Of a stretch of 64,000 bases of DNA, positions 1-64,000 are shown piece by piece. The stretch is from an uncultured Bacilli bacterium. Lineage in GTDB: Bacteria; Bacillota_I; Bacilli_A; RF39; UBA660. The stretch covers positions 5,721 to 69,720 of the forward strand of contig CAKOMQ010000003.1 in assembly GCA_934096715.1 (NCBI GenBank). Direction: 5' to 3'. A program made the position numbers and the translations under genes. A model generated the notes under the pieces. The model saw only the letters and a list, made by a program, of their open reading frames with translations, was not told where the DNA came from and searched no databases. Numbering within the stretch: the stretch's first letter is position 1; every line of letters starts with the position of its first letter.

Positions 1-91
1 ACCAGTCAGTATAAAAATCTACTAATACTAAATCTTCATTAATTATACTATTAAAATCATTTTCATGTTCTAAATATATCATTCTATTCTC

Positions 92-790
92 CTATCCAAA
101 CATTACGTTATCCATTTTTAATTTTTCGTCTAATATTAAACTTTCAAATTGTTCTTGAGTAATTAAACCTGCCGACATAGCTTTAGTTAATATTTGTAAA
201 TCTAAAGATTCTCTATCAGTATCTTTATCAACTTTTTTTAGCATCTTTATAATATCATTCATACCATCAGTAGTCTTACTAGCCATTTTATTTACAATTG
301 GTGTATATTTCATCATAACAGGTGCTAGATTACTTTCATACACAATACCTGCCACAGGTGGTAATTGTCCAAGAATATATATCACCGCAAGTAAATATAC
401 CCAAGCAGATAATACTCCTACTATAGCTCCTAAAATTTTTGATGGTAGTATCCATACTATAGTTAAATTAAGAAGTGTATTCAAGAAACCTGTTACTGAT
501 AATACAATACTTAATAAGCAATATAATAATATAAAAATTATTAAAAACGCTATTGCATTATAAACAAATATATTAATTGAAAATAAATTATTAAATATTC
601 CACCATAATTAAAGAATGGTAAATACTTAAATAACACTGCTACTATTGTATCTTTAAATGATAAAGCCATTATAATAATTGCTACAATACCTACAAATTT
701 AACCAATGTTTTTAAGATACCTGCTTTCCAACCTGCATAACCACCAAGTGCTAAAAATGCTACAATCAATATGTCCATTACTAAACTCAC
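92..790 (-). CDS. CvpA-family integral membrane protein
   Basis: 232-aa ORF. The N-terminus MDILIVAFLALGGYAGWKAGILKTL and several hydrophobic helices fit the CvpA family layout, followed by a soluble C-terminal tail. Confidence 0.6.
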   Translation of the reverse strand: MSLVMDILIVAFLALGGYAGWKAGILKTLVKFVGIVAIIIMALSFKDTIVAVLFKYLPFFNYGGIFNNLFSINIFVYNAIAFLIIFILLYCLLSIVLSVTGFLNTLLNLTIVWILPSKILGAIVGVLSAWVYLLAVIYILGQLPPVAGIVYESNLAPVMMKYTPIVNKMASKTTDGMNDIIKMLKKVDKDTDRESLDLQILTKAMSAGLITQEQFESLILDEKLKMDNVMFG

Positions 791-875
791 ACTATCATCT
801 CCTTAGGATAATTATATTATAAAATTAATGAAAAATAAAGAAGATTATGATAAAATATTTTTTAGGTGATTAAAA

Positions 876-1796
876 TTGACAATAGTTTTTAAAATAAGTG
901 ACAATATTCGTGATAAAGTAATAAATTATTACAAAGATAAACTAAGAGAAAAAACTCCACCATATGCAGTATTTCAAGCTCAAGAAGAAGATACAATTAT
1001 AACTTTATATGAAAGTGGTAAATTAATGTTTCAAGGAACAAGTGCTGATATAGACGCTAACTTATGGATAGATATGGAAAAGAAGCTTAATAAAAGAGTT
1101 ATTAATTATGATGGAACTGAAACTAAGAAAAAAGAAGTAGATTTCATGGATTTAGACACTATTGGCAGTGATGAAGTTGGTACTGGAGATTATTTTGGAC
1201 CTATTGTAGTAACCGCATCATATGTATCTAAAAGCAATTTTGATTTTCTACTTAACTTAGGTGTAAGAGATTCTAAAAAAATAACAGATGACACTATCCT
1301 AAAAATAGCACCCCAAATAATAGAAAAAATACCCCATGTAACCACTATTATGGATAACACTACTTATAACGAAGCTCAAAATAAAAATGCTAATATGAAT
1401 AAAATAAAAGCATTCTTACATAATAAAGCAATATATAACCTACTTCATAAAGATAACTACTCTTATGCTAAGATAGTAATTGATGAATTTTGCAGTAAAG
1501 AAAACTACTATAAATATTTAGAAGGTCAAGATAATGTAATTAAACATATTACTTTCATGACTAAAGCAGAAGATCAAGTCTTAAGTGTCGCAGCTTCTTC
1601 TATTATAAGTAGATACATTTTCTTAAGAGAGATGGATAAACTTTCTGATGAACTTCATATTCCACTTAAAAAAGGTGCCGGTATTGAAGTAGACAAAGTA
1701 GGAAAAGAAATAGTAGAAACTTATGGCATAGATAAACTTAAATCTATAGCAAAACTTAATTTTAAAAACACAGATAAAATACTAAACAAAGATTAA
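876..1796 (+). CDS. rnhC: Ribonuclease HIII
   Basis: 306-aa ORF with a TTG start after a GGTGA SD. RNase HII/HIII core motif GSDEVGTGDYFGPIVV follows an N-terminal accessory domain. Confidence 0.85.
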   Translation: MTIVFKISDNIRDKVINYYKDKLREKTPPYAVFQAQEEDTIITLYESGKLMFQGTSADIDANLWIDMEKKLNKRVINYDGTETKKKEVDFMDLDTIGSDEVGTGDYFGPIVVTASYVSKSNFDFLLNLGVRDSKKITDDTILKIAPQIIEKIPHVTTIMDNTTYNEAQNKNANMNKIKAFLHNKAIYNLLHKDNYSYAKIVIDEFCSKENYYKYLEGQDNVIKHITFMTKAEDQVLSVAASSIISRYIFLREMDKLSDELHIPLKKGAGIEVDKVGKEIVETYGIDKLKSIAKLNFKNTDKILNKD

Positions 1797-1820
1797 CAGG
1801 AACAACGGTTTCTGTTTTCT
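1797..1820 (+). terminator. Intrinsic terminator after rnhC
   Basis: Hairpin CAGGAAC-AACG-GTTTCTG (one G.U pair) directly after the TAA stop, followed by TTTTCT. Confidence 0.6.
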
Positions 1821-1893
1821 ATTGTAATATCATTTCTCATACTTATATCAACTCCTATCTATTATGAGATAATATAAGTATATCAGATATACA

Positions 1894-1944
1894 AAAAACT
1901 GATAAAATTATCAACTTCTAACATTGACATTATTATCAGTTTTT
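1894..1944. terminator. Long inverted repeat between convergent genes (possible bidirectional terminator)
   Basis: 12-nt arms AAAAACTGATAA / TTATCAGTTTTT with a 27-nt loop. A/T runs sit on both sides. Confidence 0.4.
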
Positions 1945-1998
1945 ATATTAACATTTATAAGTATTAAATTCTATAATAATTTTTATTATCAAGATTTT

Positions 1999-2250
1999 CG
2001 CTAGCCGCACCCGTGCTACAACGCACTAGGCGGCTCTATTATCGAACGCCCTATTGGATCATGAACGGATCGTCAAGTGACCCATTTCCGCCCAAATACG
2101 CTTGATTCGATGTAAGATAGAAGACTGGGCGAGCGCCGCCACCCGCAGGGTACACGCGGCCGTTGTACACGCTACCGTCGCTAGTGACATCCCACGCAGT
2201 GAATTCACCATTGCTATTAGCCCCATAACGAGAAAGCGTCCATTCAAAAG
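1999..2250. other. Local GC-rich patch over the 3' end and 3' flank of the 2051-3580 gene
   Basis: My hand count gives 132 G+C in 2001-2240 (~55%), against AT-rich flanks. Codon usage switches to GCG/GGC/CGC/GTG-type codons only in the last ~65 codons. The patch continues ~50 nt past the stop. Confidence 0.8.
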
Positions 2251-3580
2251 TAGACTTTGTGGTATCATTATTACTTGGATGCATCCACCCTGTTTTTAAT
2301 GTGGCTTGATTTGCAGTAGTACTTCCTCTTAGTGCTAAAGCACTTGAACCTAAGGACATTTGATAGTCACTTGCATACATTAACCCTATTTTGGCACTTG
2401 GTGTTGTCCATTCTCCTACTGTACTTGTTTTCGTACTTCTATTCATTTCATGTAAATATATTTGTTGTGTTGTTATACTATAATAATTTGGTCCATTACT
2501 TCCATCGTATGTTTTTGTGTTTACTGCACTCCATGTCCAATTCTCTATTTTATTTGACCATTCTGTATTTTGTAAGTAATCGTATGTTGTGTTTGTTAAG
2601 AATCCAGAACCATTTAAACTTGTATATAATGTACTATCTTCCCAATTTACATCTTCATTTGTATCATTCCATTTTGCTGATATTAATTGTTTGTATTTGA
2701 TTAGTTTAACATGATTATTTCCGTTTGAATCAGGGAATACTCCAATTATTCTATACATGTATTTATCTTGATTTGTTGTACATTCTGATTTGTTATTTAT
2801 ACCAAAGCAGATAAAGTTATCTGGGTTAGTACTAGTTCCTACTGCGCCACTTCCTGTATATCTATAGCCATCTCCTTCTAGTCCACTTTGCCATAAGTTA
2901 CCTGAATCAATTAAATATTGTGCTAGTACTGGACCAGGTTCGTGTAACTTACATGAGAATGCCTTTTTATCTCCACTTGTATATGGTTCAATTTTTATTA
3001 TGTATGAATTACCTACTAGTTTATCTTGAGTATTTGCTGTATTTGTTACACTACTTGTTAGTGGTATTGATACACTTTGTCCTTTTGTTAAGTTTTTAAT
3101 TTCTCCACTTACTATGATTCCATTAGTTCCAGCAGTCGTAAGTTCCTTAAGAGTCATTGTCTTTTCTCCAACTACTACTTTTACATCTGAGTCACTATTA
3201 TCTGTTATTGGATTAGTTACTGTTGCTGTTACCTTATAATTATAAGTACAGTCTAGCGCTTCATCTCCTTCTGGTAATTGTGCTGTTGCTAATGTATAGT
3301 TTGGATTAGTTTCAAGTGCTAGTCCATTCTCGTTTTCATTAGCATAATAAGTCTTACCTGCATTTGCTTGACTCATTAGATTCGCATCTAAATTTAGATA
3401 TAACTTAGATGTTTTAATTTGCATTGTTGGATTTCCTAAGTTGTTTGCTTTACCTGATACCTTAGCCCCCGTCTTATCACTAGTTGCATTTATACTAAAG
3501 TATGCATATGTTCCGCCTACTAATAGTAATAATGCAAAAGTGAATGCTACAACTATAAGTTGCTTTTTCTTTTCATTCAT
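2051..3580 (-). CDS. Secreted/surface protein with SipW-type (TasA/camelysin-like) signal peptide
   Basis: 509-aa ORF with an AAAGGAAAGG SD. The N-terminus KKKQLIVVAFTFALLLLVGGTYAYFS carries the GG-T-[FY]-A-Y-F motif of SipW-cognate signal peptides. The C-terminus (WTLSR...GGGARPVFYL...GNGSLDDPFMI) resembles a domain ending recurrent in Firmicute surface proteins. Confidence 0.6.
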   Translation of the reverse strand: MNEKKKQLIVVAFTFALLLLVGGTYAYFSINATSDKTGAKVSGKANNLGNPTMQIKTSKLYLNLDANLMSQANAGKTYYANENENGLALETNPNYTLATAQLPEGDEALDCTYNYKVTATVTNPITDNSDSDVKVVVGEKTMTLKELTTAGTNGIIVSGEIKNLTKGQSVSIPLTSSVTNTANTQDKLVGNSYIIKIEPYTSGDKKAFSCKLHEPGPVLAQYLIDSGNLWQSGLEGDGYRYTGSGAVGTSTNPDNFICFGINNKSECTTNQDKYMYRIIGVFPDSNGNNHVKLIKYKQLISAKWNDTNEDVNWEDSTLYTSLNGSGFLTNTTYDYLQNTEWSNKIENWTWSAVNTKTYDGSNGPNYYSITTQQIYLHEMNRSTKTSTVGEWTTPSAKIGLMYASDYQMSLGSSALALRGSTTANQATLKTGWMHPSNNDTTKSTFEWTLSRYGANSNGEFTAWDVTSDGSVYNGRVYPAGGGARPVFYLTSNQAYLGGNGSLDDPFMIQ

Positions 3581-3659
3581 AATACCTTTCCTTTTCTATA
3601 TACTAAAAAAAGACTATTGCTAGCCTTTAATCATTCTATACACTTCAGTTTGTTTCTTG

Positions 3660-3669
3660 CCCCCCCCCC
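3660..3669. repeat. C10 (G10 on coding strand) homopolymer tract in the upstream region of the 2051-3580 gene
   Basis: Ten consecutive C at 3660-3669, about 80 nt upstream of the ATG. It lies between a 7-bp palindrome (3702-3718) and a -10-like TATAGAAT. Confidence 0.9.
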
Positions 3670-3815
3670 AGCACGTATTCCAGTGTACCGAGAGAGAACT
3701 TTATAACTATAAGTTATATAAATTTCGGGCTAAAATTAATATCAATTATCTTCTTTTATTATCAAATTAATCATAACATTTTTTTAATAGTAATACAATA
3801 CTTAAAATATATACT

Positions 3816-4466
3816 TTACATATTTTTGTCTAGAGTGTTTTTATAAATAGGCATTGGTTTATCAAATGTTACTTCATTAAATCTTTCAACACCTTGCTCT
3901 TCACAAAGTTCTAAATATAAATCATCCCATGATAGTCTATAAGCATCATTAATATTTAATCCAAGTTTACTAACATAATTTTTAACAACTTCTTCAGAAT
4001 TTTTTGAAGTACTCTTGTTTTCTATTTCTATACATACTCCAAAAGGATATTCATCTACTGATATTTCAATATCTTCATTTTCAAATACAGTTCTATACCT
4101 TTCATAATTCTCTACTACTTCAAAATGCATTACATTATTTATTATATATATAAAGTTATCAAAGTCTAAAGGATTAATTCTTACTTCTTTTTCTTCTTCT
4201 TTATTAACTTCACTTTTAGTAGTGTATTTTAATCTTTTTTTAAAGCTAAGCTTACACTTTGTTTCAAATTCATTAGAAGATATTCTTAATCTAAATCTAC
4301 CATCTATTTTTTCACTATAAAAATTATATCTTTTATCTGAATGATTATATTGAATAGTTTTTTCATAAGTTCTAGGTTGTTCTTTTAAATTATCTTCTTT
4401 TCTTAATTTACATAAAATATTATTTAATTCTTCAAAAGAATAATAAAATCTAACTTCATATTCCAT
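3816..4466 (-). CDS. CYTH-domain protein (class IV adenylate cyclase / triphosphate tunnel metalloenzyme-like)
   Basis: 216-aa ORF. N-terminal MEYEVRF (ExExK-type strand), a later RLRIS strand and C-terminal ISVDEYPFGVCIEIE match the CYTH beta-barrel pattern. Confidence 0.55.
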   Translation of the reverse strand: MEYEVRFYYSFEELNNILCKLRKEDNLKEQPRTYEKTIQYNHSDKRYNFYSEKIDGRFRLRISSNEFETKCKLSFKKRLKYTTKSEVNKEEEKEVRINPLDFDNFIYIINNVMHFEVVENYERYRTVFENEDIEISVDEYPFGVCIEIENKSTSKNSEEVVKNYVSKLGLNINDAYRLSWDDLYLELCEEQGVERFNEVTFDKPMPIYKNTLDKNM

Positions 4467-4532
4467 ATTTAAACTCTCCTTATTTATTTTTTATCTATCT
4501 AACAACAAAAAACAAGACAAATAATTATCTTG

Positions 4533-5006
4533 CTACTTTCTAGATATACCATCATCCCAGAATGCTAAAGGATTTTTCCATTCAGGATAATGAGTATTAG
4601 CGTACTCTATACACACATCTTCTAATTCTTGTAGTTTTCTCATACAATCAATCACATTAACATAATCATTATATTCTACACTATCTGCTTCAAATAATAC
4701 TTCATCACTATTACCAAAATATACGCTCACTGTCTTTTTATGTTTATTATAAACAGTAACTTTTTGTTTAACAGAATAATAAGTATTTAAAAGCATACTA
4801 TTAAATGTAGAATTTCTTACTATACTTCCCCTTATTCTATTTGCTGAATCAAGTAGAAAAGACACATTATCTACATAGTCATGAATAGTAAATCCTTCTG
4901 GTAATGTAACTTTATAATTACTATCACCTATACTTTCAAATATAAATCCAAGTTCCTTATAATCATCTATACTAGGATGCATTTTACTAATTATAATTTC
5001 ATTCAT
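4533..5006 (-). CDS. Hypothetical cytoplasmic protein (ends ...WDDGISRK)
   Basis: 157-aa ORF with no signal peptide and no family recognised. Confidence 0.45.
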   Translation of the reverse strand: MNEIIISKMHPSIDDYKELGFIFESIGDSNYKVTLPEGFTIHDYVDNVSFLLDSANRIRGSIVRNSTFNSMLLNTYYSVKQKVTVYNKHKKTVSVYFGNSDEVLFEADSVEYNDYVNVIDCMRKLQELEDVCIEYANTHYPEWKNPLAFWDDGISRK

Positions 5007-5046
5007 ATTGTATTTCCCCTATTAAAACAATAAGTTAAGCACTAAC

Positions 5047-5679
5047 TTAACTTATTAAATCATTATCAGCAATTTGATTAAAATATTTATTTCCACCTTC
5101 ATCAAAACTAACTGCTTCTGCGCCTTTATAACTACTTGATCTAAAACTCAAATAATTATGCATAGTATCTAAAGAATATAAGAAGTCTATCATAGCTTCA
5201 TTAACATTCTTTGGTATATTATTCATATATCTAGTATATGAACCACTACTATAAACAGTAAACTGATTTGGTGCGATTGCTTGATAATATATATTATTTC
5301 CTGCATTTTTTCCAAAAACATTACTTACATGGTTATTCCATCTTCTAGAGATAGTTCTATTATAAATAACATTTATAACTGCATAAGCATCATTATAAGA
5401 ACCTGTTTTAGATTCACTAGCTACAATAGACGCTACTACATTATACATATTATTATCTAAACTATGTTTTTTTAATACTTCGCTTTTCTTATCACTATAT
5501 GATAATTCACTAGCGTAAGCTAACTTATCATATTTCTTATAAGTACTAACAAGCATTTGAGAATTTTCATTATAATATGTTGTACTTCTACTAGTAAATG
5601 TACTAGACATTACCATAGTTAATATAAATATATAAATAAAAATTCGATAAAAATTTTTCTTGGCCTTTTTATTTTTCAA
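5047..5679 (-). CDS. SleB/CwlJ-like cell wall hydrolase (Hydrolase_2-like), membrane anchored
   Basis: 210-aa ORF with a TTG start and an N-terminal TM/signal (FYRIFIYIFILTMVM). The core ASESKTGSYNDAYAVINVIYNR...APNQFTV resembles the SleB/CwlJ catalytic domain. Confidence 0.5.
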   Translation of the reverse strand: MKNKKAKKNFYRIFIYIFILTMVMSSTFTSRSTTYYNENSQMLVSTYKKYDKLAYASELSYSDKKSEVLKKHSLDNNMYNVVASIVASESKTGSYNDAYAVINVIYNRTISRRWNNHVSNVFGKNAGNNIYYQAIAPNQFTVYSSGSYTRYMNNIPKNVNEAMIDFLYSLDTMHNYLSFRSSSYKGAEAVSFDEGGNKYFNQIADNDLIS

Positions 5680-5738
5680 TAATTTAGCCGTGAGTCAATG
5701 CATTTTAATATTTCCTCCCTTATCGGCGCACGGTTAAT

Positions 5739-5767
5739 ATAATAGCATATTTCTCTCATTTTGTCAA
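5739..5767 (-). promoter_or_regulatory. Sigma-A-type promoter of the SleB-like gene
   Basis: On the minus strand: TTGACA (5767-5762), 17 nt, TATTAT (5744-5739), with TGC just upstream (extended -10). Confidence 0.6.
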
Positions 5768-5804
5768 ATAATGTAAAATAGCAAATATTACCATACTATT
5801 ACTA

Positions 5805-6755
5805 TTATTCACAATTCTTAATAATATATTTATATAAAAGTAGCTCATTATCAACATTTTCACTTTTAAGAATCACATCATATTTAGCTAAATCTATAAG
5901 CATACTTTCTAGTTCTTTTTTATTATATATTCTTAAATAGTTATCATATTTTTTATATTGAAATTCTTGCATACCCATCTCTTTTAAGATATCTCTATAA
6001 CCTAATTTTTTATCCTTTAATAACTCTATATATAATGTCTTTCTAACTTCACTAGCTAAAGACATAAATACTACGATTGGATCTATCTTATAAGTCTTTA
6101 ATATAACTATATTATTAATACTATCATATAGTTTTCTTTCCATAATAGAATCTACTAATATATAAGTATTATCACTAATAAGTTTACCACATAATTTAGT
6201 AACATCTTCATTGTTAATAGAACATGGCTTATTATAATAAATCATTATTTTATCTAGTTCCTTTATAGATATATCAAAATTACTTAAAGAAGAATCTAAT
6301 ATATACCAAAGACTCTTATCTTCTATTCTATAGTTTAATTCTTCAACATACTTTTTAAGCTCATTTTTCATATCAGTTTTATACATAGAAGGTATTTCTA
6401 TATAATTATTATTATCCATTATTAACTTAGTAATTTTCTTCCTACTATCAGGCTTTTTATCTAATAAGAATATTATATAAGTATCTTTATTTTCATTATT
6501 TAGATATCTGGTTAATTTCTCTATCTCTTCATCTTGTTTTTTAGTATCTTTCTTACCTTGATTAAAATAAGGAGCATTTCTAACTACTATATATTTCTTA
6601 TCTCCAAACATAGATACAAAAGAAGCTTCACTTAAAACTTCATCAAGTGTATTACATGCTAAATCATAAGAAACGTAAGAGTTATCACTAACTATCTTTT
6701 TGAGTTCCTTATTAACAAAATAATTAATTGTACCACTTATAATATATGTATTCAT
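5805..6755 (-). CDS. holA: DNA polymerase III subunit delta
   Basis: 316-aa ORF. Pattern FGDKKYIVVRNA...LTRYLNNENKDTYIIFLL...DSRKKITKL...ELDKIMIY is typical of HolA. Confidence 0.7.
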   Translation of the reverse strand: MNTYIISGTINYFVNKELKKIVSDNSYVSYDLACNTLDEVLSEASFVSMFGDKKYIVVRNAPYFNQGKKDTKKQDEEIEKLTRYLNNENKDTYIIFLLDKKPDSRKKITKLIMDNNNYIEIPSMYKTDMKNELKKYVEELNYRIEDKSLWYILDSSLSNFDISIKELDKIMIYYNKPCSINNEDVTKLCGKLISDNTYILVDSIMERKLYDSINNIVILKTYKIDPIVVFMSLASEVRKTLYIELLKDKKLGYRDILKEMGMQEFQYKKYDNYLRIYNKKELESMLIDLAKYDVILKSENVDNELLLYKYIIKNCE

Positions 6756-6777
6756 AACAATCTAATTTTATCAAATA

Positions 6778-6802
6778 AAAAGAAAAAGAGCAATCGCTCT
6801 TT
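6778..6802 (-). terminator. Intrinsic terminator after the 1303-aa surface protein gene
   Basis: AGAGC-GATT-GCTCT hairpin followed by TTTTTCTTTTT on the minus strand. Confidence 0.6.
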
Positions 6803-6849
6803 CATCTATATAAACATTATATAATGTACTTTATTATATGAAATAAATT

Positions 6850-9800
6850 TTAAAATGTAACTCTTTTTCTATTTTTAATTATTAAAACTATTAATACTAT
6901 TATTATACCTAACATGATATACATTAATTTACTATAACTCTTACTAGAGTTTTCATAATAACTAGTATCTTCTTTAGTATCCTTCTTTATGGTATTATCT
7001 TCTTTTTTAGAATTATCATCTATAATATTGGAATTATTACTATTAACTTTATTAGTAGTATTCTTAATAGAATCAACAGTCGCAAGTATACTACCCTTAT
7101 TACCAGCTTGATCTTGATAACTAAATATAAATTCTCCATTACTAGTAAATTCATAATAATCTAGTCCATTATTATTTAAAATACTAACATTCTTTTTATC
7201 AAAAGTAACTTTAGCTATTACAGTATTATTATTAGTCTTAGTATAAGTAACACTAGCAGAAGGGCCTATTCTATCTATCCAAGTAACTTTGGATGTAGCA
7301 TAACCAATATTACCTGCTTTATCTTTAAACTTAAATATATATTCTCCATTATCAACAAATATAAACTTATATGGATTATCATTTAAACTATCACTAAGAA
7401 CTTCTACTTCTTCATTAACACTTAATGTAGCAGTAACATTATTATTAGTTATACTATTAATATCATAAGTTATTTTACCTACTGGAGATATTTTATCTAT
7501 CCAATCAACTTTCGCTACTATCCTAGTCTCATTATAAGTAAAGTTATCTCTTAATATAAAAGTAAACTCCCCATTATCAGTAAATACATGTTCACTACCA
7601 CCTTCACTTATAATAGTAGTATTATCTTTATCATAATCAATTAATTTAACAGTAACATCTTGATTAGTAATAGAAGTAGTACTATAAACTAGACTACCTG
7701 TAGGGCTACTCATCTTAGTAGAATCTTGATATAGATTAAACATACGAGCAGCAAACCAATTACCATTAGATGCATTAGTTGCTGCAACTCTAACATACAT
7801 CACTTCATTTGTAGGATCAGTTTCTATTCTCTTAATATTTTCAAATCCATTATTTATATCATTTTGATTACCAGTATATTCTAAATTATTCATCTCACCC
7901 AGTAAGAAAAAGTTAACTCCATCCATACTGCCTTCAATTTTACCATCAATTATTTTTCCATTACCACCACCAGCTGGAATATATTCCAAAAGTGACAAGT
8001 GAATAGAATTTTTTAATTTAATAGTAATATATCTTTCAGTATCATTTCCATTCCAATCAGAATGCCATCTAGTATAGTAGTTACCATCTATTACATTCTT
8101 AGCACTTCCATCATGGTTAGTTGCTTCACTTGATACACCAGCTATTTCTAAATAACTAATTGGAACATACTTCTTATCCATTTCTACTTGATCTAATGTA
8201 AAATCAAAAGTAATATAATTACCTGGTAAACTAGTACCTGTACGAGAATACCTAACATCTACACTAGTATTACCACTTAAATCTGGATATTCATCTTTAT
8301 AAGATATCCAAGTACTAGTACCATGTATTCTCCATTCCATCTCTTTAGTAGATCCTATTACCTTATTTTCTAAATCATTATTATATAAAGTATTTTCTTT
8401 TATATCTTTTTTAGTAATATCTATTATATAACTAGGTTTATTTATATCAAGTCCATCTATATAAATAAGAATATCATCTTCTTCATTTATAGATTCTATT
8501 TCTTCTAAAGATAATTCATACATCTTATCAAGTATCGAAGATGACTTAGTTACTCCACCATCTAAACTATAATGCCAAGATAAATCATAATCTTTATATA
8601 AATCATTAAATATAATCTTATTTTTATTATCACCATCAAATGAGAATGTAGCTATTTCACTATCAACTATATCTAAAAGAACTTTACTAACTTCACGTGT
8701 TGCTTTATCAGTTATTTGATTACCACCATCTTTAATACTTGCTTTAACTAATGCATCATGTTCCTTATTAATAATATCTATACCTAGACTATTAGTTAAA
8801 TGTGGTTTTATAAGTTTAAGTAAATCACTCATTGCCATTGGATAATATGTATAGCTATCAATAATCTTTATAGCCAAATTATGCCATTCTTCATCACTTA
8901 CATTATTCTTTTCATATTCTTTTATTAAATAATCATATGTATCTAAATTTAAATTCCATATATTAAGAGACTCATTATAAATAGATGTCTTATTTTGATA
9001 AGAATTAGCAAGTAAATTAATTAAATAAGATTTTTCATATAAATCATAATTATTTATATTATCTTGTTCCAAATATACATAAGAAGCACTATAACCTGAA
9101 GATGACGCCGTTGATATATTATTTATAAATGGTTTATTAGCCCAGTTAAATATAGTCCTATAAACTTTAGCACTATACCAACTAGTACCACTTTTACCCC
9201 ATCCAAATATATTATTAGCTATATTAAACGTTCCTGTACCGTCAGAATTTTCTATATAATATAATACTGCTTCATGACCAGGTTGATATATTCCAATAGT
9301 TGGTCTACCTATACTATTAAACAGTGATTGAAATACACGAGATTGATTCCAACAAATACCACCCTTATTGATAACCATCCAGTATCTTTGTATTTTATCA
9401 CCAATTGGTACTCCATACTCAGATAGTTTATACAAAGTATCCCATTTATCCTTATATAATAGAGAATGAAATTCTTCATCATTATAACTTGTTCCATGTC
9501 CTATATGATTTACATACTTATATACACTTTCATTATTATTATTAATTCTTGTATAATAGTTTAACCATTTTATTTCATCATTACGAGCTCCATCACTCAT
9601 AAGTATACGCATTAACTCAACTTTATAGTTTTCAAAAGCTTCTTTATAACTACCAAATAATCCATCGTCATATAGTTTTTTATATATATTAAATCTTTCT
9701 TTATAATCGTATGTAGGAGCAACATGAGCATAATTAAGAGAAGACGCAACCGTATCAGATGAATAAGTTGCAGAAAGTCCTATAATCATTTTTCTATAAA

Positions 9801-10740
9801 CATCATTATTTATAATATCTTTATTATTTGAATATAAATTTTCTAATACTTTAATAAATTCTAAACTATTTACTTCTCCAACTTCTACTACTTCTTTAAG
9901 CACTTCTAAATCACTTAAAATATAATCAAATAAATCTATATATTTATCATCATAATTAATAAGTTCTCTAATATTATCATAGCCTATTTTTCTTACTAGT
10001 TCTCTTTTTAATATTAAACTAGTATTATTTTCCATATTATATAGAAGATCTTTTTTATTAAGAATATCATCATAATATGATAAATTATTTAACTTATCAT
10101 AAGTTTTATAAGTATCTACATAATCTTCTTTAACAAACTTAGCATCCGCTACTACTCCATGATCGGCTTCATTACCATTTATAGATTTATCTACTATAAT
10201 TTTAAAATATTTATAACCTGATATATCTAAAGTAACATAAACTGACTCACTATTGCCTTTTAAAATATCAGTTTCATATAATTGATACCAAGTTTCATGA
10301 TCAACCGACACAATAAATTTGAAAGTTACGCTTCCATTCGTATCCCGAGATGAATCCACTCCAACTCTTGCTATAAATTTAGAATATTCATTAGAAATAG
10401 AAGAGATATCATAAAGTAGTTCTCCACTAGCATGTATACCCATTCCTTTTAAAAAGCTTTTCTTCTTACCATCAACTATTAAATTAATCGTATTACCTTC
10501 TGGATTCTTATCTACTTGAATACTATGTCCATTCCATCCATTAAAAGATTCATCTTTAATATATTCTAAATCAGACATATATATTCTATCTACAGTATTT
10601 TTACTTTCAATAGCATAGCTCAAATTACTTTTAGTATAAGTTATTTTATTGCTTCTAATATTTAAACTACCTAATAATAAGATATCCAATATAATTAAAA
10701 TTAATAATACTCTAATAATTCTTTTATTAGATTTATTCAT
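6850..10740 (-). CDS. Large multidomain cell-surface protein (NPCBM-like, transglutaminase-like core, F5/8 type C, three Ig-like repeats, C-terminal TM anchor)
   Basis: Probable start is MNKSNKR (GGGGGT SD); the ORF track begins 7 codons earlier. It has an N-terminal TM and an NPCBM-like module (YMSDLEY...GMGIHA...DHGVVADAKF). A Cys/His core (GGICWNQSRVF...GRPTIGIYQPGHEAV) follows, then a discoidin-like module (NVIDGNYYTRWHSDW). Three ~90-aa repeats end in V(D/T)WID(K/R)I(S/G)P, and there is a C-terminal hydrophobic anchor. Confidence 0.65.
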   Translation of the reverse strand: MNKSNKRIIRVLLILIILDILLLGSLNIRSNKITYTKSNLSYAIESKNTVDRIYMSDLEYIKDESFNGWNGHSIQVDKNPEGNTINLIVDGKKKSFLKGMGIHASGELLYDISSISNEYSKFIARVGVDSSRDTNGSVTFKFIVSVDHETWYQLYETDILKGNSESVYVTLDISGYKYFKIIVDKSINGNEADHGVVADAKFVKEDYVDTYKTYDKLNNLSYYDDILNKKDLLYNMENNTSLILKRELVRKIGYDNIRELINYDDKYIDLFDYILSDLEVLKEVVEVGEVNSLEFIKVLENLYSNNKDIINNDVYRKMIIGLSATYSSDTVASSLNYAHVAPTYDYKERFNIYKKLYDDGLFGSYKEAFENYKVELMRILMSDGARNDEIKWLNYYTRINNNNESVYKYVNHIGHGTSYNDEEFHSLLYKDKWDTLYKLSEYGVPIGDKIQRYWMVINKGGICWNQSRVFQSLFNSIGRPTIGIYQPGHEAVLYYIENSDGTGTFNIANNIFGWGKSGTSWYSAKVYRTIFNWANKPFINNISTASSSGYSASYVYLEQDNINNYDLYEKSYLINLLANSYQNKTSIYNESLNIWNLNLDTYDYLIKEYEKNNVSDEEWHNLAIKIIDSYTYYPMAMSDLLKLIKPHLTNSLGIDIINKEHDALVKASIKDGGNQITDKATREVSKVLLDIVDSEIATFSFDGDNKNKIIFNDLYKDYDLSWHYSLDGGVTKSSSILDKMYELSLEEIESINEEDDILIYIDGLDINKPSYIIDITKKDIKENTLYNNDLENKVIGSTKEMEWRIHGTSTWISYKDEYPDLSGNTSVDVRYSRTGTSLPGNYITFDFTLDQVEMDKKYVPISYLEIAGVSSEATNHDGSAKNVIDGNYYTRWHSDWNGNDTERYITIKLKNSIHLSLLEYIPAGGGNGKIIDGKIEGSMDGVNFFLLGEMNNLEYTGNQNDINNGFENIKRIETDPTNEVMYVRVAATNASNGNWFAARMFNLYQDSTKMSSPTGSLVYSTTSITNQDVTVKLIDYDKDNTTIISEGGSEHVFTDNGEFTFILRDNFTYNETRIVAKVDWIDKISPVGKITYDINSITNNNVTATLSVNEEVEVLSDSLNDNPYKFIFVDNGEYIFKFKDKAGNIGYATSKVTWIDRIGPSASVTYTKTNNNTVIAKVTFDKKNVSILNNNGLDYYEFTSNGEFIFSYQDQAGNKGSILATVDSIKNTTNKVNSNNSNIIDDNSKKEDNTIKKDTKEDTSYYENSSKSYSKLMYIMLGIIIVLIVLIIKNRKRVTF

Positions 10741-10778
10741 GATATTACCCCCACTAATCAAGATTAATCTATTCTACT

Positions 10779-11282
10779 CTAATTATCTTCCATTTTCAAC
10801 TTATTTCTAATTAAGTTATATCTATTTACTACTGATTCAACTACTTGTTTATCATTAATCATTTGATTTAATTCCTTATTACTTACAAACTTTATATCAG
10901 ATACTTCTTCTTTCTGAAGTATTATTTCATCTATATTAATAAATTTATTACTAATATACATATCAACAAACATCTTCTTATATATAGAAGTATCTAATAA
11001 AGTTAAATCATCCTTTATAAAAGTAATACCTAATTCTTCTTTCATTTCTCTTAAAGCTGTATCAATACTAGACTCATCTATTATAGAACATCCGCCAGGC
11101 ACTTCCCACATATTAGGATGACTCTTACTACTACTTCTTTTAGTCATAAGTAATTTAGCATCATTTACTATATAGACTTCTATACCTTGATTATACTCAT
11201 TTTCTAATAAAGCACTTCCACGTACTTTACTATAACCAAGTTTATTTCTATCTTTATCTAAACAATCAAACCATTCTTTCAT
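10779..11282 (-). CDS. Nudix hydrolase
   Basis: Nudix box GGCSIIDESSIDTALREMKEELGI. The ATG at 11282 is preferred over the TTG at 11291. Confidence 0.7.
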   Translation of the reverse strand: MKEWFDCLDKDRNKLGYSKVRGSALLENEYNQGIEVYIVNDAKLLMTKRSSSKSHPNMWEVPGGCSIIDESSIDTALREMKEELGITFIKDDLTLLDTSIYKKMFVDMYISNKFINIDEIILQKEEVSDIKFVSNKELNQMINDKQVVESVVNRYNLIRNKLKMEDN

Positions 11283-11312
11283 ACAAATCAAAAAAGCAAA
11301 GTTTTCTTTGCC

Positions 11313-11816
11313 TTACATACCCCTTCTAAAATTTTCTTCATAAGGATCATTTTTTCTTTCCATAAATACTTCATGATTAATTCCAGTTGCGAGTACTGGT
11401 TCACTTTGAAATGCCAAATAAAACTCACTTGGACATTTATCATAATACTTAGTTATTCTTTTTATTTCATCAATACTTGTAATTTCATTTCTTTCATTTT
11501 CACTATTTAGCCATTCTTCTAACATTTCACATTTATCACTTTGTACTAAATCTACAAACAAAATATTAGAACCATCTGGAAACACTTTAACATACGCATC
11601 TCTGACAGATATTTTACCTAAAAGATCTGTATTAGAGCCAAAACATTCACAAACTTTAGTAATTAAGAAGTTATCTCCATTACGACTAAGTACTCCTAAA
11701 AGCTTACCAGAAGTCATACCTACTGCCCTATCATTTTCATATTCATTAAGTCCAATTCCTTCAAAAGAACCAGTTGGATTCATACTTGTATCATATCCAA
11801 AATCTACCTTTTTCAT
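11313..11816 (-). CDS. Hypothetical protein
   Basis: 167-aa ORF with an AT-rich codon pattern consistent with its neighbours. No family recognised. Confidence 0.45.
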   Translation of the reverse strand: MKKVDFGYDTSMNPTGSFEGIGLNEYENDRAVGMTSGKLLGVLSRNGDNFLITKVCECFGSNTDLLGKISVRDAYVKVFPDGSNILFVDLVQSDKCEMLEEWLNSENERNEITSIDEIKRITKYYDKCPSEFYLAFQSEPVLATGINHEVFMERKNDPYEENFRRGM

Positions 11817-11882
11817 TTTATCACCATTACTAGCATATCACACTAGATATAAAGTGTCTAATAAAATTACATATATAGACAA

Positions 11883-12425
11883 TTATTTACATTTATATTT
11901 ATAACAAGTTTTATCATGAGAATAAATTACTCCAATAGCTTGTAAATAAGAATAGATTATTACGCTACCTACAAATTTCATACCCTTAATGGTTAAATCT
12001 TTACTGATACTATCAGATAACCAATTAGTAGATTTACCTACTTCATAATATATTTTATTATTAGTAAACTTACATAAGTAACTATAAAAACTTCCATATT
12101 CATTAACAATATTTTTAAATATACGAGCATTATTAATACTTGCTTTAATTTTTAACTTATTTCTTATAATATTTTTATTATTCATTAATTCATTTATTTT
12201 ATCTTCATCATAATTAACTACTTTATCTATATCAAAGTTATCATAAGAAGCTTTAAAACTATCTCTTTTATTTAGAACACATTCCCAAGATAGACCTGCT
12301 TGAAAACTTTCAAGTATTAATAGTTCAAACAAATAATTATCATGAGTATTTAATACTCCCCATTCATTATCATGATATTCTATATATTTAGGATTATCTA
12401 AATTACACCACGTACATCTATTCAT
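11883..12425 (-). CDS. tag: DNA-3-methyladenine glycosylase I
   Basis: N-terminal RCTWC...YHDNEWGV zinc/HhH motif typical of Tag. Confidence 0.85.
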   Translation of the reverse strand: MNRCTWCNLDNPKYIEYHDNEWGVLNTHDNYLFELLILESFQAGLSWECVLNKRDSFKASYDNFDIDKVVNYDEDKINELMNNKNIIRNKLKIKASINNARIFKNIVNEYGSFYSYLCKFTNNKIYYEVGKSTNWLSDSISKDLTIKGMKFVGSVIIYSYLQAIGVIYSHDKTCYKYKCK

Positions 12426-12940
12426 TAATCAACAGTACCAGCTTTTTTAAATGGAAATATAACTAAGTTAGTAGTACCTTCTAATTCACCAGAAAATATT
12501 CCCCCAAGAATTCGTGAATCTTTAGAAACTTCTCTATTATCTCCCATAACAAAGTATTCATTATTCTTAAGTTTTACTTCCTTAAAATCCTCCGTTACTC
12601 CAAAGCCAAAAGGATCATCCATTTTTTTACCATTAATATATAGTTTACCATCTTTATATTCAACAGTTTCATTAGGAAGTCCAATAATTCTTTTAATTAA
12701 AGTATTACCTTCAACACTTTTATTAACTACTACAATATCAAATCTATCATAGCTCTTATCATATTTTTTTAAGATCATTATTTCCCCATCACTAAGATTA
12801 GGATCCATACTTGTTCCATTTACTCTTATCGGAGTCACAATAAATGAACGTATTAAAATAACTACTAATATAATTATAATATACGATAACAATCCTTTAT
12901 CTTTAATAAATTTCCATACTTTTTTCACTATATCACCCAT
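12425..12940 (-). CDS. lepB: Signal peptidase I
   Basis: TM anchor, catalytic GTSMDPNL, RIIGLPNE and GDNREVSKDSR boxes. The stop overlaps the tag start. Confidence 0.85.
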   Translation of the reverse strand: MGDIVKKVWKFIKDKGLLSYIIIILVVILIRSFIVTPIRVNGTSMDPNLSDGEIMILKKYDKSYDRFDIVVVNKSVEGNTLIKRIIGLPNETVEYKDGKLYINGKKMDDPFGFGVTEDFKEVKLKNNEYFVMGDNREVSKDSRILGGIFSGELEGTTNLVIFPFKKAGTVD

Positions 12941-12966
12941 AATAAAAAGAAATTAAGGCTAATACC

Positions 12967-13308
12967 TTAATTTCTTTCTTTAACCTTATATTCTTTTTTC
13001 ATGTTTTTAATAAAGTTAAGTTTAGCTCTTCTAACAAGACCTTTTCTTACTACTGTAATCTTATCAATAGTAGGAGCATTAACAGGAAATACTCTGTAAA
13101 CTTCTACTCCACCACTTTTTTTACGAACAGTAAATGTTTCTGAAACGCTTCCACCTTTCTTAGCAATTACTAATCCTTCAAAAGCTTGGATTCTTTCTTT
13201 CTTTCCTTCTTTTACCCAAACATCAACACGTACAGTGTCTCCAACACGAAATTCTGGAATATCTTTTCTTACATGACGTTCATTAATTTTATCAACTAAA
13301 TTAGCCAT
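12967..13308 (-). CDS. rplS: 50S ribosomal protein L19
   Basis: 113 aa; FRVGDTVRVDVWVKEGKKERIQAFEGLVIAKKG is canonical L19. Confidence 0.95.
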   Translation of the reverse strand: MANLVDKINERHVRKDIPEFRVGDTVRVDVWVKEGKKERIQAFEGLVIAKKGGSVSETFTVRKKSGGVEVYRVFPVNAPTIDKITVVRKGLVRRAKLNFIKNMKKEYKVKERN

Positions 13309-13461
13309 AGTACACTTCCTTTCTAAATAATATATTTACCCGTAATCATTATAAAAATTTACTATAAGCGGATTACTTCCTTTTTGGGCCTAATTAATTA
13401 TATCACACTATTAACTAAATTACTACAAAAAGTTGTGTTTCAAAAAAAGAAAAAAATATAC

Positions 13462-13490
13462 TTGACAAACTCACATAATTAGTTTACAAT
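13462..13490 (+). promoter_or_regulatory. Consensus sigma-A promoter for the 13521-13874 gene
   Basis: TTGACA (13462-13467), 17 nt, TACAAT (13485-13490). Confidence 0.65.
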
Positions 13491-13520
13491 AATTGTCATT
13501 AAGAAACGGGGGAATCGAAA

Positions 13521-13874
13521 ATGATTAATTACGAAACAAAACGTATTGAAAATCCAATCCAAGGATACGAAATGTTAACTAGAGAAGTTATTAAGGAAAA
13601 CTTTATAAACAAAAGTTATGATAAGGTAGCTAGTATGTGTGGACTAATTATAGATGAAGCTATTGAATATGCTATTCAATACTCTGCTTTAAGTAAAGCA
13701 ATTGAAAGACTTTCTAGCGAATCTTTAGACACAACAGCGGAAGTTGAAGAAAGAAAAGCACTACTTGATAACTTAACAATTATGGCTGTAGAAAAAGATA
13801 ATTACATTAAAGAAAATGGATATGGAGCTTATCAAGACTTAATGAAAAGTAAAGAAAGTTCTAGTTCAAGATAA
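13521..13874 (+). CDS. Hypothetical acidic protein (ends ...KESSSSR)
   Basis: 117-aa ORF with a GGGGGA SD and its own promoter and terminator. No family recognised. Confidence 0.5.
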   Translation: MINYETKRIENPIQGYEMLTREVIKENFINKSYDKVASMCGLIIDEAIEYAIQYSALSKAIERLSSESLDTTAEVEERKALLDNLTIMAVEKDNYIKENGYGAYQDLMKSKESSSSR

Positions 13875-13877
13875 CGG

Positions 13878-13901
13878 AAATGTGCAAATGCGCATTTTTT
13901 T
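13878..13901 (+). terminator. Intrinsic terminator
   Basis: AAATGTGCA/TGCGCATTT hairpin followed by a T7 run. Confidence 0.6.
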
Positions 13902-13958
13902 CTTGCAAATAATCAAGTTATTTGATAGAATGAATATGTATTTTTAAGGAGGGAATTT

Positions 13959-14222
13959 ATGCCAAATATTAAAAGTTCTAAAAAAGCAGTTAAAGTAATT
14001 GCTAAGAAAACAAATGAAAATCACGAACTTAAAGCTAGAGTTAACAATTTAATTAAAGCTTGTGAAAAAGAAATCAAAGCTGGTAATGCAGAAAACGCTA
14101 ATAACAAGTTTAAAGAATTACAAACAAATATTGATAAAGCTTTACAAAAAGGTTTAATTAAAGAAAATAAAGTTAATCGTGAAAAATCACGTATAAATGC
14201 TAAAATTAAAAATATGAAGTAG
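13959..14222 (+). CDS. rpsT: 30S ribosomal protein S20
   Basis: 87 aa; MPNIKSSKKAVKV... is the typical S20 N-terminus. Preceded by TTGCAA-17-TAGAAT and a GGAGGG SD. Confidence 0.9.
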   Translation: MPNIKSSKKAVKVIAKKTNENHELKARVNNLIKACEKEIKAGNAENANNKFKELQTNIDKALQKGLIKENKVNREKSRINAKIKNMK

Positions 14223-14274
14223 TTGTCTACTTTATTTTTTTTTGATAAAATTAACTTTAGAAGGGAGTCTTAAT

Positions 14275-15222
14275 ATGAAGAAAACTTTGGTAATAATAAC
14301 TTCTATTCTTTTAATAGGCTTAGTAATATACAAAAATGAGTCTATCAGTGATTATTTAAGTAAAAGACTTGTTAATAATCAAAAATTAATAATAAAAGAT
14401 AAAAATGAATATAAAAAAGATTATAATTTTTTGTACGTTAAAAATAGTAAGGATTATATTCCCTACTCTAAGCAAGATTTAATAGATATTGTATTTAGTA
14501 TGTTAAATAACGGTTGGGATGATTTTACATTCTACTGTCCAAGTGAATATACTAGTTGCATAAGTGATATGGAGACTCTTACTCGTGACGACACAACACT
14601 TGCTCACGTAAATAACTTTGTTCATCCATATAATAGCTATGACAAAATAAAAACTACTATAAACGAAAGCGGCGAAATAAATATTAAGATAACTAAATTA
14701 TATACAGAAGATGATATTAATTCTATTAATAAAAAAGTAGATGAAATAATTAGTAGCAACTATAATGAGAGTGATACTGATAATAATAATTTAAAAAGAA
14801 TTCATGACTATATAATAAATAATGTTAAATATGATGTAACACGTAATAATGAAGGTAACAGTAAATATAGGTCTTTCATGGCTTATGGTCCTGCTTTAGA
14901 AGGATATGCAACTTGTAACGGATATGCTGACTTGATGGCTATAATATTATCCAAGTTAGGGTACGAAAATTTTAAAGTAGCTACTACCCTATATGAACTT
15001 AAAGATAAAGACGCCGGACATATCTGGAATGCTGTTAAGATAGATAATAAATGGTTACATATAGATTTAACTTGGGATGATCCAGTTAGTGATGATGGTA
15101 AAGATTACTTGTATCATAAGTATTTCTTAGTTAATGAACAAGAATTAAAAGAAGCTGACAGCGGAGATGTCAACGTTGATGAACATAATTTTAATAAAAG
15201 TGTTTATTTAGAATTTAAATAA
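14275..15222 (+). CDS. Transglutaminase-like superfamily protein, membrane anchored
   Basis: Start MKKTLVIITSILLIGL (GGGAG SD). Cys/His/Asp core: ATCNGYADLMAIILSKLG...GHIWNAVKIDNKWLHIDLTWDD. Confidence 0.65.
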   Translation: MKKTLVIITSILLIGLVIYKNESISDYLSKRLVNNQKLIIKDKNEYKKDYNFLYVKNSKDYIPYSKQDLIDIVFSMLNNGWDDFTFYCPSEYTSCISDMETLTRDDTTLAHVNNFVHPYNSYDKIKTTINESGEINIKITKLYTEDDINSINKKVDEIISSNYNESDTDNNNLKRIHDYIINNVKYDVTRNNEGNSKYRSFMAYGPALEGYATCNGYADLMAIILSKLGYENFKVATTLYELKDKDAGHIWNAVKIDNKWLHIDLTWDDPVSDDGKDYLYHKYFLVNEQELKEADSGDVNVDEHNFNKSVYLEFK

Positions 15223-15950
15223 TCAATCACATCTTTTACAGTATTATTAAAATTATCATAATCTACATTAAACCAATTTACATCAAGTTTATTATTAAAC
15301 CAAGTATATTGCCTTTTAGCGTAGTGTCGTGTATTTTTCTTAATAAGTTCTATACTTTCATCAAGAGTTAGTTCATTATTAAAGTATTTAATTAATTCTT
15401 TATAACCTATCGCAGAATGTAATATTTTACTGTATGGATATTTTCCATATAGTTTTTTTACTTCACTGATAAGTCCTTCTCTAACCATTTCATCAACCCT
15501 ACTATTAATTCTATTATATAAGATCTTCCTATCGGTAGTAAGTCCTATATAATAGGCTTTATATAATTCTTTAGCATGATTAGTAGTTTTATCTCTAGTT
15601 GGATTATCTATATCAAATTTATAATCATATAGTAAAGCATTAATGTATAAACCTGTTCCACCTACTATAATAATATTTTTATCAGTGTTATCTAATAGTA
15701 TTTTGCGTGTATCTTTTTGATATTCAAAAACATTATATTCTTCTATAGGACTTTTAATATCTATCATATAATGTTTAATACCTTCCGTTTCACTCGGTTT
15801 TACTTTAGAAGAACCTATATCAAGTTCTTTATATATCTGAGTTGCATCTGCATTAATAATAATCCCATTATAATATTTAGCAAGTTCTATACTCATTTTA
15901 GTTTTACCTACTCCACTTGGACCACAAACCACAATAATCATACTTGTCAC
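15204..15950 (-). CDS. miaA: tRNA dimethylallyltransferase
   Basis: P-loop GPSGVGKT, NADATQIYKELDIGSSK and GGTGLYINALL motifs. At 248 aa it is shorter than typical MiaA. Confidence 0.8.
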   Translation of the reverse strand: MTSMIIVVCGPSGVGKTKMSIELAKYYNGIIINADATQIYKELDIGSSKVKPSETEGIKHYMIDIKSPIEEYNVFEYQKDTRKILLDNTDKNIIIVGGTGLYINALLYDYKFDIDNPTRDKTTNHAKELYKAYYIGLTTDRKILYNRINSRVDEMVREGLISEVKKLYGKYPYSKILHSAIGYKELIKYFNNELTLDESIELIKKNTRHYAKRQYTWFNNKLDVNWFNVDYDNFNNTVKDVIDYLNSK

Positions 15951-16031
15951 TTCCTTATGGAGTTATTATATAAAAAACTAAGCTATTTGACAAATATTTA
16001 TGAAGCATGCTATATTTTAAGCGGTGAAAAT

Positions 16032-17147
16032 ATGGAATCAATTGGAATTATTTGTGAGTATAGTCCTTTTCATAATGGACATTTGTATCATATTAATAAA
16101 GTAAAAGAATTATTTAAAGACTCAACTATTATTTTGGTGATTAATGGTTATTTTTTAGAACGCGGAAGTATCTCTTTAATGAGTAAATCTAATAAAACAA
16201 AAATTGCTTTAGAATATGGCGTAGATTTAGTCTTGGAATTACCTACAATATATGGTACTCAAAGCGCTGATGTATTTGCAAGTAAAAGTATAGAGATTCT
16301 TAATAAGTTTCAGGTAAACCGCATAGTTTTTGGTAGTGAATGTGACAACATAAGTATTTTAGAAAGTATTGCAAAAAAACAAATAGAAAATAAAAATGAA
16401 ATAGATAAACTTGTAAAAGAAAACTTAAAAACTGGAATGAGTTATCCCGTTAGCTTGGCTAAAAGTTTAAATATAGATGAAATAAAACCTAACGATTTAT
16501 TAGGAATATCCTATATAAAATGTATATTAGAAAATAAATATAACATTGAATATACTAGTATAAAAAGAACTAATGAATATTTAGATGTAAGTGATAACTC
16601 TTGTATTATAAGTGCCACTAATATTAGAAAAAAATTACAAGATAATAAAAATATAAATAAATTTATTCCTGGATATAAATCAGAACTTATTAGTAAAATA
16701 GATTATGATAAGTTATTTGAATTATTAAAGTATAAAATAATTACAGATAACTACTTAGATAATTATTTAGATGTTACAGAAGGATTAGATAAAAAACTAA
16801 AGAATGTTATCTATAAATCTAATAGTATGGAAGAACTTATAAATAATGTTAAATCTAAGAGATATACTTTTAATCGAGTTAATAGGATGCTTACTCATAT
16901 TCTATTGGGTATAGAAAAAGATGTTAATGATATAAATAATTCTTATATAAGAGTACTTGGTTTTAATAATAAAGGAAAAAATTATTTAAGTAAAATAAAG
17001 AAAGAAATAAACACCTGTATAGATAAGAATTCATATATTTATAGATATGAACTTGTTGCAGCTTCTCTATATGAACTTATTACAAACACTAAATGTTTAC
17101 AGTTTGAATTAGCTAAAAAACCTATTTATGTGAAAGAATGTGACTAA
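16032..17147 (+). CDS. tmcAL: tRNA(Met) cytidine acetate ligase (YlbM/UPF0348 family nucleotidyltransferase)
   Basis: True start is MESIGIICEYSPFHNGHLYHINKVKE (HxGH motif). The ORF-track N-terminal extension from 15717 runs antisense through miaA and is spurious. Confidence 0.8.
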   Translation: MESIGIICEYSPFHNGHLYHINKVKELFKDSTIILVINGYFLERGSISLMSKSNKTKIALEYGVDLVLELPTIYGTQSADVFASKSIEILNKFQVNRIVFGSECDNISILESIAKKQIENKNEIDKLVKENLKTGMSYPVSLAKSLNIDEIKPNDLLGISYIKCILENKYNIEYTSIKRTNEYLDVSDNSCIISATNIRKKLQDNKNINKFIPGYKSELISKIDYDKLFELLKYKIITDNYLDNYLDVTEGLDKKLKNVIYKSNSMEELINNVKSKRYTFNRVNRMLTHILLGIEKDVNDINNSYIRVLGFNNKGKNYLSKIKKEINTCIDKNSYIYRYELVAASLYELITNTKCLQFELAKKPIYVKECD

Positions 17148-17173
17148 AAATGTAAATATCTATTTACTTTTGT

Positions 17174-17202
17174 TTGACATTGCAAGGTTTTTGTGGTATC
17201 AT
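17174..17202 (+). promoter_or_regulatory. Sigma-A promoter (extended -10)
   Basis: TTGACA (17174-17179), 17 nt, TATCAT (17197-17202), preceded by TGG. Confidence 0.6.
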
Positions 17203-17235
17203 ATAGCTCGTATAAATCAGTTAAGGGGGATTAAT

Positions 17236-18507
17236 ATGGAAAATAATATGGAAAAACTAATAAAAACAAGAAATGAATTAGCAAAAGCTATTCAAGAATT
17301 AGAAGTTAAAGAAAAAAGAACAGCTGATGAAGAATTACAATTGATAGCGTTAAATGGTCAATTGGCACTTATCAATCAATACATTGATATGTTAAAAAGA
17401 CAACCTAAGAGCGAAAACAATGAAAATAGTGAATTCAAGAAAGTTGATAATGAAGTGTTAAAGATTAAAAACTTATCTGCAGAAGAAGAAAAATTATTTC
17501 AAGAATGTTACGATATGTTTGAAGAACTTGAAAAAATGGGATACTATGAAGATAAGTTAGATGAACATAAAGAAACAGATGATTTTCTTTACAGAGTTGA
17601 TTGTCAAGAAGACTTTGAAGGAAGATTAGATAAATTAAAAATACTACATTATGATTTAACAAAGAAACTTAAAGAAGCTAAGAAAGAAAAAGCTACCAAA
17701 ACAGGAACTATTGCTAAAAAAATTGGTGCTGTAGTACTTGCTACTGCTATTCTAGTTGGAGCGTTCTTTATAGCCAAGGATATTAAATCAAAAGAAAAAG
17801 CTGTAGATGTAGATCCAGATAATACAATTGAGTTAGAATATAATACTGAAAGTTATGACTACTTTATTGGTAAAGGAGTTAGACCTAGTGATGCCGAAAA
17901 ATTAGCTAGTAACTCTACTATGATTATGAGTATCTTAAATGAAAATAATGCTGGTATTAAAGTAAATGATGTAGATGAAATGTTATTTGATATCTATGAT
18001 GGTAAGAATATTACTTCTACAATGCAAGATTATGATTCATATGATACTTATGCAGATATAGGAAATGAAGCTAGTACAGATGTATTTAATAATATGGCTG
18101 GTGTACCTGGATATGAATCTATTGATAGTAATAGATGTGCTAATATATTAGATACTTATAGATATTTAGATATTACTGATGGTAGTGATTATGATAAATT
18201 TAATGAAACACTAGCAGATGCTATTACTAAGTTCTATTTAGATTCTAGTAAAGAAAATGCACAAAACTTAATTGATACTATGTATACAGTAAATAAAGAA
18301 GATGGTTTCTTAACTCCATCACTTGAAGGTTTACTTGCTGAATTTATGGCTGGTCCTGGTGCAGCAGTACTTGTAAATTATGGAGAACTTACTGTTAGTA
18401 AAGATTTAACAGAACACAATATAACTGCTAATGAGTTAATAAATGATATTGTAATGCAAATTGAAGTGTTTGAACGTGATTGCACTTATACAAGATCGCT
18501 AAATTAG
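17236..18507 (+). CDS. Bitopic membrane protein: cytoplasmic coiled-coil, single TM, extracellular domain
   Basis: Start MENNMEKL after an AAGGGGGA SD. Heptad-rich charged N-terminal half, TM segment IGAVVLATAILVGAFFI, and an unknown C-terminal domain. Confidence 0.55.
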   Translation: MENNMEKLIKTRNELAKAIQELEVKEKRTADEELQLIALNGQLALINQYIDMLKRQPKSENNENSEFKKVDNEVLKIKNLSAEEEKLFQECYDMFEELEKMGYYEDKLDEHKETDDFLYRVDCQEDFEGRLDKLKILHYDLTKKLKEAKKEKATKTGTIAKKIGAVVLATAILVGAFFIAKDIKSKEKAVDVDPDNTIELEYNTESYDYFIGKGVRPSDAEKLASNSTMIMSILNENNAGIKVNDVDEMLFDIYDGKNITSTMQDYDSYDTYADIGNEASTDVFNNMAGVPGYESIDSNRCANILDTYRYLDITDGSDYDKFNETLADAITKFYLDSSKENAQNLIDTMYTVNKEDGFLTPSLEGLLAEFMAGPGAAVLVNYGELTVSKDLTEHNITANELINDIVMQIEVFERDCTYTRSLN

Positions 18508-18521
18508 TTAGGGGGTAAAAT

Positions 18522-20225
18522 ATGTATACTGAGAAAGAAAGAAAAGAAATTAACTGGGGATTAGTTATTAAAAGAAGCATAGTTGCGTTAGGTATAATTC
18601 TATTAATACTAGTTCTAATATGGTTAATTGGTAAAGTTAATAGTCAAAGTAATAATAAGGCTGAAGATAACACTAAAACAGTGGATAAAACAGAAAGTAA
18701 ATCATTAGAAACATATTCTAAAGAATTTATTGAAAATATAAGATACATGCAAGAAACTGGAAGAAATTATTGGAATATTGCTGGCGAATTACCTACTGAT
18801 GGAAACTCAATAAGATTATCTTTACAAGACTTAATTGATAAAGGTTTATTACTTCCATTTAGTGATAAAAATGGTAAAGCTTGCGACCAAGAAGTATCTT
18901 ATGTAAAACTTACTAATAATGGTGGTAAGTATGTTATGAGCGTTAAGTTATCTTGCGATAGCGAAACTGCTACTGTTACTGAAACACTTGGATGTAATCA
19001 ATTCTGTGATGGTAAGTGTGTTAAGTTAGAAACTAAGAAGACAGCAACTAAAACAAAAGTAACTCAATATGAATATAAACAAGCTTATAATTCATGTGAT
19101 TCAAATACTAGTTGCCCTAGTGGATATACATTATCAAATGGTAAATGTTATAAAACTAAGGAAGTAGCGGCTATTAAAACATTAGTTAACTTAGATAAAA
19201 CTACTACTGCTACAAAAGAAGAAAACAAATCATGTTCTAGTGGTTATTTATCTGGAGATTACTGCTACACTAGTTATACTGATACTGCTTATGCAAGTTG
19301 TGATGCTGGATATACAAGAAGTGGTAATAGATGTGTTAAAACTGGAACATCTACTGTTAATGCAATAGCAAATACTAGAACTACTTGTCCTAGCGGATAT
19401 GAAGTAAGCGGTAATAGATGTGTTAAAAGAGTTAAAAAGACTACTGATTTAGTTCAAAAATACACTTATACTTGTGGTAGTGGTTATAAATCTAGTGGTA
19501 GTGGTGCTAGTATGACATGTTATAAGTATACTACTAAAGAAGGTAAAAAATATTTAGAAACATATCAAAACTTAGGACCTAGTTGTGTATACCAAGGAAG
19601 AAAAGCTAAAGAAAATTGTACAACAAATTGTAATAAAAAATATTATACTTATTATTGTACTAAATCTGTAAAAGTTACAGCTGATCCTATCAAGAAATTA
19701 TCAAATTCTACATGTCCTGATGGATATACTAAGAGTGGTAATACTTGTTATAAATATGTAAACTCATATACTGATGGTACAAATCATACTACTTACTCAT
19801 GTAGTGATTCATCTTACACATTAAATGGTTCTAAATGTACTAAGAATACTAAAATAACAAAAGATTTATCTTGTCCTAGTGGATACTCATTATCTGGTGG
19901 TACATGCTATCACTACTCTGATAACAGACATAGAGCTACTGTTACAGTAAGTTATACTTGTCCTAGTGGATATAAGAAAGATAGTAAAGATCAAACTAAA
20001 TGTATCTTAAATGGTGGTAATAACTACTATAAATATACATGTGGTAAAGGCCAATTCAGAACTGGTAGTGGCGAAAATACTAAATGTTATATTAAAAATG
20101 GCGATGTAGTTAACGCTAGTAAGAATACAGGAAGTTGTACTACTAAATATAAATATACATGGTCAAGTAATAAATCTATGGCAGGATGGACTGCTACAGG
20201 TAAGACAAGAACAGTAAATAAATAG
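18522..20225 (+). CDS. Membrane-anchored protein with ~10 tandem Cys-bracketed C-x-S-G-Y-x(2-6)-G-x(2)-C repeats
   Basis: N-terminal TM IVALGIILLILVLIWLIG. Repeats include CPSGYTLSNGKCYK, CDAGYTRSGNRCVK, CPSGYEVSGNRCVK, CPDGYTKSGNTCYK and CPSGYSLSGGTCYH. Confidence 0.6.
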   Translation: MYTEKERKEINWGLVIKRSIVALGIILLILVLIWLIGKVNSQSNNKAEDNTKTVDKTESKSLETYSKEFIENIRYMQETGRNYWNIAGELPTDGNSIRLSLQDLIDKGLLLPFSDKNGKACDQEVSYVKLTNNGGKYVMSVKLSCDSETATVTETLGCNQFCDGKCVKLETKKTATKTKVTQYEYKQAYNSCDSNTSCPSGYTLSNGKCYKTKEVAAIKTLVNLDKTTTATKEENKSCSSGYLSGDYCYTSYTDTAYASCDAGYTRSGNRCVKTGTSTVNAIANTRTTCPSGYEVSGNRCVKRVKKTTDLVQKYTYTCGSGYKSSGSGASMTCYKYTTKEGKKYLETYQNLGPSCVYQGRKAKENCTTNCNKKYYTYYCTKSVKVTADPIKKLSNSTCPDGYTKSGNTCYKYVNSYTDGTNHTTYSCSDSSYTLNGSKCTKNTKITKDLSCPSGYSLSGGTCYHYSDNRHRATVTVSYTCPSGYKKDSKDQTKCILNGGNNYYKYTCGKGQFRTGSGENTKCYIKNGDVVNASKNTGSCTTKYKYTWSSNKSMAGWTATGKTRTVNK

Positions 20226-20270
20226 TTTACTGTTTTTTTATTTTGTAATATAATTAGTACAGGTGATAAA

Positions 20271-21239
20271 ATGGCAAAAAGGAGAAGAAAGTTAAAAAAA
20301 AGCTTTATAGTATTAATAGTAGGTATAGTACTAATACCTCTGATATTTATAGCATATAATTTAACTATGAATAAGAAAGATGATACGACTACTAAAAGTA
20401 CTTCAACTACTCTAACAGAAGAAGATAAGTACTTTATAAATAAAAATTATAGTAAAAAGGAATTATCATATATAAATAAATTAAGTGATAAAAATAAAGA
20501 AAAACTTAAAAATATAGATTATATAGATATAAGTAATTATTATAATATTAAAAATTTTGATGTAGATAAGTATTCAAGATATGAAGCATATCATGAAAAA
20601 AACAAAAACTATAAGTATAAAGATATAGTAACTTATGTTAATATTGGAATAGATAATGAATTCTATACAAATACTTCTGAATCTCCATTTCAACATACTA
20701 ATTTAGTTTTAATCAACAAATATTATCACGTTGATAACGATTATACTCCAGAAGATTTAGTAGTATTATTCGATTCAAATCGTGGTGCTAAAATGACTAA
20801 AGAAGCTGCAAAAAACTATAAGTTGATGGTCGAAGCTGCAAAGAAAGATAACATCACTTTTGAATCGACCACTGCTTACAGGGGTTATAATTTCCAAAAA
20901 GCATTATATGATAAATACGTAAGTGAAGATGGTAAAGAAAAAGCAGATACTTACTCTGCTCGCCCCGGTTATTCAGATCATCAAAGCGGTCTTACAGTAG
21001 ACTTAAATGACCCTAGTGTAAAAGGATCTAGATTAGACGAAAAAGATTACAAATGGCTTTTAAACAATGCTCATAATTATGGATTTGTAGTTAGATATCA
21101 AGAAAGCAAAGTATTTCTAACAGGTTATATGGAAGAAAATTGGCATATAAGATATGTTGGTAAAGATGTTGCAACTATTATGCATGATGAAGATTTATGT
21201 TTAGAAGAATATTTAGATTTATATAAAATGGAATATTAA
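20271..21239 (+). CDS. VanY/M15B-type D-alanyl-D-alanine carboxypeptidase, membrane anchored
   Basis: N-terminal TM; SARPGYSDHQSGLTVDL and EENWHIRYVG zinc-peptidase motifs. Confidence 0.75.
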   Translation: MAKRRRKLKKSFIVLIVGIVLIPLIFIAYNLTMNKKDDTTTKSTSTTLTEEDKYFINKNYSKKELSYINKLSDKNKEKLKNIDYIDISNYYNIKNFDVDKYSRYEAYHEKNKNYKYKDIVTYVNIGIDNEFYTNTSESPFQHTNLVLINKYYHVDNDYTPEDLVVLFDSNRGAKMTKEAAKNYKLMVEAAKKDNITFESTTAYRGYNFQKALYDKYVSEDGKEKADTYSARPGYSDHQSGLTVDLNDPSVKGSRLDEKDYKWLLNNAHNYGFVVRYQESKVFLTGYMEENWHIRYVGKDVATIMHDEDLCLEEYLDLYKMEY

Positions 21240-21273
21240 AACAAGTTTCAATTACGAAACTTGTTCTTTTTTT
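21240..21273. terminator. Bidirectional intrinsic terminator
   Basis: AACAAGTTTC-aattac-GAAACTTGTT hairpin followed by a T run, between convergent genes. Confidence 0.7.
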
Positions 21274-21314
21274 ACTAACATTAATACATGACTTTGAATC
21301 TATAACAAACATTG

Positions 21315-22064
21315 TTATTTTTTATCTATTTTACCTTTAATCGCTTCAAGTATTTCAACTGGTAATGCAAATACAATTGTATTTGATTGATCAGATGAAA
21401 TATCACTGATAGTAGATAAAGTTCTTAAATGTAATGCACCTGGAGTATCACTCATTATTTTAGCAGCTTTAGCTAAATTATTAGAAGCTTCCACTTCTCC
21501 ACTAGCTTTAGTTATTACAGCTATTTTTTCTCTTTCAGCTTCAGCAGCACGAGCAATTACTCTTTTCATTTCTTGTGGAAGCGAAACATCTTTAAGTTCT
21601 ACGTTCTCTACTTTAATCCCCCATGGATCAGTAGCTTTATCAATTATTTTACATATTTCTTCACTAATCTTTTCTCTTTCAGCAAGTAATTCATCTAAAG
21701 TAACTGATCCAACTACATTACGCATAGTTGTTTGAGCAAGTTGACCAACTGCATAATAATAATCTTCTACAGCAAGAATAGCCTTACTTGCATCAAATAT
21801 CTTATAATATATAACAGCATTTATTTTAACACTTACATTATCTTTGGTAATTGTTTCTTGTTCTGGAACATCGACAGCCTTAGTACGAATGTCAACTTTC
21901 TTATAAAAATCTATGATAGGTATTACCATTTTCCAACCTGGATTCATTATTCTTTTGAATTTACCAAATCTAAATAATATTCCTCTTTCATATTCATTAA
22001 TTTGCTTAATGCTAGATAAAAACAGTATTAAGAAAAATATAATAATAATTAAACCAACTTCCAT
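21315..22064 (-). CDS. SPFH/band-7 (stomatin/slipin-like) membrane protein
   Basis: N-terminal TM, EYERGILFRFGKF, and a coiled AAEAEREK region typical of the SPFH family. Confidence 0.8.
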   Translation of the reverse strand: MEVGLIIIIFFLILFLSSIKQINEYERGILFRFGKFKRIMNPGWKMVIPIIDFYKKVDIRTKAVDVPEQETITKDNVSVKINAVIYYKIFDASKAILAVEDYYYAVGQLAQTTMRNVVGSVTLDELLAEREKISEEICKIIDKATDPWGIKVENVELKDVSLPQEMKRVIARAAEAEREKIAVITKASGEVEASNNLAKAAKIMSDTPGALHLRTLSTISDISSDQSNTIVFALPVEILEAIKGKIDKK

Positions 22065-22065
22065 A

Positions 22066-24255
22066 TTATTCTCCTTTCTTCTTAATTAATCTTATTTTTT
22101 TATCCTTCTTTTTATTATCTTCTTCTTTAGGTAAAGCATCTTTTCTAGAAAGATTAAGTCTTCCCCTATTATCATATCCTAGAGATTTAACTAGTATTTC
22201 ATCTCCTATTGACACAATTTCACTTGGTTTTTCCACTCTTTTATTATCTAGTTGAGATACATGAACTAATCCTTCACAACCTGGCCATAACTCAACAAAG
22301 CATCCAAAGTCTTCTACTTTAGTAACTTTACCATTATATACTTTGCCTTCTTCAACTTCACGAGTAATATTTTCTATCATTTCTCTAGTTTTAGCAATAA
22401 TATTTTTATCAGTATGATAAATTATTACTCTACCATCATCTTCTAAATCTACTTTAACTGCATCTTTATCATTGACAGTTTTAACATTACTTGCTTCAAG
22501 AATAATCTTAGTAATCATTTCTCCACCACGACCAATAACATCTTTAATCTTTTCAGGATCAATTTTAAATGTATCTATTTTTGGAGCATATTCACTTAAT
22601 TCTTTTCTAGGTTCACTAATTACATCAGCCATTACATCAAGAATTTGCATTCTTGCTTTTTTTGCTTGAGCAAGAGCTTCCTTTAGTATAGATTTAGTAA
22701 CACCATCTATTTTAATATCCATTTGAAGTGCGCATATACCATTTCTAGTACCTGCAACTTTAAAGTCCATATCTCCTAAATGGTCTTCTAAACCTTGAAT
22801 ATCAGTTAGAATAGTATACTTTTTACCATTAGATATAAGACCCATTGCAATACCTGCAACTGGTGCTTTTATAGGAACACCAGCAGCCATAAGTGATAAA
22901 CAACCAGCACAAATACTTGCTTGACTAGATGAACCGTTGCTTTCAAGAATTTCAGATACAACTCTTATTGTATAAGGAAATTCTTCTTCATTAGGAATAA
23001 CTTGTAATAAAGCTCTCTCTCCTAATGCACCATGTCCTATTTCTCTTCTTCCAGGAGAACCATATCTACCAGTTTCTCCAACACTAAATTGTGGGAAGTT
23101 ATAATGTAACATAAATCTTTTTTCATCTTCTATACTAAGTCCATCAAGTATTTGATGTTCACCTAAAGCACCCAATGTTGTAACAGATAAACTTTGTGTT
23201 TCTCCCCTAGTAAATAAAGCACTACCATGAGTTCTTGGTAAATAATCTATCCCACAAGAAAGTGGTCTAATCTCATCCATTTTTCTGCCATCACTACGAA
23301 TCTTATCATTAACTACAATATGTCTAAATACATCATATTTAACACTGTCAAATATTAACGCAACTTTAGTAGTTAATTCTTTCAATTCATCATCTTTCAT
23401 ATCTTCATTTAAAGATACATATTTATTAATTAATTCTTCTTTAATACGATCTAACTCAGCATATTTTTCTAATTTTTCTTTTATTCTTAATGCTTTATCA
23501 ACATCATCCTTAATATTATTAGTGATTTCTTCTCTTAATTCATCACTAATATCTAATTTAGGATATTCCATTTTAGGAACACCAATTTCTTCAATTATTT
23601 CTTCTTCAAATTCAATTAATTTCTTAATAGCTTCATGACCAAACATTAAAGCATCTAACATATCAGCTTCACTAACTTCTTTAGCTCCAGCTTCAACCAT
23701 GTTAATTGCATCTTTAGTTCCTGCTACTGTTAAATCAATATCACTAAGTTCTAGTTCTTCAACAGTTGGATTAATAACAAATTTCTTATTTACTCTACCA
23801 ACTTTAACAGCAGCAACTGGTCCATTAAAAGGAACCTTACTTATACATGTTGCAAGTGACGAACCTAAAAGAGCTGTCATCTCTGGTGAATTATCTTGAT
23901 CAACACTAAGTACTGTATTTACTATTTGAACTTCATTACGAAAATCTTCAGGGAATAAAGGTCTCATAGGTCTATCAATCATACGTGCTGCAAGAGTTGC
24001 ATTATCAGTAGGTCTTCCTTCTCTTTTAATAAATCCGCCAGGAATTTTACCTACAGAATATAATTTTTCATTATATAAAACTTGTAATGGAAAAAAATCA
24101 GATAACAAGTTAGCATTCTTACTAACTACTGTAGTAGATAATACAACTGTATCTCCGTATCTTACAAGAACTGCACCATTTGCTTGTTTAGCTAGTTCTC
24201 CATTTTCTACTACTATTTTTCTTCCATAAAAGTCTAATTCAAATACTTTTTTCAT
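22066..24255 (-). CDS. pnp: Polyribonucleotide nucleotidyltransferase (PNPase)
   Basis: 729 aa with two RNase PH domains, KH (GRGGEMI) and S1 ([15 protein letters not shown]). Confidence 0.95.
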
Positions 24256-24304
24256 TTCTACCTTCCATTTCTATAAAAAAAAGACACAAAAATATATAAG
24301 TGCC

Positions 24305-24574
24305 TTATTTTCTTAAATTTAGTTTTTTAATTACTTCTCTATAACTCTTAACATCATTTTCTTTTAAGTAAGCAAGTAATTTTTTTCTTCTACCAACTTT
24401 CATTAAAAGTCCTCTTTTAGAATGAAAATCATGTTTGTGAACTTTTAAATGTTCAGTTAAATCATTAATTTCTTTTGTAAGAATTGCAACTTGTACTTCA
24501 GCAGAACCACAGTCTTTTTCATTCTTAGCAAATTCTTTAATAATTTTTGCTTTTTCTTCTTTAGCTAATGCCAT
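24305..24574 (-). CDS. rpsO: 30S ribosomal protein S15
   Basis: 89 aa; [35 protein letters not shown] is canonical S15. Confidence 0.95.
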
Positions 24575-24745
24575 TTTATTTCCTCCTTCTTTTTTTAATC
24601 GGTTTAAACATAGTCTAAATAACGGAAATCATTTCTAAACTAAGTAAAAACTTCAATAGTATTATACTAAATTATATGCTCCTTGTAAAGTATTTCATCC
24701 TTAAATTTCAATAATGATTTTATAAAAAACATTCTATTGTTAATA

Positions 24746-25483
24746 CTAATTATTTAAATAAATTATAAGTTTGTCTATAACTTCTTCTATTATATTTCCT
24801 TTATACTCAAGTTTTATATTACTAAGAGATTCCCATTTATATTCCATAACCTCTTCATCTTGAAGTACAATATCTTCATTAATAGGATATCCCAAAAAAT
24901 ATACCACATCTTTTAAAGTATTTATTTTATTAGGACAATAAGTTATTACTTCTCGAAAATTATTATCAAGTTTTATATCTAAATTAACTTCTTCTTTTAC
25001 TTCTCTTAAAGCAGTATCTTCTTCCCTTTCATTATTTTCTATATGTCCTTTAGGAAAACTCCAATATCCATTTGTTTGTTTTATTATTAACACTCTTCTA
25101 TCTTTTAAAATTATAGCACCACATGATTTTTCTTTCTTTAGAACAAAGTTATTTAAATAAGCTTTATATTCTAAAGGAATAATATTATACATATTTAAAG
25201 AATCTTTTTTAATATACATAAACTCTTTAGATATATTATCATATTCTCTATCAGTTAATGAATAACTATAAACATTATTTTTAGTATCATAAGGCATAAT
25301 TTTATCCTTTATAATAGATATACCAAACTTATCATAAACAAGTTTTATAAGTATATCATACATAGAATTAGAATTATCTAAATAATCATTTAATATATTT
25401 ACATCCATATTATCAGATGATTCAAATAGAAAAGAATCTTTATAATTAAGAATAAGATAAACTTTATTATTTATATAAAACAT
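24746..25483 (-). CDS. Nudix hydrolase with unknown N-terminal domain
   Basis: C-terminal Nudix box FPKGHIENNEREEDTALREVKEEVNL. Confidence 0.6.
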   Translation of the reverse strand: MFYINNKVYLILNYKDSFLFESSDNMDVNILNDYLDNSNSMYDILIKLVYDKFGISIIKDKIMPYDTKNNVYSYSLTDREYDNISKEFMYIKKDSLNMYNIIPLEYKAYLNNFVLKKEKSCGAIILKDRRVLIIKQTNGYWSFPKGHIENNEREEDTALREVKEEVNLDIKLDNNFREVITYCPNKINTLKDVVYFLGYPINEDIVLQDEEVMEYKWESLSNIKLEYKGNIIEEVIDKLIIYLNN

Positions 25484-26645
25484 TTATATCTACATAACCT
25501 TCTATACCAGGAATACTACCATTACTTGTAAGTTGCCACATATAATAGTTTCCTTGATAATTAGTCTTGTCAGTATAATGCGCAAGCCATACTTTATTAT
25601 TTTTATTAGTTGTATCCCAAACATTATCTAAATAATATTTACTACTGTAAAGCATTGCATCCATTTTATTTTTCTTAAGTTCACTTTTAAAAGCATTATA
25701 TACTTCATTTATATCATGAAAGCTCATATTATAACTACTCCACTTAGACCAGTTTTCCCAGTCATAAGCAACAGGTAAGTCAAATTCTTTATCTTTTAAT
25801 TCTTTAACCATCCATTTAACTTGTTTTTTTACCATTTTAGGAGTATTTGCACTTGAATACATATAAATCCCAACTTGCAATCCATTCTTTTTAGCATTTT
25901 CATAATTCTTTTCAAAATAAGCATCAACACTCATTTCTTTATCATAATGTGATTGAATACCCATACGCATAATTACAAAGTCACATCCTGCATCTTTAAC
26001 GCTTTTAAAATCGATTTCTTTTTGCCATCTTGATACATCTATACCAACAAGAGTATTATCAGTTTTATGTTTACTTACTATATCACTAAAAAGTACTGGT
26101 GTAACTTCTTTAGGAGTAACACTATTCTTAGGATATTCTTTTATTACATTTAGTTTAATACTTTTAGTTTCTTTATTACCACTAGAATCTGTTACAATAA
26201 CATCACCAGTATAAGTACCAACTTTTTCATAATCAACATCAATTTCGACATCACATTTTGGCTTTTTATCATAGTTATCTCCATAAAATAAATGATCACA
26301 AAAATTATATTCTTCGCCAATTAATGTAGTTTTATTAGTACCTCCTAATATTTTAGGAACTTCTGTATCTACCACTTTAATACTTGTTTGATATATATAT
26401 TTTTTCTTATTATACTTATATTCTATTTCTATATCTTTATTACCTAGAGAATTTGTATTAATTTTATCTTTTTTATTTAATACTTCAACATTATTATCTC
26501 TTAAGATATCTTTTATAGAAGCATCATTATATACTTCTACTTCTTTTAATAATTCTAACTCTACTCCTTTAGGAAGAGTATCACTTATTCTTGTGCATCC
26601 ACTAAGAGTTAATAAAATAGTTATTAAACCTAATAATTTCTTCAT
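25467..26645 (-). CDS. Lipoprotein with Ig-like (DUF5011-type) domain and GH25 muramidase domain
   Basis: Likely start MKKLLGLITILLTLSGC (lipobox). GTYTGDVIVTDSSGNKETKSIKLNV is Ig-like. GH25 signature: GIDVSRWQKEIDFKSVKDAGCDFVIMRMG. Confidence 0.7.
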   Translation of the reverse strand: MKKLLGLITILLTLSGCTRISDTLPKGVELELLKEVEVYNDASIKDILRDNNVEVLNKKDKINTNSLGNKDIEIEYKYNKKKYIYQTSIKVVDTEVPKILGGTNKTTLIGEEYNFCDHLFYGDNYDKKPKCDVEIDVDYEKVGTYTGDVIVTDSSGNKETKSIKLNVIKEYPKNSVTPKEVTPVLFSDIVSKHKTDNTLVGIDVSRWQKEIDFKSVKDAGCDFVIMRMGIQSHYDKEMSVDAYFEKNYENAKKNGLQVGIYMYSSANTPKMVKKQVKWMVKELKDKEFDLPVAYDWENWSKWSSYNMSFHDINEVYNAFKSELKKNKMDAMLYSSKYYLDNVWDTTNKNNKVWLAHYTDKTNYQGNYYMWQLTSNGSIPGIEGYVDINVLYK

Positions 26646-26726
26646 AAATACCACCAGAATTATATTATCAAATTTTGACTTTTTAAGCAACGATTTTTGA
26701 TATATAATATTTGCAAGGTGATTAGT

Positions 26727-27485
26727 ATGAAATTATATATTGATGCAAAATCTGAAATTAATGATAATGATTTAAAAGAAGCTAGTAATTTAATAAGAAA
26801 TGGAGAACTAGTTATATTCCCTACTGAGACCGTATACGGCATTGGTGCAAACGGACTTGACGCCGAAGCTTGTAAGAAAATTTTTACTGCTAAAGGACGT
26901 GTTAGTGATAACCCATTAATACTTCACGTAAGCAATGTAGATATGATTAAAACAATTACTAAAAATATTACTGAAATTGAAAAAAAATTAATAGACACAT
27001 ATTTCCCCGGCCCCTTAACTATAATTTTTAATAAAAGTGATATAGTTCCACCTATAGTAACCGGTGGTTTAGATACTGTCGGCGTAAGAATGCCTAGTAA
27101 CGAAATTGCGAACAAATTAATTAGTTATGCTCAAGTCCCCATCGCAGCACCTTCTGCTAACATATCAGGGCGTCCTAGTGGAACATATGTAAACGATATA
27201 ATAGGTGAACTAGAAAATAAGGTTTCATGCATTATTAATGGCGGTGACACAGATATTGGGCTTGAATCAACTGTAATTAAAGTTGAAAATGATGAGATTA
27301 TTATTTTAAGGCCTGGCAAAATAACTCTTGAAGATTTTCAAGAAAAAGGGTTTAATGCAAGACTTGATGAAAATATATTTAAAACTATAAGTAAAAACGA
27401 TACTGTTTTATCTCCAGGAATGAAATATAAACATTACGCACCAAAGAAAAAAAGTTCGCCTTTTAATTTATTCCCCCAATTTTGA
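26727..27485 (+). CDS. tsaC: L-threonylcarbamoyladenylate synthase, YrdC domain (Sua5-type gene with disrupted C-terminus)
   Basis: Start MKLYIDAK. Motifs are VIFPTETVYGIGAN, KGRVSDNPLILHV, PGPLTIIF, VGVRMP and APSANISGRPS. The reading frame ends 14 codons after KYKHYAP. Confidence 0.75.
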   Translation: MKLYIDAKSEINDNDLKEASNLIRNGELVIFPTETVYGIGANGLDAEACKKIFTAKGRVSDNPLILHVSNVDMIKTITKNITEIEKKLIDTYFPGPLTIIFNKSDIVPPIVTGGLDTVGVRMPSNEIANKLISYAQVPIAAPSANISGRPSGTYVNDIIGELENKVSCIINGGDTDIGLESTVIKVENDEIIILRPGKITLEDFQEKGFNARLDENIFKTISKNDTVLSPGMKYKHYAPKKKSSPFNLFPQF

Positions 27486-27757
27486 CAAATTTATTGAGAA
27501 AGTTAACGAATTAGAAAAAGATAATAATTTGGTTGTTAGTGTGCAGGAAGAATAATATAAATAAATTTAAAAATGCCATTAATATGGGAGAAACACTAGA
27601 AGAAATATCTCATAATATATTTCATATATTAAGAGAAATTGACAATACAAGTTATGATTTAGTAGTAATTGAAGGAGTTAAAAAAGAAAAACTTGGTACT
27701 GCAATAATGAATCGGCTTATAACGGCTTGCTCTCACAATTATATAGAGTTCAAATAA
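27454..27757 (+). pseudogene. Frameshifted remnant of the Sua5 C-terminal domain
   Basis: Frame +1 from 27454 reads VRLLIYSPNFDKFIEKVNELEKDNNLVVSVQEE*. Frame +2 (ORF 27533-27757) reads ...EEISHNIFHILREID...VVIEGVKKEKLGTAIMNRLITAC, the Sua5-domain ending. Two shifts are needed to join these to 26727-27485. Confidence 0.55.
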
Positions 27758-27790
27758 AGCATGAATACTTACCGCATTCATGCTTTATTA
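27757..27790. terminator. Bidirectional terminator
   Basis: AAGCATGAAT-acttaccgc-ATTCATGCTT hairpin between convergent genes. Confidence 0.6.
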
Positions 27791-29109
27791 TTTGTTTTAA
27801 TTGAATTAATTATTTGAGTTCTATAATTTTCACAATCATTACTATTTTTAGTTCCATCTTCATATTTTAATAAATATACTTTATTATTTTTTACAACACC
27901 GTAATAGTAAACAGTACTAAATGAATCTTTAGTTTTAAACCAATACCAATCTAAATTATTTATAGTATTTTTTGTTACATCAATATCAATATCATTTTTA
28001 TAATACTTTGCCATTTGTTTAATTAAAGATTCACTAGTACTATATCCTTTTATAGATTCAAAAGTAAATTCACACTTATTAAAGTCACTTTCTTCTTCTT
28101 TAAAAGAATAAGAATAATTAAAGGTTTCTGAATTATTTGTAAATACACCTGGAACACTCATAATAAATTCATCTTTCATAATAAGAGTGGTGTTTGTTAT
28201 AGTAGCACCATCGTATTCACCTGTAGCGTTAAAGTCTATATTATTAATTCCATCTTGTAATTTTTTATTAAATGATTCCATTATTGAGTCCATATTTGAT
28301 GATAAAAAACTCATTCCAGCGTACATTAAAGCAAAAGCAAGTAAAAAAGTAATAATTATTTCTAAGAGTAAACCTAAGAATATATTACCTACACTTACTC
28401 CACCACTTTTCATACAAATCAATTTTATATCTTTTGGCTGCCTATGAACATTAGCATTCTTTATTTTATTTACTCTTTTTTTAGCATAATTAACATAAAA
28501 TTTATTGAAAAATAATCCAACTAATATATTAAAAACAATTGATATTGGAATCACCTTAAATATTCCTTGAATTATTAGCACTAATAAAAAGTATAATATT
28601 GCATATCCAGTTAACTTACGATAGAACATGTAAGCACCAGTAAAGAAAAATGCTGAGATATTAAATTGTCTAGTAGTTAATTTTTCATAGTTATTACCTA
28701 TAAAAGCTTTAAGTAGTTCTTCATCCAATTCTTTATCATGATCATCACTTAAATTACTAGTGTATGTTGGTGTAGTTATTGGAGCATTCACTGGTTCATA
28801 AGAAATATTAGAATTAAAATTATTTATTTGTTCTCGATCTATTTCTTCACTACTTGTCAAAGTAGATTCTTGTACATTTCTATTTGCTAGTTCTTCGTTT
28901 TGTTTATTTAGAGTTTGATTATTAACTGCTGGTGTATCCAGTACTTCTAAAGTTTCTATTTCTTCTTGAGTTTCAGTTACTACACCATTATTTACTGGAG
29001 TTTCTGTAGGTTGATTTAAGTTTTGCATAGATAAAGCAGTTTCTAAATCAATATTTACAACTGAATTTGAATCTATATTTGTATTTTGATTATTATTTTC
29101 ATTATTCAT
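27778..29109 (-). CDS. Membrane protein with N/Q/T-rich N-terminus, multi-TM core and C-terminal soluble domain
   Basis: 443-aa ORF. The TM region (FNISAFFFTGAYMFYRKLTGYAILYFLLVLII) is DUF2628-like. Confidence 0.45.
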   Translation of the reverse strand: MNNENNNQNTNIDSNSVVNIDLETALSMQNLNQPTETPVNNGVVTETQEEIETLEVLDTPAVNNQTLNKQNEELANRNVQESTLTSSEEIDREQINNFNSNISYEPVNAPITTPTYTSNLSDDHDKELDEELLKAFIGNNYEKLTTRQFNISAFFFTGAYMFYRKLTGYAILYFLLVLIIQGIFKVIPISIVFNILVGLFFNKFYVNYAKKRVNKIKNANVHRQPKDIKLICMKSGGVSVGNIFLGLLLEIIITFLLAFALMYAGMSFLSSNMDSIMESFNKKLQDGINNIDFNATGEYDGATITNTTLIMKDEFIMSVPGVFTNNSETFNYSYSFKEEESDFNKCEFTFESIKGYSTSESLIKQMAKYYKNDIDIDVTKNTINNLDWYWFKTKDSFSTVYYYGVVKNNKVYLLKYEDGTKNSNDCENYRTQIINSIKTNNKA

Positions 29110-29184
29110 AATATATTTCCCTTCTCTATAATAAGAATATTATGTTTTCAAGAAAGTGTCAACCTAGAATGCAACTGTTTACAT

Positions 29185-31155
29185 CTACTTAACAAAGTCA
29201 TAAATTATATCGACTGTTTTTTCAATAGCATATTTATCTACATTAATTGCTAAGTCATAATTACTTACATCAGACCATTCTCTATTTGTATAATATTTAT
29301 AATGCTTTTGTCTTTCTTTATTAATCTTATTTATCTCTTTTAAAGCATCTTCTTCTTTAAGTCCATAAAAGTTTACTGCTCTTTTAATTTTGTTTTCATC
29401 ATCACTATAAAGGAATAAATTTACAGTATCTTCGTTATCTTTTAATATATAATCAGCACATCTACCTACTATTATACATGATTCACGAGTTGCTAAATTT
29501 TCAATTACCTTAGTTTCAGCAATAAATAATCTATCATCATTATTATTTTCAAAATTACCAGATTTTTTCTTTTCGTCTACATTACCTACATAATATTCAG
29601 ATAAACCAGATTCTTTTGCTGATAGTCTAATTAATTTTTTATCATAAAAAGATATACCTAATTTCTTTGCTAGTAGTTCCCCTACAAACCTTCCGCCTGA
29701 TCCATATTCTCTAGCAATAGTTATAACAATATGTTTACCCGTATAGGTATTTTCTTCATTTGGTTCTTCTTCATTAACAGAAGTTTCTTCCTTTATACCA
29801 AGTTTTTTATATTCACTTCTTAAGATAAAGATTGTAATTATAAAACATAAAATATCCGCAATAAAACCTGCATATAATACTCCATATATCCCTTTATCAA
29901 ATATAAATGCTAATAATAAAGAAATTGGAATAAATAGAATAATTTGTCTAATAAATGTAACTGCTGTTGATTTAACTACATTACCAAGTGACTGAATAAC
30001 TATACTTGTTGTCATTTCTAAAGCATTTAAACAAGTTACTAATAAGAAGCTATGACACATAAGAGTAGCAAAATCAATAAATAATTGATATGTTGCATCA
30101 CTTTTAGATATAAAAACACCTGCTATTTCTTTTGGGAATAAAATAAATATTAAATTAAATATAATACCAATAGTAAAATTACATATAAGTATTTTCTTAA
30201 TAGCATCTTTTACTCTTAACTCATTACCAGATCCATAGTTATATCCTATAATTGGTTGAGAACCAATTGATATACCTAAAACAGTCGAAATATATAAACT
30301 ATTTACTTTAGATATAACTCCATATACTGAAAGTGGAATATCAGCGCCAAACTTAGTAAATGCTCCTAACTTAGTTAACATATTATTCATAAATACAAAT
30401 AACACTAAAATAGTTGTTTGAGTTATAAATGAAGATAAACCTAATGATAATATTTTTAAAATATATTTATCTAATTTAAAATATTCTTTTTCTAATTTTA
30501 TTGACTTAAATCTTCCTAAGTAGAAAATTGCAATTACAAATGATACAAATTGACCTATAACGGTAGCAATAGCACCACCTTTAACACCCATATCAAAAGT
30601 AAAAATAAAGATTGGGTCTAAAATACAGTTGATAATAGCACCTACAACCAACATGATCATCGAATATTTTGGCGAACCATCAGCTCTTATGATACTTGAA
30701 AGTGCTGAATAAATTATCATAAATGGTGCTCCTAATATTATGATTCTTCCATAATCAATTGCATAACTATAAATGTTTTCTGTACAGCCAAATAAATAAA
30801 CTAGTTTTGGCAAAAATATATAGGCTAAAATACTAAATAAAATAGAGACTATTACTGTTAAAGTAATAGATTCACCTATGCTTTTAAGAGCTTCATCTTT
30901 TTTGTTTTCTCCTAGTTTTAAAGATACATTAGCAGCGGCACCATTTCCTATTAAACCTGCAATAGCATTAAATATAATTACTAATGGAAATATTACGTTA
31001 GTAGCACCATTACCTAACGTACCTACTCCTTTACCAATAAATATTTGGTCAACTATATTATAAATTGAGTTTATAAGCATACTTATAACACAAGGAATAG
31101 AAAACTCTAATAACAATTTATTAATTTTGTCCTTACCTAAATCTAATTCTTTCAT
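29185..31155 (-). CDS. MATE-family efflux transporter fused to a cytidylate-kinase-like (AAA-type) C-terminal domain
   Basis: 656 aa. About 450 aa form a 12-TM MATE-like region (PCVISMLINSIYNIVDQIFIGKGVG). A soluble domain HIVITIAREYGSGGRFVGELLAKKLGISFYDKKLI follows. Confidence 0.7.
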   Translation of the reverse strand: MKELDLGKDKINKLLLEFSIPCVISMLINSIYNIVDQIFIGKGVGTLGNGATNVIFPLVIIFNAIAGLIGNGAAANVSLKLGENKKDEALKSIGESITLTVIVSILFSILAYIFLPKLVYLFGCTENIYSYAIDYGRIIILGAPFMIIYSALSSIIRADGSPKYSMIMLVVGAIINCILDPIFIFTFDMGVKGGAIATVIGQFVSFVIAIFYLGRFKSIKLEKEYFKLDKYILKILSLGLSSFITQTTILVLFVFMNNMLTKLGAFTKFGADIPLSVYGVISKVNSLYISTVLGISIGSQPIIGYNYGSGNELRVKDAIKKILICNFTIGIIFNLIFILFPKEIAGVFISKSDATYQLFIDFATLMCHSFLLVTCLNALEMTTSIVIQSLGNVVKSTAVTFIRQIILFIPISLLLAFIFDKGIYGVLYAGFIADILCFIITIFILRSEYKKLGIKEETSVNEEEPNEENTYTGKHIVITIAREYGSGGRFVGELLAKKLGISFYDKKLIRLSAKESGLSEYYVGNVDEKKKSGNFENNNDDRLFIAETKVIENLATRESCIIVGRCADYILKDNEDTVNLFLYSDDENKIKRAVNFYGLKEEDALKEINKINKERQKHYKYYTNREWSDVSNYDLAINVDKYAIEKTVDIIYDFVK

Positions 31156-31233
31156 ATAATCCCTTCTTTCTATTTTTTGAGAACTTTTAGATTATATCAT
31201 AGAAAAAAATTTTATGTAAGCAAAAATTTTTAC

Positions 31234-31274
31234 ATATAATAAAACAAGAGTACGTTAAATAATTTTACTCTTGT
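31234..31274 (-). terminator. Intrinsic terminator after the ParE-like gene
   Basis: ACAAGAGTA-13 nt-TACTCTTGT hairpin followed by TTTTATTAT on the minus strand. Confidence 0.65.
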
Positions 31275-31346
31275 CTAACATTAAACTTAGCAATCATTTT
31301 AATCAATATATTTTGTTACTTTATCAAGATATATATAATAAACAAA

Positions 31347-31658
31347 CTATTTCAATAGATGTATAAAGTTCATTTTTTCATATGCCACTCTAGTAATAAT
31401 AATCAAATTGTTTTCTGTATTTACAATATAAAAAATAATAAAATTCTTTACTTTAGTGCATCTATAATGATTGCATAATTTTGAAATTGGTTTATACTCT
31501 GATGAACCACAAGGGAAAATCAAAATATTATCTATACCTTTAATAAAAGCCTTTGATAATTTATTAGCTGCTCTTTTATTATTTAAACAGTTTGCAACAT
31601 AGTAAATTATATTATCCATGTCTCTTTTAGCAATAGGTAAGATTTCCAATTTATACAT
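31347..31658 (-). CDS. Type II toxin, RelE/ParE family
   Basis: 103 aa; MYKLEILPIAKRDMDNIIYYV start, with a 1-nt gap from the upstream antitoxin. Confidence 0.7.
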   Translation of the reverse strand: MYKLEILPIAKRDMDNIIYYVANCLNNKRAANKLSKAFIKGIDNILIFPCGSSEYKPISKLCNHYRCTKVKNFIIFYIVNTENNLIIITRVAYEKMNFIHLLK

Positions 31659-31659
31659 A

Positions 31660-31941
31660 TTAATCCTTGTTAATAATACTATTCATACTACTTTTAACTT
31701 CTTCTAAAGTGTATCTTTTTGTTGTTTTTTTCATTTCTTCTTCTGCTTCTTTTAATTTTTCATATATTATTTTATCATAATTAGCAGTTTTAATTTCAAA
31801 AGGTAATTTTTGCTCTCTTAATACTGCCTTTATAAACATATTAACCGCAGTAGAAACGTTTAGGCCAACACTATTACAAAATTGTTCAAAGTTTTTCTTA
31901 TCATTCGCATTCACTCTAACATTCATTGTTAATGATTCCAT
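31660..31941 (-). CDS. Type II antitoxin, RelB/DinJ family
   Basis: MNVRVNANDKKNFEQFCNSVGLNVSTAVNMFIKAVLREQKLPFEI is a DinJ-like RHH fold. The ORF-track start at 31959 lies upstream of the predicted TSS, so ATG 31941 or 31926 is more likely. Confidence 0.75.
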   Translation of the reverse strand: MESLTMNVRVNANDKKNFEQFCNSVGLNVSTAVNMFIKAVLREQKLPFEIKTANYDKIIYEKLKEAEEEMKKTTKRYTLEEVKSSMNSIINKD

Positions 31942-31963
31942 AATACCACTCTTTTCCAAACTA

Positions 31964-32023
31964 ATTGTATATTCAAATTATCTTTTTGTCAATACATTGT
32001 ATTATATTTTTTACACAATGTAT
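31964..32023 (-). promoter_or_regulatory. Consensus promoter plus inverted-repeat operator of the relB/parE-like operon
   Basis: Minus strand: TTGACA (31992-31987), 17 nt, TACAAT (31969-31964). A 9-bp inverted repeat ATACATTGT/ACAATGTAT (32023-32015 and 32000-31992) abuts the -35. Confidence 0.6.
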
Positions 32024-32129
32024 CTCTTAATTAATAAAAAATCTTTTTTATTAATAATACAGTTTTGTGAAAAATAAAATGTATTGCATGAAATAACATA
32101 TTTAGAATAATTATCTTAAATGCTATTGT

Positions 32130-32182
32130 TAATTTTGTACTGTACGCTGTACAAAATCCTATTTTTTAGTAATTTTGTACTG
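32130..32182. repeat. 13-nt direct repeat TAATTTTGTACTG (x2) with an embedded 9-bp inverted repeat
   Basis: Direct copies lie at 32130-32142 and 32170-32182. ATTTTGTAC (32132-32140) pairs with GTACAAAAT (32149-32157). The element sits just downstream of the ftsW stop. Confidence 0.6.
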
Positions 32183-32189
32183 CAACGCA

Positions 32190-33293
32190 TTAATTATTAT
32201 TTTTCCCAACATTTAAAATTATCCCAATGGAAATCATACTTACAAGTAGAGAAGATCCACCATAAGATAAAAATGGTAAGGTTACCCCAGTAACAGGAAT
32301 TAAACCACTAACAACAGCTAAATTTAAAAGAGACTGAATAATTATTCCAATGATTAAACCAAAGGATAAAAACTTTCCAAATAAGTCTTTACAGGATAAA
32401 GATATTTTAATTGAATTATAAAAAATAATTATAAATAACGAACTTACTATAAGGATACCTAGAAATCCAAATTCTTCACTAATAATTGAGAATATAAAAT
32501 CAGTTTGAGGTTCTGGAAGATAAAAATATTTTTGTCTAGAATTCATGAACCCTTGACCTAAAAGTCCACCAGGTCCAATTGCATATAAACTTTGTAAAAT
32601 TTGATAACCACTACCTAAAGGATCACTCCAAGGATTTAAAAATGATACAATTCTTTTAAGTCTATATGGAGCGGCAATTATAAGGCCAACAATTCCAATA
32701 ATTCCAGCCATGCCTATTTTAACAAAGAATGATAACTTAACACCACTTATAAGTATCATAGTAATTAAAGTTAACACTAAAACCATGCCAGTACCAAAAT
32801 CCGGCTCTAACATAATAAGGCCAAAGGTGAAAAGAATTACTAATAAAATTGGAAGAACACCTTTTTTTATATCTTTAACATTTTTTATATTATTACTTAA
32901 ATATTTGCTAGTAAATATAATTAAACCTAATTTAGCAAACTCGCTAGGTTGAATTCCCAAAGAACCTATGCCAAACCAACTACGGCTACCATTTCTAACT
33001 GTACCTACTCCAGGTATTAAAACAAGGACTAATAATAATAAACATACAAATAAAATAATATTAGAATATTTTTTTAAGATATGATAATCTAAATTAGACA
33101 AAATATACATAATAATTATGCCAACAAAAAAGAATAGAGATTGCATTTTTACAAACTTAAATGGATCATTAAATTTATAATTAGCCCATATAGATGATGC
33201 TGAAAATATCATAATGAGTCCAAATATACTTATAAGTAAGACACATGTAAAAATTATTTTTCTATTCTTTGTATTCAAACTATTAACCCCCAT
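32190..33293 (-). CDS. ftsW: FtsW/RodA/SpoVE-family peptidoglycan glycosyltransferase
   Basis: 10-TM SEDS protein; motifs SRSWFGIGSLGIQPSEFAK and LPEPQTDFIFSIISEEFG. The likely start MGVNSLN lies downstream of the mraY stop. Confidence 0.8.
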   Translation of the reverse strand: MGVNSLNTKNRKIIFTCVLLISIFGLIMIFSASSIWANYKFNDPFKFVKMQSLFFFVGIIIMYILSNLDYHILKKYSNIILFVCLLLLVLVLIPGVGTVRNGSRSWFGIGSLGIQPSEFAKLGLIIFTSKYLSNNIKNVKDIKKGVLPILLVILFTFGLIMLEPDFGTGMVLVLTLITMILISGVKLSFFVKIGMAGIIGIVGLIIAAPYRLKRIVSFLNPWSDPLGSGYQILQSLYAIGPGGLLGQGFMNSRQKYFYLPEPQTDFIFSIISEEFGFLGILIVSSLFIIIFYNSIKISLSCKDLFGKFLSFGLIIGIIIQSLLNLAVVSGLIPVTGVTLPFLSYGGSSLLVSMISIGIILNVGKNNN

Positions 33294-33303
33294 TAAATAG
33301 TTA

Positions 33304-34296
33304 TTATAACCAAACTCCGTAAGTAATTGCGGCCATCGCAAGTAAGAGACCAGCAACGTAGAATAATTTAACTATATCAGTTTCTTCCCAACCTAGTTCT
33401 TCAAAATGATGATGAAGAGGTGCTTTTTTAAATACTTTTTTTCTAAATTTTCTAATTGCAATTATTTGAATAAAACTACTTAAAACTTCAATAACAAATA
33501 CGCCACCAATAATAGCAAGAGATAATTCATGTCTAGTAAGAATAGCAATAGTTGCTAATGCACCTCCTAAAGCAAGAGATCCCAAGTCACCCATAAATAC
33601 TTTTGCTGGATGAGAATTAAACATTAAGAACCCTAATAAAGCTCCTGTTAAGATAAAACAGAATATAGCTATTTCTTGATATCCTTCTAACCACCCGCAA
33701 TTCCAAGCAATTATACCATAAGCAAGGAATGCAATTGCTGAAAGACCACCACATAATCCATCTAAACCATCAGTAATATTAACCGCATTAGTTGTACCAA
33801 CAAGCAAGATAAGTATAAATATACCAAATGACCAACCAAGTGGAATTGTAAGTCCTAGGGCAGTAAAGTTAAGAGTACTAGAACCGCCACTTTTCATAAA
33901 TAAATAGAAGAATATAAGCGCTATAATCATTTGAATTAAAAATTTTGTTACTACACTTATACCTTTATTATTCTTTTTAACAACAATTAAATAATCATCA
34001 GCAAATCCTAAAAGTCCATATGCTAAGAAGACAAATATTAATATAAATAAATTATAACTTAATGATATACTTCCATTAACATATAGCAACGTCAAAGATA
34101 TTAATACAGGTAATATAAATATAATTCCTCCCATAGTTGGAGTTCCCTTCTTCTCCATATGTCTATGGTTAATGAATTCACTTATATATTGACCAAATTT
34201 TAATTTTCTTAAAAGTGGAATAAAAATTAATCCACAACCAATCGCAAGAACAAACCCTAACATCATTGCCATTGCGGCTTTAGCTAATATTAGCAT
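33304..34296 (-). CDS. mraY: Phospho-N-acetylmuramoyl-pentapeptide transferase
   Basis: Motifs KKGTPTMGGIIF, GFADDYL, NAVNITDGLDGL and APLHHHFE. Confidence 0.9.
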   Translation of the reverse strand: MLILAKAAMAMMLGFVLAIGCGLIFIPLLRKLKFGQYISEFINHRHMEKKGTPTMGGIIFILPVLISLTLLYVNGSISLSYNLFILIFVFLAYGLLGFADDYLIVVKKNNKGISVVTKFLIQMIIALIFFYLFMKSGGSSTLNFTALGLTIPLGWSFGIFILILLVGTTNAVNITDGLDGLCGGLSAIAFLAYGIIAWNCGWLEGYQEIAIFCFILTGALLGFLMFNSHPAKVFMGDLGSLALGGALATIAILTRHELSLAIIGGVFVIEVLSSFIQIIAIRKFRKKVFKKAPLHHHFEELGWEETDIVKLFYVAGLLLAMAAITYGVWL

Positions 34297-34387
34297 GTAA
34301 TCACCTACCATCTTTCTTTCCTTACAATTATATCAATAAAATAAGACTTTTTTTCTTTATGTAACTGTTTTTTTACATATATTTACA

Positions 34388-36289
34388 CTAATTTAATAAT
34401 AAATTTATTTCTGTATCTTCGCTTTGCATACTTCCAGCACCAAGTGATTGATAAACAACTTTAGTTCCATTACCAGTATAATTAATTTTAAATTCTTTTA
34501 ACTCATTTTTAGCTTCTTCAATAGTCATACCTACTACATCTGGAACTACATAATATTTTTTATCAGTCCACATGTATTCTTTTAGCATTCCATTTTTTCT
34601 TTCTTTTATATCTAGAACATCTATACTTGATAACATAATATTTCTAGCAATAGGAGCAGATACAGTTCCACCATATTGTGGAGCATTTTTAGCATTATCA
34701 ACAGCAGCATAAACAACTATTTCTGGTTTATCTGCTGGCATAAAACCTATAAACGATAAAATATAATTCCCTTCCATATAATGACCATCTTTTACTTTTT
34801 GAGCAGTTCCTGTTTTACCACCTACTCGATAATTTTCTATATAAGCATTCCTACCACTACCATTTGCTACAACACTCTCAAGAGCATATCTTACTTTAGC
34901 ACTCGTATCTTCACTTATTACTCTTCTTTTTAATTCTTTTTTATTTTCATAAACATTACTCTTAGTACTATTATCCTTTATTCCTTTTACAATATACGGT
35001 TTATATAATTTACCGCCATTTATACTTGCACTAACAGCAGTTATTTGTTGTATAGGTGTAACACTTATACCTTGACCAAATGAAGTTGTCGCTAACTCAA
35101 CATTACCCATTTTACTTGTCGGAAATAGAATACCATTACCTTCTCCATTTAAATCAATACCTGTTTTAGAACCAAATCCAAAATTTCTTATATATTTCAT
35201 TAATGTTTCTTTACCTAGTTTTTGTCCCATTACAACAAATCCTGGGTTACAAGAATTTTCAACAACTTGTAAGTATGTCTGTTCCCCATGACCGCCATGT
35301 TTCCAGCAATGAAGAGTAGAACCATCAACAGTAATACTACCTGAATCAAAATATTTATCTTTGAATATATCTATTGTTTTTTCTTGAATAGAAGAAGCCA
35401 AGGTTATTATTTTAAATGTTGATCCTGGTTCATAAGTCATCCATATTGGTAAATTTCTATTAATAACTTCTTCCGAGTACTTCTGATAGTTTTCAGGATC
35501 AAAAGATGGTTTACTACCAATCGCAAGTATTTCTCCAGTATTAGGATTCATTGCAATAGCTAAACTTGAATCACTATCATACTTTTTACTAGCCATTTCT
35601 AACTCATTATCAAGTGCCAACATAATATCTATATCTATTGTAAGTTCCAGTGTCATTCCATTTGTAGGAGAAACATAACTATCTGGTACTTCTAATTTAT
35701 TACCTTTACCGTCACTATAATATTTTAAAACGCCATTTGTACCTGTTAAATATTTATCATAAGTTAATTCAAGTCCACTTAATCCTTGATTATCACTACC
35801 AACAAAGCCAATTATATGTGCCAGTGCTTCTTTATAAGGATAATATCTTTTAGAATCTACTACTAAATATACTCCATCTAGTTTTAAATCATTTATCTTA
35901 TCTGCAGTATCACTATCTATATCTTTACCATTCTTTACTATTTCCATACTACTTCTTTTATTTACATATTTATAAACATCATCATAAGAACAACCAAGTA
36001 TATCACTTATTTTTTTACTAGTAGATTCCTTATCCTTTATTTGGTTAGGAATAACATATATAGTAGTTGTAGTTATACTTGTTGCCAATACTACTCCATT
36101 TCGATCAACTATATCACCACGATTAGCATTTATAACAAGTTCTCTACTCCATAGCTGTTCTGTTAAATTATTTAATTTATTATAACTAAAAAATTGTATA
36201 TAAAATATTTTTAGTATCACTATTAAAAATAGAATGATAACCCCTAATACTATAAATCTTATTCTAGTATGTATTTCATTATAAAACAT
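34388..36289 (-). CDS. Class B penicillin-binding protein (PBP2B/SpoVD-like) with one PASTA domain
   Basis: N-terminal TM, dimerisation domain, transpeptidase motifs STFK, SCN (ENSCNPG) and KTGTA, and a C-terminal PASTA (VPDVVGMTIEEAKNEL). Confidence 0.85.
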   Translation of the reverse strand: MFYNEIHTRIRFIVLGVIILFLIVILKIFYIQFFSYNKLNNLTEQLWSRELVINANRGDIVDRNGVVLATSITTTTIYVIPNQIKDKESTSKKISDILGCSYDDVYKYVNKRSSMEIVKNGKDIDSDTADKINDLKLDGVYLVVDSKRYYPYKEALAHIIGFVGSDNQGLSGLELTYDKYLTGTNGVLKYYSDGKGNKLEVPDSYVSPTNGMTLELTIDIDIMLALDNELEMASKKYDSDSSLAIAMNPNTGEILAIGSKPSFDPENYQKYSEEVINRNLPIWMTYEPGSTFKIITLASSIQEKTIDIFKDKYFDSGSITVDGSTLHCWKHGGHGEQTYLQVVENSCNPGFVVMGQKLGKETLMKYIRNFGFGSKTGIDLNGEGNGILFPTSKMGNVELATTSFGQGISVTPIQQITAVSASINGGKLYKPYIVKGIKDNSTKSNVYENKKELKRRVISEDTSAKVRYALESVVANGSGRNAYIENYRVGGKTGTAQKVKDGHYMEGNYILSFIGFMPADKPEIVVYAAVDNAKNAPQYGGTVSAPIARNIMLSSIDVLDIKERKNGMLKEYMWTDKKYYVVPDVVGMTIEEAKNELKEFKINYTGNGTKVVYQSLGAGSMQSEDTEINLLLN

Positions 36290-36389
36290 ACATATTCACC
36301 TATAGAATTATATTATGAAAAGTTGTGCTTTATGAAAAAGAATCCAAGGTTATTAGATTCCTAAATATATAATTACAGCAAATAATATA

Positions 36390-37157
36390 TTAATCTGATA
36401 TATTTTCTAATATGGCAATAATTTCGTTTATAGATTTTAAAGCATCATCAAAACTTACATGTTTTGTGTATTCCAACTTTTCTTGGTAATCAATATAAAC
36501 TTTTCTTAAAGTATCACTGCTATCTATTATTTCTATTATTTCTTTAAATTCAGGTATATCAAAAACAGTATTTCTTTTTAAAAAAGTATTTTTAATAGCG
36601 TTATATAAATTAGTTTCGTTTATATTATCTCTAAAATTATACGTTATCATATAGATGTCATAAAAATCTTTTGCACGCGTATTAACAATATTTCTACTTA
36701 TGATACTATTAAACTTTTCTGCTAAAATAGTTTCTAAATTATAAGCAAGAATATTTATTTTTTTATCTTCAAATATTGAATTATATTTATATTTAATTTC
36801 TTTAGGAGTAATTATATCTCCTGTTGTAATCTCAATAAAGAAATTAGTTCTTATTTTATCAAATACACCTTTTACATTAATACGAAATCCCCCATATTCA
36901 TCATCAGATCTAATATCTTTAATACTTTCGATTTCAAATGTTACATTGTCATTAATATCTATATTTAAAATATTATTAAACATGTTTCTAATAGTTTCTT
37001 CATTTAAAGGTAAACTTTTTAAAGTAGCATCCAAATCTTTGGTTGTTCTTAAATCTTCACCAATTATTGATGATAATAAAACTCCGCCCTTTAGAATTAT
37101 ATTGTTTCTATAATCACTTTTTTCTAAACGCATCAATACATGTTCAAAGAAAAACAT
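36390..37157 (-). CDS. abiEii: AbiEii/AbiGii-family nucleotidyltransferase toxin (type IV TA)
   Basis: Motifs ILKGGVLLSSIIGEDLRTTKDLDATL. Family-like sequence continues 26 sense codons upstream of the ATG, up to the abiEi stop. Confidence 0.7.
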   Translation of the reverse strand: MFFFEHVLMRLEKSDYRNNIILKGGVLLSSIIGEDLRTTKDLDATLKSLPLNEETIRNMFNNILNIDINDNVTFEIESIKDIRSDDEYGGFRINVKGVFDKIRTNFFIEITTGDIITPKEIKYKYNSIFEDKKINILAYNLETILAEKFNSIISRNIVNTRAKDFYDIYMITYNFRDNINETNLYNAIKNTFLKRNTVFDIPEFKEIIEIIDSSDTLRKVYIDYQEKLEYTKHVSFDDALKSINEIIAILENISD

Positions 37158-37235
37158 TTGATGAAAATGATGTGAAAGATTACTATTACCATTTGTTTTT
37201 TTCTTAATTACACTATTTAATTTATCAGAATTAAA

Positions 37236-37838
37236 TTATAATAACACCTCCATTAATTCTACGACTTCATTCTCAATCCCCATTATTTTTGCATATTTAA
37301 TCAATTTTAAAATATTCTTGTTTTTGTTTTCAGCATATCCTTTTAATGCTTTGGAATAAATCTCTTTATCCATACGATTTTTATCTTTTATAATATCACA
37401 AATTGTTCTTTCTAAATCATAACATTTAACTTCTAATTCATTAATAGTTTTAATAATATCTAATCCTAATTCAAAAATATCATTTTTAACATATCTTAAA
37501 GATACATTCTTATTATCTAGTAAACTCCCGCTATAATTATATGGTACAGTAATATCATATACAAGTGGAATTCTATCAGTAAGATTGTGTAGATATAGCG
37601 CTGTAGCGTGCGAATAACACATTGATTTACTACATTTTGATAAAATATAAAAATTATCTACAGGATATTCAGGCAATTTATAAACTCCATACCCAACCTT
37701 TTCTAACTTGTTTTCGTTTATTAAATTACTTAAAAAAAATCTTTTAAATCCTAATTCATCTATTTCTTTTGTTGTAATATACCCATTTTTTTCTCTGACA
37801 CAATTTAAAATCTTATCATAATTATTCATATCCATCAT
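37236..37838 (-). CDS. abiEi: AbiEi-family antitoxin/transcriptional regulator
   Basis: N-terminal wHTH-like ILNCVREKNGYITTKEIDELG...LEKVGYGVYKL, located upstream of abiEii. Confidence 0.7.
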   Translation of the reverse strand: MMDMNNYDKILNCVREKNGYITTKEIDELGFKRFFLSNLINENKLEKVGYGVYKLPEYPVDNFYILSKCSKSMCYSHATALYLHNLTDRIPLVYDITVPYNYSGSLLDNKNVSLRYVKNDIFELGLDIIKTINELEVKCYDLERTICDIIKDKNRMDKEIYSKALKGYAENKNKNILKLIKYAKIMGIENEVVELMEVLL

Positions 37839-37845
37839 TTCCTAT

Positions 37846-37884
37846 TTCTAGGAAAATTATATTATTTTTCCTAGAAAATGTCAA
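37846..37884 (-). promoter_or_regulatory. Consensus promoter of the abiE operon with an 11-bp inverted repeat bracketing the -10
   Basis: Minus strand: TTGACA (37884-37879), 17 nt, TATAAT (37861-37856). The inverted repeat TTCTAGGAAAA/TTTTCCTAGAA lies at 37846-37856 and 37866-37876. Confidence 0.7.
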
Positions 37885-37897
37885 TAACAGTTATTAC

Positions 37898-37929
37898 AAT
37901 TTTTCAAACGCGTTAATTTTTCAAACGCG
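37898..37929. repeat. Tandem direct repeat AATTTTTCAAACGCG x2 (period 17)
   Basis: Identical 15-mers at 37898-37912 and 37915-37929, just upstream of the abiE promoter. Confidence 0.8.
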
Positions 37930-38017
37930 ATTAAGCTTAATTAAATTTAATCGTAGAAGAAAATATATATAAGAAAAAAAGATAAGCACGTTAACTTATC
38001 TACATATTTATATTATC

Positions 38018-38212
38018 TTATCTAGAATAACTACTAAAATTATCTAAATCAATTCCATAAGCAAGTGCAACTTCAATAACATCATCATCACTACCATTGC
38101 TTGCTCTTTCTAAATCAAACATAACCCCAGGATTTATAACAATCATGAGAGTACCTAAATAGTCAATTAAATATCTTCTTAAACTTTCAATATCAATATA
38201 ATCTGAATACAT
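38018..38212 (-). CDS. Small acidic hypothetical protein (ends ...DNFSSYSR)
   Basis: 64-aa ORF whose start overlaps the stop of the CHAP gene. A strong terminator (AGATAAG-8 nt-CTTATCT, then T7) follows downstream. Confidence 0.45.
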   Translation of the reverse strand: MYSDYIDIESLRRYLIDYLGTLMIVINPGVMFDLERASNGSDDDVIEVALAYGIDLDNFSSYSR

Positions 38213-39186
38213 TATTTATTTTTTCTCCTTCTTTTTATTATCAAAAAACCTACAACCCCAATAATTATAGCAATAATAGACACAGTTAAGATAATTAGTT
38301 TTTTATTACTTTTATTTTCTTTAATATCTTTTTTAACTACTACTTTACTTTCTTTTTTCTCTTCTTCTTTTCTAGTTACATGAATAGTATAAACTCTTTC
38401 TGTTTTATTCTCAGAAGTTACAGTTAATTTAATATCATTAACTCCTACATTTAGTGTATAATCTCCTGTACCCTTAATAGTAGCTTTGCTATTTTCTAAA
38501 GTAGCACCTACATTTATTTTATCGATTTTATAATCAACTTCTAAAGTATATTCTAAAGTTTCTTTTTTAAAATCAATGTTACCAGTACTTAATGTAATAC
38601 TTTTTATATAATTATTATCTGACTTAGTAGTCACTTTCTTTGTTGTAGAAGTAGTTTTATTATTAGTTGTAGTATTAGTATTACCTGCCGGTGTTTTAGG
38701 GGCATCATCTAAATAAATATAACCAATCACATTTTCTGCAGGATCATATTCACAAGCAGATTTTTTCATATTATTTTTACATTCTCTTAAAGTACTTTCA
38801 TCTACAGAATTGTCATAACAATAATTTTCATCTTCTTTTGAAATACATTCTTGATCAGAGTCCCATACATATATTTTTCCATCTCTTACACTTTCTACAT
38901 AACCAACATGTCCATAACTAGTAATATTCCAAACTACTACTGAATTAGCTCTGGGAGCTGTACCAACACTATAACCTGCATTTCTAGCAGATTCATACCA
39001 AGTTCTAGCATTTCCCCAAGTTGGCAATGCAACTCCTGCTCTTTCATAGGCTTTAGCCCAAGTATACCAAGTACAGTTTGTTCCATAAGGACCAGCTTGT
39101 TTATATGGGTTAGAAGCCGCTAAAGTATTACTAACTCCTATATACATAAACAATATTATTAAAATAAATCTTTTTATAATTTTCAT
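38212..39186 (-). CDS. CHAP-domain amidase/peptidase with cadherin-like beta-sandwich domain and C-terminal TM anchor
   Basis: Likely start MKIIKRFILIILF (signal). CHAP Cys/His: GTNCTWYTWAKAY...SYGHVGYVESV. Also a cadherin-like module (IKSITLSTGNIDF...YTIHVTRK), a K-rich linker and a TM. Confidence 0.65.
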   Translation of the reverse strand: MKIIKRFILIILFMYIGVSNTLAASNPYKQAGPYGTNCTWYTWAKAYERAGVALPTWGNARTWYESARNAGYSVGTAPRANSVVVWNITSYGHVGYVESVRDGKIYVWDSDQECISKEDENYCYDNSVDESTLRECKNNMKKSACEYDPAENVIGYIYLDDAPKTPAGNTNTTTNNKTTSTTKKVTTKSDNNYIKSITLSTGNIDFKKETLEYTLEVDYKIDKINVGATLENSKATIKGTGDYTLNVGVNDIKLTVTSENKTERVYTIHVTRKEEEKKESKVVVKKDIKENKSNKKLIILTVSIIAIIIGVVGFLIIKRRRKNK

Positions 39187-39246
39187 AATCTCATCCTTCT
39201 CCATATCTATTATAATCGAGTGTTTCTTAATAAGCAATACTTCCAA

Positions 39247-39660
39247 GTTCTTTAATCTTTTTATACATTATAATTTCATTCCATGCTTACTCTATTAAAC
39301 TTTTAAACATAAGATTTTTAGCTACATCACTAAATTCTAATTTATAAAGCATTTCACTTTTAAATCTTTCCTTACTACCTTGGCTTATGATTTTCTTATA
39401 AGTTTTCCATTCTCTATTTTTTAAATACATAAGGAATTATTTTTAACTATAAATGGTTCTAACTAATTTAATATAAGCATCCATATATTCATAATGCCTA
39501 GAATTTAATGAATCTTCTAACATTAATGATGTAATAATAATACTTTCTATATTACTTTTACCAAATTCAACTACTAAAATATTACTTGCTTCACATAAAA
39601 CTTCGTTATCATTTCTAATAGAGTCCCATAACTCATAAACTATCTCCCAAATACTAGGTA
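39247..39660 (-). pseudogene. Possible decayed gene remnant
   Basis: One minus-strand frame reads ...PSIWEIVYELWDSIRNDNEVLCEASNILVVEFGK...LVRTIYS*K*FLMYLKNREWKTYKK...FKSLIE*. It has no canonical start and two in-frame TAA codons. Confidence 0.3.
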
Positions 39661-40542
39661 TTATTTCTTTTTCTTTATAAGTCTATAGCTGCCATATCCT
39701 AAACCACCTACAATACCTATGGTAATAACATTATCAATAATAGCGGAACCATTAGTTTCATCAGCTTTATTTACTATAAGAGTATAAGTTTTTTTAGTGC
39801 CATCTTCTGCTGTTACTTCAAAAATGACAGAGTTTTTACCATCTTTTAAATTTTTATCACCAGTAACAAATAGATTAGCATTAACATCCTCTAGTTCATA
39901 TTTATAGTTAAGATTAATCATGCTTGTAGGCAAATTTATTTCAGCAGTATCATTTTCAAATGTAATTTCTTTATTATCAACGTATATTTTAACATTTGTA
40001 TTTTTACTTAAATCTTTTCTTGTAACATTTAATACATAATTTTTTGAATTACCATTTTCAGCTGTAACAATAATATTTACAGTATTATCTCCAATAACTA
40101 AAGTACTTTTATCTATCTTATAAGTTGCTTTAGAATCATTTAATTCAACTTTTATATCAACAGTACTTTTTGAAGTTTGATATGTCATAATATCATTAAC
40201 ATCTATTTGATTATTATCAACAATAATAGATTTAATAGAATTATCACTACTTTTAGCTACTGTTTTTTTAATAGTTGGAGTGTTATTAGTAATTTGATTA
40301 TTTGATTCAACTTTAGAAGAACTATTAATCATACTCCCATCTGCATTAAAAACTTGTCCTAAAGAATTAGTATAGGTATTACCACTATGACAATGATATT
40401 CATCTTGATTCAATCCCCATCTAGCACAATTAGTTCTGCAATAATGACAACCATTGCTGTCAGTTCTTCCAGGATGAGCAAACGTGTTATAAGGACATAA
40501 AATCACACATAAAATTGTTATAACAAATAAATCTTTCTTCAT
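39661..40542 (-). CDS. YHYH-domain protein with two cadherin-like beta-sandwich domains and C-terminal TM anchor
   Basis: Signal peptide; HPGRTDSNGCHYCRTNCARWGLNQDEYHCH (YHYH-type metal-binding motif). Two modules end in YVLNVTRK and YTLIVNK. TM segment ITIGIVGGLGYGSY. Confidence 0.65.
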   Translation of the reverse strand: MKKDLFVITILCVILCPYNTFAHPGRTDSNGCHYCRTNCARWGLNQDEYHCHSGNTYTNSLGQVFNADGSMINSSSKVESNNQITNNTPTIKKTVAKSSDNSIKSIIVDNNQIDVNDIMTYQTSKSTVDIKVELNDSKATYKIDKSTLVIGDNTVNIIVTAENGNSKNYVLNVTRKDLSKNTNVKIYVDNKEITFENDTAEINLPTSMINLNYKYELEDVNANLFVTGDKNLKDGKNSVIFEVTAEDGTKKTYTLIVNKADETNGSAIIDNVITIGIVGGLGYGSYRLIKKKK

Positions 40543-40619
40543 TCTAATCTCACCACAAATAAATTATACCACATTTATCTTATTAAAAAATATTAATTAA
40601 ATTAAAAAGTAGCAGTTAT

Positions 40620-41093
40620 TTATCTGCTACTAAATCTATTTTTAGGCGATCTAATTCTTATCATTTCTGAATCATCACTAGAAAATACTGGATCATCTAA
40701 ACCATTTACTCTACAAACTAGTTTAGCCATCTTATTAATTACTTCTTCATCATAATTTTCCAATATTTCAAACATTAATGATTCATCAAAAGCAATAATT
40801 GATTTTGTTTTTCCAACGCCATTTACAAGTCTTAATAACCCAAGTGCTTGAGCCATCATAAGAGCTGTATCTAAATCCATATAATTGCTCTCTGGAAACA
40901 TTTTATCCTTCACAGGGAGTATATCTTCAAATAGTTCTTTAAACTCATCATCTAAATATAATTCATATAATTTTCTTTTAAAATCTTCATGTACTATAAT
41001 CGAGGAACAACTATAACCAAAATTTAACGCACAATAAAGTTCTATAAAATCAAACTTACTAAATTTAACATCTTCAGCATTTTCTTTAATCAT
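40620..41093 (-). CDS. Hypothetical acidic protein with basic tail ...MIRIRSPKNRFSSR
   Basis: 157-aa ORF, translationally coupled to 41111-41680 (GGAAAGGATGG SD). The last codons form the terminator stem. Confidence 0.5.
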   Translation of the reverse strand: MIKENAEDVKFSKFDFIELYCALNFGYSCSSIIVHEDFKRKLYELYLDDEFKELFEDILPVKDKMFPESNYMDLDTALMMAQALGLLRLVNGVGKTKSIIAFDESLMFEILENYDEEVINKMAKLVCRVNGLDDPVFSSDDSEMIRIRSPKNRFSSR

Positions 41094-41110
41094 AATATTA
41101 CCATCCTTTC

Positions 41111-41680
41111 CTACCTTGAATATTCATTTTCTTCTTGTTCATCAACCCAATGTATATTCTCAAAATTCATACTTAACTTATCATATATACTATGTACTTC
41201 TTCTAAAGTAACACCTTCTTTATACCAATTAAAATACTTTTTATATAATTCGCTTCTTTTAAATAGTAATAATCTACCTGTAACCGTGAATAAATCTAAT
41301 ACTTTATTATCATCTGATTCTTCGACTCTTGAAAAACCAAATCGTTCTAAATCTATTGCTTTATCTAATGTAAGAACTGATTTTAAAGAACAAGGTTCAA
41401 TGTCGTTTCTTTCTTCGATAAAATCTGTTAAATAAGATAACACTTTAAATGCATCTTCTCTAGACATCCCATTAGGTAATTTAAAAGGTTTACAAGGCCA
41501 ATCTATTACACCTACATTACTATCCTTATTACCATCATATTCATCAATCCTATGATAGTTAATAAAATGTAATCTATATATATTTTGATTCTCAACTTCA
41601 TGATCTTCTAAATCAACTTGAAATTCATAATCTCTTGTAAACTTTTCATTAATCTTTGTAAACATATTTTTTAAAGCCAT
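41111..41680 (-). CDS. Hypothetical acidic protein (ends ...EQEENEYSR)
   Basis: 189-aa ORF with an AAGGAG SD and its own consensus promoter. Confidence 0.5.
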   Translation of the reverse strand: MALKNMFTKINEKFTRDYEFQVDLEDHEVENQNIYRLHFINYHRIDEYDGNKDSNVGVIDWPCKPFKLPNGMSREDAFKVLSYLTDFIEERNDIEPCSLKSVLTLDKAIDLERFGFSRVEESDDNKVLDLFTVTGRLLLFKRSELYKKYFNWYKEGVTLEEVHSIYDKLSMNFENIHWVDEQEENEYSR

Positions 41681-41722
41681 TACAACAACTTACTCCTTTT
41701 TTTTAAACTTATCTTACCGAAT

Positions 41723-41751
41723 ATTATAATAAAACATTATTCTCATTTCAA
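41723..41751 (-). promoter_or_regulatory. Consensus sigma-A promoter for 41111-41680
   Basis: Minus strand: TTGAAA (41751-41746), 17 nt, TATAAT (41728-41723). The -35 overlaps the def 3' end. Confidence 0.6.
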
Positions 41752-42330
41752 GTATTTAACTACTAAACCATCTTCATATTCACATGTTTTAGATATTATT
41801 TCATAAGGATGTTCTAATCTGAATAATTTTCTTTCTTCTGGTGCCATATTAAGAATTTCTTCAGCAATATCCATATGAAGTATTCCGTCTAAATGATCTA
41901 ACTCATGAGATAAAACGGTTGCAGAAAAGCCTTCAAATGTATCTTCATGTAAATTTTTATCTTCATCATAGTATTTTACTACAAGTTGATATGGTCTATT
42001 TACCAGCCCCATATTATCTAAACAACTTAAACAAGCTTCCCAATATCTGGTATGGCCTTTTTTTGATATAGCAACTGGATTAATTAATACAACTGATTCA
42101 TTGTAATCCTTATTTTCAAGTGGTACATCTAGTCTTGTATTTTTTAAGTATATAATTCTTTTAGGAATACCTATTTGTACTGCAGCCAATGCAAAGCACT
42201 CTGTTTCAAGACAAAATTCTTCTAATAAGTTTATATCTTCTTTATAAGATTTATTTTTTAAATCAACAGACTCAGAAATTTGCCTTAAGTATTTCTCATC
42301 ATTTAAAATAGTTTTTCTTTTAATTTCCAT
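41743..42330 (-). CDS. def: Peptide deformylase
   Basis: Motifs GLAAVQIG-like (ALAAVQIGIPKR), EACLS and HELDHLDG. Confidence 0.85.
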   Translation of the reverse strand: MEIKRKTILNDEKYLRQISESVDLKNKSYKEDINLLEEFCLETECFALAAVQIGIPKRIIYLKNTRLDVPLENKDYNESVVLINPVAISKKGHTRYWEACLSCLDNMGLVNRPYQLVVKYYDEDKNLHEDTFEGFSATVLSHELDHLDGILHMDIAEEILNMAPEERKLFRLEHPYEIISKTCEYEDGLVVKYLK

Positions 42331-42541
42331 AATAATTTCTCCCTATATTATTATCTTTTAGTATTTCAACAAAAATAATAATCTTATTATTGTAAGTAAA
42401 TATTCAATTTCAACCATAACTATATTCCCGACATAACCACCGTCATCATAAACTATTATATTTTCAGATTCTAAACAGTAGTCAATAAAGTTAGAATCAA
42501 TTATTAATTTATTTCAATATATAAAGAGACAAATGTTTTAT

Positions 42542-43483
42542 TTATCTACTACATCTGTTTTTAGGCTGTCTAATTCGTATCAGGTCATCACCAGAAAATT
42601 CTTGAGTACCTAATTCATCAACTAAATGATTACAAACTTCCAACCCAGAAGAACATATTGAATTAAACTCTATTATATCAATTACTTCTTTATCATCCAT
42701 TAATACCTGCCCTACATCCAAAACATAACTGCTTGGAAAATTTGGTACAGACGCAATTCTCTTAATTTGGTTTTCGATAAACATCCTAACTTCGTTTGGA
42801 ATCTCAGTTGGATAATCAATATAAGATCTAGAAATGCTTAATAAAGTATTATTCAAAACAAATACTCGGTATTCTTTACAATCCATATCATTTTCCACAT
42901 CTTCAATTGGTTCAAAAACGTCAGAAAGAAAAATAGAATCCTTTGAAGATATATTCCACAATGGCGGATTTGTTACAAAATATTTTTTGTCTTCTAAATC
43001 TACATATCCAAAATATTTTAGAACACAATGATTTTGACTTTTTTCTACAGTTTTCAAAAAGATTTTTTTAAAAAATAACCTATATTTTTCAGAATTATTT
43101 TGGAAGTCTTCATAAGTTGTTTGTATAATTCTTCTGTGTACAGGTTGAATTTTTTGCGGCCAATTAGTAATTATTTTTAAATCTTCACTAGTTTGAATAC
43201 TTAGCGCACCATTTTCCTCTAACTGACTTAAAAGTTCCTTTTCAGTTGATATAAAACTTCGTGGAAATATAACTTTACCTCTAACGTTTATTTCTCTACC
43301 ATCCTTGTAAAATTTTTCAGTGGTTCTATCAAATACTATTAACATATCACTCGTTTTAGCATCATCCATCAATTCTTGTTCCTTAGTTTTTATCCAAATA
43401 GTATTCTCGTCATCATTTTCACTTACATTATAATCTGTCATTCCTAAACAAGGAACACTAAAACAAAAATAATCAATTTTCAA
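42542..43483 (-). CDS. ATP-grasp-like protein (DUF4343-type) with basic tail ...LIRIRQPKNRCSR
   Basis: 313-aa ORF with a TTG start after a GGAGTGA SD. KEYRVFVLNNTLLSISRSY and VLDVGQV...VIDIIEFNSICSSGL resemble the C-terminal half of ATP-grasp folds. Confidence 0.5.
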   Translation of the reverse strand: MKIDYFCFSVPCLGMTDYNVSENDDENTIWIKTKEQELMDDAKTSDMLIVFDRTTEKFYKDGREINVRGKVIFPRSFISTEKELLSQLEENGALSIQTSEDLKIITNWPQKIQPVHRRIIQTTYEDFQNNSEKYRLFFKKIFLKTVEKSQNHCVLKYFGYVDLEDKKYFVTNPPLWNISSKDSIFLSDVFEPIEDVENDMDCKEYRVFVLNNTLLSISRSYIDYPTEIPNEVRMFIENQIKRIASVPNFPSSYVLDVGQVLMDDKEVIDIIEFNSICSSGLEVCNHLVDELGTQEFSGDDLIRIRQPKNRCSR

Positions 43484-43515
43484 AAAAATATCACTCCAAT
43501 ACTATCTTATTTTTT

Positions 43516-43551
43516 ATTTAAACTAAAACTCGGACTACTAAAGCCCGAGTT
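43516..43551 (-). terminator. Terminator after the tRNA pair
   Basis: AACTCGG-11 nt-CCGAGTT hairpin followed by a T-rich tract on the minus strand. Confidence 0.5.
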
Positions 43552-43563
43552 CTTCATCTAATT

Positions 43564-43648
43564 TGGTGCGAGTAAAGGGACTCGAACCCCCACGGATCTC
43601 TCCACTAGATCCTAAGTCTAGCGCGTCTACCAATTCCGCCATACTCGC
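43564..43648 (-). tRNA. tRNA-Leu (anticodon TAG)
   Basis: Reverse complement GCGAGTA...CTTAGGA...long variable arm...GGTTCGAGTCC...TACTCGCACCA. It folds as a type II cloverleaf with an encoded CCA. Confidence 0.9.
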
Positions 43649-43655
43649 AATTTTA

Positions 43656-43732
43656 TGGTGGACCTCGTAGGACTCGAACCTACGACCGCCCGGTTATGAG
43701 CCGGATGCTCTAACCAACTGAGCTAGAGGTCC
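43656..43732 (-). tRNA. tRNA with CAT anticodon (elongator Met or lysidine-dependent Ile2; not initiator-like)
   Basis: Reverse complement GGACCTCTAGCTCAGTTGGTTAGAGCATCCGGCTCATAACCGG...GGTTCGAGTCC...GAGGTCCACCA. The 1-72 pair is Watson-Crick and there is no GGG/CCC anticodon stem. Confidence 0.85.
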
Positions 43733-43743
43733 ATCTGCAATTA

Positions 43744-43772
43744 ATTATACTATAATAAAATATGACTTTCAA
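43744..43772 (-). promoter_or_regulatory. Consensus promoter of the tRNA pair
   Basis: Minus strand: TTGAAA (43772-43767), 17 nt, TATAAT (43749-43744). Confidence 0.65.
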
Positions 43773-43806
43773 GTACTTTTGATTAACTTTTACCTTAATT
43801 TTTTTT

Positions 43807-43846
43807 TTTTTGAAAAAAGGATCAACCTATTATTGATCCTTTTTTT
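43807..43846 (-). terminator. Terminator overlapping the prsA stop codon
   Basis: GGATCAA-TAATAGG-TTGATCC hairpin followed by T6 on the minus strand. Confidence 0.6.
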
Positions 43847-44858
43847 CAGTACTAGTTTTCATTAAATTATTTAAATAAGTTCTATAAGCACTTTCAAGTT
43901 CACTATCAACTATATTTAAATTGTATAACTTATGATAATATTTGAATGTATTAACAGCAAAATTTTGATCACTAGCCATAACTTGTTCTGCTAGTTTATC
44001 TTTAATTTTATCTTTAACATCATCAAGTTTTACTTTATCATTAGTTTTATTTCTATAAACAATATGATATCCAAGTTCAGTTGTAACAACCTTAGAATAT
44101 ACTTCTCCATCTTTTATTGAATATGCAACATCTACTAATTCATCATATTGACTACTTAAAGTAAACTTATTAATACTACCAAGTTTTCCACCATCTTTTT
44201 TAGTATCTTCATCTTCTGATTTTTCTTTAGCTAACTTTTTAAAAGTATCAAACTTATTACTTGAAGAATTAATTTCTTTTAATATTTCTTCAGCTTCTTT
44301 CATAGCTTTATCTTTAGCTTTAGTTTTTTCAGTTTCACTCATACTATCCTTTACATCAGGTGTTATTAATATATGATAAACTTCTATACTCTCTTTTACA
44401 TCATTATCATAGTATTTTTCAATTTGTTTATCAGTTACTTGAGATTTAGCATATTCTTCAATAGCATGTTTTTGTAAATAAGATAAATAAATTGAATTTA
44501 AATACTCTTCTTCTGTCCTATAATCAGTATTTTTCTTAATAGCATTTAAGAATTCTTCATTAGTATCAAAACTATTTTTAATACCTTTTAAATAACTATT
44601 TGCATAATCTTTAGCAGTTTTCTTATAGTCTTTAAATTCTGTTTCATATATATAAGTATCAATCATACTTATGACTTCATCAAAACCATATTTATCCTTT
44701 AATACTTGATATAAATCATCTGCAGTAATATTATGCTTCTCATCTTTATTAATAGTTACAATTGCTTCCTTTCCATCCTTAGTAGTAGGAATTGTACCAC
44801 AACCTGTTAATAATACTAAACTAGCTAACCCTAAACCAATTATTTTTGTCTTTTTCAT
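43830..44858 (-). CDS. prsA: Foldase lipoprotein PrsA (PpiC-type peptidyl-prolyl isomerase)
   Basis: Lipobox LLTGC. The parvulin domain spans VYHILITPDV...GGKLGSINK...GYHIVYR. Confidence 0.8.
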   Translation of the reverse strand: MKKTKIIGLGLASLVLLTGCGTIPTTKDGKEAIVTINKDEKHNITADDLYQVLKDKYGFDEVISMIDTYIYETEFKDYKKTAKDYANSYLKGIKNSFDTNEEFLNAIKKNTDYRTEEEYLNSIYLSYLQKHAIEEYAKSQVTDKQIEKYYDNDVKESIEVYHILITPDVKDSMSETEKTKAKDKAMKEAEEILKEINSSSNKFDTFKKLAKEKSEDEDTKKDGGKLGSINKFTLSSQYDELVDVAYSIKDGEVYSKVVTTELGYHIVYRNKTNDKVKLDDVKDKIKDKLAEQVMASDQNFAVNTFKYYHKLYNLNIVDSELESAYRTYLNNLMKTSTEKKDQ

Positions 44859-44985
44859 TATGTTCCTCCCTTAACATATATAATTATAACATACTTCCCT
44901 AAAAAAAACACAATAAATAGCACTCACACTTAATTAAAACAATCATTTAATATAAATGAAAAGACAAATAAAGGAGGAATGATTT

Positions 44986-45072
44986 ATGTGTTGTGGAAAT
45001 AACGGAATAGGCGCTGCTATTATACTAGTACTATTTATACTATTAATAATCATTGTAGGAGCATATATTTAG
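44986..45072 (+). CDS. Tiny hydrophobic peptide, YjcZ-like (sporulation-associated family)
   Basis: 28 codons, MCCGNNGIGAAIILVLFILLIIIVGAYI, with a perfect AAAGGAGG SD 8 nt upstream. Absent from the ORF track because it is short. Confidence 0.6.
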   Translation: MCCGNNGIGAAIILVLFILLIIIVGAYI

Positions 45073-45095
45073 TCTTTATATAAAGGAGGTTAATT

Positions 45096-45224
45096 ATGGC
45101 ATGTTGTAAAAAAGAAGTACCACAAAACAATGAATGTAATAATTTCAGTGGTAACTACTTCTTCATAGTTTTAATATTATATATACTACTCGCTATTGTT
45201 ATTGGCGGAAGTTTATTTTACTAA
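45096..45224 (+). CDS. Tiny Cys-rich/hydrophobic peptide, paralogue-like of 44986-45072
   Basis: 42 codons, MACCKKEVPQNNECNNFSGNYFFIVLILYILLAIVIGGSLFY, with an AAAGGAGG SD, followed by a terminator. Confidence 0.55.
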   Translation: MACCKKEVPQNNECNNFSGNYFFIVLILYILLAIVIGGSLFY

Positions 45225-45225
45225 A

Positions 45226-45256
45226 GATAGGAAGCTTAAATGCTTCCATCTTTTTT
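45226..45256. terminator. Bidirectional terminator between the small peptide genes and rpoC
   Basis: GGAAGC-TTAAAT-GCTTCC hairpin (extendable) followed by T6. Confidence 0.7.
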
Positions 45257-45277
45257 AAATAACAAAAAAGATACTGA

Positions 45278-48200
45278 TTATTCTTCAGTATCTTCTATAT
45301 CATCATCAAGATCTAAAATATCTTCTGTTTCAATTGTAACATTGATAGCATCATTATCAGAATCTGCAAGTAATTCTTTTTCGATAGATTCACTAGCATC
45401 ATCATCAATTAATTCTTTTTCTAGTTCTAACTCAATATCACTATATTGTTTAGCACCAGTACCAGCAGGAATTAATTTACCAATAATAACGTTTTCCTTT
45501 AAACCACGTAAACTATCAACTTTACCACGCATTGCAGCATCAGTTAGTACTCTAGTAGTTTCTTGGAATGAAGCAGCTGATAAGAATGAATCTGTTTCAA
45601 GTGAACTCTTAGTAATACCTAACATAATAGGATTTCCTTTAGCAGGTACTCCACCAGTAATAATAACAGGTTTATTACCATTAATAAATTCTCTTAAACT
45701 AACTGTTAATCCTTCAACAAAATCAGTATCTCCAGCATCAACAATTCTTACCTTATTAATCATTCTCTTAACAATTATTTCAATATGCTTATCATTAATA
45801 TCAACGCCTTGTGATTTATAAACTTTTTGAATTTCTTTTAAGATATATTCTTGAGCTGTAAGTGGATCTGTAACAGCAAGTAATTCTTTAGGAGCAATAA
45901 CTCCATCTGTTAATGAATCTCCTGCTTCAACTGAATCACCAACCATAACTTTAACTTTCATATTATAGTTAGTTACATGATCTTTACAACCACTTTCGTT
46001 TTCTATTGTAATAGTATGTTTACCATTATTTTCTTCTATATTAATAACCTTACCAGAAATTTCTGAAACTGTTGCTTTAAACTTAGGAGTTCTAGCTTCA
46101 AACAATTCTTCAACACGTGGAAGACCTTGAGTAATATCGTCTCCACCTGCAACTCCACCAGTATGGAATGTTCTCATTGTAAGTTGGGTACCTGGTTCAC
46201 CAATTGATTGAGCAGCCATAATACCTACAGCTTCACCTGTTTCAACTAAGTTACCAGTAGCTAAGTTTCTACCATAACATTTTTGACATACACCATTCTC
46301 ACACTTACATGTTAGAACACTTCTAATTTCAATTTCTTTTAAACCAGCAGCTTGAATCTTACTAACGATATTTTCATTAATAAGTTCTCCAGCTTCAATA
46401 ATAACTTCTTTAGTTTCAGGATTAATAATCTTTTTAGCAGAATATCTTCCAAGAATTCTATCTGCTAAAGATTCAATTAATGAGTTATCTCTTTCATCAA
46501 TAAGTTCATGAACAGGAACTCCTTGAATACTTCCACAATCATGTTCTTTAACTATAATATCTTGAGCTACATCTACAAGACGTCTAGTTAAGTAACCAGA
46601 ATCTGCTGTACGAAGGGCTGTATCAGCAGAACCTTTTCTAGAACCATGTGTAGATAAGAAGAACTCAGACACTGATAATCCATCTATAAAGCATGACGTA
46701 ATTGGAACTTCCACTGTAGTACCATCTGGTTTAGCCATTAACCCACGCATACCAGCTAATTGAGTAAAGTTTGAAATTTTACCACGAGCACCACTATTCA
46801 TCATCATGAAAATTGGATTTTCAAAGTTATCTTTTGAAAGTTCAGCAAGTTCATTTTTAACTTCATCAGTAGCTTCTGACCATACTTTAATTACTCCATT
46901 ATATCTTTCAGTTTCCGTAATTAAACCACGTTTATGTTGTTTATTTAATTTTTCTACTTTTTCCTTAGCAGCTTCAATAATTTTATCTTTATTATCACTT
47001 CTAACAACATCAGCAGCACTTACTGTAATACCAGCAACTGTTGAAAATTTAAATCCTTGATCTTTTAACTTATCAAGCATTACTGATGTTTCAGTAGTCT
47101 TATATCTTTTAAATACTTGAGCAATTATTTGACCTAAAGTTTTTTGAATAAATGGTGTTACAAGTTCCATTTTACTTATTTCTTCAGGTATATTAGAACC
47201 CATTTCTAAGAAATATTTATTTGGAGTAATACCTTCAATATTTTCTTTAGTACCTTCATTTAAATATGGGAATGTATCAGGTAATATTTCATTAAATTTT
47301 AACTTACCTACTGTAGTAACTAAATATTTATCCATTTGAGTTTCAGTAAATAATTTGTGTTTAAATGATTTTACTGGTATAGCAATTCTTGTATGAAGAT
47401 CAATTTCTCTTCTTTCGTAATCCATTAAAGCTTCATTAGAATTCTTATATACTTTACCTTCATTCTTTCCACCTTTTTCTTCCATAGTTAAGTAGCAGTT
47501 ACCTAAAACCATGTCTTGTGAAGGTGTAACGATAGGTTTTCCATCTTTTGGATTTAAGATATTATTAGCACCAAGCATTAATATTCTTGCTTCTGCTTTA
47601 GCTTCTTCACTTAAAGGTACGTGAACAGCCATTTGGTCACCATCGAAATCGGCATTAAACGCAGTACATACAAGTGGATGCAGTCTAATTGCTTTACCAC
47701 CAACTAACTTTGGTTCAAATGCTTGAATACCAAGTCTATGTAGTGTTGGAGCACGGTTAAGCATTACAGGATATTCTGTTATAACATCTTCAACAACATC
47801 CCATACAACTTCATCTCTTGAATCAATTAATTTTTTAGCACCCTTGATATTGTGAGCAAGACCCCTTTCAACTAGGCCATGAATAACATGTGGCTTGAAT
47901 AACTCAATTGCCATTTCTTTTGGTAAACCACATTGATACATTTTAAGGCTTGGACCAACAACGATAACTGAACGTCCAGAATAGTCAACACGTTTACCAA
48001 GTAAGTTTTGACGGAAACGACCTTGTTTACCTTTTAGCATACTAGATAAACTCTTAAGTGGTCTATTAGAAGCTGCAGTTATACTTCTACCACGACGTCC
48101 ATTATCAAATAATGAATCTACTGCTTCTTGAAGCATTCTCTTTTCATTTTGAACAATTATAGTAGGAGCTCCTAATTCAAGTAATTTCTTTAAACGATTA

Positions 48201-48994
48201 TTTCTATTTATAATACGGCGATATAAATCATTTAAGTCACTTGTAGCAAATCTACCACCATCAAGTTGAATCATTGGTCTTAACTCTGGTGGAATAACAG
48301 GAAGTACTGTTAATACCATCCATTCAGGTTTATTACCAGATTCATAAAATGCTACTAAAGCATCTAATCTTTTAACTAATCTAATCTTCTTTTGACCATT
48401 ACTATTTTCAAGTTCCTTACGTACATCTTCTATTTCATGCTCTAAATCTACATTTTGTAGTAACTCTCTAATAGCTTCAGCACCCATACCTACTTTAAAA
48501 GTATTTCCATATTTTTCATAGTAAGTACGATATTCTTTATCAGATAACGTTTGTTTTACTTCTAAAGGAGCACTTCCTGGATCAATAACTACATAAGATA
48601 CGAAGTATAATACTTCTTCTAAGTCTCTTGGAGACATATCTAATACTAATCCCATTTTAGAAGGAACACCTTTGAAGAACCAAATGTGACTGCATGGAGC
48701 AGCAAGTTCAATGTGACCCATTCTTTCACGTCTAACTTTTGAACTAGTTACTTCTACTCCACACCTATCACAAACTACATTCTTATATCTAAGCCTTTTA
48801 TACTTTCCACAAGAACATTCAAAGTCTTTAGATGGTCCGAAAATCTTTTCACAGAATAATCCATCACGTTCAGGTTTTAATGTACGATAATTAATTGTTT
48901 CTGGTTTCTTTACTTCTCCATAAGACCAACTTCTTATTTTTTCAGGAGATGCAATACCTATTTTTAAACCTTTAAAATTACTAACATCTATCAT
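45278..48994 (-). CDS. rpoC: DNA-directed RNA polymerase subunit beta'
   Basis: 1238 aa with a zinc finger [23 protein letters not shown] and catalytic NADFDGD. The C-terminal tail is acidic. Confidence 0.97.
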
Positions 48995-51900
48995 TAAATC
49001 ACCTCATCACTTTCAATGTCTCCAGGAAATTCTAAATCATCTAAGTCAGTTTCTTCTTCCATAAATTCTTCTTCTTCTTTTAATTCTTCAAATGGAGTTT
49101 CATTTTCATCTATAGAAGATTCTTTATCTTGATTTACATCATTTATTTCTTCAATTCTAAAAGGAACATCATTATCTTCTTCTTCTAAATCTTTAAATTC
49201 TAGTACTTCATCATCATTATTAACTACTTGAACATCTAATCCTAAAGCTTGGAATTCTTTAACAAGTACTCTAAATGATTCTGGAACACCCGCTTGATTT
49301 ACTTCTTTTCCTTTAACAAGTGCTTCATATACTTTTACACGACCTACTATATCATCTGCCTTAACAGTAAGTATTTCTTGTAGTATGTGAGCAGCACCAT
49401 ATGCATATAATGCCCAAACTTCCATTTCACCAAATCTTTGACCACCAAATTGAGCTTTACCACCAAGTGGTTGTTGAGTTACAAGTGAATAAGGTCCAGT
49501 TGCACGCGCATGTAATTTATCATCAACCATGTGATGTAATTTAACCATATACATTACACCAACACTTATCTTATGATCAAATGGCTCACCAGTACGACCA
49601 TTGTATACAGTAGTTTTTCCATCTTCACTCATTCCTGCTTCTTTCATTTGCTCTTGAATTTCTTCCCAAGAAGCACTATCGAATACAGGAGTAGCAAAAT
49701 GAACACCTAATTTTTTACCAGCCATACCTAAGTGTAATTCTAGTATTTGTCCAATATTCATACGAGATGGAACACCAAGTGGGTTAAGCATTACATCTAC
49801 TGGTCTACCATCTGGTAAGTATGGCATATCTTCTTCTGGTAAAATAAGAGAAATAACACCTTTATTACCATGACGACCAGACATTTTGTCACCAACTTGA
49901 ATCTTACGTTTTTGAATAATGTAAACACGAATTATCTTAGACACACCACTAGGAAGTTCATCACTGTTTTCCTTAGTATATACTTTAACATCATGAACTA
50001 CTCCACCTGCTCCATGTTCAACACGTAAGGATGTATCTCTTACTTCACGAGTCTTTTCACCAAAGATTGCATGTAATAATTTTTCTTCACTAGTTAATTC
50101 TTGAACCCCTTTAGGAGTAACTTTACCTACTAAGATATCTCCTTCTTTTACTTCTGTACCAATTTTAATAATACCATCAGCATCTAAGTTCTTACGAGCA
50201 TCTTCACCAACGTTAGGTATATCTCTTGTAATTTCTTCTGGTCCAAGTTTAGTATCACGACAATCAATATCGTAGTGATCAATATGTAAAGATGTATAAA
50301 CATCATCTTTTACTAATCTTTCATTTAAGATAACAGCATCTTCATAGTTATATCCATTGTATGTCATAAATGCTACTGTCATATTTTTACCTAATGCAAG
50401 TTCACCTTTTTCAGTTGAAGGTCCATCTGCAAGTACTTGTCCTGTATGAACTTTATCTCCAACATTAACAAGTGGTTTATGATTTAAACTTGAAGATGCA
50501 TTAGTTCTTTCAAAGTTTGCTAAGTAATAAGTATCTTTATTATTAGCAGTTTTAACTATTATTTTTAATCCATCAGCATATTCTACTACACCATCAGCTT
50601 TACATACTACAGTACTTCCTGAATCACGAGCCGCAATCCATTCAACACCTGTACCAACAATTGGAGCTTCAGTTGTAAGAAGTGGAACTGCTTGACGTTG
50701 CATGTTTGATCCCATTAGAGTACGGTTGGCATCATCGAACTCTAAGAATGGAATACAACTTGTTGTAATAGATACAACTTGACTAGGTGCAACATCGATA
50801 TAATCAACCAATTCTTTCTTAATAAATACGTTATCACCATTATGACGTACTAAGATTTCATCATCTAAGATATTTCCTTTATCATCTTGATTAACCTTAG
50901 CTTGAGATATATATAAATCTCTTTCTTCATCAGCAGTCATATATACTATTTCACTAGTAATTACACCATCTTTAACTTTACGATATGGAGTCATTATAAA
51001 TCCATATTCATTAATCTTAGCATAACCAGCAAGTGATGTAATAAGACCGATATTTTGTCCTTCTGGTGATTCAATTGGACAAATACGACCATAGTGAGAT
51101 GAGTTAACGTCACGTACATCCATTCCAGCACGATCACGAGAAAGTCCACCAGGTCCTAAACTAGATAAACGTCTTTTATCTGTAAGTTCTGCGATAGGGT
51201 TAATTTGATCCATGAATTTAGAAAGTTGTGAAGAACCAAAGAACTCTTTTAGACTAGCTGTTACTGGACGAATATTGATTAATGTTTTTGGAGTAACATT
51301 TTCTAATTCTTGAGTAGTCATTCTTTCACGAATAACTCTTTCCATCCTTGCCATACCAGTTCTAAATTGGTTTTGAATTAATTCACCAACTTGTCTAACA
51401 CGACGGTTACCTAAATGATCTATTTCATCTGTTTCACCAATATTTTGATGTAGATTTAAATAATATGACACTGCTCCATATATGTCTGGAATAGTAAGTC
51501 TTTTTTCATCAACACTTGTATCAACACCAATAATTTTAACAGTTTTCTTTTTGTCTTCTTTATCTTCTACAAGTACTGTTTGAATCATATTATAGTCATC
51601 TAATTCCATATTAGTAAGACATTCTTTTAAATTATATCCATTTTTAAATACTTCTTTTAACTTACCTAATACTTCTTTATCAATTAAAGTACCCTTTTCA
51701 ATAACAATATCTCCATCTTTAATAGTTTCTGCTAAAATACATCCAAGTAGTCTATCAGTAACATTTAATTTCTTATTAAATTTATAACGACCAACTTTAG
51801 CTAAATCATAACGGAATCTGTCAAAGAATCTTGTTATTAATTGGTTTTTAGCACTATCTAAAGTAGCAGGTTCTCCCGGTCTTAATTTTTCATAAATTTC

Positions 51901-52602
51901 AATTAAGGCTTCATCAGTATTCTTAGTACTATCCTTTTGAATAGTATTCTTTAATAGTTCATTGTCTCCAAATAAATCTAGAATATCTTCATCACTTGAA
52001 AGTCCAATAGAACGTAAGAATGTTGTAACAGGAACTTTTCTAGTTCTATCAATTCTTACATACACTACATCTTTAGCATCTGTTTCGAATTCTAACCATG
52101 TTCCTTTATTAGGAATCATTTCTCCAGTTATAATTCTTCTACCATTTTTATCGATTTCTCTTTTATAATAAATAGAAGGACTTCTAACTAATTGAGAAAC
52201 AATAACTCTTTCTGCTCCATTTATAATAAATGTTCCAGCATCAGTCATTAAAGGCATGTCTCCTAGGAATATTTCTTGTTCCTTAACTTCACCTGTTTCA
52301 TGAATGAATACTCTAGCTTCAACTTTTAATGGTGCAGCATAGTTAACCATTCTTTCTTTTGCTTCTTTAACAGAATATCTAGGTTTATCGAAAGAGTATT
52401 CACCAAATTCTAGTGAAATATTTCCAGTAAATGATTCAACTGGAAAAAGGTCTTCGAAAACTTCTTTAATTCCATTTTCTAAGAAGTCTTGATAAGATTT
52501 TTTTTGAACTTCTAATAAATCATTAAGTTCAAGCGTGTTTTTAGTTTTTGCAAAACATCTTCTTTCACGGTAATCACCGAATTTTTGAGTCTTATAAGCC
52601 AC
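48994..52602 (-). CDS. rpoB: DNA-directed RNA polymerase subunit beta
   Basis: About 1200 aa of canonical RpoB. The likely start is GTG at 52602 (AGGGGTGA SD), 6 codons inside the ORF-track start. The TAATG stop/start overlaps rpoC. Confidence 0.95.
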
Positions 52603-52708
52603 GATCTCACCCCTATACATAATATTTTAGTTTCTAAAAAAACAAATACGCCACCAATTTAAAATTTTAACATTATTTACCCGTGTAGTCAAGATTTTTC
52701 AATACTTT

Positions 52709-53305
52709 TTAACGTTTTTTGGCACAAAGAATAAAAAATCCCTTACTTTTTTTAATGATATCACAATCATAATGCTTTGATACTTCTCTTTGAATGCTTT
52801 CTGCACCTTGATTCTTTCTAATAACAAACCATAATTCTCCATTATCATTAAGTCTTTCCAATCCACCTAAAAGTATATTTAAAACAACTTGTTTTCCTGC
52901 TCTAATCGGTGGATTAGTAATGATTAAATCATATGTATTTGTAACATTAGAATATACATTACTAAGAAAAGAAGAAGCATCAACCTTATTTAACCCAATA
53001 TTCATTTTAGCTAAATGAACTGCTCTTTTATTAACATCAACCATATCAGTATGTACACCTAGTATTTTAGATAAAGTTATACCAATAAAACCATAACCAC
53101 ATCCTACATCTAGAATACTATTAATATTTTCGATATTATTAGATGACAAAAAGGTTTTAACTAAAAACAAGCTTCCATAATCAACTTCATTTTTAGAAAA
53201 AACTCCATTATCACTTTTAAACATAAAATCATATTCATTATAGGAAAATTTTATGTCTCTAAGTTCACTCTTTAAATTATCGTTATTAGTAAAATAATGT
53301 TCCAA
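52709..53305 (-). CDS. Class I SAM-dependent methyltransferase (YbxB/RsmC small-domain type)
   Basis: TTG start after a GGAGAAA SD. Motifs are NGVFSKNEVDYGS, DVGCGYGFIG and ITNPPIRAGK. Its position immediately upstream of rpoB matches Bacillus ybxB. Confidence 0.8.
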   Translation of the reverse strand: MEHYFTNNDNLKSELRDIKFSYNEYDFMFKSDNGVFSKNEVDYGSLFLVKTFLSSNNIENINSILDVGCGYGFIGITLSKILGVHTDMVDVNKRAVHLAKMNIGLNKVDASSFLSNVYSNVTNTYDLIITNPPIRAGKQVVLNILLGGLERLNDNGELWFVIRKNQGAESIQREVSKHYDCDIIKKSKGFFILCAKKR

Positions 53306-53363
53306 ATAGGTTTCTCCGTTCTTTCAAGAATTATTTTACCATATTTTTTTTAAGATTTAAACA

Positions 53364-53394
53364 GAAAAAAATGTCAAATTTTGATTATTTGACA
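53364..53394 (-). terminator. Terminator-like hairpin inside the 5' leader of the ybxB-rpoB-rpoC operon (possible attenuator)
   Basis: Minus strand: TGTCAAAT-aatcaaa-ATTTGACA followed by T7, between the promoter (53516-53488) and the SD. Confidence 0.5.
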
Positions 53395-53487
53395 CTTTAG
53401 AACATTTTGTCTACAAAAAATGTGTATTATTTAAAAAGAAACTGACTACGATTCCCAGCGGAACTAAACCAATTTCTTTATGTCTAA

Positions 53488-53516
53488 ATTGTACAAAATA
53501 ATTATTGTTATGTCAA
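53488..53516 (-). promoter_or_regulatory. Consensus promoter of the ybxB-rpoB-rpoC operon
   Basis: Minus strand: TTGACA (53516-53511), 17 nt, TACAAT (53493-53488). Confidence 0.65.
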
Positions 53517-53554
53517 ACATAATATAATTAATAATAAATAGGCCTTTCTGTAAA

Positions 53555-53706
53555 ATAAAAAGAAAACTCTATCAATTAAGATAGAGATTCTCACATTTTC
53601 GTTCGGGATAATTTATTGCTCGCACCACCCGAGAGCGAGAAACATTGTCGACCGGAATAATTTATTACTCGCACCATCCGGGAGCGAGAAACATTTTCTT
53701 TAATGC
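53555..53706 (-). ncRNA. Candidate ~150-nt small RNA with two tandem pseudoknot modules
   Basis: It has its own promoter (53741-53713). Two ~49-nt modules are each predicted to fold as an H-type pseudoknot (CUCGC/GCGAG plus CCGGA/UCCGG or UCGGG/CCCGA). The terminator is CTCTATC-TTAATT-GATAGAG followed by TTTTCTTTTTATTTT (53586-53551). Confidence 0.55.
53598..53697. repeat. Tandem direct repeat, 2 copies of ~49 nt (plus partial third start)
   Basis: Equivalent positions are 49 nt apart (for example CTCGC at 53619 and 53668). The copies are about 85% identical, and the differences cluster in one paired stem. Confidence 0.85.
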
Positions 53707-53712
53707 AATTTG

Positions 53713-53741
53713 AATATACAATAATTAATAGCGAATGTCAA
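53713..53741 (-). promoter_or_regulatory. Promoter of the candidate sRNA
   Basis: Minus strand: TTGACA (53741-53736), 17 nt, TATATT (53718-53713). Confidence 0.55.
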
Positions 53742-53810
53742 CATATACTCTAAAAATAAAATTATTAAATCCTTATATTAATATTATATGTAAATAATAT
53801 TCTTTATTAC

Positions 53811-54053
53811 TTAGAACATTTTATCTATATTATTTGGAACATTTCCCCCTACTACTTTACTAATTATTTTATCTTCTTGTTCCTTACTTACTTTTTTACC
53901 AGTCATATTACTTAAAGTACTTATAACTTCTCTCAATGTTTTTTCATCTTTCATATTACCATCTTGTAATTTTTTAGCAAGATCCATAATAGTATTTTTA
54001 TCTACCTTAGTTCTCTTTTCAACCTTCTTAAAAAAAGAATCATTTAAATTCAT
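53811..54053 (-). CDS. SpoVIF-like small protein (stage VI sporulation protein F family)
   Basis: Likely start MNLNDSFFKKVEKRTKV (AGGTGA SD). The pattern FFKKVEK.T.V....I..LAKKLQ..N.KDE.T.R.VI...S...GK.VSKE.EDKI resembles SpoVIF. Confidence 0.55.
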   Translation of the reverse strand: MNLNDSFFKKVEKRTKVDKNTIMDLAKKLQDGNMKDEKTLREVISTLSNMTGKKVSKEQEDKIISKVVGGNVPNNIDKMF

Positions 54054-54122
54054 AAGTATCACCTAGTAGTATTTTATGCAAGCAATTATTTTTTGACAAA
54101 GAAAAAATAGCCATTAAGACTA

Positions 54123-54911
54123 TTATCTACTTTCTCCGTTTCTAACTTCATCAATATCAGACATAAGACGCCTAGATTCTAAACCTTTATTTAATAATTC
54201 ATTATATTCCTGTAAAGTAATTATTTCCCAGTTTTTTAAATTAAGATAACTTTCTACTCCATATACTCCAGTATTTGCAGTAGGTAACCCTTCTTTTCTT
54301 CCTAATCTAGTTTTAGCATAGTAAATTTCATCATCACTAACTAATTTCTTTATAAGGATATTTTTATCAACAACATTAACTATATTTACAAAGTAATTTG
54401 TTTCACCTTTTTTTATAGTATGCCAGAATTTCACAAGATATTCATCATATTCTCCTACTAAAGTATAAGTACAATCATCACAAGTAACACATATTTTATC
54501 TTTAATACTAGGACGAATTCCCATATTAAACATTTCATGATATGCAGTACATGAATGAGTATAATTATGATATGTTTCTGGATGAGTGTCATTTAAATTA
54601 AAACTTATATCAAAAGATACAATATTATTAGAATTTAATTTTTCTATATATTCAAGACACGTTTTAACAAATGGCTCTTCACAAGCTATTTTAAAAGAAT
54701 GGATATCTGTATTCGCACCATCTATAGAAACAATTGCATCAGTATTATTATTGATTCCATAAGCATTTATACTTCTATCAAATTCTGCTACTATCTCATC
54801 AGTGACTTCTTTATTCCAAAGTTTCTTAGCTCCTTTAAAAATTAAGTTCTCAACATCCCTAATAACAGTATTAGATCGATCATATTTTAATCTTGTTTCT
54901 AAATTTTTCAT
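54123..54911 (-). CDS. Paralogue 1 of a four-member family of unknown function (ends ...VRNGESR)
   Basis: Likely start MKNLETRLKYD (GGAG SD). Shares LKYD, a TYD-like strand and the NYTHSCTAYH motif with paralogue 2. Confidence 0.55.
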   Translation of the reverse strand: MKNLETRLKYDRSNTVIRDVENLIFKGAKKLWNKEVTDEIVAEFDRSINAYGINNNTDAIVSIDGANTDIHSFKIACEEPFVKTCLEYIEKLNSNNIVSFDISFNLNDTHPETYHNYTHSCTAYHEMFNMGIRPSIKDKICVTCDDCTYTLVGEYDEYLVKFWHTIKKGETNYFVNIVNVVDKNILIKKLVSDDEIYYAKTRLGRKEGLPTANTGVYGVESYLNLKNWEIITLQEYNELLNKGLESRRLMSDIDEVRNGESR

Positions 54912-54949
54912 ATATATCTCCAAATATAGAAAAATAGTCATTATGACTA

Positions 54950-55729
54950 TTATCTACTTTCTCCTACTCTTCCTTCTTCACTTGATAGCATTACTGCTCT
55001 TGAAGCCATTATTTCAGCAATCTTTTCACTATATTCTAATTCATCTATTTTAATAAAATCTAATGAATCAATAAGTTTTTGAGCATATAATGCACCATCG
55101 TTAGCAGAAATAGAACTTACATTTTCAGGTAAAATACTTTTACTATATGATACTTTACCTTCATTAGAAATTTTTCTATAAACATTATTCTTACTATCAA
55201 CTGTTACAAGATCATCAAAAATTCCATGTTCATGAGTTAATTCAGAATGTTCAAGTTCTATTAAACTATCATTATATTTAGCAACTAATCTTTCATAAGT
55301 ATCATCAACTCTGTTATTAATAGTTTCAACTATTCTTGGAGTAACATATTCATAGAAAGAATAAGCACCAGTACATGAATGTGTATATTCACGTTCCATA
55401 TCACCATTATTAACTGTTAAATCATTTATAACTGAGTATTCAACTATTCCATTATCATGATTATTTTCATCATAAGTAAGACTAGCATTCATTTTGTCAT
55501 TCTTGTGAGTTAATTCTATTTTATGAGAACCAATTCCATACTCATACGCTTTTACAGTTGTTATACTAGTAGAACCAAAACTATTCTTAGTTTTAACAAA
55601 TTCTTCTCTTATTTGACGTGTTATACGGTCATTAGATATTTTCTTACTATACTTACCAATAACACTTTCTATTGCATCAGCAACTATATTTTTCTTATCA
55701 TATTTTAATTTTATATCAATATTTTCCAT
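54950..55729 (-). CDS. Paralogue 2 (ends ...GRVGESR)
   Basis: Likely start MENIDIKLKYD (GGGGGA SD). Contains ASLTYDEN and REYTHSCTGAY motifs. Confidence 0.55.
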   Translation of the reverse strand: MENIDIKLKYDKKNIVADAIESVIGKYSKKISNDRITRQIREEFVKTKNSFGSTSITTVKAYEYGIGSHKIELTHKNDKMNASLTYDENNHDNGIVEYSVINDLTVNNGDMEREYTHSCTGAYSFYEYVTPRIVETINNRVDDTYERLVAKYNDSLIELEHSELTHEHGIFDDLVTVDSKNNVYRKISNEGKVSYSKSILPENVSSISANDGALYAQKLIDSLDFIKIDELEYSEKIAEIMASRAVMLSSEEGRVGESR

Positions 55730-55762
55730 CTTTTTTTCCCCCTTCAATTAAAATACATCAAT

Positions 55763-55791
55763 ATAATAGCACATTTTTATCTATCTGTCAA
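55763..55791 (-). promoter_or_regulatory. Consensus extended -10 promoter for paralogue 2
   Basis: Minus strand: TTGACA (55791-55786), 17 nt, TATTAT (55768-55763), with TGC upstream. Confidence 0.65.
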
Positions 55792-55833
55792 GTTTTTGTA
55801 AATAGTAAACAAAAAGTAGACAACATTTACTTA

Positions 55834-56622
55834 TTATCTACTTGTTCTTCCTGTATCAATTCCTAAATTATTTAAAACATCATTATATTCGTTTTCATAG
55901 TCTCTAAAAGAAATTGGTGTATAATTTAAGCTAATTGCAAAATCATTTAAATATTCAATTCCTTTAAGTGAACTAGGCATTTCATCTTGAGTAGCATCAA
56001 CTTCTGCTTTCATGTATGAATCAAATAAATTATCATCTCTTACAATTGTCGTTCTTTTTAAGAATTCATCATCTTCTTCGTTATAAGTATATGCTTCTTC
56101 ACTTGAAGCATCACCTTCACTTTTAATAACAGTAAAACTTCTTAAACTATCATCATAAACAGCTTCCATAGAAGTACAATAAGATACACCATCATGAATA
56201 CCTTCTGTTACTAAAGATTCTATAGTTTTAGGAATTTTTGCATCATGGTACCCATAATTATGAACATAACGATTAGTTGTATAATCTTGAAACTTTTCAC
56301 CTATAATTTTTTTACAAAATTCAAGTATACATTCTACATTCTTGTCTTCTCCACGTTTTTCATCATAAGTAATAGTAATTGTTGTATCTAAATAATTAAT
56401 AGTTAAAGACATTCTTCTAGAATTTCCTTCATATGTATATGAATCATACGAATACTTAATATCCTTCTCAACTAGTATTTTTTCTTCTTCATCTTGGAAT
56501 CTATCAAGAATATGTTTCCTTATAACACATTCTGGCGTTCCACCTAATTTTCTTTTTATTTCTTTTTCAATTTCATTGAAATAAGTATGATTTTGATTTA
56601 ATTCTTGAGCATTCTTTTCCAT
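55834..56622 (-). CDS. Paralogue 3 (ends ...DTGRTSR)
   Basis: Likely start MEKNAQEL (GGGGGA SD). Contains ITITYDEK, NRYVHNYGYH and GDASSEEAYTY motifs shared with paralogue 4. Confidence 0.55.
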   Translation of the reverse strand: MEKNAQELNQNHTYFNEIEKEIKRKLGGTPECVIRKHILDRFQDEEEKILVEKDIKYSYDSYTYEGNSRRMSLTINYLDTTITITYDEKRGEDKNVECILEFCKKIIGEKFQDYTTNRYVHNYGYHDAKIPKTIESLVTEGIHDGVSYCTSMEAVYDDSLRSFTVIKSEGDASSEEAYTYNEEDDEFLKRTTIVRDDNLFDSYMKAEVDATQDEMPSSLKGIEYLNDFAISLNYTPISFRDYENEYNDVLNNLGIDTGRTSR

Positions 56623-56654
56623 AAATATTTCCCCCTTGCATATAAATCTTATAA

Positions 56655-56683
56655 ATAATAACACTTTTTTATAAATATGTCAA
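56655..56683 (-). promoter_or_regulatory. Consensus extended -10 promoter for paralogue 3
   Basis: Minus strand: TTGACA (56683-56678), 17 nt, TATTAT (56660-56655), with TGT upstream. Confidence 0.65.
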
Positions 56684-56758
56684 ATTTAACATACTTAAAA
56701 TCATATTAAAGTAACTAACTAAATAATAATATCATTTTACAATTAAATGTAATATAGT

Positions 56759-57571
56759 TTATCTAGCAATTCCTTGCTCCTTTTCTTCACTAATTAAAAT
56801 TCCTCTAGACTTCATAACAGCATTTACCATTTTTTGATATTCATCATAATTGATTTCAACAAATTCAGCACCGTTAATAACTTCATTTACATAATTCCAT
56901 CCACTAAAATTAGTTGGAATTTCTTTATCCTTTTCGAAAACTCCTTTGCTATATATTTCAGTTTTATTATTATCCTTTACCACACAATGTTTTTTCACTA
57001 TTTCTTTTGTACCACGGTCGATTTGATAAAATTCTTCACTAGAATCATTGCCTTCTCTTTTGTATACTCTGTAATCATTAATAATATCATTAAAACTACT
57101 TTCTATCTCATTTTCAAATTCTACCCCATTAGCAATACCTTTGTTAATAAATATTTCACGATTACTTGGAATACCTTGTTGAAGCACATTGAAAGAATTT
57201 ACATAACGATTTATAGTTGTTGTTACATCTTCTCCTTTTTTAACAGTCTCGCTAAATTCAGCAGTAATAAATTTACCAACTTCATTATATTCTTGATCAT
57301 AAGTTAAACTGATAGAAGTGTCATTATCTCCTAAAGTTAACTTCATTTTTTCTCTTCCATTTTCATCATCATTTTTATCAAAAGATATAGTTAAATCCTT
57401 TTTAGAGAGTTTTTGTTGCTCTTCTAAAAATTTACCTAATGTATTATTTTTCATAATTCCATTACCTGCTGGTTCTAACTTTCTTTTAAGTTCAGTTTCG
57501 ATTTCATAAATATTTAGACCATCCACAACTGTTCTCCCATTAATTTTTTTAAACATTCCTAAAAATTCCAT
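56759..57571 (-). CDS. Paralogue 4 (ends ...KEQGIAR)
   Basis: AAGGAG SD 6 nt before the ATG. Contains ISLTYDQE, NRYVNSFN and GNDSSEEFYQI motifs. Confidence 0.55.
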   Translation of the reverse strand: MEFLGMFKKINGRTVVDGLNIYEIETELKRKLEPAGNGIMKNNTLGKFLEEQQKLSKKDLTISFDKNDDENGREKMKLTLGDNDTSISLTYDQEYNEVGKFITAEFSETVKKGEDVTTTINRYVNSFNVLQQGIPSNREIFINKGIANGVEFENEIESSFNDIINDYRVYKREGNDSSEEFYQIDRGTKEIVKKHCVVKDNNKTEIYSKGVFEKDKEIPTNFSGWNYVNEVINGAEFVEINYDEYQKMVNAVMKSRGILISEEKEQGIAR

Positions 57572-57614
57572 ACTTATCTCCTTTTCTACAATAAAAGTAC
57601 CATATCTTTTTAAT

Positions 57615-57655
57615 GTTTACAATTAATTTATTATTTCAGTTTACAATTAGTTTAC
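57615..57655. repeat. Direct repeats GTTTACAATTA (x2, plus partial third) upstream of paralogue 4
   Basis: Copies at 57615-57625 and 57639-57649, with a partial GTTTAC at 57650-57655. They lie within the promoter region. Confidence 0.6.
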
Positions 57656-57860
57656 TCAAATTAAATAGTATATTACACAAAAAATCTTTTTAATGGTTTG
57701 ATTTTAGATAATATTAATGAAGTAAAATATGATGCAACAAATGTAAATACTAATACTTATAATGCCTATTTTTTTATTATTAATAAGATGAATAAATAAG
57801 TATATCTTACCTAGTATAAATAATTTAAGTATCATAAATAATTTCTAGCATTTAAAAAGC

Positions 57861-58913
57861 TCACTTTATAGCAAGCTTGCTAAATATCTTCTTTATTACA
57901 AATTTATCAATTACATTATATATCAAGTTTATAATATAGGAGATAATCAAAGATAGAATAAAGATAATAGGAATTATTTTAATATAATTGATTAAACTAC
58001 AAGTTATAGAAGAATTAAAATATATTTTGTAAATATATTGATCTACTAAGTAAGAAGATAAATACATAACAAATGATAATTGAGATACTTTAACAATTAT
58101 CATTTTAAATAAATTAGGTAATTTATTTAAATCCATTTTTAGTATTGTTATAAACAGAAATGTTGAATTCATTACATTGAATATACTACCCCAATCATTA
58201 TGAATTCCCCATACAAAATTATTATCATGGGATAAATAAATATTTAATACAGATGAAATAATTAAAGAAAATAAAAATAATAAGAATGTTTTTGATATTT
58301 TAAAATCATCTTTGTATTCAGATATATAAGCACCAATATAATAATAAGTAAATGGATATAGTGTCAACCAATAATCCATGGTTACTACATGTTTTATATT
58401 CAATAATCCAGGCAAACTGGTTAACAATATGAATGTTCCAATTAATATTTTCTTTTCTTTTTTACCAGAGAGATTCTTATAGATAATATTTAAAAATGGA
58501 ATAAGCAAAAATAACCCAATGTACATTTCTACATACCAACTATAGCCAGTTTGATTAAAATCTAATAAACTATTTCTAATAAATTCTATACTTAATTCAG
58601 TATGTAATATAAAATAATTAAATAAGAAAAAAACAATTACATAAAGGAAATAAGATATCAACACTCTTGATATTGATAAATAATATGATTTACTTAATTC
58701 TTTTTTTCTCATTAGATATCCAGTAGTAATCAAAAATAGTGGTACACATGTCATGCAAAGAGTTCTAAAAGTTGTTGCTAAATATAATTGCTTGTCAGAT
58801 ATTGGAACAAAATAAAAATTAGTATTTAGAAAAAAATGAACAGACATCACCAAAAATACAGCAAGTGCTTTTATTAAATCTACACTAACATTTCTACTTA
58901 TAACTTTATTCAT
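57861..58913 (-). CDS. Acyltransferase family 3 membrane protein
   Basis: About 350 aa and 10 TM. The N-terminus SVDLIKALAVFLVMSVHFF is typical of acyltransferase_3. The ATG at 58913 follows an AAGGTGA SD. Confidence 0.7.
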   Translation of the reverse strand: MNKVISRNVSVDLIKALAVFLVMSVHFFLNTNFYFVPISDKQLYLATTFRTLCMTCVPLFLITTGYLMRKKELSKSYYLSISRVLISYFLYVIVFFLFNYFILHTELSIEFIRNSLLDFNQTGYSWYVEMYIGLFLLIPFLNIIYKNLSGKKEKKILIGTFILLTSLPGLLNIKHVVTMDYWLTLYPFTYYYIGAYISEYKDDFKISKTFLLFLFSLIISSVLNIYLSHDNNFVWGIHNDWGSIFNVMNSTFLFITILKMDLNKLPNLFKMIIVKVSQLSFVMYLSSYLVDQYIYKIYFNSSITCSLINYIKIIPIIFILSLIISYIINLIYNVIDKFVIKKIFSKLAIK

Positions 58914-58984
58914 ACACAATCACCTTAACCTTACATATATCTTATTATAAATAAAGCATTCTTGTCAACAAAAGAAAAAGAGAA

Positions 58985-59845
58985 TTACATTTTTCTCTCA
59001 TCAATATCTTTCATTGTTCTATCCATATTGTAAAAGTTAAGTAGAATATCATAAGCTTCTTTTGCATAAGCAGGTTCCACATACTTGTTAAATAAATCTT
59101 TATATCCTTCAAGAGCATTATCATATCCATAACATTCAATTGCCATCAGTTTTTTAGCAACTTCATGATCTTTTCCCTTTAAAGATTGAATAGCAAGTAC
59201 CGTTGCAAATAATATATAATCAGCATATGTTTTACATTCTTTTAATTTATCAAATTTTTCGCCTTTTCTATAATGTTCAATTACTGATGGTGAAACCATA
59301 GTCATATCAAGATCAGGATTTTTTTCTTTATATCCTTTTGCATCTGTTAAAACTTCTCTTTCTAAATAGCCAAGTGCTCCTACACAACCATTATCTAAAT
59401 CATCACTTCTAGAAATAATTTCAGTAGTTTCTAATATTTCCGGATCCATTGGCATTTTTTTGAAAGGTATAAATTGCATTCTACCATGATACATAACACT
59501 TTGTCTTATAACATCCAATTCAAATGATGTTTCTAACTTCTTTTGAAATAAAAATCTTGTTATTAAATCTTCACCTAAATTATGATGAAGAATTAAATCA
59601 TCTCTAAATCCACCTAATATTTCATATTGGGGAAATCTTCCAATATCATGAAATTTGGCTGCAACTTCAGCCATTTTATTACCGGGTGCAATCATTTTAG
59701 TTATTGTAGCAGCTCTATTAATATGTTCTATTTTATCTAAAATAGTATCTCTACCATTAAGTCCTACATATTTCTCAAATTGTTCTTTTAAATAACTATC
59801 AATAAAATTATCAAGTTTAGTTAGTGTTTCTAAATCATATCTCAT
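58985..59845 (-). CDS. HD-domain phosphohydrolase-like protein
   Basis: 286 aa; HINRAATI...AAKFHDIGRF is an HD motif. Confidence 0.55.
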   Translation of the reverse strand: MRYDLETLTKLDNFIDSYLKEQFEKYVGLNGRDTILDKIEHINRAATITKMIAPGNKMAEVAAKFHDIGRFPQYEILGGFRDDLILHHNLGEDLITRFLFQKKLETSFELDVIRQSVMYHGRMQFIPFKKMPMDPEILETTEIISRSDDLDNGCVGALGYLEREVLTDAKGYKEKNPDLDMTMVSPSVIEHYRKGEKFDKLKECKTYADYILFATVLAIQSLKGKDHEVAKKLMAIECYGYDNALEGYKDLFNKYVEPAYAKEAYDILLNFYNMDRTMKDIDERKM

Positions 59846-59936
59846 ACTTTCTCTCCTTCGCTATAATTAAATCGTAGCATAAAAAAAGAATAGATTCAAT
59901 TATTAAGATGATTTAAGCGTAAAAAAATAGTAAAGT

Positions 59937-61043
59937 TTATTTACTATATCTTTCTATAATAGCATCTACTATTCTTTCACTTGCATGCCCATCTCCATAT
60001 GGATTTATAGCATTTGACATATTTTCATACGCTTTCTTATCTGTTAGTAGCTTTTTAGTTTCATTATATATTTTATCAGTATCTGTACCTACTAATTTTA
60101 ATGTTCCAGCTTCTATTCCCTCCGGTCTTTCTGTTACATCTCTTAAAACAAGCACAGGCTTATTTAAACTAGGTGCCTCTTCTTGAAGTCCACCACTATC
60201 AGTAAGCACTATGTAACTTTTATTTATAAAGTTATGAAAATCAAACACATCAAGCGGATCAATTAACTTTATCTTATCACAATCTTTAAACAATTCATTA
60301 GCTATGTTTCTAACTTTAGGATTTAGATGAACTGGATATATTACCTTTACATCATCAAATTCATCAACGATTCTTTTTATTGCAGTAAAAATATGTTTCA
60401 TTGGTTCACCCAAGTTCTCTCTTCTATGAGCAGTCAAAAGTATTAATTTTTCTCCATCTTTTATCCAATCCAATTCTTTATGAGAATAATCTTCTTTTAC
60501 TGTAGTAGTCATCGCATCAATAGCAGTATTACCAGTTATATATATGTTCTCTTCCTTTCTATTCTCATTAATTAAATTATCGAAGCACAACTTAGTAGGA
60601 GCAAAATTCATATCAGCCATACAGCTAACCATTTGTCTATTCATCTCTTCTGGAAAAGGAGCATATTTATCATTTGTTCTAAGGCCAGCTTCTACATGGC
60701 CAATATCTATTTGATTATAGAACGCCGCAAGAGATCCAGCGAAAGTCGTTGTTGTATCTCCATGAACAAGAACAATATTAGGATTCACTTCTTTAATAAT
60801 CCTTTCAAGTCCATTAAGGGCCCTAGTAGTAACTTCTCCAAGAGTTTGACCATCCTTCATAATATTTAAATCATAATCAGGCTTAATATCAAAAGTTTCA
60901 AGAACTTGGTCTAACATTTGTCTATGTTGCGCTGTTACACATACAATACTTTCAATTTCTTCTCTTTTCTCTAATTCTTTAACAAGTGGAGCCATTTTTA
61001 TAGCTTCTGGTCTTGTTCCAAATATACTCATTACTTTAATCAT
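59937..61043 (-). CDS. mnaA: UDP-N-acetylglucosamine 2-epimerase (non-hydrolysing)
   Basis: MKVMSIFGTRPEAIKMAPL, VHGDTTT, HVEAGLRT and TDSGGLQEEAPSLNKPVLVLRDVTERPEG are canonical WecB/MnaA motifs. Confidence 0.9.
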   Translation of the reverse strand: MIKVMSIFGTRPEAIKMAPLVKELEKREEIESIVCVTAQHRQMLDQVLETFDIKPDYDLNIMKDGQTLGEVTTRALNGLERIIKEVNPNIVLVHGDTTTTFAGSLAAFYNQIDIGHVEAGLRTNDKYAPFPEEMNRQMVSCMADMNFAPTKLCFDNLINENRKEENIYITGNTAIDAMTTTVKEDYSHKELDWIKDGEKLILLTAHRRENLGEPMKHIFTAIKRIVDEFDDVKVIYPVHLNPKVRNIANELFKDCDKIKLIDPLDVFDFHNFINKSYIVLTDSGGLQEEAPSLNKPVLVLRDVTERPEGIEAGTLKLVGTDTDKIYNETKKLLTDKKAYENMSNAINPYGDGHASERIVDAIIERYSK

Positions 61044-61764
61044 TATTTTTACCTTTACTTTCTTTTTTTATTTGAATAACAAATTTGACATTATTATTTA
61101 TAAATCTTTTTATTCTTTTTGGTTCACAAATGATTCTGTAAAGCCATTCTAAATTCAATTTGATAAATATTTTCGGAGCTCTCTTTTTGCATCCACTTAG
61201 TACATCAAGCGATCCACCTACTCCAATAAAAATACCTTTATTAAAATCTTTTAAATGTTTATAAATCAATCTTTCTTGATATGGAATTCCTAACGCAACT
61301 ATCACTATATCCGGTTTAGCTTTTTTAATTTTTTCAAATTCTTTATCGCGATCTTCTACATAACCATTTGTAAGTCCTACTAAATTAATACCACTATAAT
61401 TAGATTTTATTTTTTCACTAAGTGCTATAAGCGTTTCTTCTTTGCTTCCAAATATATAAACTTTCTTCTTGTGTTTGCTTGCATATTTTAATAAGTACTC
61501 ACAAATATCTACTCCAGGTATTCTTTCTTTAAAATCAACTTTCAAAAGTTTACCTGCTTTAATTACTGCAACACCATCTGGAACAACTGAATTATTAGTA
61601 TCAAGTAACATTTTACTTACTTCTTCATCTGTTTTTGCCATACTAAGTGTTTCTGGATTAGCAGTAATTATAAATTTTTTTTGATCATTTTCCAAAAGAT
61701 TATCCAAATATTCATAATAATCTTTTTTAGTTCCTTTGTACATTAATTGTAAATATTCTTTCAT
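61036..61764 (-). CDS. tagA: WecG/TagA/CpsF-family glycosyltransferase
   Basis: Motifs TANPETLSMA, VPDGVAV, FGSKEE, ALGIPYQE, GVGGSLDVLSG and APKIFIKLNLEWLYR. Confidence 0.8.
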   Translation of the reverse strand: MKEYLQLMYKGTKKDYYEYLDNLLENDQKKFIITANPETLSMAKTDEEVSKMLLDTNNSVVPDGVAVIKAGKLLKVDFKERIPGVDICEYLLKYASKHKKKVYIFGSKEETLIALSEKIKSNYSGINLVGLTNGYVEDRDKEFEKIKKAKPDIVIVALGIPYQERLIYKHLKDFNKGIFIGVGGSLDVLSGCKKRAPKIFIKLNLEWLYRIICEPKRIKRFINNNVKFVIQIKKESKGKNND

Positions 61765-64000
61765 TTTATCACTCCATCAATAAATTTTAACCATTCTTTC
61801 TTAATATTTTCAAATTTATATTTAATACTCGTAATTCTTGCGTTTTTTCCTAATAGTTCTTTATCTTTTAAACTCATGTTTAAATACTTATCTACAGTAG
61901 CTGAATATTCATCTATATTTCTATTTTTTACAATAAAACCATTATCTTTATTAATCACACTTATTGCGCCTTTAGCACTATCAAACGAAATACATGGCAC
62001 TTTATAACTCATTGCTTCAATTATTACAAGTCCAAATGATTCTTCAAAAGATGTCATCATATATAATGAAGATTCTTTTAAATATTTACTAATAAATTTT
62101 TGATCTTTGAATCCCCAAAATTTCACTTTATTTTGAATACCTAATTCTTTAGAATATTCTATTAAATGTTCTTTTTCACTACCGTCACCAAAAATATTCA
62201 AGTATATATCATTAGTTTTTAGCTTACTTACAATTGTTAATAAATCATAAAATCCTTTTTCCTTTTCAAGTCTACCAATAGCAATTAAATTATTTGTATC
62301 TAATTTTGATAACTCGTTAGTTTCGGGATAATAATTTAAGCTAAGTGGAATATATTTTAATTTAGCATTAACATGATCTTTGTACTCATTATATATTGGC
62401 ATACTTACTGGCATAATATAATCAATATTTTCAAGATTATTTAACCCTTTTATATAAGTAGTGCTGACACTATAAGTATGCTCTTGATGAATATTTATTA
62501 TTTCTTCTCTACTATATTTATTCAATATTTTAGAAAATTCTATTCTAGTAGATATAATAATTTTTGAATCACATTCAATTATACCTTTTTTTATCCATCT
62601 ATTTTTATTAATTAAAATGTATATTGCTTTAAATCCTTCCTTAAAAATACCTACAATATTCTTATTTTTAATTTCATTTTTAAATAATTCTTTATTAGAA
62701 CAAATATTAGTTAAATATTTGATTTTAACTTTTCTGTCAATTTTAAATGGTATTTCTTCTTTTTTATACAATGAAATAATTTCAACTTCATAATCATCTT
62801 TTAACATATTAGCAGTATTAGCAATTACATTTTCAACACCACCATATCCAAGATGAAGTGCTAAAATAGAAATCTTCTTCTGATTTATTGTTTTATCAAA
62901 ATATTTAAGCTCATTAAACAAGTAACAAAAATAAATTGCAATATATATAGATACTGCTGGGGCAAGAAAAACATGTCCTGCAGTTGAAGATATACCTAGT
63001 GTTAATAAAATCATCAAAATTAAAAATATTGACTCAGCTGTTATATTCTTTTTTCTTTTTAAAACAATATACAAAGCATATACAAAAGGGTATGCTAATA
63101 ATAAAATACCAACAATTCCTAAATGAAAGAACACATCTAATATATCTATTTCAATTAATTTTTCACTTCTAATATTATTTATTCTTGTAGTATTAGAAAA
63201 TCCCATACCAAATAGTGAATAATCATCTTTATAAGATTCTTTATATATACGATATGTATTTAAAGCATATACGTCTCTACTACTTAGTAATTTTGAACCA
63301 ATTTCTTTAAATTTAATATAGAACTTATCATTTTTATACTTTTCTTCATCATTTGACAATTCTTTATTTATATTGGCTATTTCATTCATTTCACTTTCAC
63401 TTAAAGAATTTTTCATATTTGTCGCTGCATAATTATTAACCATAAATAAAATAGATACTAAAAACATAAGAAATGGAATAATAATATTTTTACTATTAAT
63501 CTTTTTTTCTTTAATTATAGATAAAACTAGTATTAAAAATGTAATAATTAGTATACCAAATAAAGTAACTTTTGTACCAATTAATCCTATAGTATATAAA
63601 CTTATTAAAAATAAAATAATCATTACAATTTTATTTTTATTATATAAAACATATATAAATGGAAATAATAATAAAAGAATTGTAGACACTTCATTAGCGG
63701 CATAATACCAACCCACAGACCCGGCATAATTAACATTAGAATATGAACTAAAATTAATATTAAATATTGTTGGAATAGTTATAAAAATAATATAAATAAT
63801 TAAACTTACAAATATTATTTTATTTAATTTATCTTTTGGGAATCCTTTTTCATCAAATATATTTATAAACGTAAATAGCATAGTTGGAAAATATATAAAT
63901 CTTAATAAATAATTACATTCATTTAAGAAAATATTTGAATTTAATAAATCTATTTTAAAACTAAAATATAATAAAATATATAATAAAATAAATCCAAAAT
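61761..64000 (-). CDS. Fusion of an O-antigen-ligase-like polytopic membrane domain and a GT4 (group 1) glycosyltransferase; 5' end probably outside the window
   Basis: The N-terminal ~330 aa are multi-TM. The C-terminal GT4 carries GRLEKEKGFYDL and SFEESFGLVIIEAMSYKVPCISF. The frame stays open (hydrophobic) from 63881 to the window edge. Confidence 0.65.
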   Translation of the reverse strand, partial: FGFILLYILLYFSFKIDLLNSNIFLNECNYLLRFIYFPTMLFTFINIFDEKGFPKDKLNKIIFVSLIIYIIFITIPTIFNINFSSYSNVNYAGSVGWYYAANEVSTILLLLFPFIYVLYNKNKIVMIILFLISLYTIGLIGTKVTLFGILIITFLILVLSIIKEKKINSKNIIIPFLMFLVSILFMVNNYAATNMKNSLSESEMNEIANINKELSNDEEKYKNDKFYIKFKEIGSKLLSSRDVYALNTYRIYKESYKDDYSLFGMGFSNTTRINNIRSEKLIEIDILDVFFHLGIVGILLLAYPFVYALYIVLKRKKNITAESIFLILMILLTLGISSTAGHVFLAPAVSIYIAIYFCYLFNELKYFDKTINQKKISILALHLGYGGVENVIANTANMLKDDYEVEIISLYKKEEIPFKIDRKVKIKYLTNICSNKELFKNEIKNKNIVGIFKEGFKAIYILINKNRWIKKGIIECDSKIIISTRIEFSKILNKYSREEIINIHQEHTYSVSTTYIKGLNNLENIDYIMPVSMPIYNEYKDHVNAKLKYIPLSLNYYPETNELSKLDTNNLIAIGRLEKEKGFYDLLTIVSKLKTNDIYLNIFGDGSEKEHLIEYSKELGIQNKVKFWGFKDQKFISKYLKESSLYMMTSFEESFGLVIIEAMSYKVPCISFDSAKGAISVINKDNGFIVKNRNIDEYSATVDKYLNMSLKDKELLGKNARITSIKYKFENIKKEWLKFIDGVIK

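Follow-up and report, generated by a model that had tools for sequence, protein, structure and literature searches.

Phase-variable multigene families of surface proteins with homopolymer switches are known from Mycoplasma (vlp/vsa) and Neisseria (opa/pilC). Diversity-generating retroelements (DGRs) use a reverse transcriptase to rewrite the binding tip of a protein, and their prototype is the element of Bordetella phage BPP-1 (mtd-avd-TR-brt). A canonical DGR hairpin has a GC stem of 7-10 bp and a 4-nt GRNA loop and lies 4-34 bp from the variable region (VR) (PMC3240598). In DGR surveys, a VR qualifies as a target only when its differences from the template repeat (TR) are confined to adenines. 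No more than 7-8 targets are reported per element, and the TvpA DGR of Treponema denticola is summarized with seven non-adjacent targets (PMC5758913). Remote VR copies are missed altogether by metagenome surveys (PMC8144416). In cyanobacteria, DGR targets have been duplicated as dispersed CLec paralogues, for example all3226 of Nostoc PCC 7120, which have VR/TR homology near the 3' end and no reverse transcriptase (RT) nearby; the authors suggested that a variant becomes fixed once diversification is removed (PMC7517822). Phage targets of the DUF6273/tentaclin type have a C-lectin-like domain in which the VR is a beta-hairpin on the surface (PMC10743442).

The window analyzed here, a stretch of 64,000 nucleotides from an uncultured Bacilli bacterium, contains a gene for a predicted surface protein of 509 amino acids (an ORF at 2051..3580, minus strand) with a GC-rich 3' end. 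The original prediction had counted 132 G+C in positions 2001-2240, and our recount gave exactly the same number (132 of 240 nt, 55% GC), which lies 5.9 SD above the genome value of 26.7%. The contrast that it had drawn between this end and an AT-rich gene body also holds, with 53.8% GC in 1999-2262 and 32.5% in 2263-3580 (27.0% in the whole window), and the GC richness does continue for about 50 nt beyond the TAG stop, as seen in the sequence. Across the genome, 59,985 segments of 240 nt had a mean GC content of 26.7% (sd 4.8%). Only 20 of them reached at least 50%, and these merged into 7 islands, six of which are copies of the same element as the patch in the window. The patch is made up of a DGR-type VR (2125-2237), a non-templated coding tail (2051-2124) and a hairpin in the 3'UTR (2004-2034), all on the minus strand. 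The GC hairpin noted in the original prediction is real, with a DNA folding energy of -11.9 kcal/mol (z = -2.1 against shuffled sequences). A small stem is also predicted at 2144-2127.

No RT, Avd or TR had been found in the window, and indeed all three sit elsewhere in the same genome, on contig C18, where the gene order is an MSL-like ORF, Avd, RT, a target gene paralogous to the window gene, and TR1. The RT (RVT_1, E=3.7e-21) is the only one in the genome and has the motif IGNMTSQ, which is of the [I/L/V]GxxxSQ type. The adjoining Avd gene matched PF22296 (E=6e-8) and NF033474 (E=2.5e-12), both below the curated cut-offs, and the MSL-like ORF of 128 aa has a weak MutS_I match; MSL accessory genes are known from DGRs (PMC5758913). 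As read from the sequence, the RT and Avd genes do not depart from the AT richness of the genome. TR1 has 46.7% GC and 30% A, while the VR copies average 53% GC and 16% A; its adenines are concentrated in the AAY codons that are to be varied, and elsewhere it consists of G, C and T only. It differs from the adjoining VR, at C18:11643-11749, at 13-14 adenines, depending on where the core is started, and at no non-adenine inside the homology. A second, decayed TR (TR2) is present on contig C8, with a 1-nt deletion and many G>A and C>T changes relative to TR1, which shows that other templates once existed. An Rfam scan of the C18 target-TR locus, the sole stretch scanned, returned no family.

A comparison of two strains revealed that the cassette is in use. 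Over 7.1 kb including the TR, the C18 cassettes were identical save for a 1-nt difference in poly-G length and 17 sites in the VR, and 16 of these 17 substitutions fell at TR adenines. The element on C18 is thus a DGR, with RT and Avd, TR/VR differences restricted to adenines, and ongoing diversification. The cassette copy is the only demonstrably active one. The VR, tail and hairpin of the window showed no differences in 7 other samples, in which the flanks of the gene had up to 47 SNPs in 1.8 kb and the flanking genes diverged by up to 2.6%. The four protein alleles of the window gene differ by 5 substitutions in the body and none in the VR. Six other paralogues were also static, with one VR difference in 18 allele comparisons; stasis was thus tested for 7 non-cassette paralogues and judged on consensus assemblies of 8 strains. 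The segment from about 1812 to 3610 is far more conserved than its flanks and may have spread recently among the strains, in which case the VR would have had less time to change.

We aligned the window VR (2125..2237, minus strand, codons ~448-485) to the 107-nt core of TR1. Mismatches fall at 18 adenines and 11 non-adenine positions, the alignment has 6 gap columns, and the window VR carries two extra codons. It therefore fails the adenine-only rule by which active DGR targets are recognized. Since the non-adenine mismatches, like the extra codons, extend right up to the junction at which homology ends, the current sequence of the window VR was not written from TR1. Together with the identity in 7 samples, they indicate that the window VR is DGR-derived and frozen. 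Its composition is 60% GC and 17% A. TR2 was a worse template than TR1, with 20 adenine and 14 non-adenine mismatches.

The window VR has the GC-rich, IMH-type 3' end of a DGR target, beyond which similarity to the TR is lost. The IMH-like junction CGCCCAGTCTTCTATCTTAC lies at 2112..2131 (minus strand), and TR/VR homology ends after CCCAG: the window continues as CGCCCAG|TCTTCTATCTTAC and TR1 as CGCCCAG|CTCTCTATAGAGC. Just upstream of the junction, the window has GCT where TR1 has GTG. The junction DNA is near-invariant in the family, with 37 exact genomic copies of CCAGTCTTCTATCT and 47 with at most one mismatch. Beyond it follows the coding tail (2051..2124, minus strand, ending in …FYLTSNQAYLGGNGSLDDPFMIQ*), a cassette-type allele with 47% GC in the 70 nt after the junction and with its closest relatives in the C8, C15 and C18 copies (88-95%). 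The tail is non-templated, and its composition falls outside the DGR explanation. Homology to C18 continues into the 3'UTR (1960..2050, minus strand), which, by direct reading and sliding BLAST, corresponds to the sequence between the stop codon of the cassette target and TR1. It ends at …GAATTTAATACT, and no TR follows in the window; in the sliding BLAST, 2090-1971 matched C8, C15 and C18, with no matches beyond ~1930. The hairpin is carried by only 4 of ~45 copies, namely those of the window, C8, C15 and the active cassette target on C18. It is strongest in the active copy (-14.3 kcal/mol, z -2.9) and weaker in C8 (-9.5) and C15 (-5.3). Its role is uncertain, since in the window 90 nt separate it from the point where TR/VR homology ends and its loop measures 6 nt, both off the canonical DGR pattern.

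The VR scaffold is present in ~45 copies at the DNA level. With 57 domain copies and 69 ORFs or fragments, the whole family, including the window gene, makes up 7.6% of the 1.2-Mb assembly. Entropy within the family was 1.65 bits at columns with an adenine in TR1 versus 0.65 at the others (p=1.4e-12), and in codons templated by AAY, positions 1 and 2 vary while position 3 is fixed. By composition, the tails of 17 copies are GC-rich (>=40%) and those of 19 are AT-rich (<34%); the G-[DN]-G-S-L-[DE]-[DN]-P motif is common to both classes, and the AT-rich tails use other synonymous codons for it. The window gene is a recombination mosaic of its paralogues. Its nearest paralogue changes about a dozen times along the gene, and its VR has no close donor, the best paralogue matching at just 77-81%. 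In one paralogue, the tail after the VR has been swapped at the conserved RPVFYLT junction (alleles P0138 and P0002), with the breakpoint at the IMH-like junction. At the DNA level the VR is specific to the species: 41 other genomes of the genus had almost no matches to it. No family member adjoins the RNase HIII gene in 15 other congeneric species. One related closed genome (L062/G054) contains just ~2 full VR copies, so at the DNA level the expansion is not a general one.

The window protein begins with a basic and hydrophobic N-terminal region, a putative signal or anchor with weak matches to a SipW-type signal (TIGR04088, E=0.011) and to the N-terminus of Peptidase_M73. This is followed by a beta-rich middle region and a C-terminal domain (residues ~216-509). 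The protein matched no Pfam family, even at E<=10. The Pfam HMM of DUF6273 likewise gave no match to it; among 42 family members it matched 2, at E~0.002. Profile searches of the PDB sequences also gave no match. We modelled the C-terminal domain with AF2 from a domain-only alignment with 8 distant DGR targets of other species (pLDDT 85, pTM 0.88); a full-length model with 42 close paralogues gave a pLDDT of 45 and was discarded. Foldseek matched the domain model to the IgA peptidase of T. ramosa (9qa6, E=1e-6, prob 1.0) and, also with prob 1.0, to models of phage DUF6273 and receptor-binding proteins (E from 1e-6 to 1e-3 over the matches). The modelled fold is that of DUF6273/C-lectin-like domains, a known DGR target fold (PMC10743442). 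The VR would form beta strands (model residues ~230-268) near the C-terminus of this domain.

Upstream of the window gene, ~80 nt before its start codon, lies a poly-G tract (G10, 3660..3669, minus strand). A -10-like box, TG-TATAGAAT, can be placed by eye 19 nt downstream of the tract (3642-3633, minus strand); a scan for consensus promoters at the tract called none. The genome has 24 tracts of G9-14, all within CTACT-Gn-C[A/G]AGAAACAA, and about half have a recognized start codon of the family 67-82 nt downstream. Tract length differs between strains, with G10 in the window versus G11 in L065 and G11 on C18 versus G10 in L064. The tract is a candidate slipped-strand phase-variation switch, probably of expression.

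We consider it likely that the patch is the footprint of the DGR, and that the window VR is a frozen variant of the cassette-target lineage in a gene that exchanges segments with its paralogues. According to this model, the AAY codons of TR1 in the single cassette would supply the adenines to be varied; as TR1 has only G, C and T elsewhere, its copies would be adenine-poor and GC-rich in a genome of 27% GC. The window gene would belong to the cassette-target lineage, with which it shares the VR scaffold, the IMH-like junction, the GC-rich tail and the 3' flank of the cassette for its first ~90 nt, hairpin included. It would have been derived from a cassette-type copy by duplication or recombination, after which rewriting of its VR would have ceased; the variant is kept unchanged between strains. 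The gene still swaps segments with its ~45-57 paralogues, and its upstream poly-G tract probably switches expression. Possible reasons for the silence of the window VR are mismatches to TR1 close to the junction, a hairpin that has been weakened, and the loss of the adjacent TR. The original prediction of a retroelement-targeted VR/IMH was thus right about the origin of the patch, a DGR VR scaffold, but not about present activity. Its other suggestion, a mosaic gene formed by gene conversion with a conserved 3' anchor, agrees with the paralogue switches and the RPVFYLT tail swap, but the boundary in composition comes from the adenine-poor, GC-rich template scaffold and not from a donor of higher GC.

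It is improbable that the window VR is an active remote target, rewritten at a low rate from TR1 in trans or served by a second TR. Neither the 7 other samples nor the 4 alleles showed a change in the window VR, whereas 17 sites of the cassette VR had changed against a background of zero SNPs; the window VR also departs from TR1 at 11 non-adenines and by two codons up to the junction, and the genome has only one RT. This is despite the fact that the window keeps every cis feature of the active copy (IMH-like junction, GC-rich tail and hairpin) and that Treponema and others have remote targets (PMC5758913). Furthermore, a decayed second TR is present, and the assembly is a MAG (93% complete, 51 contigs) from which a second RT or a TR matching the window could be missing.

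The frozen-variant reading also has to be weighed against explanations without a retroelement. The fine-scale mosaic of paralogues, the exchange of tails at a conserved junction and the two compositional tail classes side by side could reflect a 3' cassette from a foreign donor of higher GC, or a GC content kept by gene conversion among paralogues. We found this quite implausible, because the variable columns coincide with adenines of a template within the genome and variation affects codon positions 1 and 2 and spares position 3. Moreover, the RT and Avd genes share the AT richness of the genome, 42 genomes of the genus had no donor of higher GC for the species-specific VR DNA, and the best paralogue match of the VR is 77-81%. 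Selection on the peptide, a loop rich in Gly, Ala and Arg, or on mRNA structure could account for the Gly-rich sequence, the perfect conservation of the segment between strains and the small stem predicted at 2144-2127. However, 19 paralogues encode the tail motif with AT-rich synonymous codons and hence the peptide does not force the GC content, no Rfam family was found at the C18 target-TR locus (the sole stretch scanned), and the relationship to TR1 and the active cassette account directly for the composition, leaving selection without a DGR link hardly credible. Vertical conservation of the 3' end, with no extra copies, had been proposed as a sign of such selection; the end is invariant between strains, but ~45 extra copies and a TR exist.

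We tentatively suggest a two-tier system of 'generate and archive', which we regard as possible rather than likely: the DGR would write new binding tips solely in the cassette copy, recombination would carry them to dozens of expression loci for storage without further change, and poly-G slippage would pick the tips to be displayed. If true, DGR hypermutation would be joined to classical antigenic-variation machinery in a gut bacterium with a 1.2-Mb genome. This one small-genome bacterium has ~45 VR-bearing genes that the survey rules would not count, and the strain comparison directly tells the one rewritten copy from fixed ones. Should the latter serve as a store of binding specificities, DGRs would shape the long-term evolution of gene families and not just momentary variation. 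As a practical rule for AT-rich genomes, a surface-protein gene whose 3' end forms a sharply bounded, adenine-poor GC island is a good pointer to a DGR, even without a nearby RT.

Overall, the system is of a known kind and unusual in scale. Like BPP-1, the C18 cassette has RT and Avd, a C-lectin-like target with a TR/VR pair at its 3' end and rewriting specific to adenines, a GC-rich stretch where homology ends and diverged IMH/IMH* sequences follow, and a GC hairpin downstream. It differs from the phage-borne BPP-1 element in being chromosomal and in its order (MSL-avd-RT-target-TR), and its hairpin has a 6-nt loop and a distance of ~90 nt to the VR, instead of a GRNA loop and 4-34 bp. In addition, the window VR is neither an adenine-only match to the TR nor varying. 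As in the Mycoplasma and Neisseria families, a large paralogous family of surface proteins has members that recombine and a homopolymer in the 5' control region that differs in length between strains; on/off switching is putative here, and the diversity of the binding tips bears the signature of a retroelement and not only of recombination.

The Treponema TvpA system is similar in that one chromosomal DGR is accompanied by several dispersed, VR-bearing surface-protein genes, but there the remote VRs match the TR with A-to-N differences, which here is true of the cassette VR only. The modelled fold of the window domain is common to phage DUF6273/tentaclin targets and the N-terminal DUF6273 domain of the T. 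ramosa IgA peptidase (9qa6; PMC12402451), although the window protein is cellular and its sequence similarity to DUF6273 is marginal. As with the cyanobacterial CLec genes, duplicates of a DGR target retain remnant VR/TR homology with no RT nearby. However, the family described here is far larger for the size of its genome (~45 VR copies, 7.6% of a 1.2-Mb assembly), and it encodes predicted secreted or anchored surface proteins instead of cytosolic kinases. Its genes have poly-G tracts and recombine with each other, and the comparison of strains distinguishes stasis from activity among its VRs.

The minus-strand surface-protein gene at window 3580..2051 comprises a 509-aa ORF with a GC-rich 3′ end. 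The original prediction had counted 132 G+C in window 2001-2240, and we reproduced this value exactly (132/240, 55%). The GC content is 32.5% in the gene body, 27.0% in the window, and 26.7% in the genome, and the patch lies 5.9 sd above the mean of 240-nt windows taken genome-wide (n=59,985; mean 26.7%, sd 4.8%). Only seven islands anywhere in the assembly attain a GC content of 50%, and the same element accounts for six of these. The hairpin described at 2004-2034 is present as well, with a stability of -11.9 kcal/mol when folded as DNA (z = -2.1). The sole other mildly GC-rich spot in the window (43564-43732, 45-47% GC) is an ordinary pair of tRNA-Leu(tag) and tRNA-Met(cat) genes.

A diversity-generating retroelement (DGR) had been considered as one source of the patch, and we searched the window's own assembly (G000; 1.21 Mb, 51 contigs, 93% complete) for a reverse transcriptase (RT). 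There is one RT gene, on contig C18, with an Avd gene and a template repeat alongside. The cassette contains, in order, a 128-aa ORF that matches MutS_I weakly, Avd (113 aa; PF22296, E=6e-8; NF033474, E=2.5e-12), the RT (360 aa; RVT_1, E=3.7e-21; motif IGNMTSQ), and a 520-aa target gene paralogous to the window gene. The template repeat, TR1, is a non-coding copy of the GC segment that lies ~260 nt past the stop codon of the target gene and has a 107-nt core with 32 adenines. Inside the homology, TR1 and the adjacent target 3′ end differ at 13-14 adenines, depending on where the core starts, and at no other position. The C18 locus is therefore a DGR, and its accessory genes form the MSL+Avd set described by Wu et al. 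(PMC5758913). The cassette locus is also present on a contig from a second gut sample (L064). Over 7.1 kb, TR included, the two loci differ only by one base in the length of a poly-G tract that precedes the target gene and by 17 substitutions, which are confined to the variable region (VR) and fall on TR adenines in 16 cases. The DGR is therefore active on its cassette target.

BLASTN of the GC segment against its own assembly identified ~45 copies with 72-84% identity. We aligned 45 copies to TR1, split the columns by whether TR1 has adenine or another base, and compared them by a Mann-Whitney test. The column entropy was 1.65 bits at TR1 adenines and 0.65 elsewhere (p=1.4e-12). In codons templated by AAY, positions 1 and 2 are near-maximally variable and position 3 is conserved, which is the opposite of ordinary paralogue divergence. 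The family thus bears the signature of a DGR. The junction at which TR/VR homology ends, CCAGTCTTCTATCT, has 37 exact occurrences, or 47 if one mismatch is allowed, and the family totals 69 ORFs or fragments (92 kb, 7.6% of the assembly). TR1 itself has 46.7% GC and 30% A. The VR copies are GC-rich and adenine-poor (on average 53% GC and 16% A; 60% GC in the window copy) because the non-adenine positions of TR1 are 67% G+C and adenines change mainly to G and T, and this composition creates the boundary within the gene. The scaffold avoids adenine, which limits mutation to chosen codons, and in a 27% GC genome it shows up as a GC island.

The VR of the window gene (2125-2237) differs from TR1 at 18 adenines and at 11 other bases, and also by six gap columns that amount to two extra codons; some of the non-adenine mismatches and gaps directly adjoin the junction. 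The 11 non-adenine mismatches and six gap columns rule out TR1 as the writer of the present window VR. A second template repeat, TR2 (G000 C8:1967-2106), follows another gene of the family and shares its flanking sequences with TR1, but it has decayed through ~20 changes, mostly G>A/C>T, and the loss of one nucleotide, and it fits the window VR even worse than TR1 does. TR2 appears to be the remnant of a target-TR module that was duplicated. Its contig begins 186 nt upstream of the preceding family gene, so a neighbouring RT is possible there.

The 90% cluster of the window protein comprises four alleles on at least nine contigs, which differ at five body positions and at none in the VR. We also compared the DNA of seven contigs that carry the same locus and neighbours and come from other samples, namely Hadza and Nepal gut metagenomes and a second study. 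In all seven, the VR, tail, hairpin, and 3′UTR showed zero differences, the rest of the gene had 1-3 SNPs, and the flanking genes had up to 47 SNPs in 1.8 kb in five of the seven strains. The hypervariability between strains that a variable segment might have shown was thus absent from these consensus assemblies. Six other non-cassette paralogues had one VR difference in 18 allele comparisons, versus 1-49 body differences, and the cassette target had 11 VR differences and none in the body. One active copy thus stands in direct contrast to many fixed ones, as judged from consensus assemblies. We conclude that the patch is a DGR-derived VR followed by 3′ sequences of the cassette type, and that rewriting of this paralogue has ceased.

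The gene with its untranslated regions (~1812-3610) is nearly identical (1-2 SNPs) in five other strains whose housekeeping flanks (1-1811 and 4300-6030) are ~2.6% divergent, which suggests that this segment spread recently between strains by recombination. The closest strain, L065, has only three SNPs in 6.6 kb (3460, 3268, and 3067), all in the N-terminal half of the gene and all changing an amino acid (V41L, G105R, and I172V).

Recombination among paralogues had also been proposed to explain the compositional boundary. Members of the family do recombine: the paralogue closest to the window gene switches roughly a dozen times along its length, at 90-100% identity in each 120-nt segment, and P0138 and P0002, two alleles of the paralogue at G000 C10:8716, have an identical VR followed by different tails, one AT-rich and one of the GC-rich cassette type, which diverge at the conserved RPVFYLT / CCAGTCTTCTATCT junction as the breakpoint. 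The mosaic idea therefore holds for the family but not as the cause of the GC boundary, which arises from the template composition. The window VR has no close relative among the paralogues (best 77-81%). The 74-nt coding tail (2051-2124) is GC-rich and lies outside the TR1 template; 17 copies have a GC-rich tail like that of the cassette, and 19 encode the same motif in AT-rich form through other synonymous codons. In a paralogue cluster at G000 C15:18564 (P0144 and seven others), eight alleles from different samples share the same VR, with one substitution in one allele, and the 6-49 residue differences between their N-terminal halves are arranged in blocks, a pattern that would be expected of recombination with other family members.

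The 3′UTR hairpin and ~90 nt of sequence are common to four copies only (window, C8, C15, and C18). On C18 and C8 the shared sequence continues into a TR; in the window the homology to the cassette 3′ flank ends at 1960 with no TR beyond. Folded as DNA, the hairpin has its highest stability in the active C18 copy (-14.3 kcal/mol, z -2.9), followed by the window (-11.9), C8 (-9.5), and C15 (-5.3). Canonical DGR hairpins lie 4-34 bp from the VR end and have a GRNA loop (PMC3240598). The hairpin here, 90 nt from the VR end and with a 6-nt loop, does not match these and may be part of the TR transcription unit rather than of target recognition.

An AlphaFold model of the domain alone (residues 216-509; pLDDT 85, pTM 0.88) had its best structural matches in the T. 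ramosa IgA peptidase (9qa6, E=1e-6), the N-terminal domain of which is DUF6273 (PMC12402451), and in phage DUF6273 and receptor-binding proteins. DUF6273 has been described as C-lectin-like and as a fold of DGR targets in gut phages (PMC10743442). The VR is predicted to occupy C-terminal beta strands, and the N-terminus of the protein weakly resembles a SipW-type signal peptide. The 26.7% GC genome has 24 poly-G tracts (G9-14), all in the context CTACT-Gn-C[A/G]AGAAACAA, including window 3660-3669 (minus strand) and, as an example of the 23 other sites, G000 C18:13214-13224. About half have a recognised start codon of the surface-protein family 67-82 nt downstream, and the length varied between strains (G10 versus G11) at both loci compared. 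Two G14 tracts are located at contig ends.

Within the genus, the RT is present in ~10 of 18 sampled species (53-59% identity) and the protein domain in 38 of 42 genomes, often in 10-30 and up to 68 copies. The VR DNA is species-specific, a family gene beside RNase HIII was not found in the other species examined, and only about two full copies of the VR occur in a related closed genome. The named relatives of the RT belong to MAGs of uncultured gut Bacilli/'Tenericutes', Candidatus Onthousia among them; there the target precedes the RT, as is usual in such cassettes, and likewise has a GC-rich 3′ end. At three DGR loci of other gut Bacilli MAGs (L052, L055, and L058; genomes 25-30% GC), targets 26-31% identical to the window C-terminal domain carry an abrupt GC-rich patch at their end (0.56-0.57 in 100-nt windows), which makes a 3′ GC island a marker for these DGR targets in general.

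There is established precedent for DGRs as such, for remote targets, and for C-lectin-like targets. The nearest precedent for fixed copies is a cyanobacterial survey of dispersed CLec paralogues with remnant TR-VR homology, which suggests that diversification is removed after a variant is selected (PMC7517822). The family described here differs from what is known in three respects: its scale relative to genome size, the contrast of active with fixed copies seen directly between strains, and the combination with recombination between members and a conserved poly-G tract of strain-varying length. Overall, the element is of a known kind in an unusual arrangement.

What the first reader, a model, noticed from the sequence alone, without database searches (positions are those of the whole stretch)
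13521..57571. Nine function-unknown proteins from unrelated families all end in Ser/Ala-Arg-COOH: candidate shared C-terminal tag
The endings can be read directly from the translations. They are 13521-13874 SSSSR, 38018-38212 SSYSR, 40620-41093 RFSSR, 41111-41680 NEYSR and 42542-43483 NRCSR. The paralogue array gives 54123-54911 NGESR, 54950-55729 VGESR, 55834-56622 GRTSR and 56759-57571 QGIAR. In addition, 4533-5006 ends GISRK. None of the roughly 45 recognisable housekeeping or envelope proteins in this window ends in SR. The carriers fall into at least five sequence families with no detectable similarity to one another. They lack signal peptides and TM segments and are acidic. The terminal SR is usually preceded by an acidic/Ser-rich patch (SDIDEV, SSEEG, SEEKEQ, SSDDSE, SGDD, DEQEENE, DLDNF). 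Several have their own near-consensus sigma-A promoters. An ending shared across unrelated folds looks like a recognition tag (export, packaging, C-terminal ligation or proteolysis) rather than common descent. I know of no described bacterial system keyed on a C-terminal Ser-Arg. One caveat applies. In two genes the AGT-AG(C)-AGA codons also form the 5' arm of the terminator hairpin (40608-40631 and 55815-55842), so a nucleotide-level constraint may contribute.
Basis: partly seen in the sequence, partly recalled or inferred. Interest (0 to 1): 0.78.

Follow-up and report, generated by a model that had tools for sequence, protein, structure and literature searches.

The report
Species-specific Ser-Arg endings on orphan proteins
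Nine accessory proteins from five unrelated families in one uncultured gut bacterium all end in Ser/Ala-Arg, far more often than chance or base composition predicts, but the ending is confined to this species, is absent from orthologues in related species, and has no identified reader, so it is a real but unexplained pattern and not yet a demonstrated tag.

Summary
Of 57 genes in the window, 8 end in -SR and 1 in -AR, against about 0.2-0.7 % under every null I could build. The signal is at amino-acid level: four different Ser codons are used and the 3' flanks share no common DNA. All carriers are acidic, cytosolic proteins with no informative annotation. Several have consensus sigma-A promoters. 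They fall into five families with no profile-level similarity.

Independence is lower than nine. The tails of 40620 and the ATP-grasp 42542 are one module kept alike by gene conversion. Two array paralogues share their 3' DNA.

The ending is species-restricted. Orthologues of three testable families in related gut Bacilli end instead in basic "h-h-K-K" tails. 598 ORFs (45 aa or longer) in 36 related loci give only 2 SR. In the 41111 family the ending arose by truncation exactly after an internal S-[K/R]. Within the divergent paralogue array (20-31 % identity) the final Arg is invariant.

Terminator overlap, a DNA motif and composition are rejected as causes. The linked R2K ATP-grasp does not co-vary with the ending.

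My best reading, at about 0.4, is a lineage-specific C-terminal recognition motif with an unknown reader. Coincidence remains a serious rival. A whole-proteome count would decide.

The parts
13521..13874 (+). 117-aa acidic orphan ending KESSSSR. It has its own TTGACA-17-TACAAT promoter and lies between rplS and rpsT.
   Evidence: No Pfam, PHROG, NCBIfam or PADLOC hit. No relative found in JGI metagenomes. 13 strain variants all end SSR.
38018..38212 (-). 64-aa acidic protein ending FSSYSR. Its start overlaps the stop of the CHAP/cadherin-like surface protein gene 38212-39246.
   Evidence: Identical in strain L134. The 4 cluster variants all end YSR.
40620..41093 (-). 157-aa helical protein ending SSDDSEMIRIRSPKNRFSSR. 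It belongs to a family of 57 representatives that otherwise end in h-h-K-K tails.
   Evidence: Weak, non-significant profile match (E 0.3) to SaPI1 CpmB.
40620..40682 (-). Shared about 20-aa tail module, copy 1 (FSSDDSEMIRIRSPKNRFSSR plus stop).
   Evidence: BLASTP 17/32 identical to the end of 42542. A strain variant of the ATP-grasp, P0360, carries an almost identical tail, EFSSDEPEMIRIRIPKNRFSSK, which points to gene conversion.
40608..40631 (-). Intrinsic terminator whose 5' stem arm is made of the AGT-AGC-AG codons of the SSR ending.
   Evidence: 8-bp stem followed by a T-run. This is the only carrier where a stem clearly overlaps the ending.
41111..41680 (-). 189-aa member of a widespread gut-Bacilli family (384 homologues). 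Here it is truncated to end ...EQEENEYSR.
   Evidence: Relatives continue ...YS[KR]VLKxxK. The AGG-TAG-G of the ending overlaps the SD-like AAGGTAGGAAAGGA of the downstream gene. AF2 pLDDT 84, tail below 50, no PDB fold match.
42542..43483 (-). R2K-clade ATP-grasp (313 aa) ending SGDDLIRIRQPKNRCSR, which is tail module copy 2 (42542-42595).
   Evidence: Pfam R2K_2 1.4e-7 and R2K_3 6e-6. Of the 76 listed hits, only the window's own 100 % cluster has this tail; the other 75 (29-80 % identity) do not, and most end in K-rich tails such as QFVKKRLIKKN.
54123..54911 (-). Array paralogue 1 (262 aa) ending DEVRNGESR.
54950..55729 (-). Array paralogue 2 (259 aa) ending EEGRVGESR, with its own TTGACA-17-TATTAT promoter at 55791-55763.
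   Evidence: AF2 pLDDT 79: helices plus a 12-strand meander sheet, last 11 residues below 50, no PDB match.
55834..56622 (-). Array paralogue 3 (262 aa) ending IDTGRTSR, with its own promoter at 56683-56655.
   Evidence: The 47 %-identical homologue P0004 ends TRKGR.
56759..57571 (-). Array paralogue 4 (270 aa) ending EKEQGIAR. Most strains have GITR.
54103..54153 (-). 3' module (last codons, stop and hairpin) shared at DNA level with 54930-54980 and with a fifth paralogue in strain L081.
   Evidence: Repeat D8, 84 % identity. 3' ends aligned.
4533..5006 (-). 157-aa acidic orphan ending DDGISRK, a near miss with one extra Lys.
43564..43732 (-). tRNA-Leu(TAG) and tRNA-Met genes immediately upstream of the ATP-grasp. 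This is a possible island boundary for the 36.4-43.5 kb accessory block.
   Evidence: No att-like repeat found.

Best explanation
The ending -[Ser, less often Ala/Thr/Gly]-Arg-COOH is a genuine, protein-level, lineage-restricted feature. It sits on the flexible C-terminal tails of a set of well-expressed, acidic, cytosolic accessory proteins in one species of uncultured, probably spore-forming gut Bacilli (26 % G+C).

It was acquired in place, several times:
- by truncating a conserved longer tail exactly after an internal S-[K/R] (41111);
- by remodelling and then copying a basic tail between two neighbouring, unrelated genes (ATP-grasp 42542 and 40620);
- by retention through 20-31 % identity divergence in a tandem paralogue array.

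I read it as a short C-terminal recognition motif: a free-carboxylate Arg after a small residue, held out on an acidic or Ser-rich linker, and bound in trans by a factor that is not encoded in this window.

The most plausible outcome is control of protein stability or turnover. That could work through an Arg-keyed route such as the McsB/ClpC phospho-arginine pathway of Bacilli, or through a tail-binding adaptor. Docking onto a common hub protein is the second option. Export is the least likely, because no secretion machinery or signal is linked.

Shown: the pattern, its enrichment, its amino-acid-level encoding, its multiple in-situ origins and its species restriction.
Inferred: that it is under selection, that something reads it, and what the consequence is.
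For: - Enrichment is 20-70 fold over every null.
- Relatives with the same base composition and similar orphan genes do not show the ending: 2 SR among 598 ORFs (45 aa or longer) in 36 related loci, and 6 [SA]R among 822 ORFs (60 aa or longer) pooled from all AT-rich related loci. Generic causes such as composition, stop context or the universal K/R bias cannot account for that.
- Four different Ser codons are used, and no DNA is shared outside the two converted pairs.
- The carriers are unrelated by BLAST, hhalign and predicted fold.
- 9 of the roughly 14 soluble proteins in the window that lack an informative annotation carry the ending, and none of the housekeeping genes does.
- In the array the final Arg is one of only 8 invariant columns out of 259, across eight sequences at 18-33 % identity to the reference. 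The 47 %-identical P0004 keeps -GR.
- The terminal R is unchanged in all full-length strain variants of the nine clusters.
- The ATP-grasp and 40620 tails are kept alike in different strains, which suggests the tail matters to both proteins.
- The tails are modelled as low-confidence ends.
- Precedent exists for unrelated proteins sharing a C-terminal Arg-dependent hook: 80alpha SP and SaPI1 CpmB share an RIIK motif, and R202K is lethal (PMC5644958).
Against: - No reader was identified.
- The ending is not conserved in orthologues of other species for all three testable families.
- At 90 % identity the 41111 orthologue already has Leu at -2.
- Rare strain variants end -SRK or -SSK.
- Strain-level variability of the last two positions is not lower than the protein average, although the test has low power.
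- Two pairs of carriers owe their shared ending to DNA copying.
- The AGG-TAG of 41111 doubles as part of the next gene's ribosome-binding site.
- 17 further genes of the same species beyond the window ends add no new carrier.
- With only 5-7 independent events, and an unknown number of windows and patterns inspected by the first stage, a look-elsewhere correction could absorb much of the significance.
Confidence: 0.4

Rival explanations
1. Coincidence inflated by non-independence. The carriers are young, fast-evolving accessory genes with Ser-rich low-complexity tails whose 3' ends are reshuffled by local gene conversion, truncation and duplication. The universal preference for a basic last residue (AGA is the only common Arg codon at 26 % G+C) then makes S-R-stop a likely chance outcome in a handful of families. 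No dedicated reader exists.
For: - DNA-level copying of 3' ends is demonstrated for 54123/54950/P0006 and for 40620/42542.
- The tails are Ser-rich: SSSSR, SSYSR, FSSR.
- Arg and Lys are 1.8- and 2.3-fold enriched at the last position across bacteria, and AGA/AGG are among the enriched codons (PMC7246954).
- The ending is not conserved in orthologues.
- S changes to L in a sister strain.
- No extra carriers appear in 17 flanking genes.
- The region is plastic: the ATP-grasp and def are deleted and 40620 is decaying in L134.
Against: - Even with only 5 independent families the binomial p is about 2-5e-5.
- Equally AT-rich relatives, with the same universal biases, show 0.7 %.
- Three carriers (13521, 38018, 56759) share no DNA with any other carrier.
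- The terminal Arg is invariant across 20-31 %-identical paralogues.
Confidence: 0.35
2. The ending is a generic optimisation of expression. Polar or basic last residues improve termination and protect against C-terminal proteolysis, and strongly transcribed new genes were selected for such an ending. There is no specific recognition.
For: - In M. pneumoniae, charged and polar last residues raise protein level up to four-fold, mainly through degradation rate. The K/R enrichment is stronger in abundant proteins (PMC7246954).
- Several carriers have consensus promoters and strong Shine-Dalgarno sites.
Against: - This predicts Lys rather than Arg, because Lys has the larger effect and is far commoner at 26 % G+C.
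- It predicts the same pattern in relatives and in abundant housekeeping proteins. Instead, L19, S20, S15 and PNPase in this window end N, K, K and E, and relatives show 0.7 %.
Confidence: 0.1
3. The tails are substrates or docking sites of the linked R2K ATP-grasp ligase, which would extend or modify the C-terminus in the manner of RimK or tubulin-tyrosine ligase.
For: - An R2K-clade ATP-grasp lies in the same accessory block as four carriers.
- The clade is predicted to modify proteins by peptide ligation (PMC4431377).
- The enzyme shares a 20-aa tail with the neighbouring 40620.
Against: - ATP-grasp orthologues at 46-80 % identity occur in species whose proteins lack SR endings.
- Strain L134 has deleted the ATP-grasp and def genes but keeps 38018, 40620 and 41111 with their endings.
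- The 41111 family is not linked to the ATP-grasp in 36 other loci.
Confidence: 0.08
4. A nucleotide-level constraint explains the ending: the AGT-AGA-TAA region is conserved because it forms terminator stems or another DNA/RNA motif.
For: - The 40620 terminator stem is made of the AGT-AGC-AG codons.
- AGTAGATAA occurs 8 times against 2.4 expected.
Against: - Only one carrier has a clear stem overlap.
- The Ser codons differ: AGT, TCT, TCA, AGC and GCT.
- Four of the eight AGTAGATAA copies are simply these gene ends, and three of those are paralogues.
- TAGATAA is barely enriched, 61 against 46+/-7, and the copies are scattered inside genes.
- The downstream sequences are unrelated.
Confidence: 0.03

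Closest known systems
C-terminal degrons of bacterial AAA+ proteases (ssrA ...LAA for ClpXP; MuA-type basic C-motif 2; Sda ...VSS in B. subtilis) and the McsB/ClpC phospho-arginine mark of Bacilli
   Same: A very short determinant at the extreme, flexible C-terminus, shared by unrelated proteins and read in trans. The pArg route is keyed on arginine. (Own knowledge of these systems; none was tested here.)
   Different: No described bacterial degron is -S-R-COOH. Known ones end in non-polar residues or are internal marks. No protease or adaptor gene is linked. No degradation data exist. The ending is restricted to one species.
Peroxisomal targeting signal PTS1, [S/A/C]-[K/R/H]-[L/M]-COOH
   Same: The small-then-basic residue pattern at the very C-terminus of unrelated soluble proteins.
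   Different: PTS1 is a eukaryotic organelle import signal. It requires the final Leu or Met, which is absent here, and there is no Pex5-like reader. This is a formal resemblance only.
Shared C-terminal docking hooks for capsid-like shells: the RIIK 'helix-and-hook' of phage 80alpha scaffolding protein and SaPI1 CpmB (PMC5644958), and encapsulin cargo-loading peptides
   Same: - Unrelated proteins carry the same short basic C-terminal peptide to bind one partner.
- The Arg is essential (R202K is lethal).
- Relatives of three carrier families end in h-h-K-K hooks, and the window's 40620 and ATP-grasp tails contain (M/L)IRIR.
- The 40620 family profile weakly resembles CpmB (E 0.3).
   Different: - No capsid, encapsulin or other HK97-fold gene is in the window.
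- The array protein model does not match HK97 folds.
- No homologues were found in phage genomes for 41111 or the ATP-grasp, or in IMG/VR for the 41111 family; the 40620-family scan could not be run.
- The SR dipeptide itself lacks the hydrophobic residues of these hooks.
C-terminal ligation by ATP-grasp enzymes (RimK on ribosomal protein S6, tubulin-tyrosine ligase; R2K clade predictions, PMC4431377)
   Same: An R2K ATP-grasp is encoded among the carriers. Such enzymes act on protein C-terminal carboxylates or acidic tails.
   Different: Presence of the enzyme does not co-vary with SR endings. Known substrates end in Glu, not Arg.
Universal C-terminal Lys/Arg bias of bacterial proteomes (Weber et al. 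2020, PMC7246954)
   Same: Arg (AGA/AGG) is favoured as the last residue, more so in abundant proteins, and it affects protein level.
   Different: That bias is about 1.8-fold, applies to all taxa and all protein classes, and favours Lys more. Here the excess is at least 20-fold, specific to S/A-R, and confined to one species and to its accessory proteins.

Membership tests
Intrinsic-terminator-constrained gene end | The last codons form part of the stem of the downstream terminator in all or most carriers | tested here: not met
   Only 40620 has a clear overlap (8-bp stem at 40608-40631). No terminator-like hit overlaps the array endings. The downstream hairpins of 13521, 38018 and 54123 start after the stop codon.
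Repeated DNA element or cassette boundary at gene 3' ends | Shared nucleotide sequence across the stop codon in unrelated carriers | tested here: not met
   Direct-repeat search and inspection found sharing only between 54123 and 54950 and between 40620 and 42542. The Ser codons differ.
ATP-grasp (R2K/RimK/TTL-like) C-terminal modification system | Ligase gene present | tested here: met
   42542-43483 matches Pfam R2K_2 (1.4e-7, above cut-off) and R2K_3.
ATP-grasp (R2K/RimK/TTL-like) C-terminal modification system | Phyletic and genomic co-occurrence of the ligase with the tagged substrates | tested here: not met
   Orthologous ligases occur in species without SR endings. L134 lacks the ligase but keeps the SR genes. 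The array and 13521 are unlinked to it.
ATP-grasp (R2K/RimK/TTL-like) C-terminal modification system | Modified C-terminus observed on the protein | not testable with these tools
   Needs intact-mass or C-terminomic proteomics.
Encapsulin cargo-loading peptide or phage scaffold-type capsid hook | HK97-fold shell or capsid gene in the same locus or genome | tested here: not met
   No such gene among the 57 ORFs by inspection and Pfam on the unknowns. The array model has no HK97 match. The rest of the genome was not available.
Encapsulin cargo-loading peptide or phage scaffold-type capsid hook | Hydrophobic-basic consensus (GSLxIGSLK or RIIK) in the tail | tested here: inconclusive
   It is present as (M/L)IRIR in 40620 and 42542 and as h-h-K-K in relatives of three families. 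It is absent from 13521, 38018, 41111 and the array.
C-terminal degron (ClpXP/ClpCP/Lon/FtsH) | Tail-dependent, protease-dependent instability | not testable with these tools
   Needs reporter half-life measurements with and without the tail, and with and without the protease.
C-terminal degron (ClpXP/ClpCP/Lon/FtsH) | Accessible, unstructured extreme C-terminus | tested here: met
   pLDDT is below 50 for the last 11 residues of the array model and the last 9 residues of the 41111 model.
PTS1 peroxisomal signal | [SAC]-[KRH]-[LM]-COOH in a eukaryote with Pex5 | tested here: not met
   The proteins end at the Arg, with no terminal Leu or Met. The organism is a bacterium.
Secretion signal (T4SS basic C-terminal tail, T7SS YxxxD/E, T1SS) | Linked secretion apparatus and matching motif | tested here: not met
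   No secretion ATPase or channel gene is in the window. The tails are acidic overall except in 40620 and 42542. The rest of the genome was not available.
Conserved family-specific C-terminal residue (descent) | The ending is conserved in orthologues of other species | tested here: not met
   ATP-grasp: 75 of the 76 listed hits lack it, and only the window's own 100 % cluster has it. 41111: 1 of 120 listed homologues ends SR, and it is 97 % identical. 40620: only the 84 %-identical P0203 has it. The array family is confined to this lineage: 6 clusters among 5.8 billion sequences.

The most novel reading that the evidence does not exclude
One species of gut Bacilli has evolved its own C-terminal address label, -[small]-Arg-COOH. 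It would have arisen by shortening or extending an older clade-wide basic 'hook' tail (h-h-K-K). The label marks a regulon of abundant accessory proteins for a dedicated reader. Candidates are an Arg-specific adaptor feeding ClpC/ClpX-type unfoldases, or a hub or compartment that collects them. This would be the first cytosolic, non-membrane C-terminal dipeptide tag described in bacteria, and an example of how such tags are born and spread between unrelated genes by tail swapping.
Probability: 0.25. Interest if true: 0.75.

Novelty: new variant of a known kind. Interest (0 to 1): 0.45.

Why it matters
If the ending is read by something, it would be a new and very compact bacterial C-terminal signal on soluble proteins. 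It could be discovered purely from sequence, much as PEP-CTERM-type sorting signals were.

It would also be caught at an early evolutionary stage. It is confined to one species and was acquired by truncation and tail copying, so both the birth of a tag and its reader could be studied.

It would give a first functional handle on several orphan families that are common in uncultured gut Bacilli, namely the 41111 and 40620 families and the paralogue array.

If it is not read by anything, the case is a useful calibration. It shows how far paralogy, local gene conversion and look-elsewhere effects can mimic a shared tag in a 64-kb window.

Tried and rejected
- Alternative genetic code or read-through. 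rpoB and rpoC are intact under table 11, TGA is used as a stop, and frames after the stop give nothing coherent. Rejected.
- Shared DNA element, MITE or att site at the 3' ends. None was found beyond the two converted pairs.
- Terminator-stem constraint. It applies only to 40620.
- Synteny check in the nearest GTDB species (rpoC 67-87 % identity). The carriers are absent from the rpoBC flanks.
- Known families. The nine function-unknown carriers have no significant Pfam, PHROG, NCBIfam or PADLOC match. The ATP-grasp matches R2K and an unknown-function PHROG (phrog_7313, 5.9e-10).
- Fold recognition. Confident AF2 models of the array protein and of 41111 have no PDB match with E below 0.1. PDB sequence profiles give only weak hits: FabT/MarR at 0.0035 for 41111, and CpmB at 0.3 for 40620.
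- Phage origin. No tblastn hit in 50,697 phage genomes for 41111 or the ATP-grasp. No IMG/VR hit for the 41111 family. The 40620 alignment was too divergent for a scan.
- Orthologues of 13521 in JGI metagenomes. None found.
- Extending the window. 17 more genes of the same species, 10 kb on each side, contain no additional SR ending.
- Strain-level constraint test. The terminal R is invariant, but the power is too low to separate selection from drift.
- Island hypothesis at tRNA-Leu. No att repeat was found.
- Sporulation-specific expression. The carriers have sigma-A-type promoters, not mother-cell-type promoters. Only the neighbouring spoVIF-like gene looks sporulation-related.

Full report
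ORGANISM AND SETTING. The window is 26 % G+C. It carries rpoB and rpoC, ribosomal protein genes, cell-wall genes and two tRNA genes. The closest species representative has an 87 %-identical RpoC and is an 'uncultured Bacilli bacterium' from rabbit gut. The next ones are gut Bacilli MAGs. Exact copies of the window proteins occur on human gut (Hadza and others) metagenome contigs. Related genomes carry sspI and cotJB/cotJC, and the window has a spoVIF-like gene, so the lineage is probably spore-forming.

In a greedy non-overlapping gene set of 57 ORFs, 8 end -SR and 1 ends -AR. No recognisable housekeeping or envelope protein does. The nulls are as follows:
- Amino-acid composition gives 0.22 % for SR.
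- All 8475 six-frame stop contexts of the window give 0.59 % SR and 0.08 % AR.
- Spurious ORFs give 1 of 438.
- 1373 ORFs around rpoC in 80 other genomes give 1 SR and 3 AR.
- 822 ORFs from equally AT-rich relatives give 6 [SA]R, or 0.7 %.
Fisher's test against the relatives gives p = 4e-8. Counting only five independent families among about 50 gives p of about 2-5e-5. The carriers are acidic (pI 4.1-5.3) and lack TM segments and signal peptides. Several have consensus promoters and strong Shine-Dalgarno sites.

IT IS A PROTEIN-LEVEL PATTERN, NOT A DNA-LEVEL ONE. The penultimate codons are AGT, TCT, TCA, AGC and GCT. Sequences downstream of the stop are unrelated except between paralogues. A repeat search finds 3'-end sharing only between 54123 and 54950. 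AGTAGATAA is over-represented only because four of its eight copies are these gene ends. TAGATAA is barely enriched and scattered. Only the 40620 terminator stem clearly uses the Ser-Ser-Arg codons. The array region has no scan-positive terminator overlapping the endings.

THE FAMILIES ARE UNRELATED, BUT THE EVENTS ARE FEWER THAN NINE.
- All-against-all BLAST finds only the expected array paralogy and a 32-residue match between the ends of 40620 and 42542. Profile-profile comparisons of the array, 41111 and 40620 families give probabilities below 1 %.
- AF2 models are confident and different. The array protein (pLDDT 79) has N- and C-terminal helices around a 12-strand meander sheet. 41111 (pLDDT 84) is a mixed alpha/beta fold. 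Neither matches a PDB fold. In both, the last 9-11 residues have pLDDT below 50.
- 42542 is an R2K-clade ATP-grasp, not a protein of unknown function.
- Its tail (SGDDLIRIRQPKNRCSR) and that of 40620 (SSDDSEMIRIRSPKNRFSSR) are one module. In another strain the ATP-grasp tail reads SSDEPEMIRIRIPKNRFSSK, almost the 40620 version. That indicates recurrent gene conversion between two non-homologous genes 1.5 kb apart.
- In the array, 54123, 54950 and a fifth paralogue present in strain L081 share about 45 nt across the last codons, the stop and the hairpin.
- Independent origins are therefore: 13521; 38018; 40620 with 42542; 41111; and one to three within the array.

WHAT ORTHOLOGUES SAY.
- Array family. 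It is tiny: six 90 % clusters among 5.8 billion proteins. All end SR or GR. Across 20-31 % identity between window paralogues, and 47 % identity to P0004, the final Arg is kept while the residue before it is S, A, T or G.
- ATP-grasp. Of the 76 listed hits, the 75 outside the window's own cluster (29-80 % identity) lack the ending. Most finish in Lys-rich tails such as ...TPQFVKKRLIKKN. Only the window's own 100 % cluster has NRCSR.
- 41111 family. It has 384 homologues. Relatives end ...(G)YS[K/R]VLK(Q)(Q)K. The window protein stops exactly after the S-R of that motif. Sister strains at 90 % identity end YLR through a TCA-to-TTA change. In the window the AGG-TAG of this ending is also part of the SD-like AAGGTAGGAAAGGA of the next gene.
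- 40620 family. Of 57 representatives, only the 84 %-identical P0203 keeps ...NRFSSR. The others end in tails such as ESGPVLIKK, HQFVKKSNKK and PKLILKK.
- 13521 has no detectable relative. 38018 could not be searched beyond its own cluster.
The other side of this result is that the endings arose in place, convergently, in this lineage.

SPECIES RESTRICTION ARGUES AGAINST GENERIC CAUSES.
- 36 loci from relatives that carry a 41111 homologue (598 ORFs of 45 aa or longer) contain 2 SR, 0 AR and 3 GR.
- A related species with a 79 %-identical ATP-grasp has none among about 23 genes.
- The universal bias toward Lys/Arg at the last position is 2.3- and 1.8-fold. AGA and AGG are enriched and the effect is stronger in abundant proteins (Weber et al. 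2020, PMC7246954). That bias is real but too small and favours Lys. It should act equally in the relatives and on the abundant housekeeping proteins of this window, and it does not.
- Seventeen additional genes of the same species beyond the window ends add no further carrier. The density seen in the window may therefore be local.

R2K ATP-grasps are predicted protein-modifying ligases (PMC4431377), and one sits among four carriers. However, its orthologues occur without SR endings. The 41111 family is not linked to it elsewhere. Strain L134 has a deletion fusing the ATP-grasp N-terminus to the end of def, yet it retains 38018 (identical), 41111 and 40620 with R-endings.

STRAIN-LEVEL VARIATION. 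Among 4-15 listed variants per 90 % cluster (only 2 for 40620), the terminal Arg never changes in full-length members. Position -2 varies once (A/T in the 56759 cluster). Positions -3 to -8 vary about as often as the rest of the protein, where 5-16 % of positions are variable in most clusters. Rare variants end ESRK or FSSK. This is compatible with constraint but has too little power to show it.

INTERPRETATION. Composition, stop-context, DNA-motif and terminator explanations are rejected. Two readings remain.
(a) A species-specific selected C-terminal motif. I put this at about 0.4, including roughly 0.25 for a dedicated reader.
(b) Coincidence amplified by paralogy, tail copying, Ser-rich tails and the unknown look-elsewhere factor of the first-stage scan. 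I put this at about 0.35.
I commit to (a) for four reasons. The relatives provide a matched control that the generic explanations fail. The ending arose by at least three different molecular routes. It is confined to one class of proteins. It is kept across very divergent paralogues.
For mechanism, I favour recognition of an exposed Arg carboxy-terminus that modulates stability or docking. Precedents include the Arg-dependent RIIK hook shared by 80alpha scaffolding protein and SaPI1 CpmB (PMC5644958) and, from my own knowledge, the arginine-keyed McsB/ClpC pathway in Bacilli. None of this is shown here.

A BROADER PATTERN SEEN ON THE WAY. In related gut Bacilli the ATP-grasp, 41111 and 40620 families all end in a short hydrophobic-basic 'hook' after a polar linker. 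So do several neighbouring unannotated ORFs. Examples are QFVKKR, SKVLKQQK, GPVLIKK, KKLVLKK and ENGPTLTKKRK. The motif occurs in the last 16 residues of 43-64 % of members, against 10 % of background ORFs. The window's (M/L)IRIR tails are the local version. The 40620 profile has a weak (E 0.3) resemblance to CpmB, including the helix-linker-hook layout. No phage or capsid link was found. This clade-level tail may be the older feature from which the SR endings were derived. It deserves its own test.

VERDICT. A whole-proteome count in this species against sister species, followed by tail-swap reporters, would settle it.

Noticed in passing
window 53548-53741 (- strand): Candidate small RNA in the 500-nt gap upstream of the methyltransferase/rpoB operon. 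It has a TTGACA-17-TATATT promoter, then two tandem 49-nt repeats (86 % identical), each with a CUCGC-N11-GCGAG hairpin, then a terminator hairpin and T-run. Each repeat contains UGGUGCGAG(U/C)AA, the reverse complement of the 3' acceptor end plus CCA of the tRNA-Leu(TAG) gene at 43564-43648. There is no Rfam family. The fold z-score is only -1.9.
   Followed up: partly
Relatives: P0008-P0082, P0087-P0202, P0204-P0259; loci L083, L095, L104, L106, L108, L113, L131: A clade-wide C-terminal hydrophobic-basic 'hook' (h-h-K-K; for example QFVKKR, SKVLKQQK, GPVLIKK, ENGPTLTKKRK) on at least three unrelated families, and on several neighbouring ORFs not assigned to any family, in related gut Bacilli. 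It is found in 43-64 % of family members against 10 % of background ORFs. It may be a separate shared tail motif and the ancestor of the window's tails.
   Followed up: partly
window 40620-40682 and 42542-42595; P0360: A 17-20-aa C-terminal module is shared by an ATP-grasp enzyme and an unrelated 157-aa protein 1.5 kb away. Strain variants show it is being homogenised by gene conversion.
   Followed up: yes
L134:138-263: In one strain a deletion fuses the N-terminus of the ATP-grasp to the last residues of the peptide deformylase paralogue, removing both genes. The 40620 orthologue there is 5'-truncated. The block is dispensable and decaying.
   Followed up: yes
window 36390-43732: An accessory block lies next to tRNA-Leu and tRNA-Met. 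It contains the R2K ATP-grasp, an extra peptide deformylase, 41111, 40620, two cadherin-like surface proteins (one with a CHAP domain), 38018 and an AbiEi/AbiEii toxin-antitoxin pair. It looks like a genomic island, but no integrase or att repeat was found.
   Followed up: partly
window 53811-54062 (-): A SpoVIF-family gene (Pfam 3.9e-20) lies directly downstream of the paralogue array, with a CATAAAATA element upstream that resembles a mother-cell (sigma-K type) -10 box. Relatives carry sspI and cotJB/cotJC. The lineage is probably spore-forming.
   Followed up: no
window 26697-27485 and 27533-27757 (+): The Sua5/TsaC-like ORF ends at a TGA after 262 aa and is followed by a 74-aa ORF in the same direction. 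This may be a split or frameshifted gene.
   Followed up: no
L002:7230-8066 and 9445-10230: In the species with an 83 %-identical RpoC, two paralogous 261-278-aa ORFs with no window homologue lie just downstream of rpoC and end ...LVWRR and ...FYFSR. This is an isolated SR ending in a related genome.
   Followed up: no
window 31347-31959 (-): A small two-gene cassette (99 aa and 103 aa) looks like a RelB/ParD-type antitoxin with a RelE/ParE-type toxin. That makes two toxin-antitoxin systems in the window.
   Followed up: no

Follow-up and report, generated by a model that had tools for sequence, protein, structure and literature searches.

A predicted cptI antitoxin RNA gene without an adjacent cptN toxin gene upstream of ybxB in an uncultured gut Bacilli bacterium

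Introduction

What is an RNA gene with the layout of a toxin antidote doing in front of a housekeeping gene, with no toxin beside it? The locus that raises this question lies on the minus strand of a 64-kb stretch of DNA from an uncultured Bacilli bacterium, which we refer to as the window. ToxI, the antitoxin RNA of ToxIN in Pectobacterium and Bacillus, is composed of 34- to 36-nt repeats that form a triplex pseudoknot, and its partner is ToxN/AbiQ. In the cptIN family of type III systems, the defining architecture is a promoter, tandem repeats, a terminator and the toxin CptN (PMC3401426). CptI arrays have about 2 to 3 direct repeats, with a constitutive promoter in front and a Rho-independent terminator behind. 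[quoted passage not shown]

Results

A promoter, two pseudoknot repeats and a terminator

The element is flanked by a SpoVIF-like gene (53811-54062; PF14069) and the gene for a YbxB/RsmC-type methyltransferase (52709-53305; PF05175), which is followed by rpoB and then rpoC. Between 53741 and 53551 on the minus strand, the order is promoter, 15-nt leader, two repeats of 49 nt, and a hairpin with a T-run, and each part was found where the preliminary description had placed it. The sigma-70-type promoter (53713-53741) has a -35 element TTGACA (53741-53736), a 17-nt spacer and a -10 element TATATT (53718-53713), with 11 of 12 consensus matches. The 5' leader (53691-53712) closes with GAAAAUGU (53698-53691), the first of three A-rich junctions and the predicted 5' CptN processing site.

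Repeat A (53642-53690; covariance-model score 84.6 bits) contains stem 1, CUCGC/GCGAG (53688-53684 with 53672-53668), stem 2, CCGGA/UCCGG (53681-53677 with 53656-53652), an A/U-rich loop, UAAUAAAUUAU (53667-53657), and the junction GACAAUGU (53649-53642). Repeat B (53593-53641; 65.3 bits) contains the same stem 1 (53639-53635 with 53623-53619), a stem 2 of UCGGG/CCCGA (53632-53628 with 53607-53603), the loop CAAUAAAUUAU (53618-53608) and the junction GAAAAUGU (53600-53593). The 2 copies are direct repeats with a period of 49 nt and are 86% identical, and 4 of their 7 differences make up the two compensatory outer stem-2 pairs. The conserved A-rich junction, GA(A/C)AAUGU, bounds each unit (53698-53691, 53649-53642 and 53600-53593), and its recurrence at the last of these positions accounts for the apparent start of a third repeat. 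The array is closed by an intrinsic terminator (53551-53592) with a 7-bp core stem (53586-53567), which can be extended, and a T-run to about 53551; in a scan of 1.8 kb, no terminator-like site other than that at 53586-53551 came up, and shuffled sequences gave 0.2.

A 24-nt core motif of the repeats occurred twice in the window as compared to 0.00 times expected, and a covariance-model scan of the 64 kb retrieved units A and B only, with the next match at 12.8 bits. Minimum free energy folding of the locus gave a z-score of -2.0, which is uninformative here because such folding cannot represent a pseudoknot. Eight contigs that encode an identical YbxB protein (low-GC, 28%; from Hadza and other human gut metagenomes) were identical in the intergenic region and therefore provided no variation to analyse.

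Other features of the surroundings were also noted. The interval between the terminator and ybxB contains a second near-consensus promoter, TTGACA-17-TACAAT (53428-53516, minus strand), followed by a 13-bp hairpin with a U-run (-14.6 kcal/mol, z -3.0). The sister locus L146 lacks this unit, which had no Rfam match and from its sequence looks like a tiny transcription unit or an attenuator. Upstream of the SpoVIF-like gene, 4 tandem paralogous ORFs of 265 to 276 aa (54123-57571, minus strand) share about 28% mutual identity and have similar C-terminal ends (...GESR, ...GRTSR, ...QGIAR); they belong to no Pfam family and are absent at the matching position in the sister species L146. Further away, an AbiEii gene (PF08843, E 2.8e-34) and an AbiEi-like gene (36390-37838, minus strand) form a type IV toxin-antitoxin or abortive-infection module.

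Covariation of both stems in homologous units

In an alignment of 26 distinct units from genomes (alignment A2), the pseudoknot was 97.7% paired, all 5 stem-2 pairs changed on both sides, and one stem-1 pair switched from C-G to G-C. The covariation score was reached by none of 500 shuffles and approached by no slid register. A scan of genomes and metagenomes yielded at least 265 units, of which 172 were distinct and were used for the family alignment. The stem-2 pairs 18-21/42-45 were formed in 96% to 99% of the 172 units with 3 to 5 pair types each (alternating between CG/UA, GC/AU/UA/CG, GC/AU/GU and GC/AU/UA, respectively), and the stem-1 core 11-14/26-29 was paired in 98% to 99% with alternation between UA/CG and GC/AU. 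Homologous regions thus support both stems of the tandem H-type pseudoknots that had been proposed, and the compensatory pattern pointed out for the outer stem-2 pairs of repeats A and B holds across the family. The preliminary description had also called stem 1 invariant; CUCGC/GCGAG is indeed present in both window units, but the outermost C-G pair was formed in only 54% of the 172 units, so that the conserved core of stem 1 is 4 bp.

Conserved unpaired residues were U15, UGG(U) at 22-25, AUAA(A/G)U at 33-38, A40, U41 and the AAAUGUU junction, of which AAAUGU was conserved across the 172 units at columns 2-8. One unit per locus was picked by a pattern that fixed part of stem 1 and the loop and left stem 2 free, and the conservation of the stem-1 and loop columns is therefore partly imposed.

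Relationship of the repeats to CptI

Searching one genome per species for the stem-1 and loop motif yielded matches of which most, among those listed, were chance hits in high-GC genomes. The genuine matches listed, often in tandem with a period of 49, came only from low-GC gut MAGs named "Bacilli bacterium" or "Tenericutes". The repeat, with 2 copies in the window, has many more in related gut Bacilli genomes and metagenomes. A cassette consisting of a promoter, 2 repeats of 49 nt and a terminator was found 55 to 155 nt upstream of an ORF of 148 to 166 aa (typically about 157 aa) at loci L016, L023, L025, L045/L092, L069, L071, L096 and L126 and at least 60 metagenome loci, and homologous promoters precede these toxin-linked arrays. 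The partner protein starts with MK(I/V)(K/Q)TGYLYHIKDEFF and contains the internal sequence WFIPLSSKVEKYKKI. Searches of Pfam and PADLOC did not recognise it. In a search of PDB sequences, it matched from end to end (residues 4-148 of 157) the CptN toxin crystallised with its CptI from Eubacterium rectale (4RMO_A; E 2.4e-19) and no other solved toxin. Because the same cassette precedes CptN homologs in related loci, we interpret the repeats as CptI antitoxin RNA, and on this homology the window RNA almost certainly belongs to the CptI family.

Repeat A recurs unchanged as repeat 1 of L069, a toxin-linked locus. The counterpart of repeat B is repeat 2 of L023, L059 and L069, all toxin-linked, with 1 nt changed over the stems and loops. 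The terminator sequence in the window, ATCTTAATTGATAGAGTTTTCTTTT, is shared with the L069 terminator that separates cptI from cptN, and the homology ends right after it. Arrays of the A/B type were partnered by a CptN of the L023/L069 clade in 5 loci and were toxin-less in 6, among the matches listed. Since CptI antitoxins are toxin-specific, CptN of the L023/L069 clade would be the expected target.

No Rfam family matched the element: the whole window gave 2 tRNAs only at the gathering threshold, and the locus gave noise only at E<=10, such as MicC at 22.6 bits as compared to a gathering score of 90. Membership in the ToxI family was also considered. ToxIN shares the type III logic, with repeats, a terminator and pseudoknot units that occlude an endoribonuclease, but its repeats are about 36 nt and its partner is ToxN/AbiQ, whereas the family described here has a 49-nt repeat, partners that match CptN (4RMO) with no match in Pfam or PADLOC, and no Rfam match, and this assignment was rejected. 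The same was true for membership in a pseudoknot riboswitch class, for which there was no Rfam match and the downstream genes are mutually unrelated. A reading of the repeats as DNA iterons was likewise considered and rejected.

Comparison with the CptI RNA of Eubacterium rectale

The 45-nt E. rectale CptI repeat, as given by a cloning primer (PMC4627078), is AAGUUUACCACUGACCGAUAUGUGGUAUAUAAAUGGUCGGGUUGA. Its layout is AAGUUU-S1-L1-S2-spacer-S1'-AUAUAAAUG-S2', and the elements follow one another in the same order in the window, where repeat A reads AAUGUUU-CUCGC-UC-CCGGA-UGGU-GCGAG-UAAUAAAUUAU-UCCGG. Both RNAs have a promoter, about 2 tandem repeats followed by a Rho-independent terminator, H-type pseudoknot repeats in which L1 is short and the long A-rich loop includes AUAAAU, and A-rich junctions between the repeats, and both are chromosomal and come from gut Firmicutes. 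In a by-hand alignment anchored at the end of S1', which is too short for statistics, the AUAAAU of the 45-nt repeat and that of the window coincide and the GUUU of the 5' flank is shared. The change A29U or a deletion of U30 abolishes antitoxin activity in E. rectale (PMC4627078); by the same alignment, a by-hand resemblance rather than a statistical test, the counterparts are A33, present in 172 of 172 units, and U34, present in 171 of 172. Processing of E. rectale CptI by CptN needs GA/AAG junctions (PMC4627078), and we infer by analogy that the AAAUGU junction would be their counterpart.

The 2 RNAs also differ. Published cptI repeats are 40 to 48 nt long (PMC3401426), and the 49-nt repeat in the window is 1 nt above this range. 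The spacer between the 5' arm of stem 2 and the 3' arm of stem 1 is a 4-nt UGGU in the window as compared to 2 nt in E. rectale, and the loop is 11 nt as compared to 9. Published cptI repeats are nearly identical to each other (PMC12283969), whereas the paired repeats here usually differ in stem 2 with each copy compensated (60 of 75 distinct two-repeat arrays, L016-L276, among the matches listed). The commonest stem-2 combination in the two-repeat arrays listed was CCGGA with UCGGG, which is that of repeats A and B. Different stems in adjacent repeats may be selected against mis-pairing between units or recombination between repeats.

The absence of a toxin gene in the window

In complete cptIN loci the gene for CptN adjoins the array, whereas the next gene in the window is ybxB and no toxin gene was detected in the 64 kb. 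The cptI terminator and ybxB lie 245 nt apart, which leaves no room for a toxin gene. A tblastn search of the window with 3 CptN sequences identified no cptN (the best hit, E 0.047, was inside rpoC), and 18 mid-sized ORFs of the window contained no ToxN-like domain according to Pfam. The window shared no genes with the toxin-carrying MAG L045. Tandem repeats between a promoter and a terminator are thus present, as is, computationally, an H-type pseudoknot with an A-rich loop along stem 1, but a CptN gene immediately downstream is missing here and present in 70 homologous arrays among the matches listed. Because the toxin is not adjacent, the locus falls short of a complete cptIN system; by homology the RNA is a predicted member of the CptI family, and the element is best described as a putative solo cptI gene without an adjacent cptN. 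The proposal of a type III antitoxin without a toxin therefore stands, now with a named family.

Toxin-less arrays in related genomes

To estimate how common this arrangement is, we examined 143 low-GC sequences (the fetched loci and the window), using nhmmer for the units and tblastn with 5 CptN sequences for the toxins. Arrays were classified as toxin-less if no CptN was found within 600 nt, given at least 700 nt of downstream sequence. Among the matches listed, there were 149 arrays, of which 70 had a full-length CptN downstream, 12 a partial toxin and 46 no CptN within 600 nt, while 6 were interrupted by a contig end and 15 fell into an undetermined class. The toxin-less arrays make up 46 of the 128 classifiable arrays among the matches listed, or about one third, a figure that is indicative only because the census is strain-redundant and built on the matches listed. 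Genes located after the toxin-less arrays were unrelated housekeeping genes (dnaG, tag, rplS, hrcA, an AAA ATPase gene and ybxB), and no alternative toxin was found among the downstream genes inspected.

Such an array could be a neutral relic, that is, a remnant left after deletion of cptN that persists without selection since it is small and recently orphaned. A viable course of loss has to begin with the toxin, and the 12 arrays, among the matches listed, in which an intact cptI is followed by a fragment of cptN are, as judged from sequence, probable intermediate stages of toxin loss. In locus L059 (oriented 7358-7516), for example, an internal deletion has reduced cptN to 52 aa behind an intact cptI array. 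Single-repeat or chimeric orphan units, such as those in L076 and unit 2 of L161 with a 3-bp stem 2, are further signs of decay. Among the matches listed, single-repeat arrays accounted for 16 of 46 toxin-less versus 7 of 70 toxin-linked arrays, and a promoter with at least 10 of 12 consensus matches was present in 31 of 45 versus 59 of 66. Fewer repeats and weaker promoters in the orphans would be expected if some of them are eroding. The terminator was nevertheless kept in 44 of the 46 toxin-less arrays, and stem-2 integrity was alike in the two groups (4.53 bp in toxin-less and 4.61 bp in toxin-linked arrays), again among the matches listed.

Orphan arrays located directly behind a complete cptIN were identified in L045, which has 2 different orphan arrays, and in L126, L146, L223, L239 and L260. 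The order cptI-cptN, 2 toxin-less cptI arrays of different types and an AAA-ATPase gene was observed in L045 (oriented 2224-3300), L092, L260 and L200, a grouping that we term an antitoxin island; one unit of the L045-type island has the stem 1 CUCAC/GUGAG. Solo cptI units with 1 or 2 repeats were also observed upstream of tag in several strains or species (L161, L163, L171, L172, L175 and L176).

The SpoVIF-ybxB site in a sister species and in strains

Relatives with a ybxB of about 70% identity contained no cptI at the SpoVIF-ybxB site, and the comparison of this site therefore rests on one sister species and on strains. In the sister species (L146 and L147), ybxB is 82% identical to that of the window in amino acid sequence, 83% in nucleotide sequence and 73% at third positions. 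Between SpoVIF and ybxB, L146 contains a complete cptIN, a second promoter, a toxin-less A+B array, a terminator and then ybxB. The cptIN has a different repeat type, and its CptN of 158 aa is 58% identical to the toxin of L023. The orphan state of the A+B array is thus common to 2 species whose ybxB genes differ at 27% of the third positions, and the arrays themselves are identical at 104 of 106 nt, which argues against a neutral relic. The -35 and -10 hexamers of the promoter are conserved while the spacer has diverged, and the strong terminator of L146 is unrelated in sequence to that of the window, so that each species is predicted to have a working terminator of its own.

Strain variants of the window species (L277-L283) all had the toxin-less layout. 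In strains L281-L283, 53681 C>U and 53652 G>A together turn the outer C-G pair of stem 2 in repeat A into U-A, a compensatory change that arose within the orphan and is likewise not expected of a relic. A relic would, on the other hand, agree with the SNP density within the species complex, which was 0.048 in the repeats and 0.039 in ybxB, and thus no lower in the repeats than in the neighbouring gene. A second orthologous pair of orphans was identified upstream of dnaG in L070 and L270, where DnaG is 77% identical in amino acid sequence and the unit is identical at 42 of 44 nt.

Strains L281-L283 also carry a G>A change at 53625, where repeat B has its UGGU spacer, a motif that hardly varies; this may be the beginning of inactivation of one module. 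In a distant species with a ybxB of 47% identity (L158, 3984-4759), a complete cptIN adjoins ybxB in the opposite orientation, and the region upstream of ybxB-rpoB may be a recurrent landing site.

Discussion

We suggest, with somewhat more confidence than doubt, that the window contains a toxin-less cptI gene that is retained as an expressed, trans-acting antidote. Transcription from the promoter (53741-53713) to the terminator (53586-53551) would give an RNA of about 150 nt, and its two 49-nt units, separated by the A-rich junctions GA(A/C)AAUGU, would each fold into a stem 1 of 4 to 5 bp and a stem 2 of 5 bp, with the AUAAAU loop along stem 1. In complete loci, the CptN endoribonuclease would cut at the junctions and the released units would hold CptN inactive, as shown for E. 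rectale CptIN, the structure and genetics of which are the source of this model (PMC4627078; reviewed in PMC5086642). Each 49-nt pseudoknot would bind and occlude one CptN active site. The array most likely descends, as far as sequence comparison can indicate, from a once complete cptIN cassette whose toxin was lost in a region with tandem cptIN cassettes. It would be kept as an antidote against L023/L069-clade CptN, whether made from another locus of the same genome or brought in by mobile elements or phages.

That selection now keeps the array as an antidote, and that it is not a relic, appears to us an evenly balanced proposition, while we regard a neutral relic, taken as an explanation in its own right, as possible but rather unlikely. 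The truncated toxins, the single-repeat orphans with their weaker promoters and the unremarkable SNP density all agree with a relic, but the promoter, both pseudoknots, the 3 junctions and the terminator of the window are all intact. We favour the antidote because these signals are intact, change has been compensated and there are 2 cases of orthologous retention. The conservation of the orphans could nonetheless reflect recent transfer or gene conversion, since toxin-linked copies are equally near-identical, as illustrated by repeat 1 of L069.

We consider it very improbable that the element is a cis-regulatory leader, in which the pseudoknots and the terminator would act as a riboswitch-like attenuator of ybxB-rpoB-rpoC that responds to a ligand or a protein. 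The element is located upstream of ybxB on the same strand, but 245 nt and more promoter-like sites lie between them, and relatives with a ybxB of about 70% identity lack the element. An H-type pseudoknot with an A-rich loop recalls the architecture of the preQ1-I and SAM-II aptamers, yet no Rfam riboswitch matched even at E<=10 (preQ1-I/II/III, SAM-II/V, guanidine-III and fluoride). In complete type III loci, how strongly the downstream gene is expressed does depend on read-through of the terminator; here, however, no conserved alternative antiterminator pairing was seen, and the RNA is found in front of genes that have nothing in common (cptN, dnaG, tag, rplS, hrcA and the ATPase gene) and form no coherent regulon. 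The chance that each module instead encodes a peptide of 9 to 10 residues (MFLAPGWCE and MFLALGWCEQ) is negligible, since the AUG...UAA frame present in both modules has no Shine-Dalgarno sequence or other ribosome-binding site, its AUG belongs to the conserved AAAUGU processing junction, substitutions follow RNA pairing rather than synonymous codon change, and homologous units with AAAUGUUCUCGC, one U fewer after the AUG (L016.1, L023.1, L043.1 and L063.1), are shifted into the frame of an unrelated peptide.

The toxin-less cptI gene has parallels in other systems. Pseudo-ToxI of phage PhiTE is, like the window element, an array of repeats resembling a type III antitoxin that has no toxin of its own, and it can neutralise in trans a toxin encoded elsewhere (PMC3475682). 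It is, however, phage-encoded, belongs to the ToxI family (36-nt) and arose under selection for phages that escape abortive infection (PMC3475682), whereas the window element is chromosomal, belongs by homology to the CptI family and is located between housekeeping genes. A motif scan of low-GC viral contigs gave no viral copy among the matches listed. For orphan or anti-addiction antitoxins of type II systems, a protective role against homologous toxins carried by mobile elements has been proposed (PMC2654758, PMC7354431); they too are chromosomal antitoxins without a toxin, but they are proteins whereas the antitoxin in the window is a structured RNA. We found no report of a chromosomal orphan type III antitoxin RNA in the open-access papers searched. 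CptI itself is known, and what is new is its toxin-less chromosomal variant. Because type III systems have been catalogued by searching for toxins, solo antitoxin genes have been invisible to such surveys.

The alignment of 172 units defines an RNA family that is absent from Rfam and allows CptI to be annotated with or without toxins. Solo antidote genes appear to be common in these gut bacteria, and some toxin-less arrays occupy the same chromosomal site across species, with the promoter, the terminator and compensated pairs kept. If expressed, the orphan RNAs would determine which CptN toxins are able to act in the cell, with a bearing on abortive-infection defence against phages, plasmid addiction and the spread of cassettes in the gut microbiota. 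We tentatively raise the further idea, itself rather doubtful, that solo cptI genes form a selectively maintained and diversified chromosomal repertoire of RNA antidotes, each stem type directed against one clade of CptN toxins on mobile elements, in phages or at other loci. The signature of such a repertoire would be cptI-cptN-cptI'-cptI'' islands, as in L045, L146 and L126, together with toxin-less arrays at orthologous sites, and a corollary would be that different stem-2 sequences in neighbouring repeats are selected. If true, this would represent an RNA analog of orphan immunity-gene arrays and anti-addiction modules.
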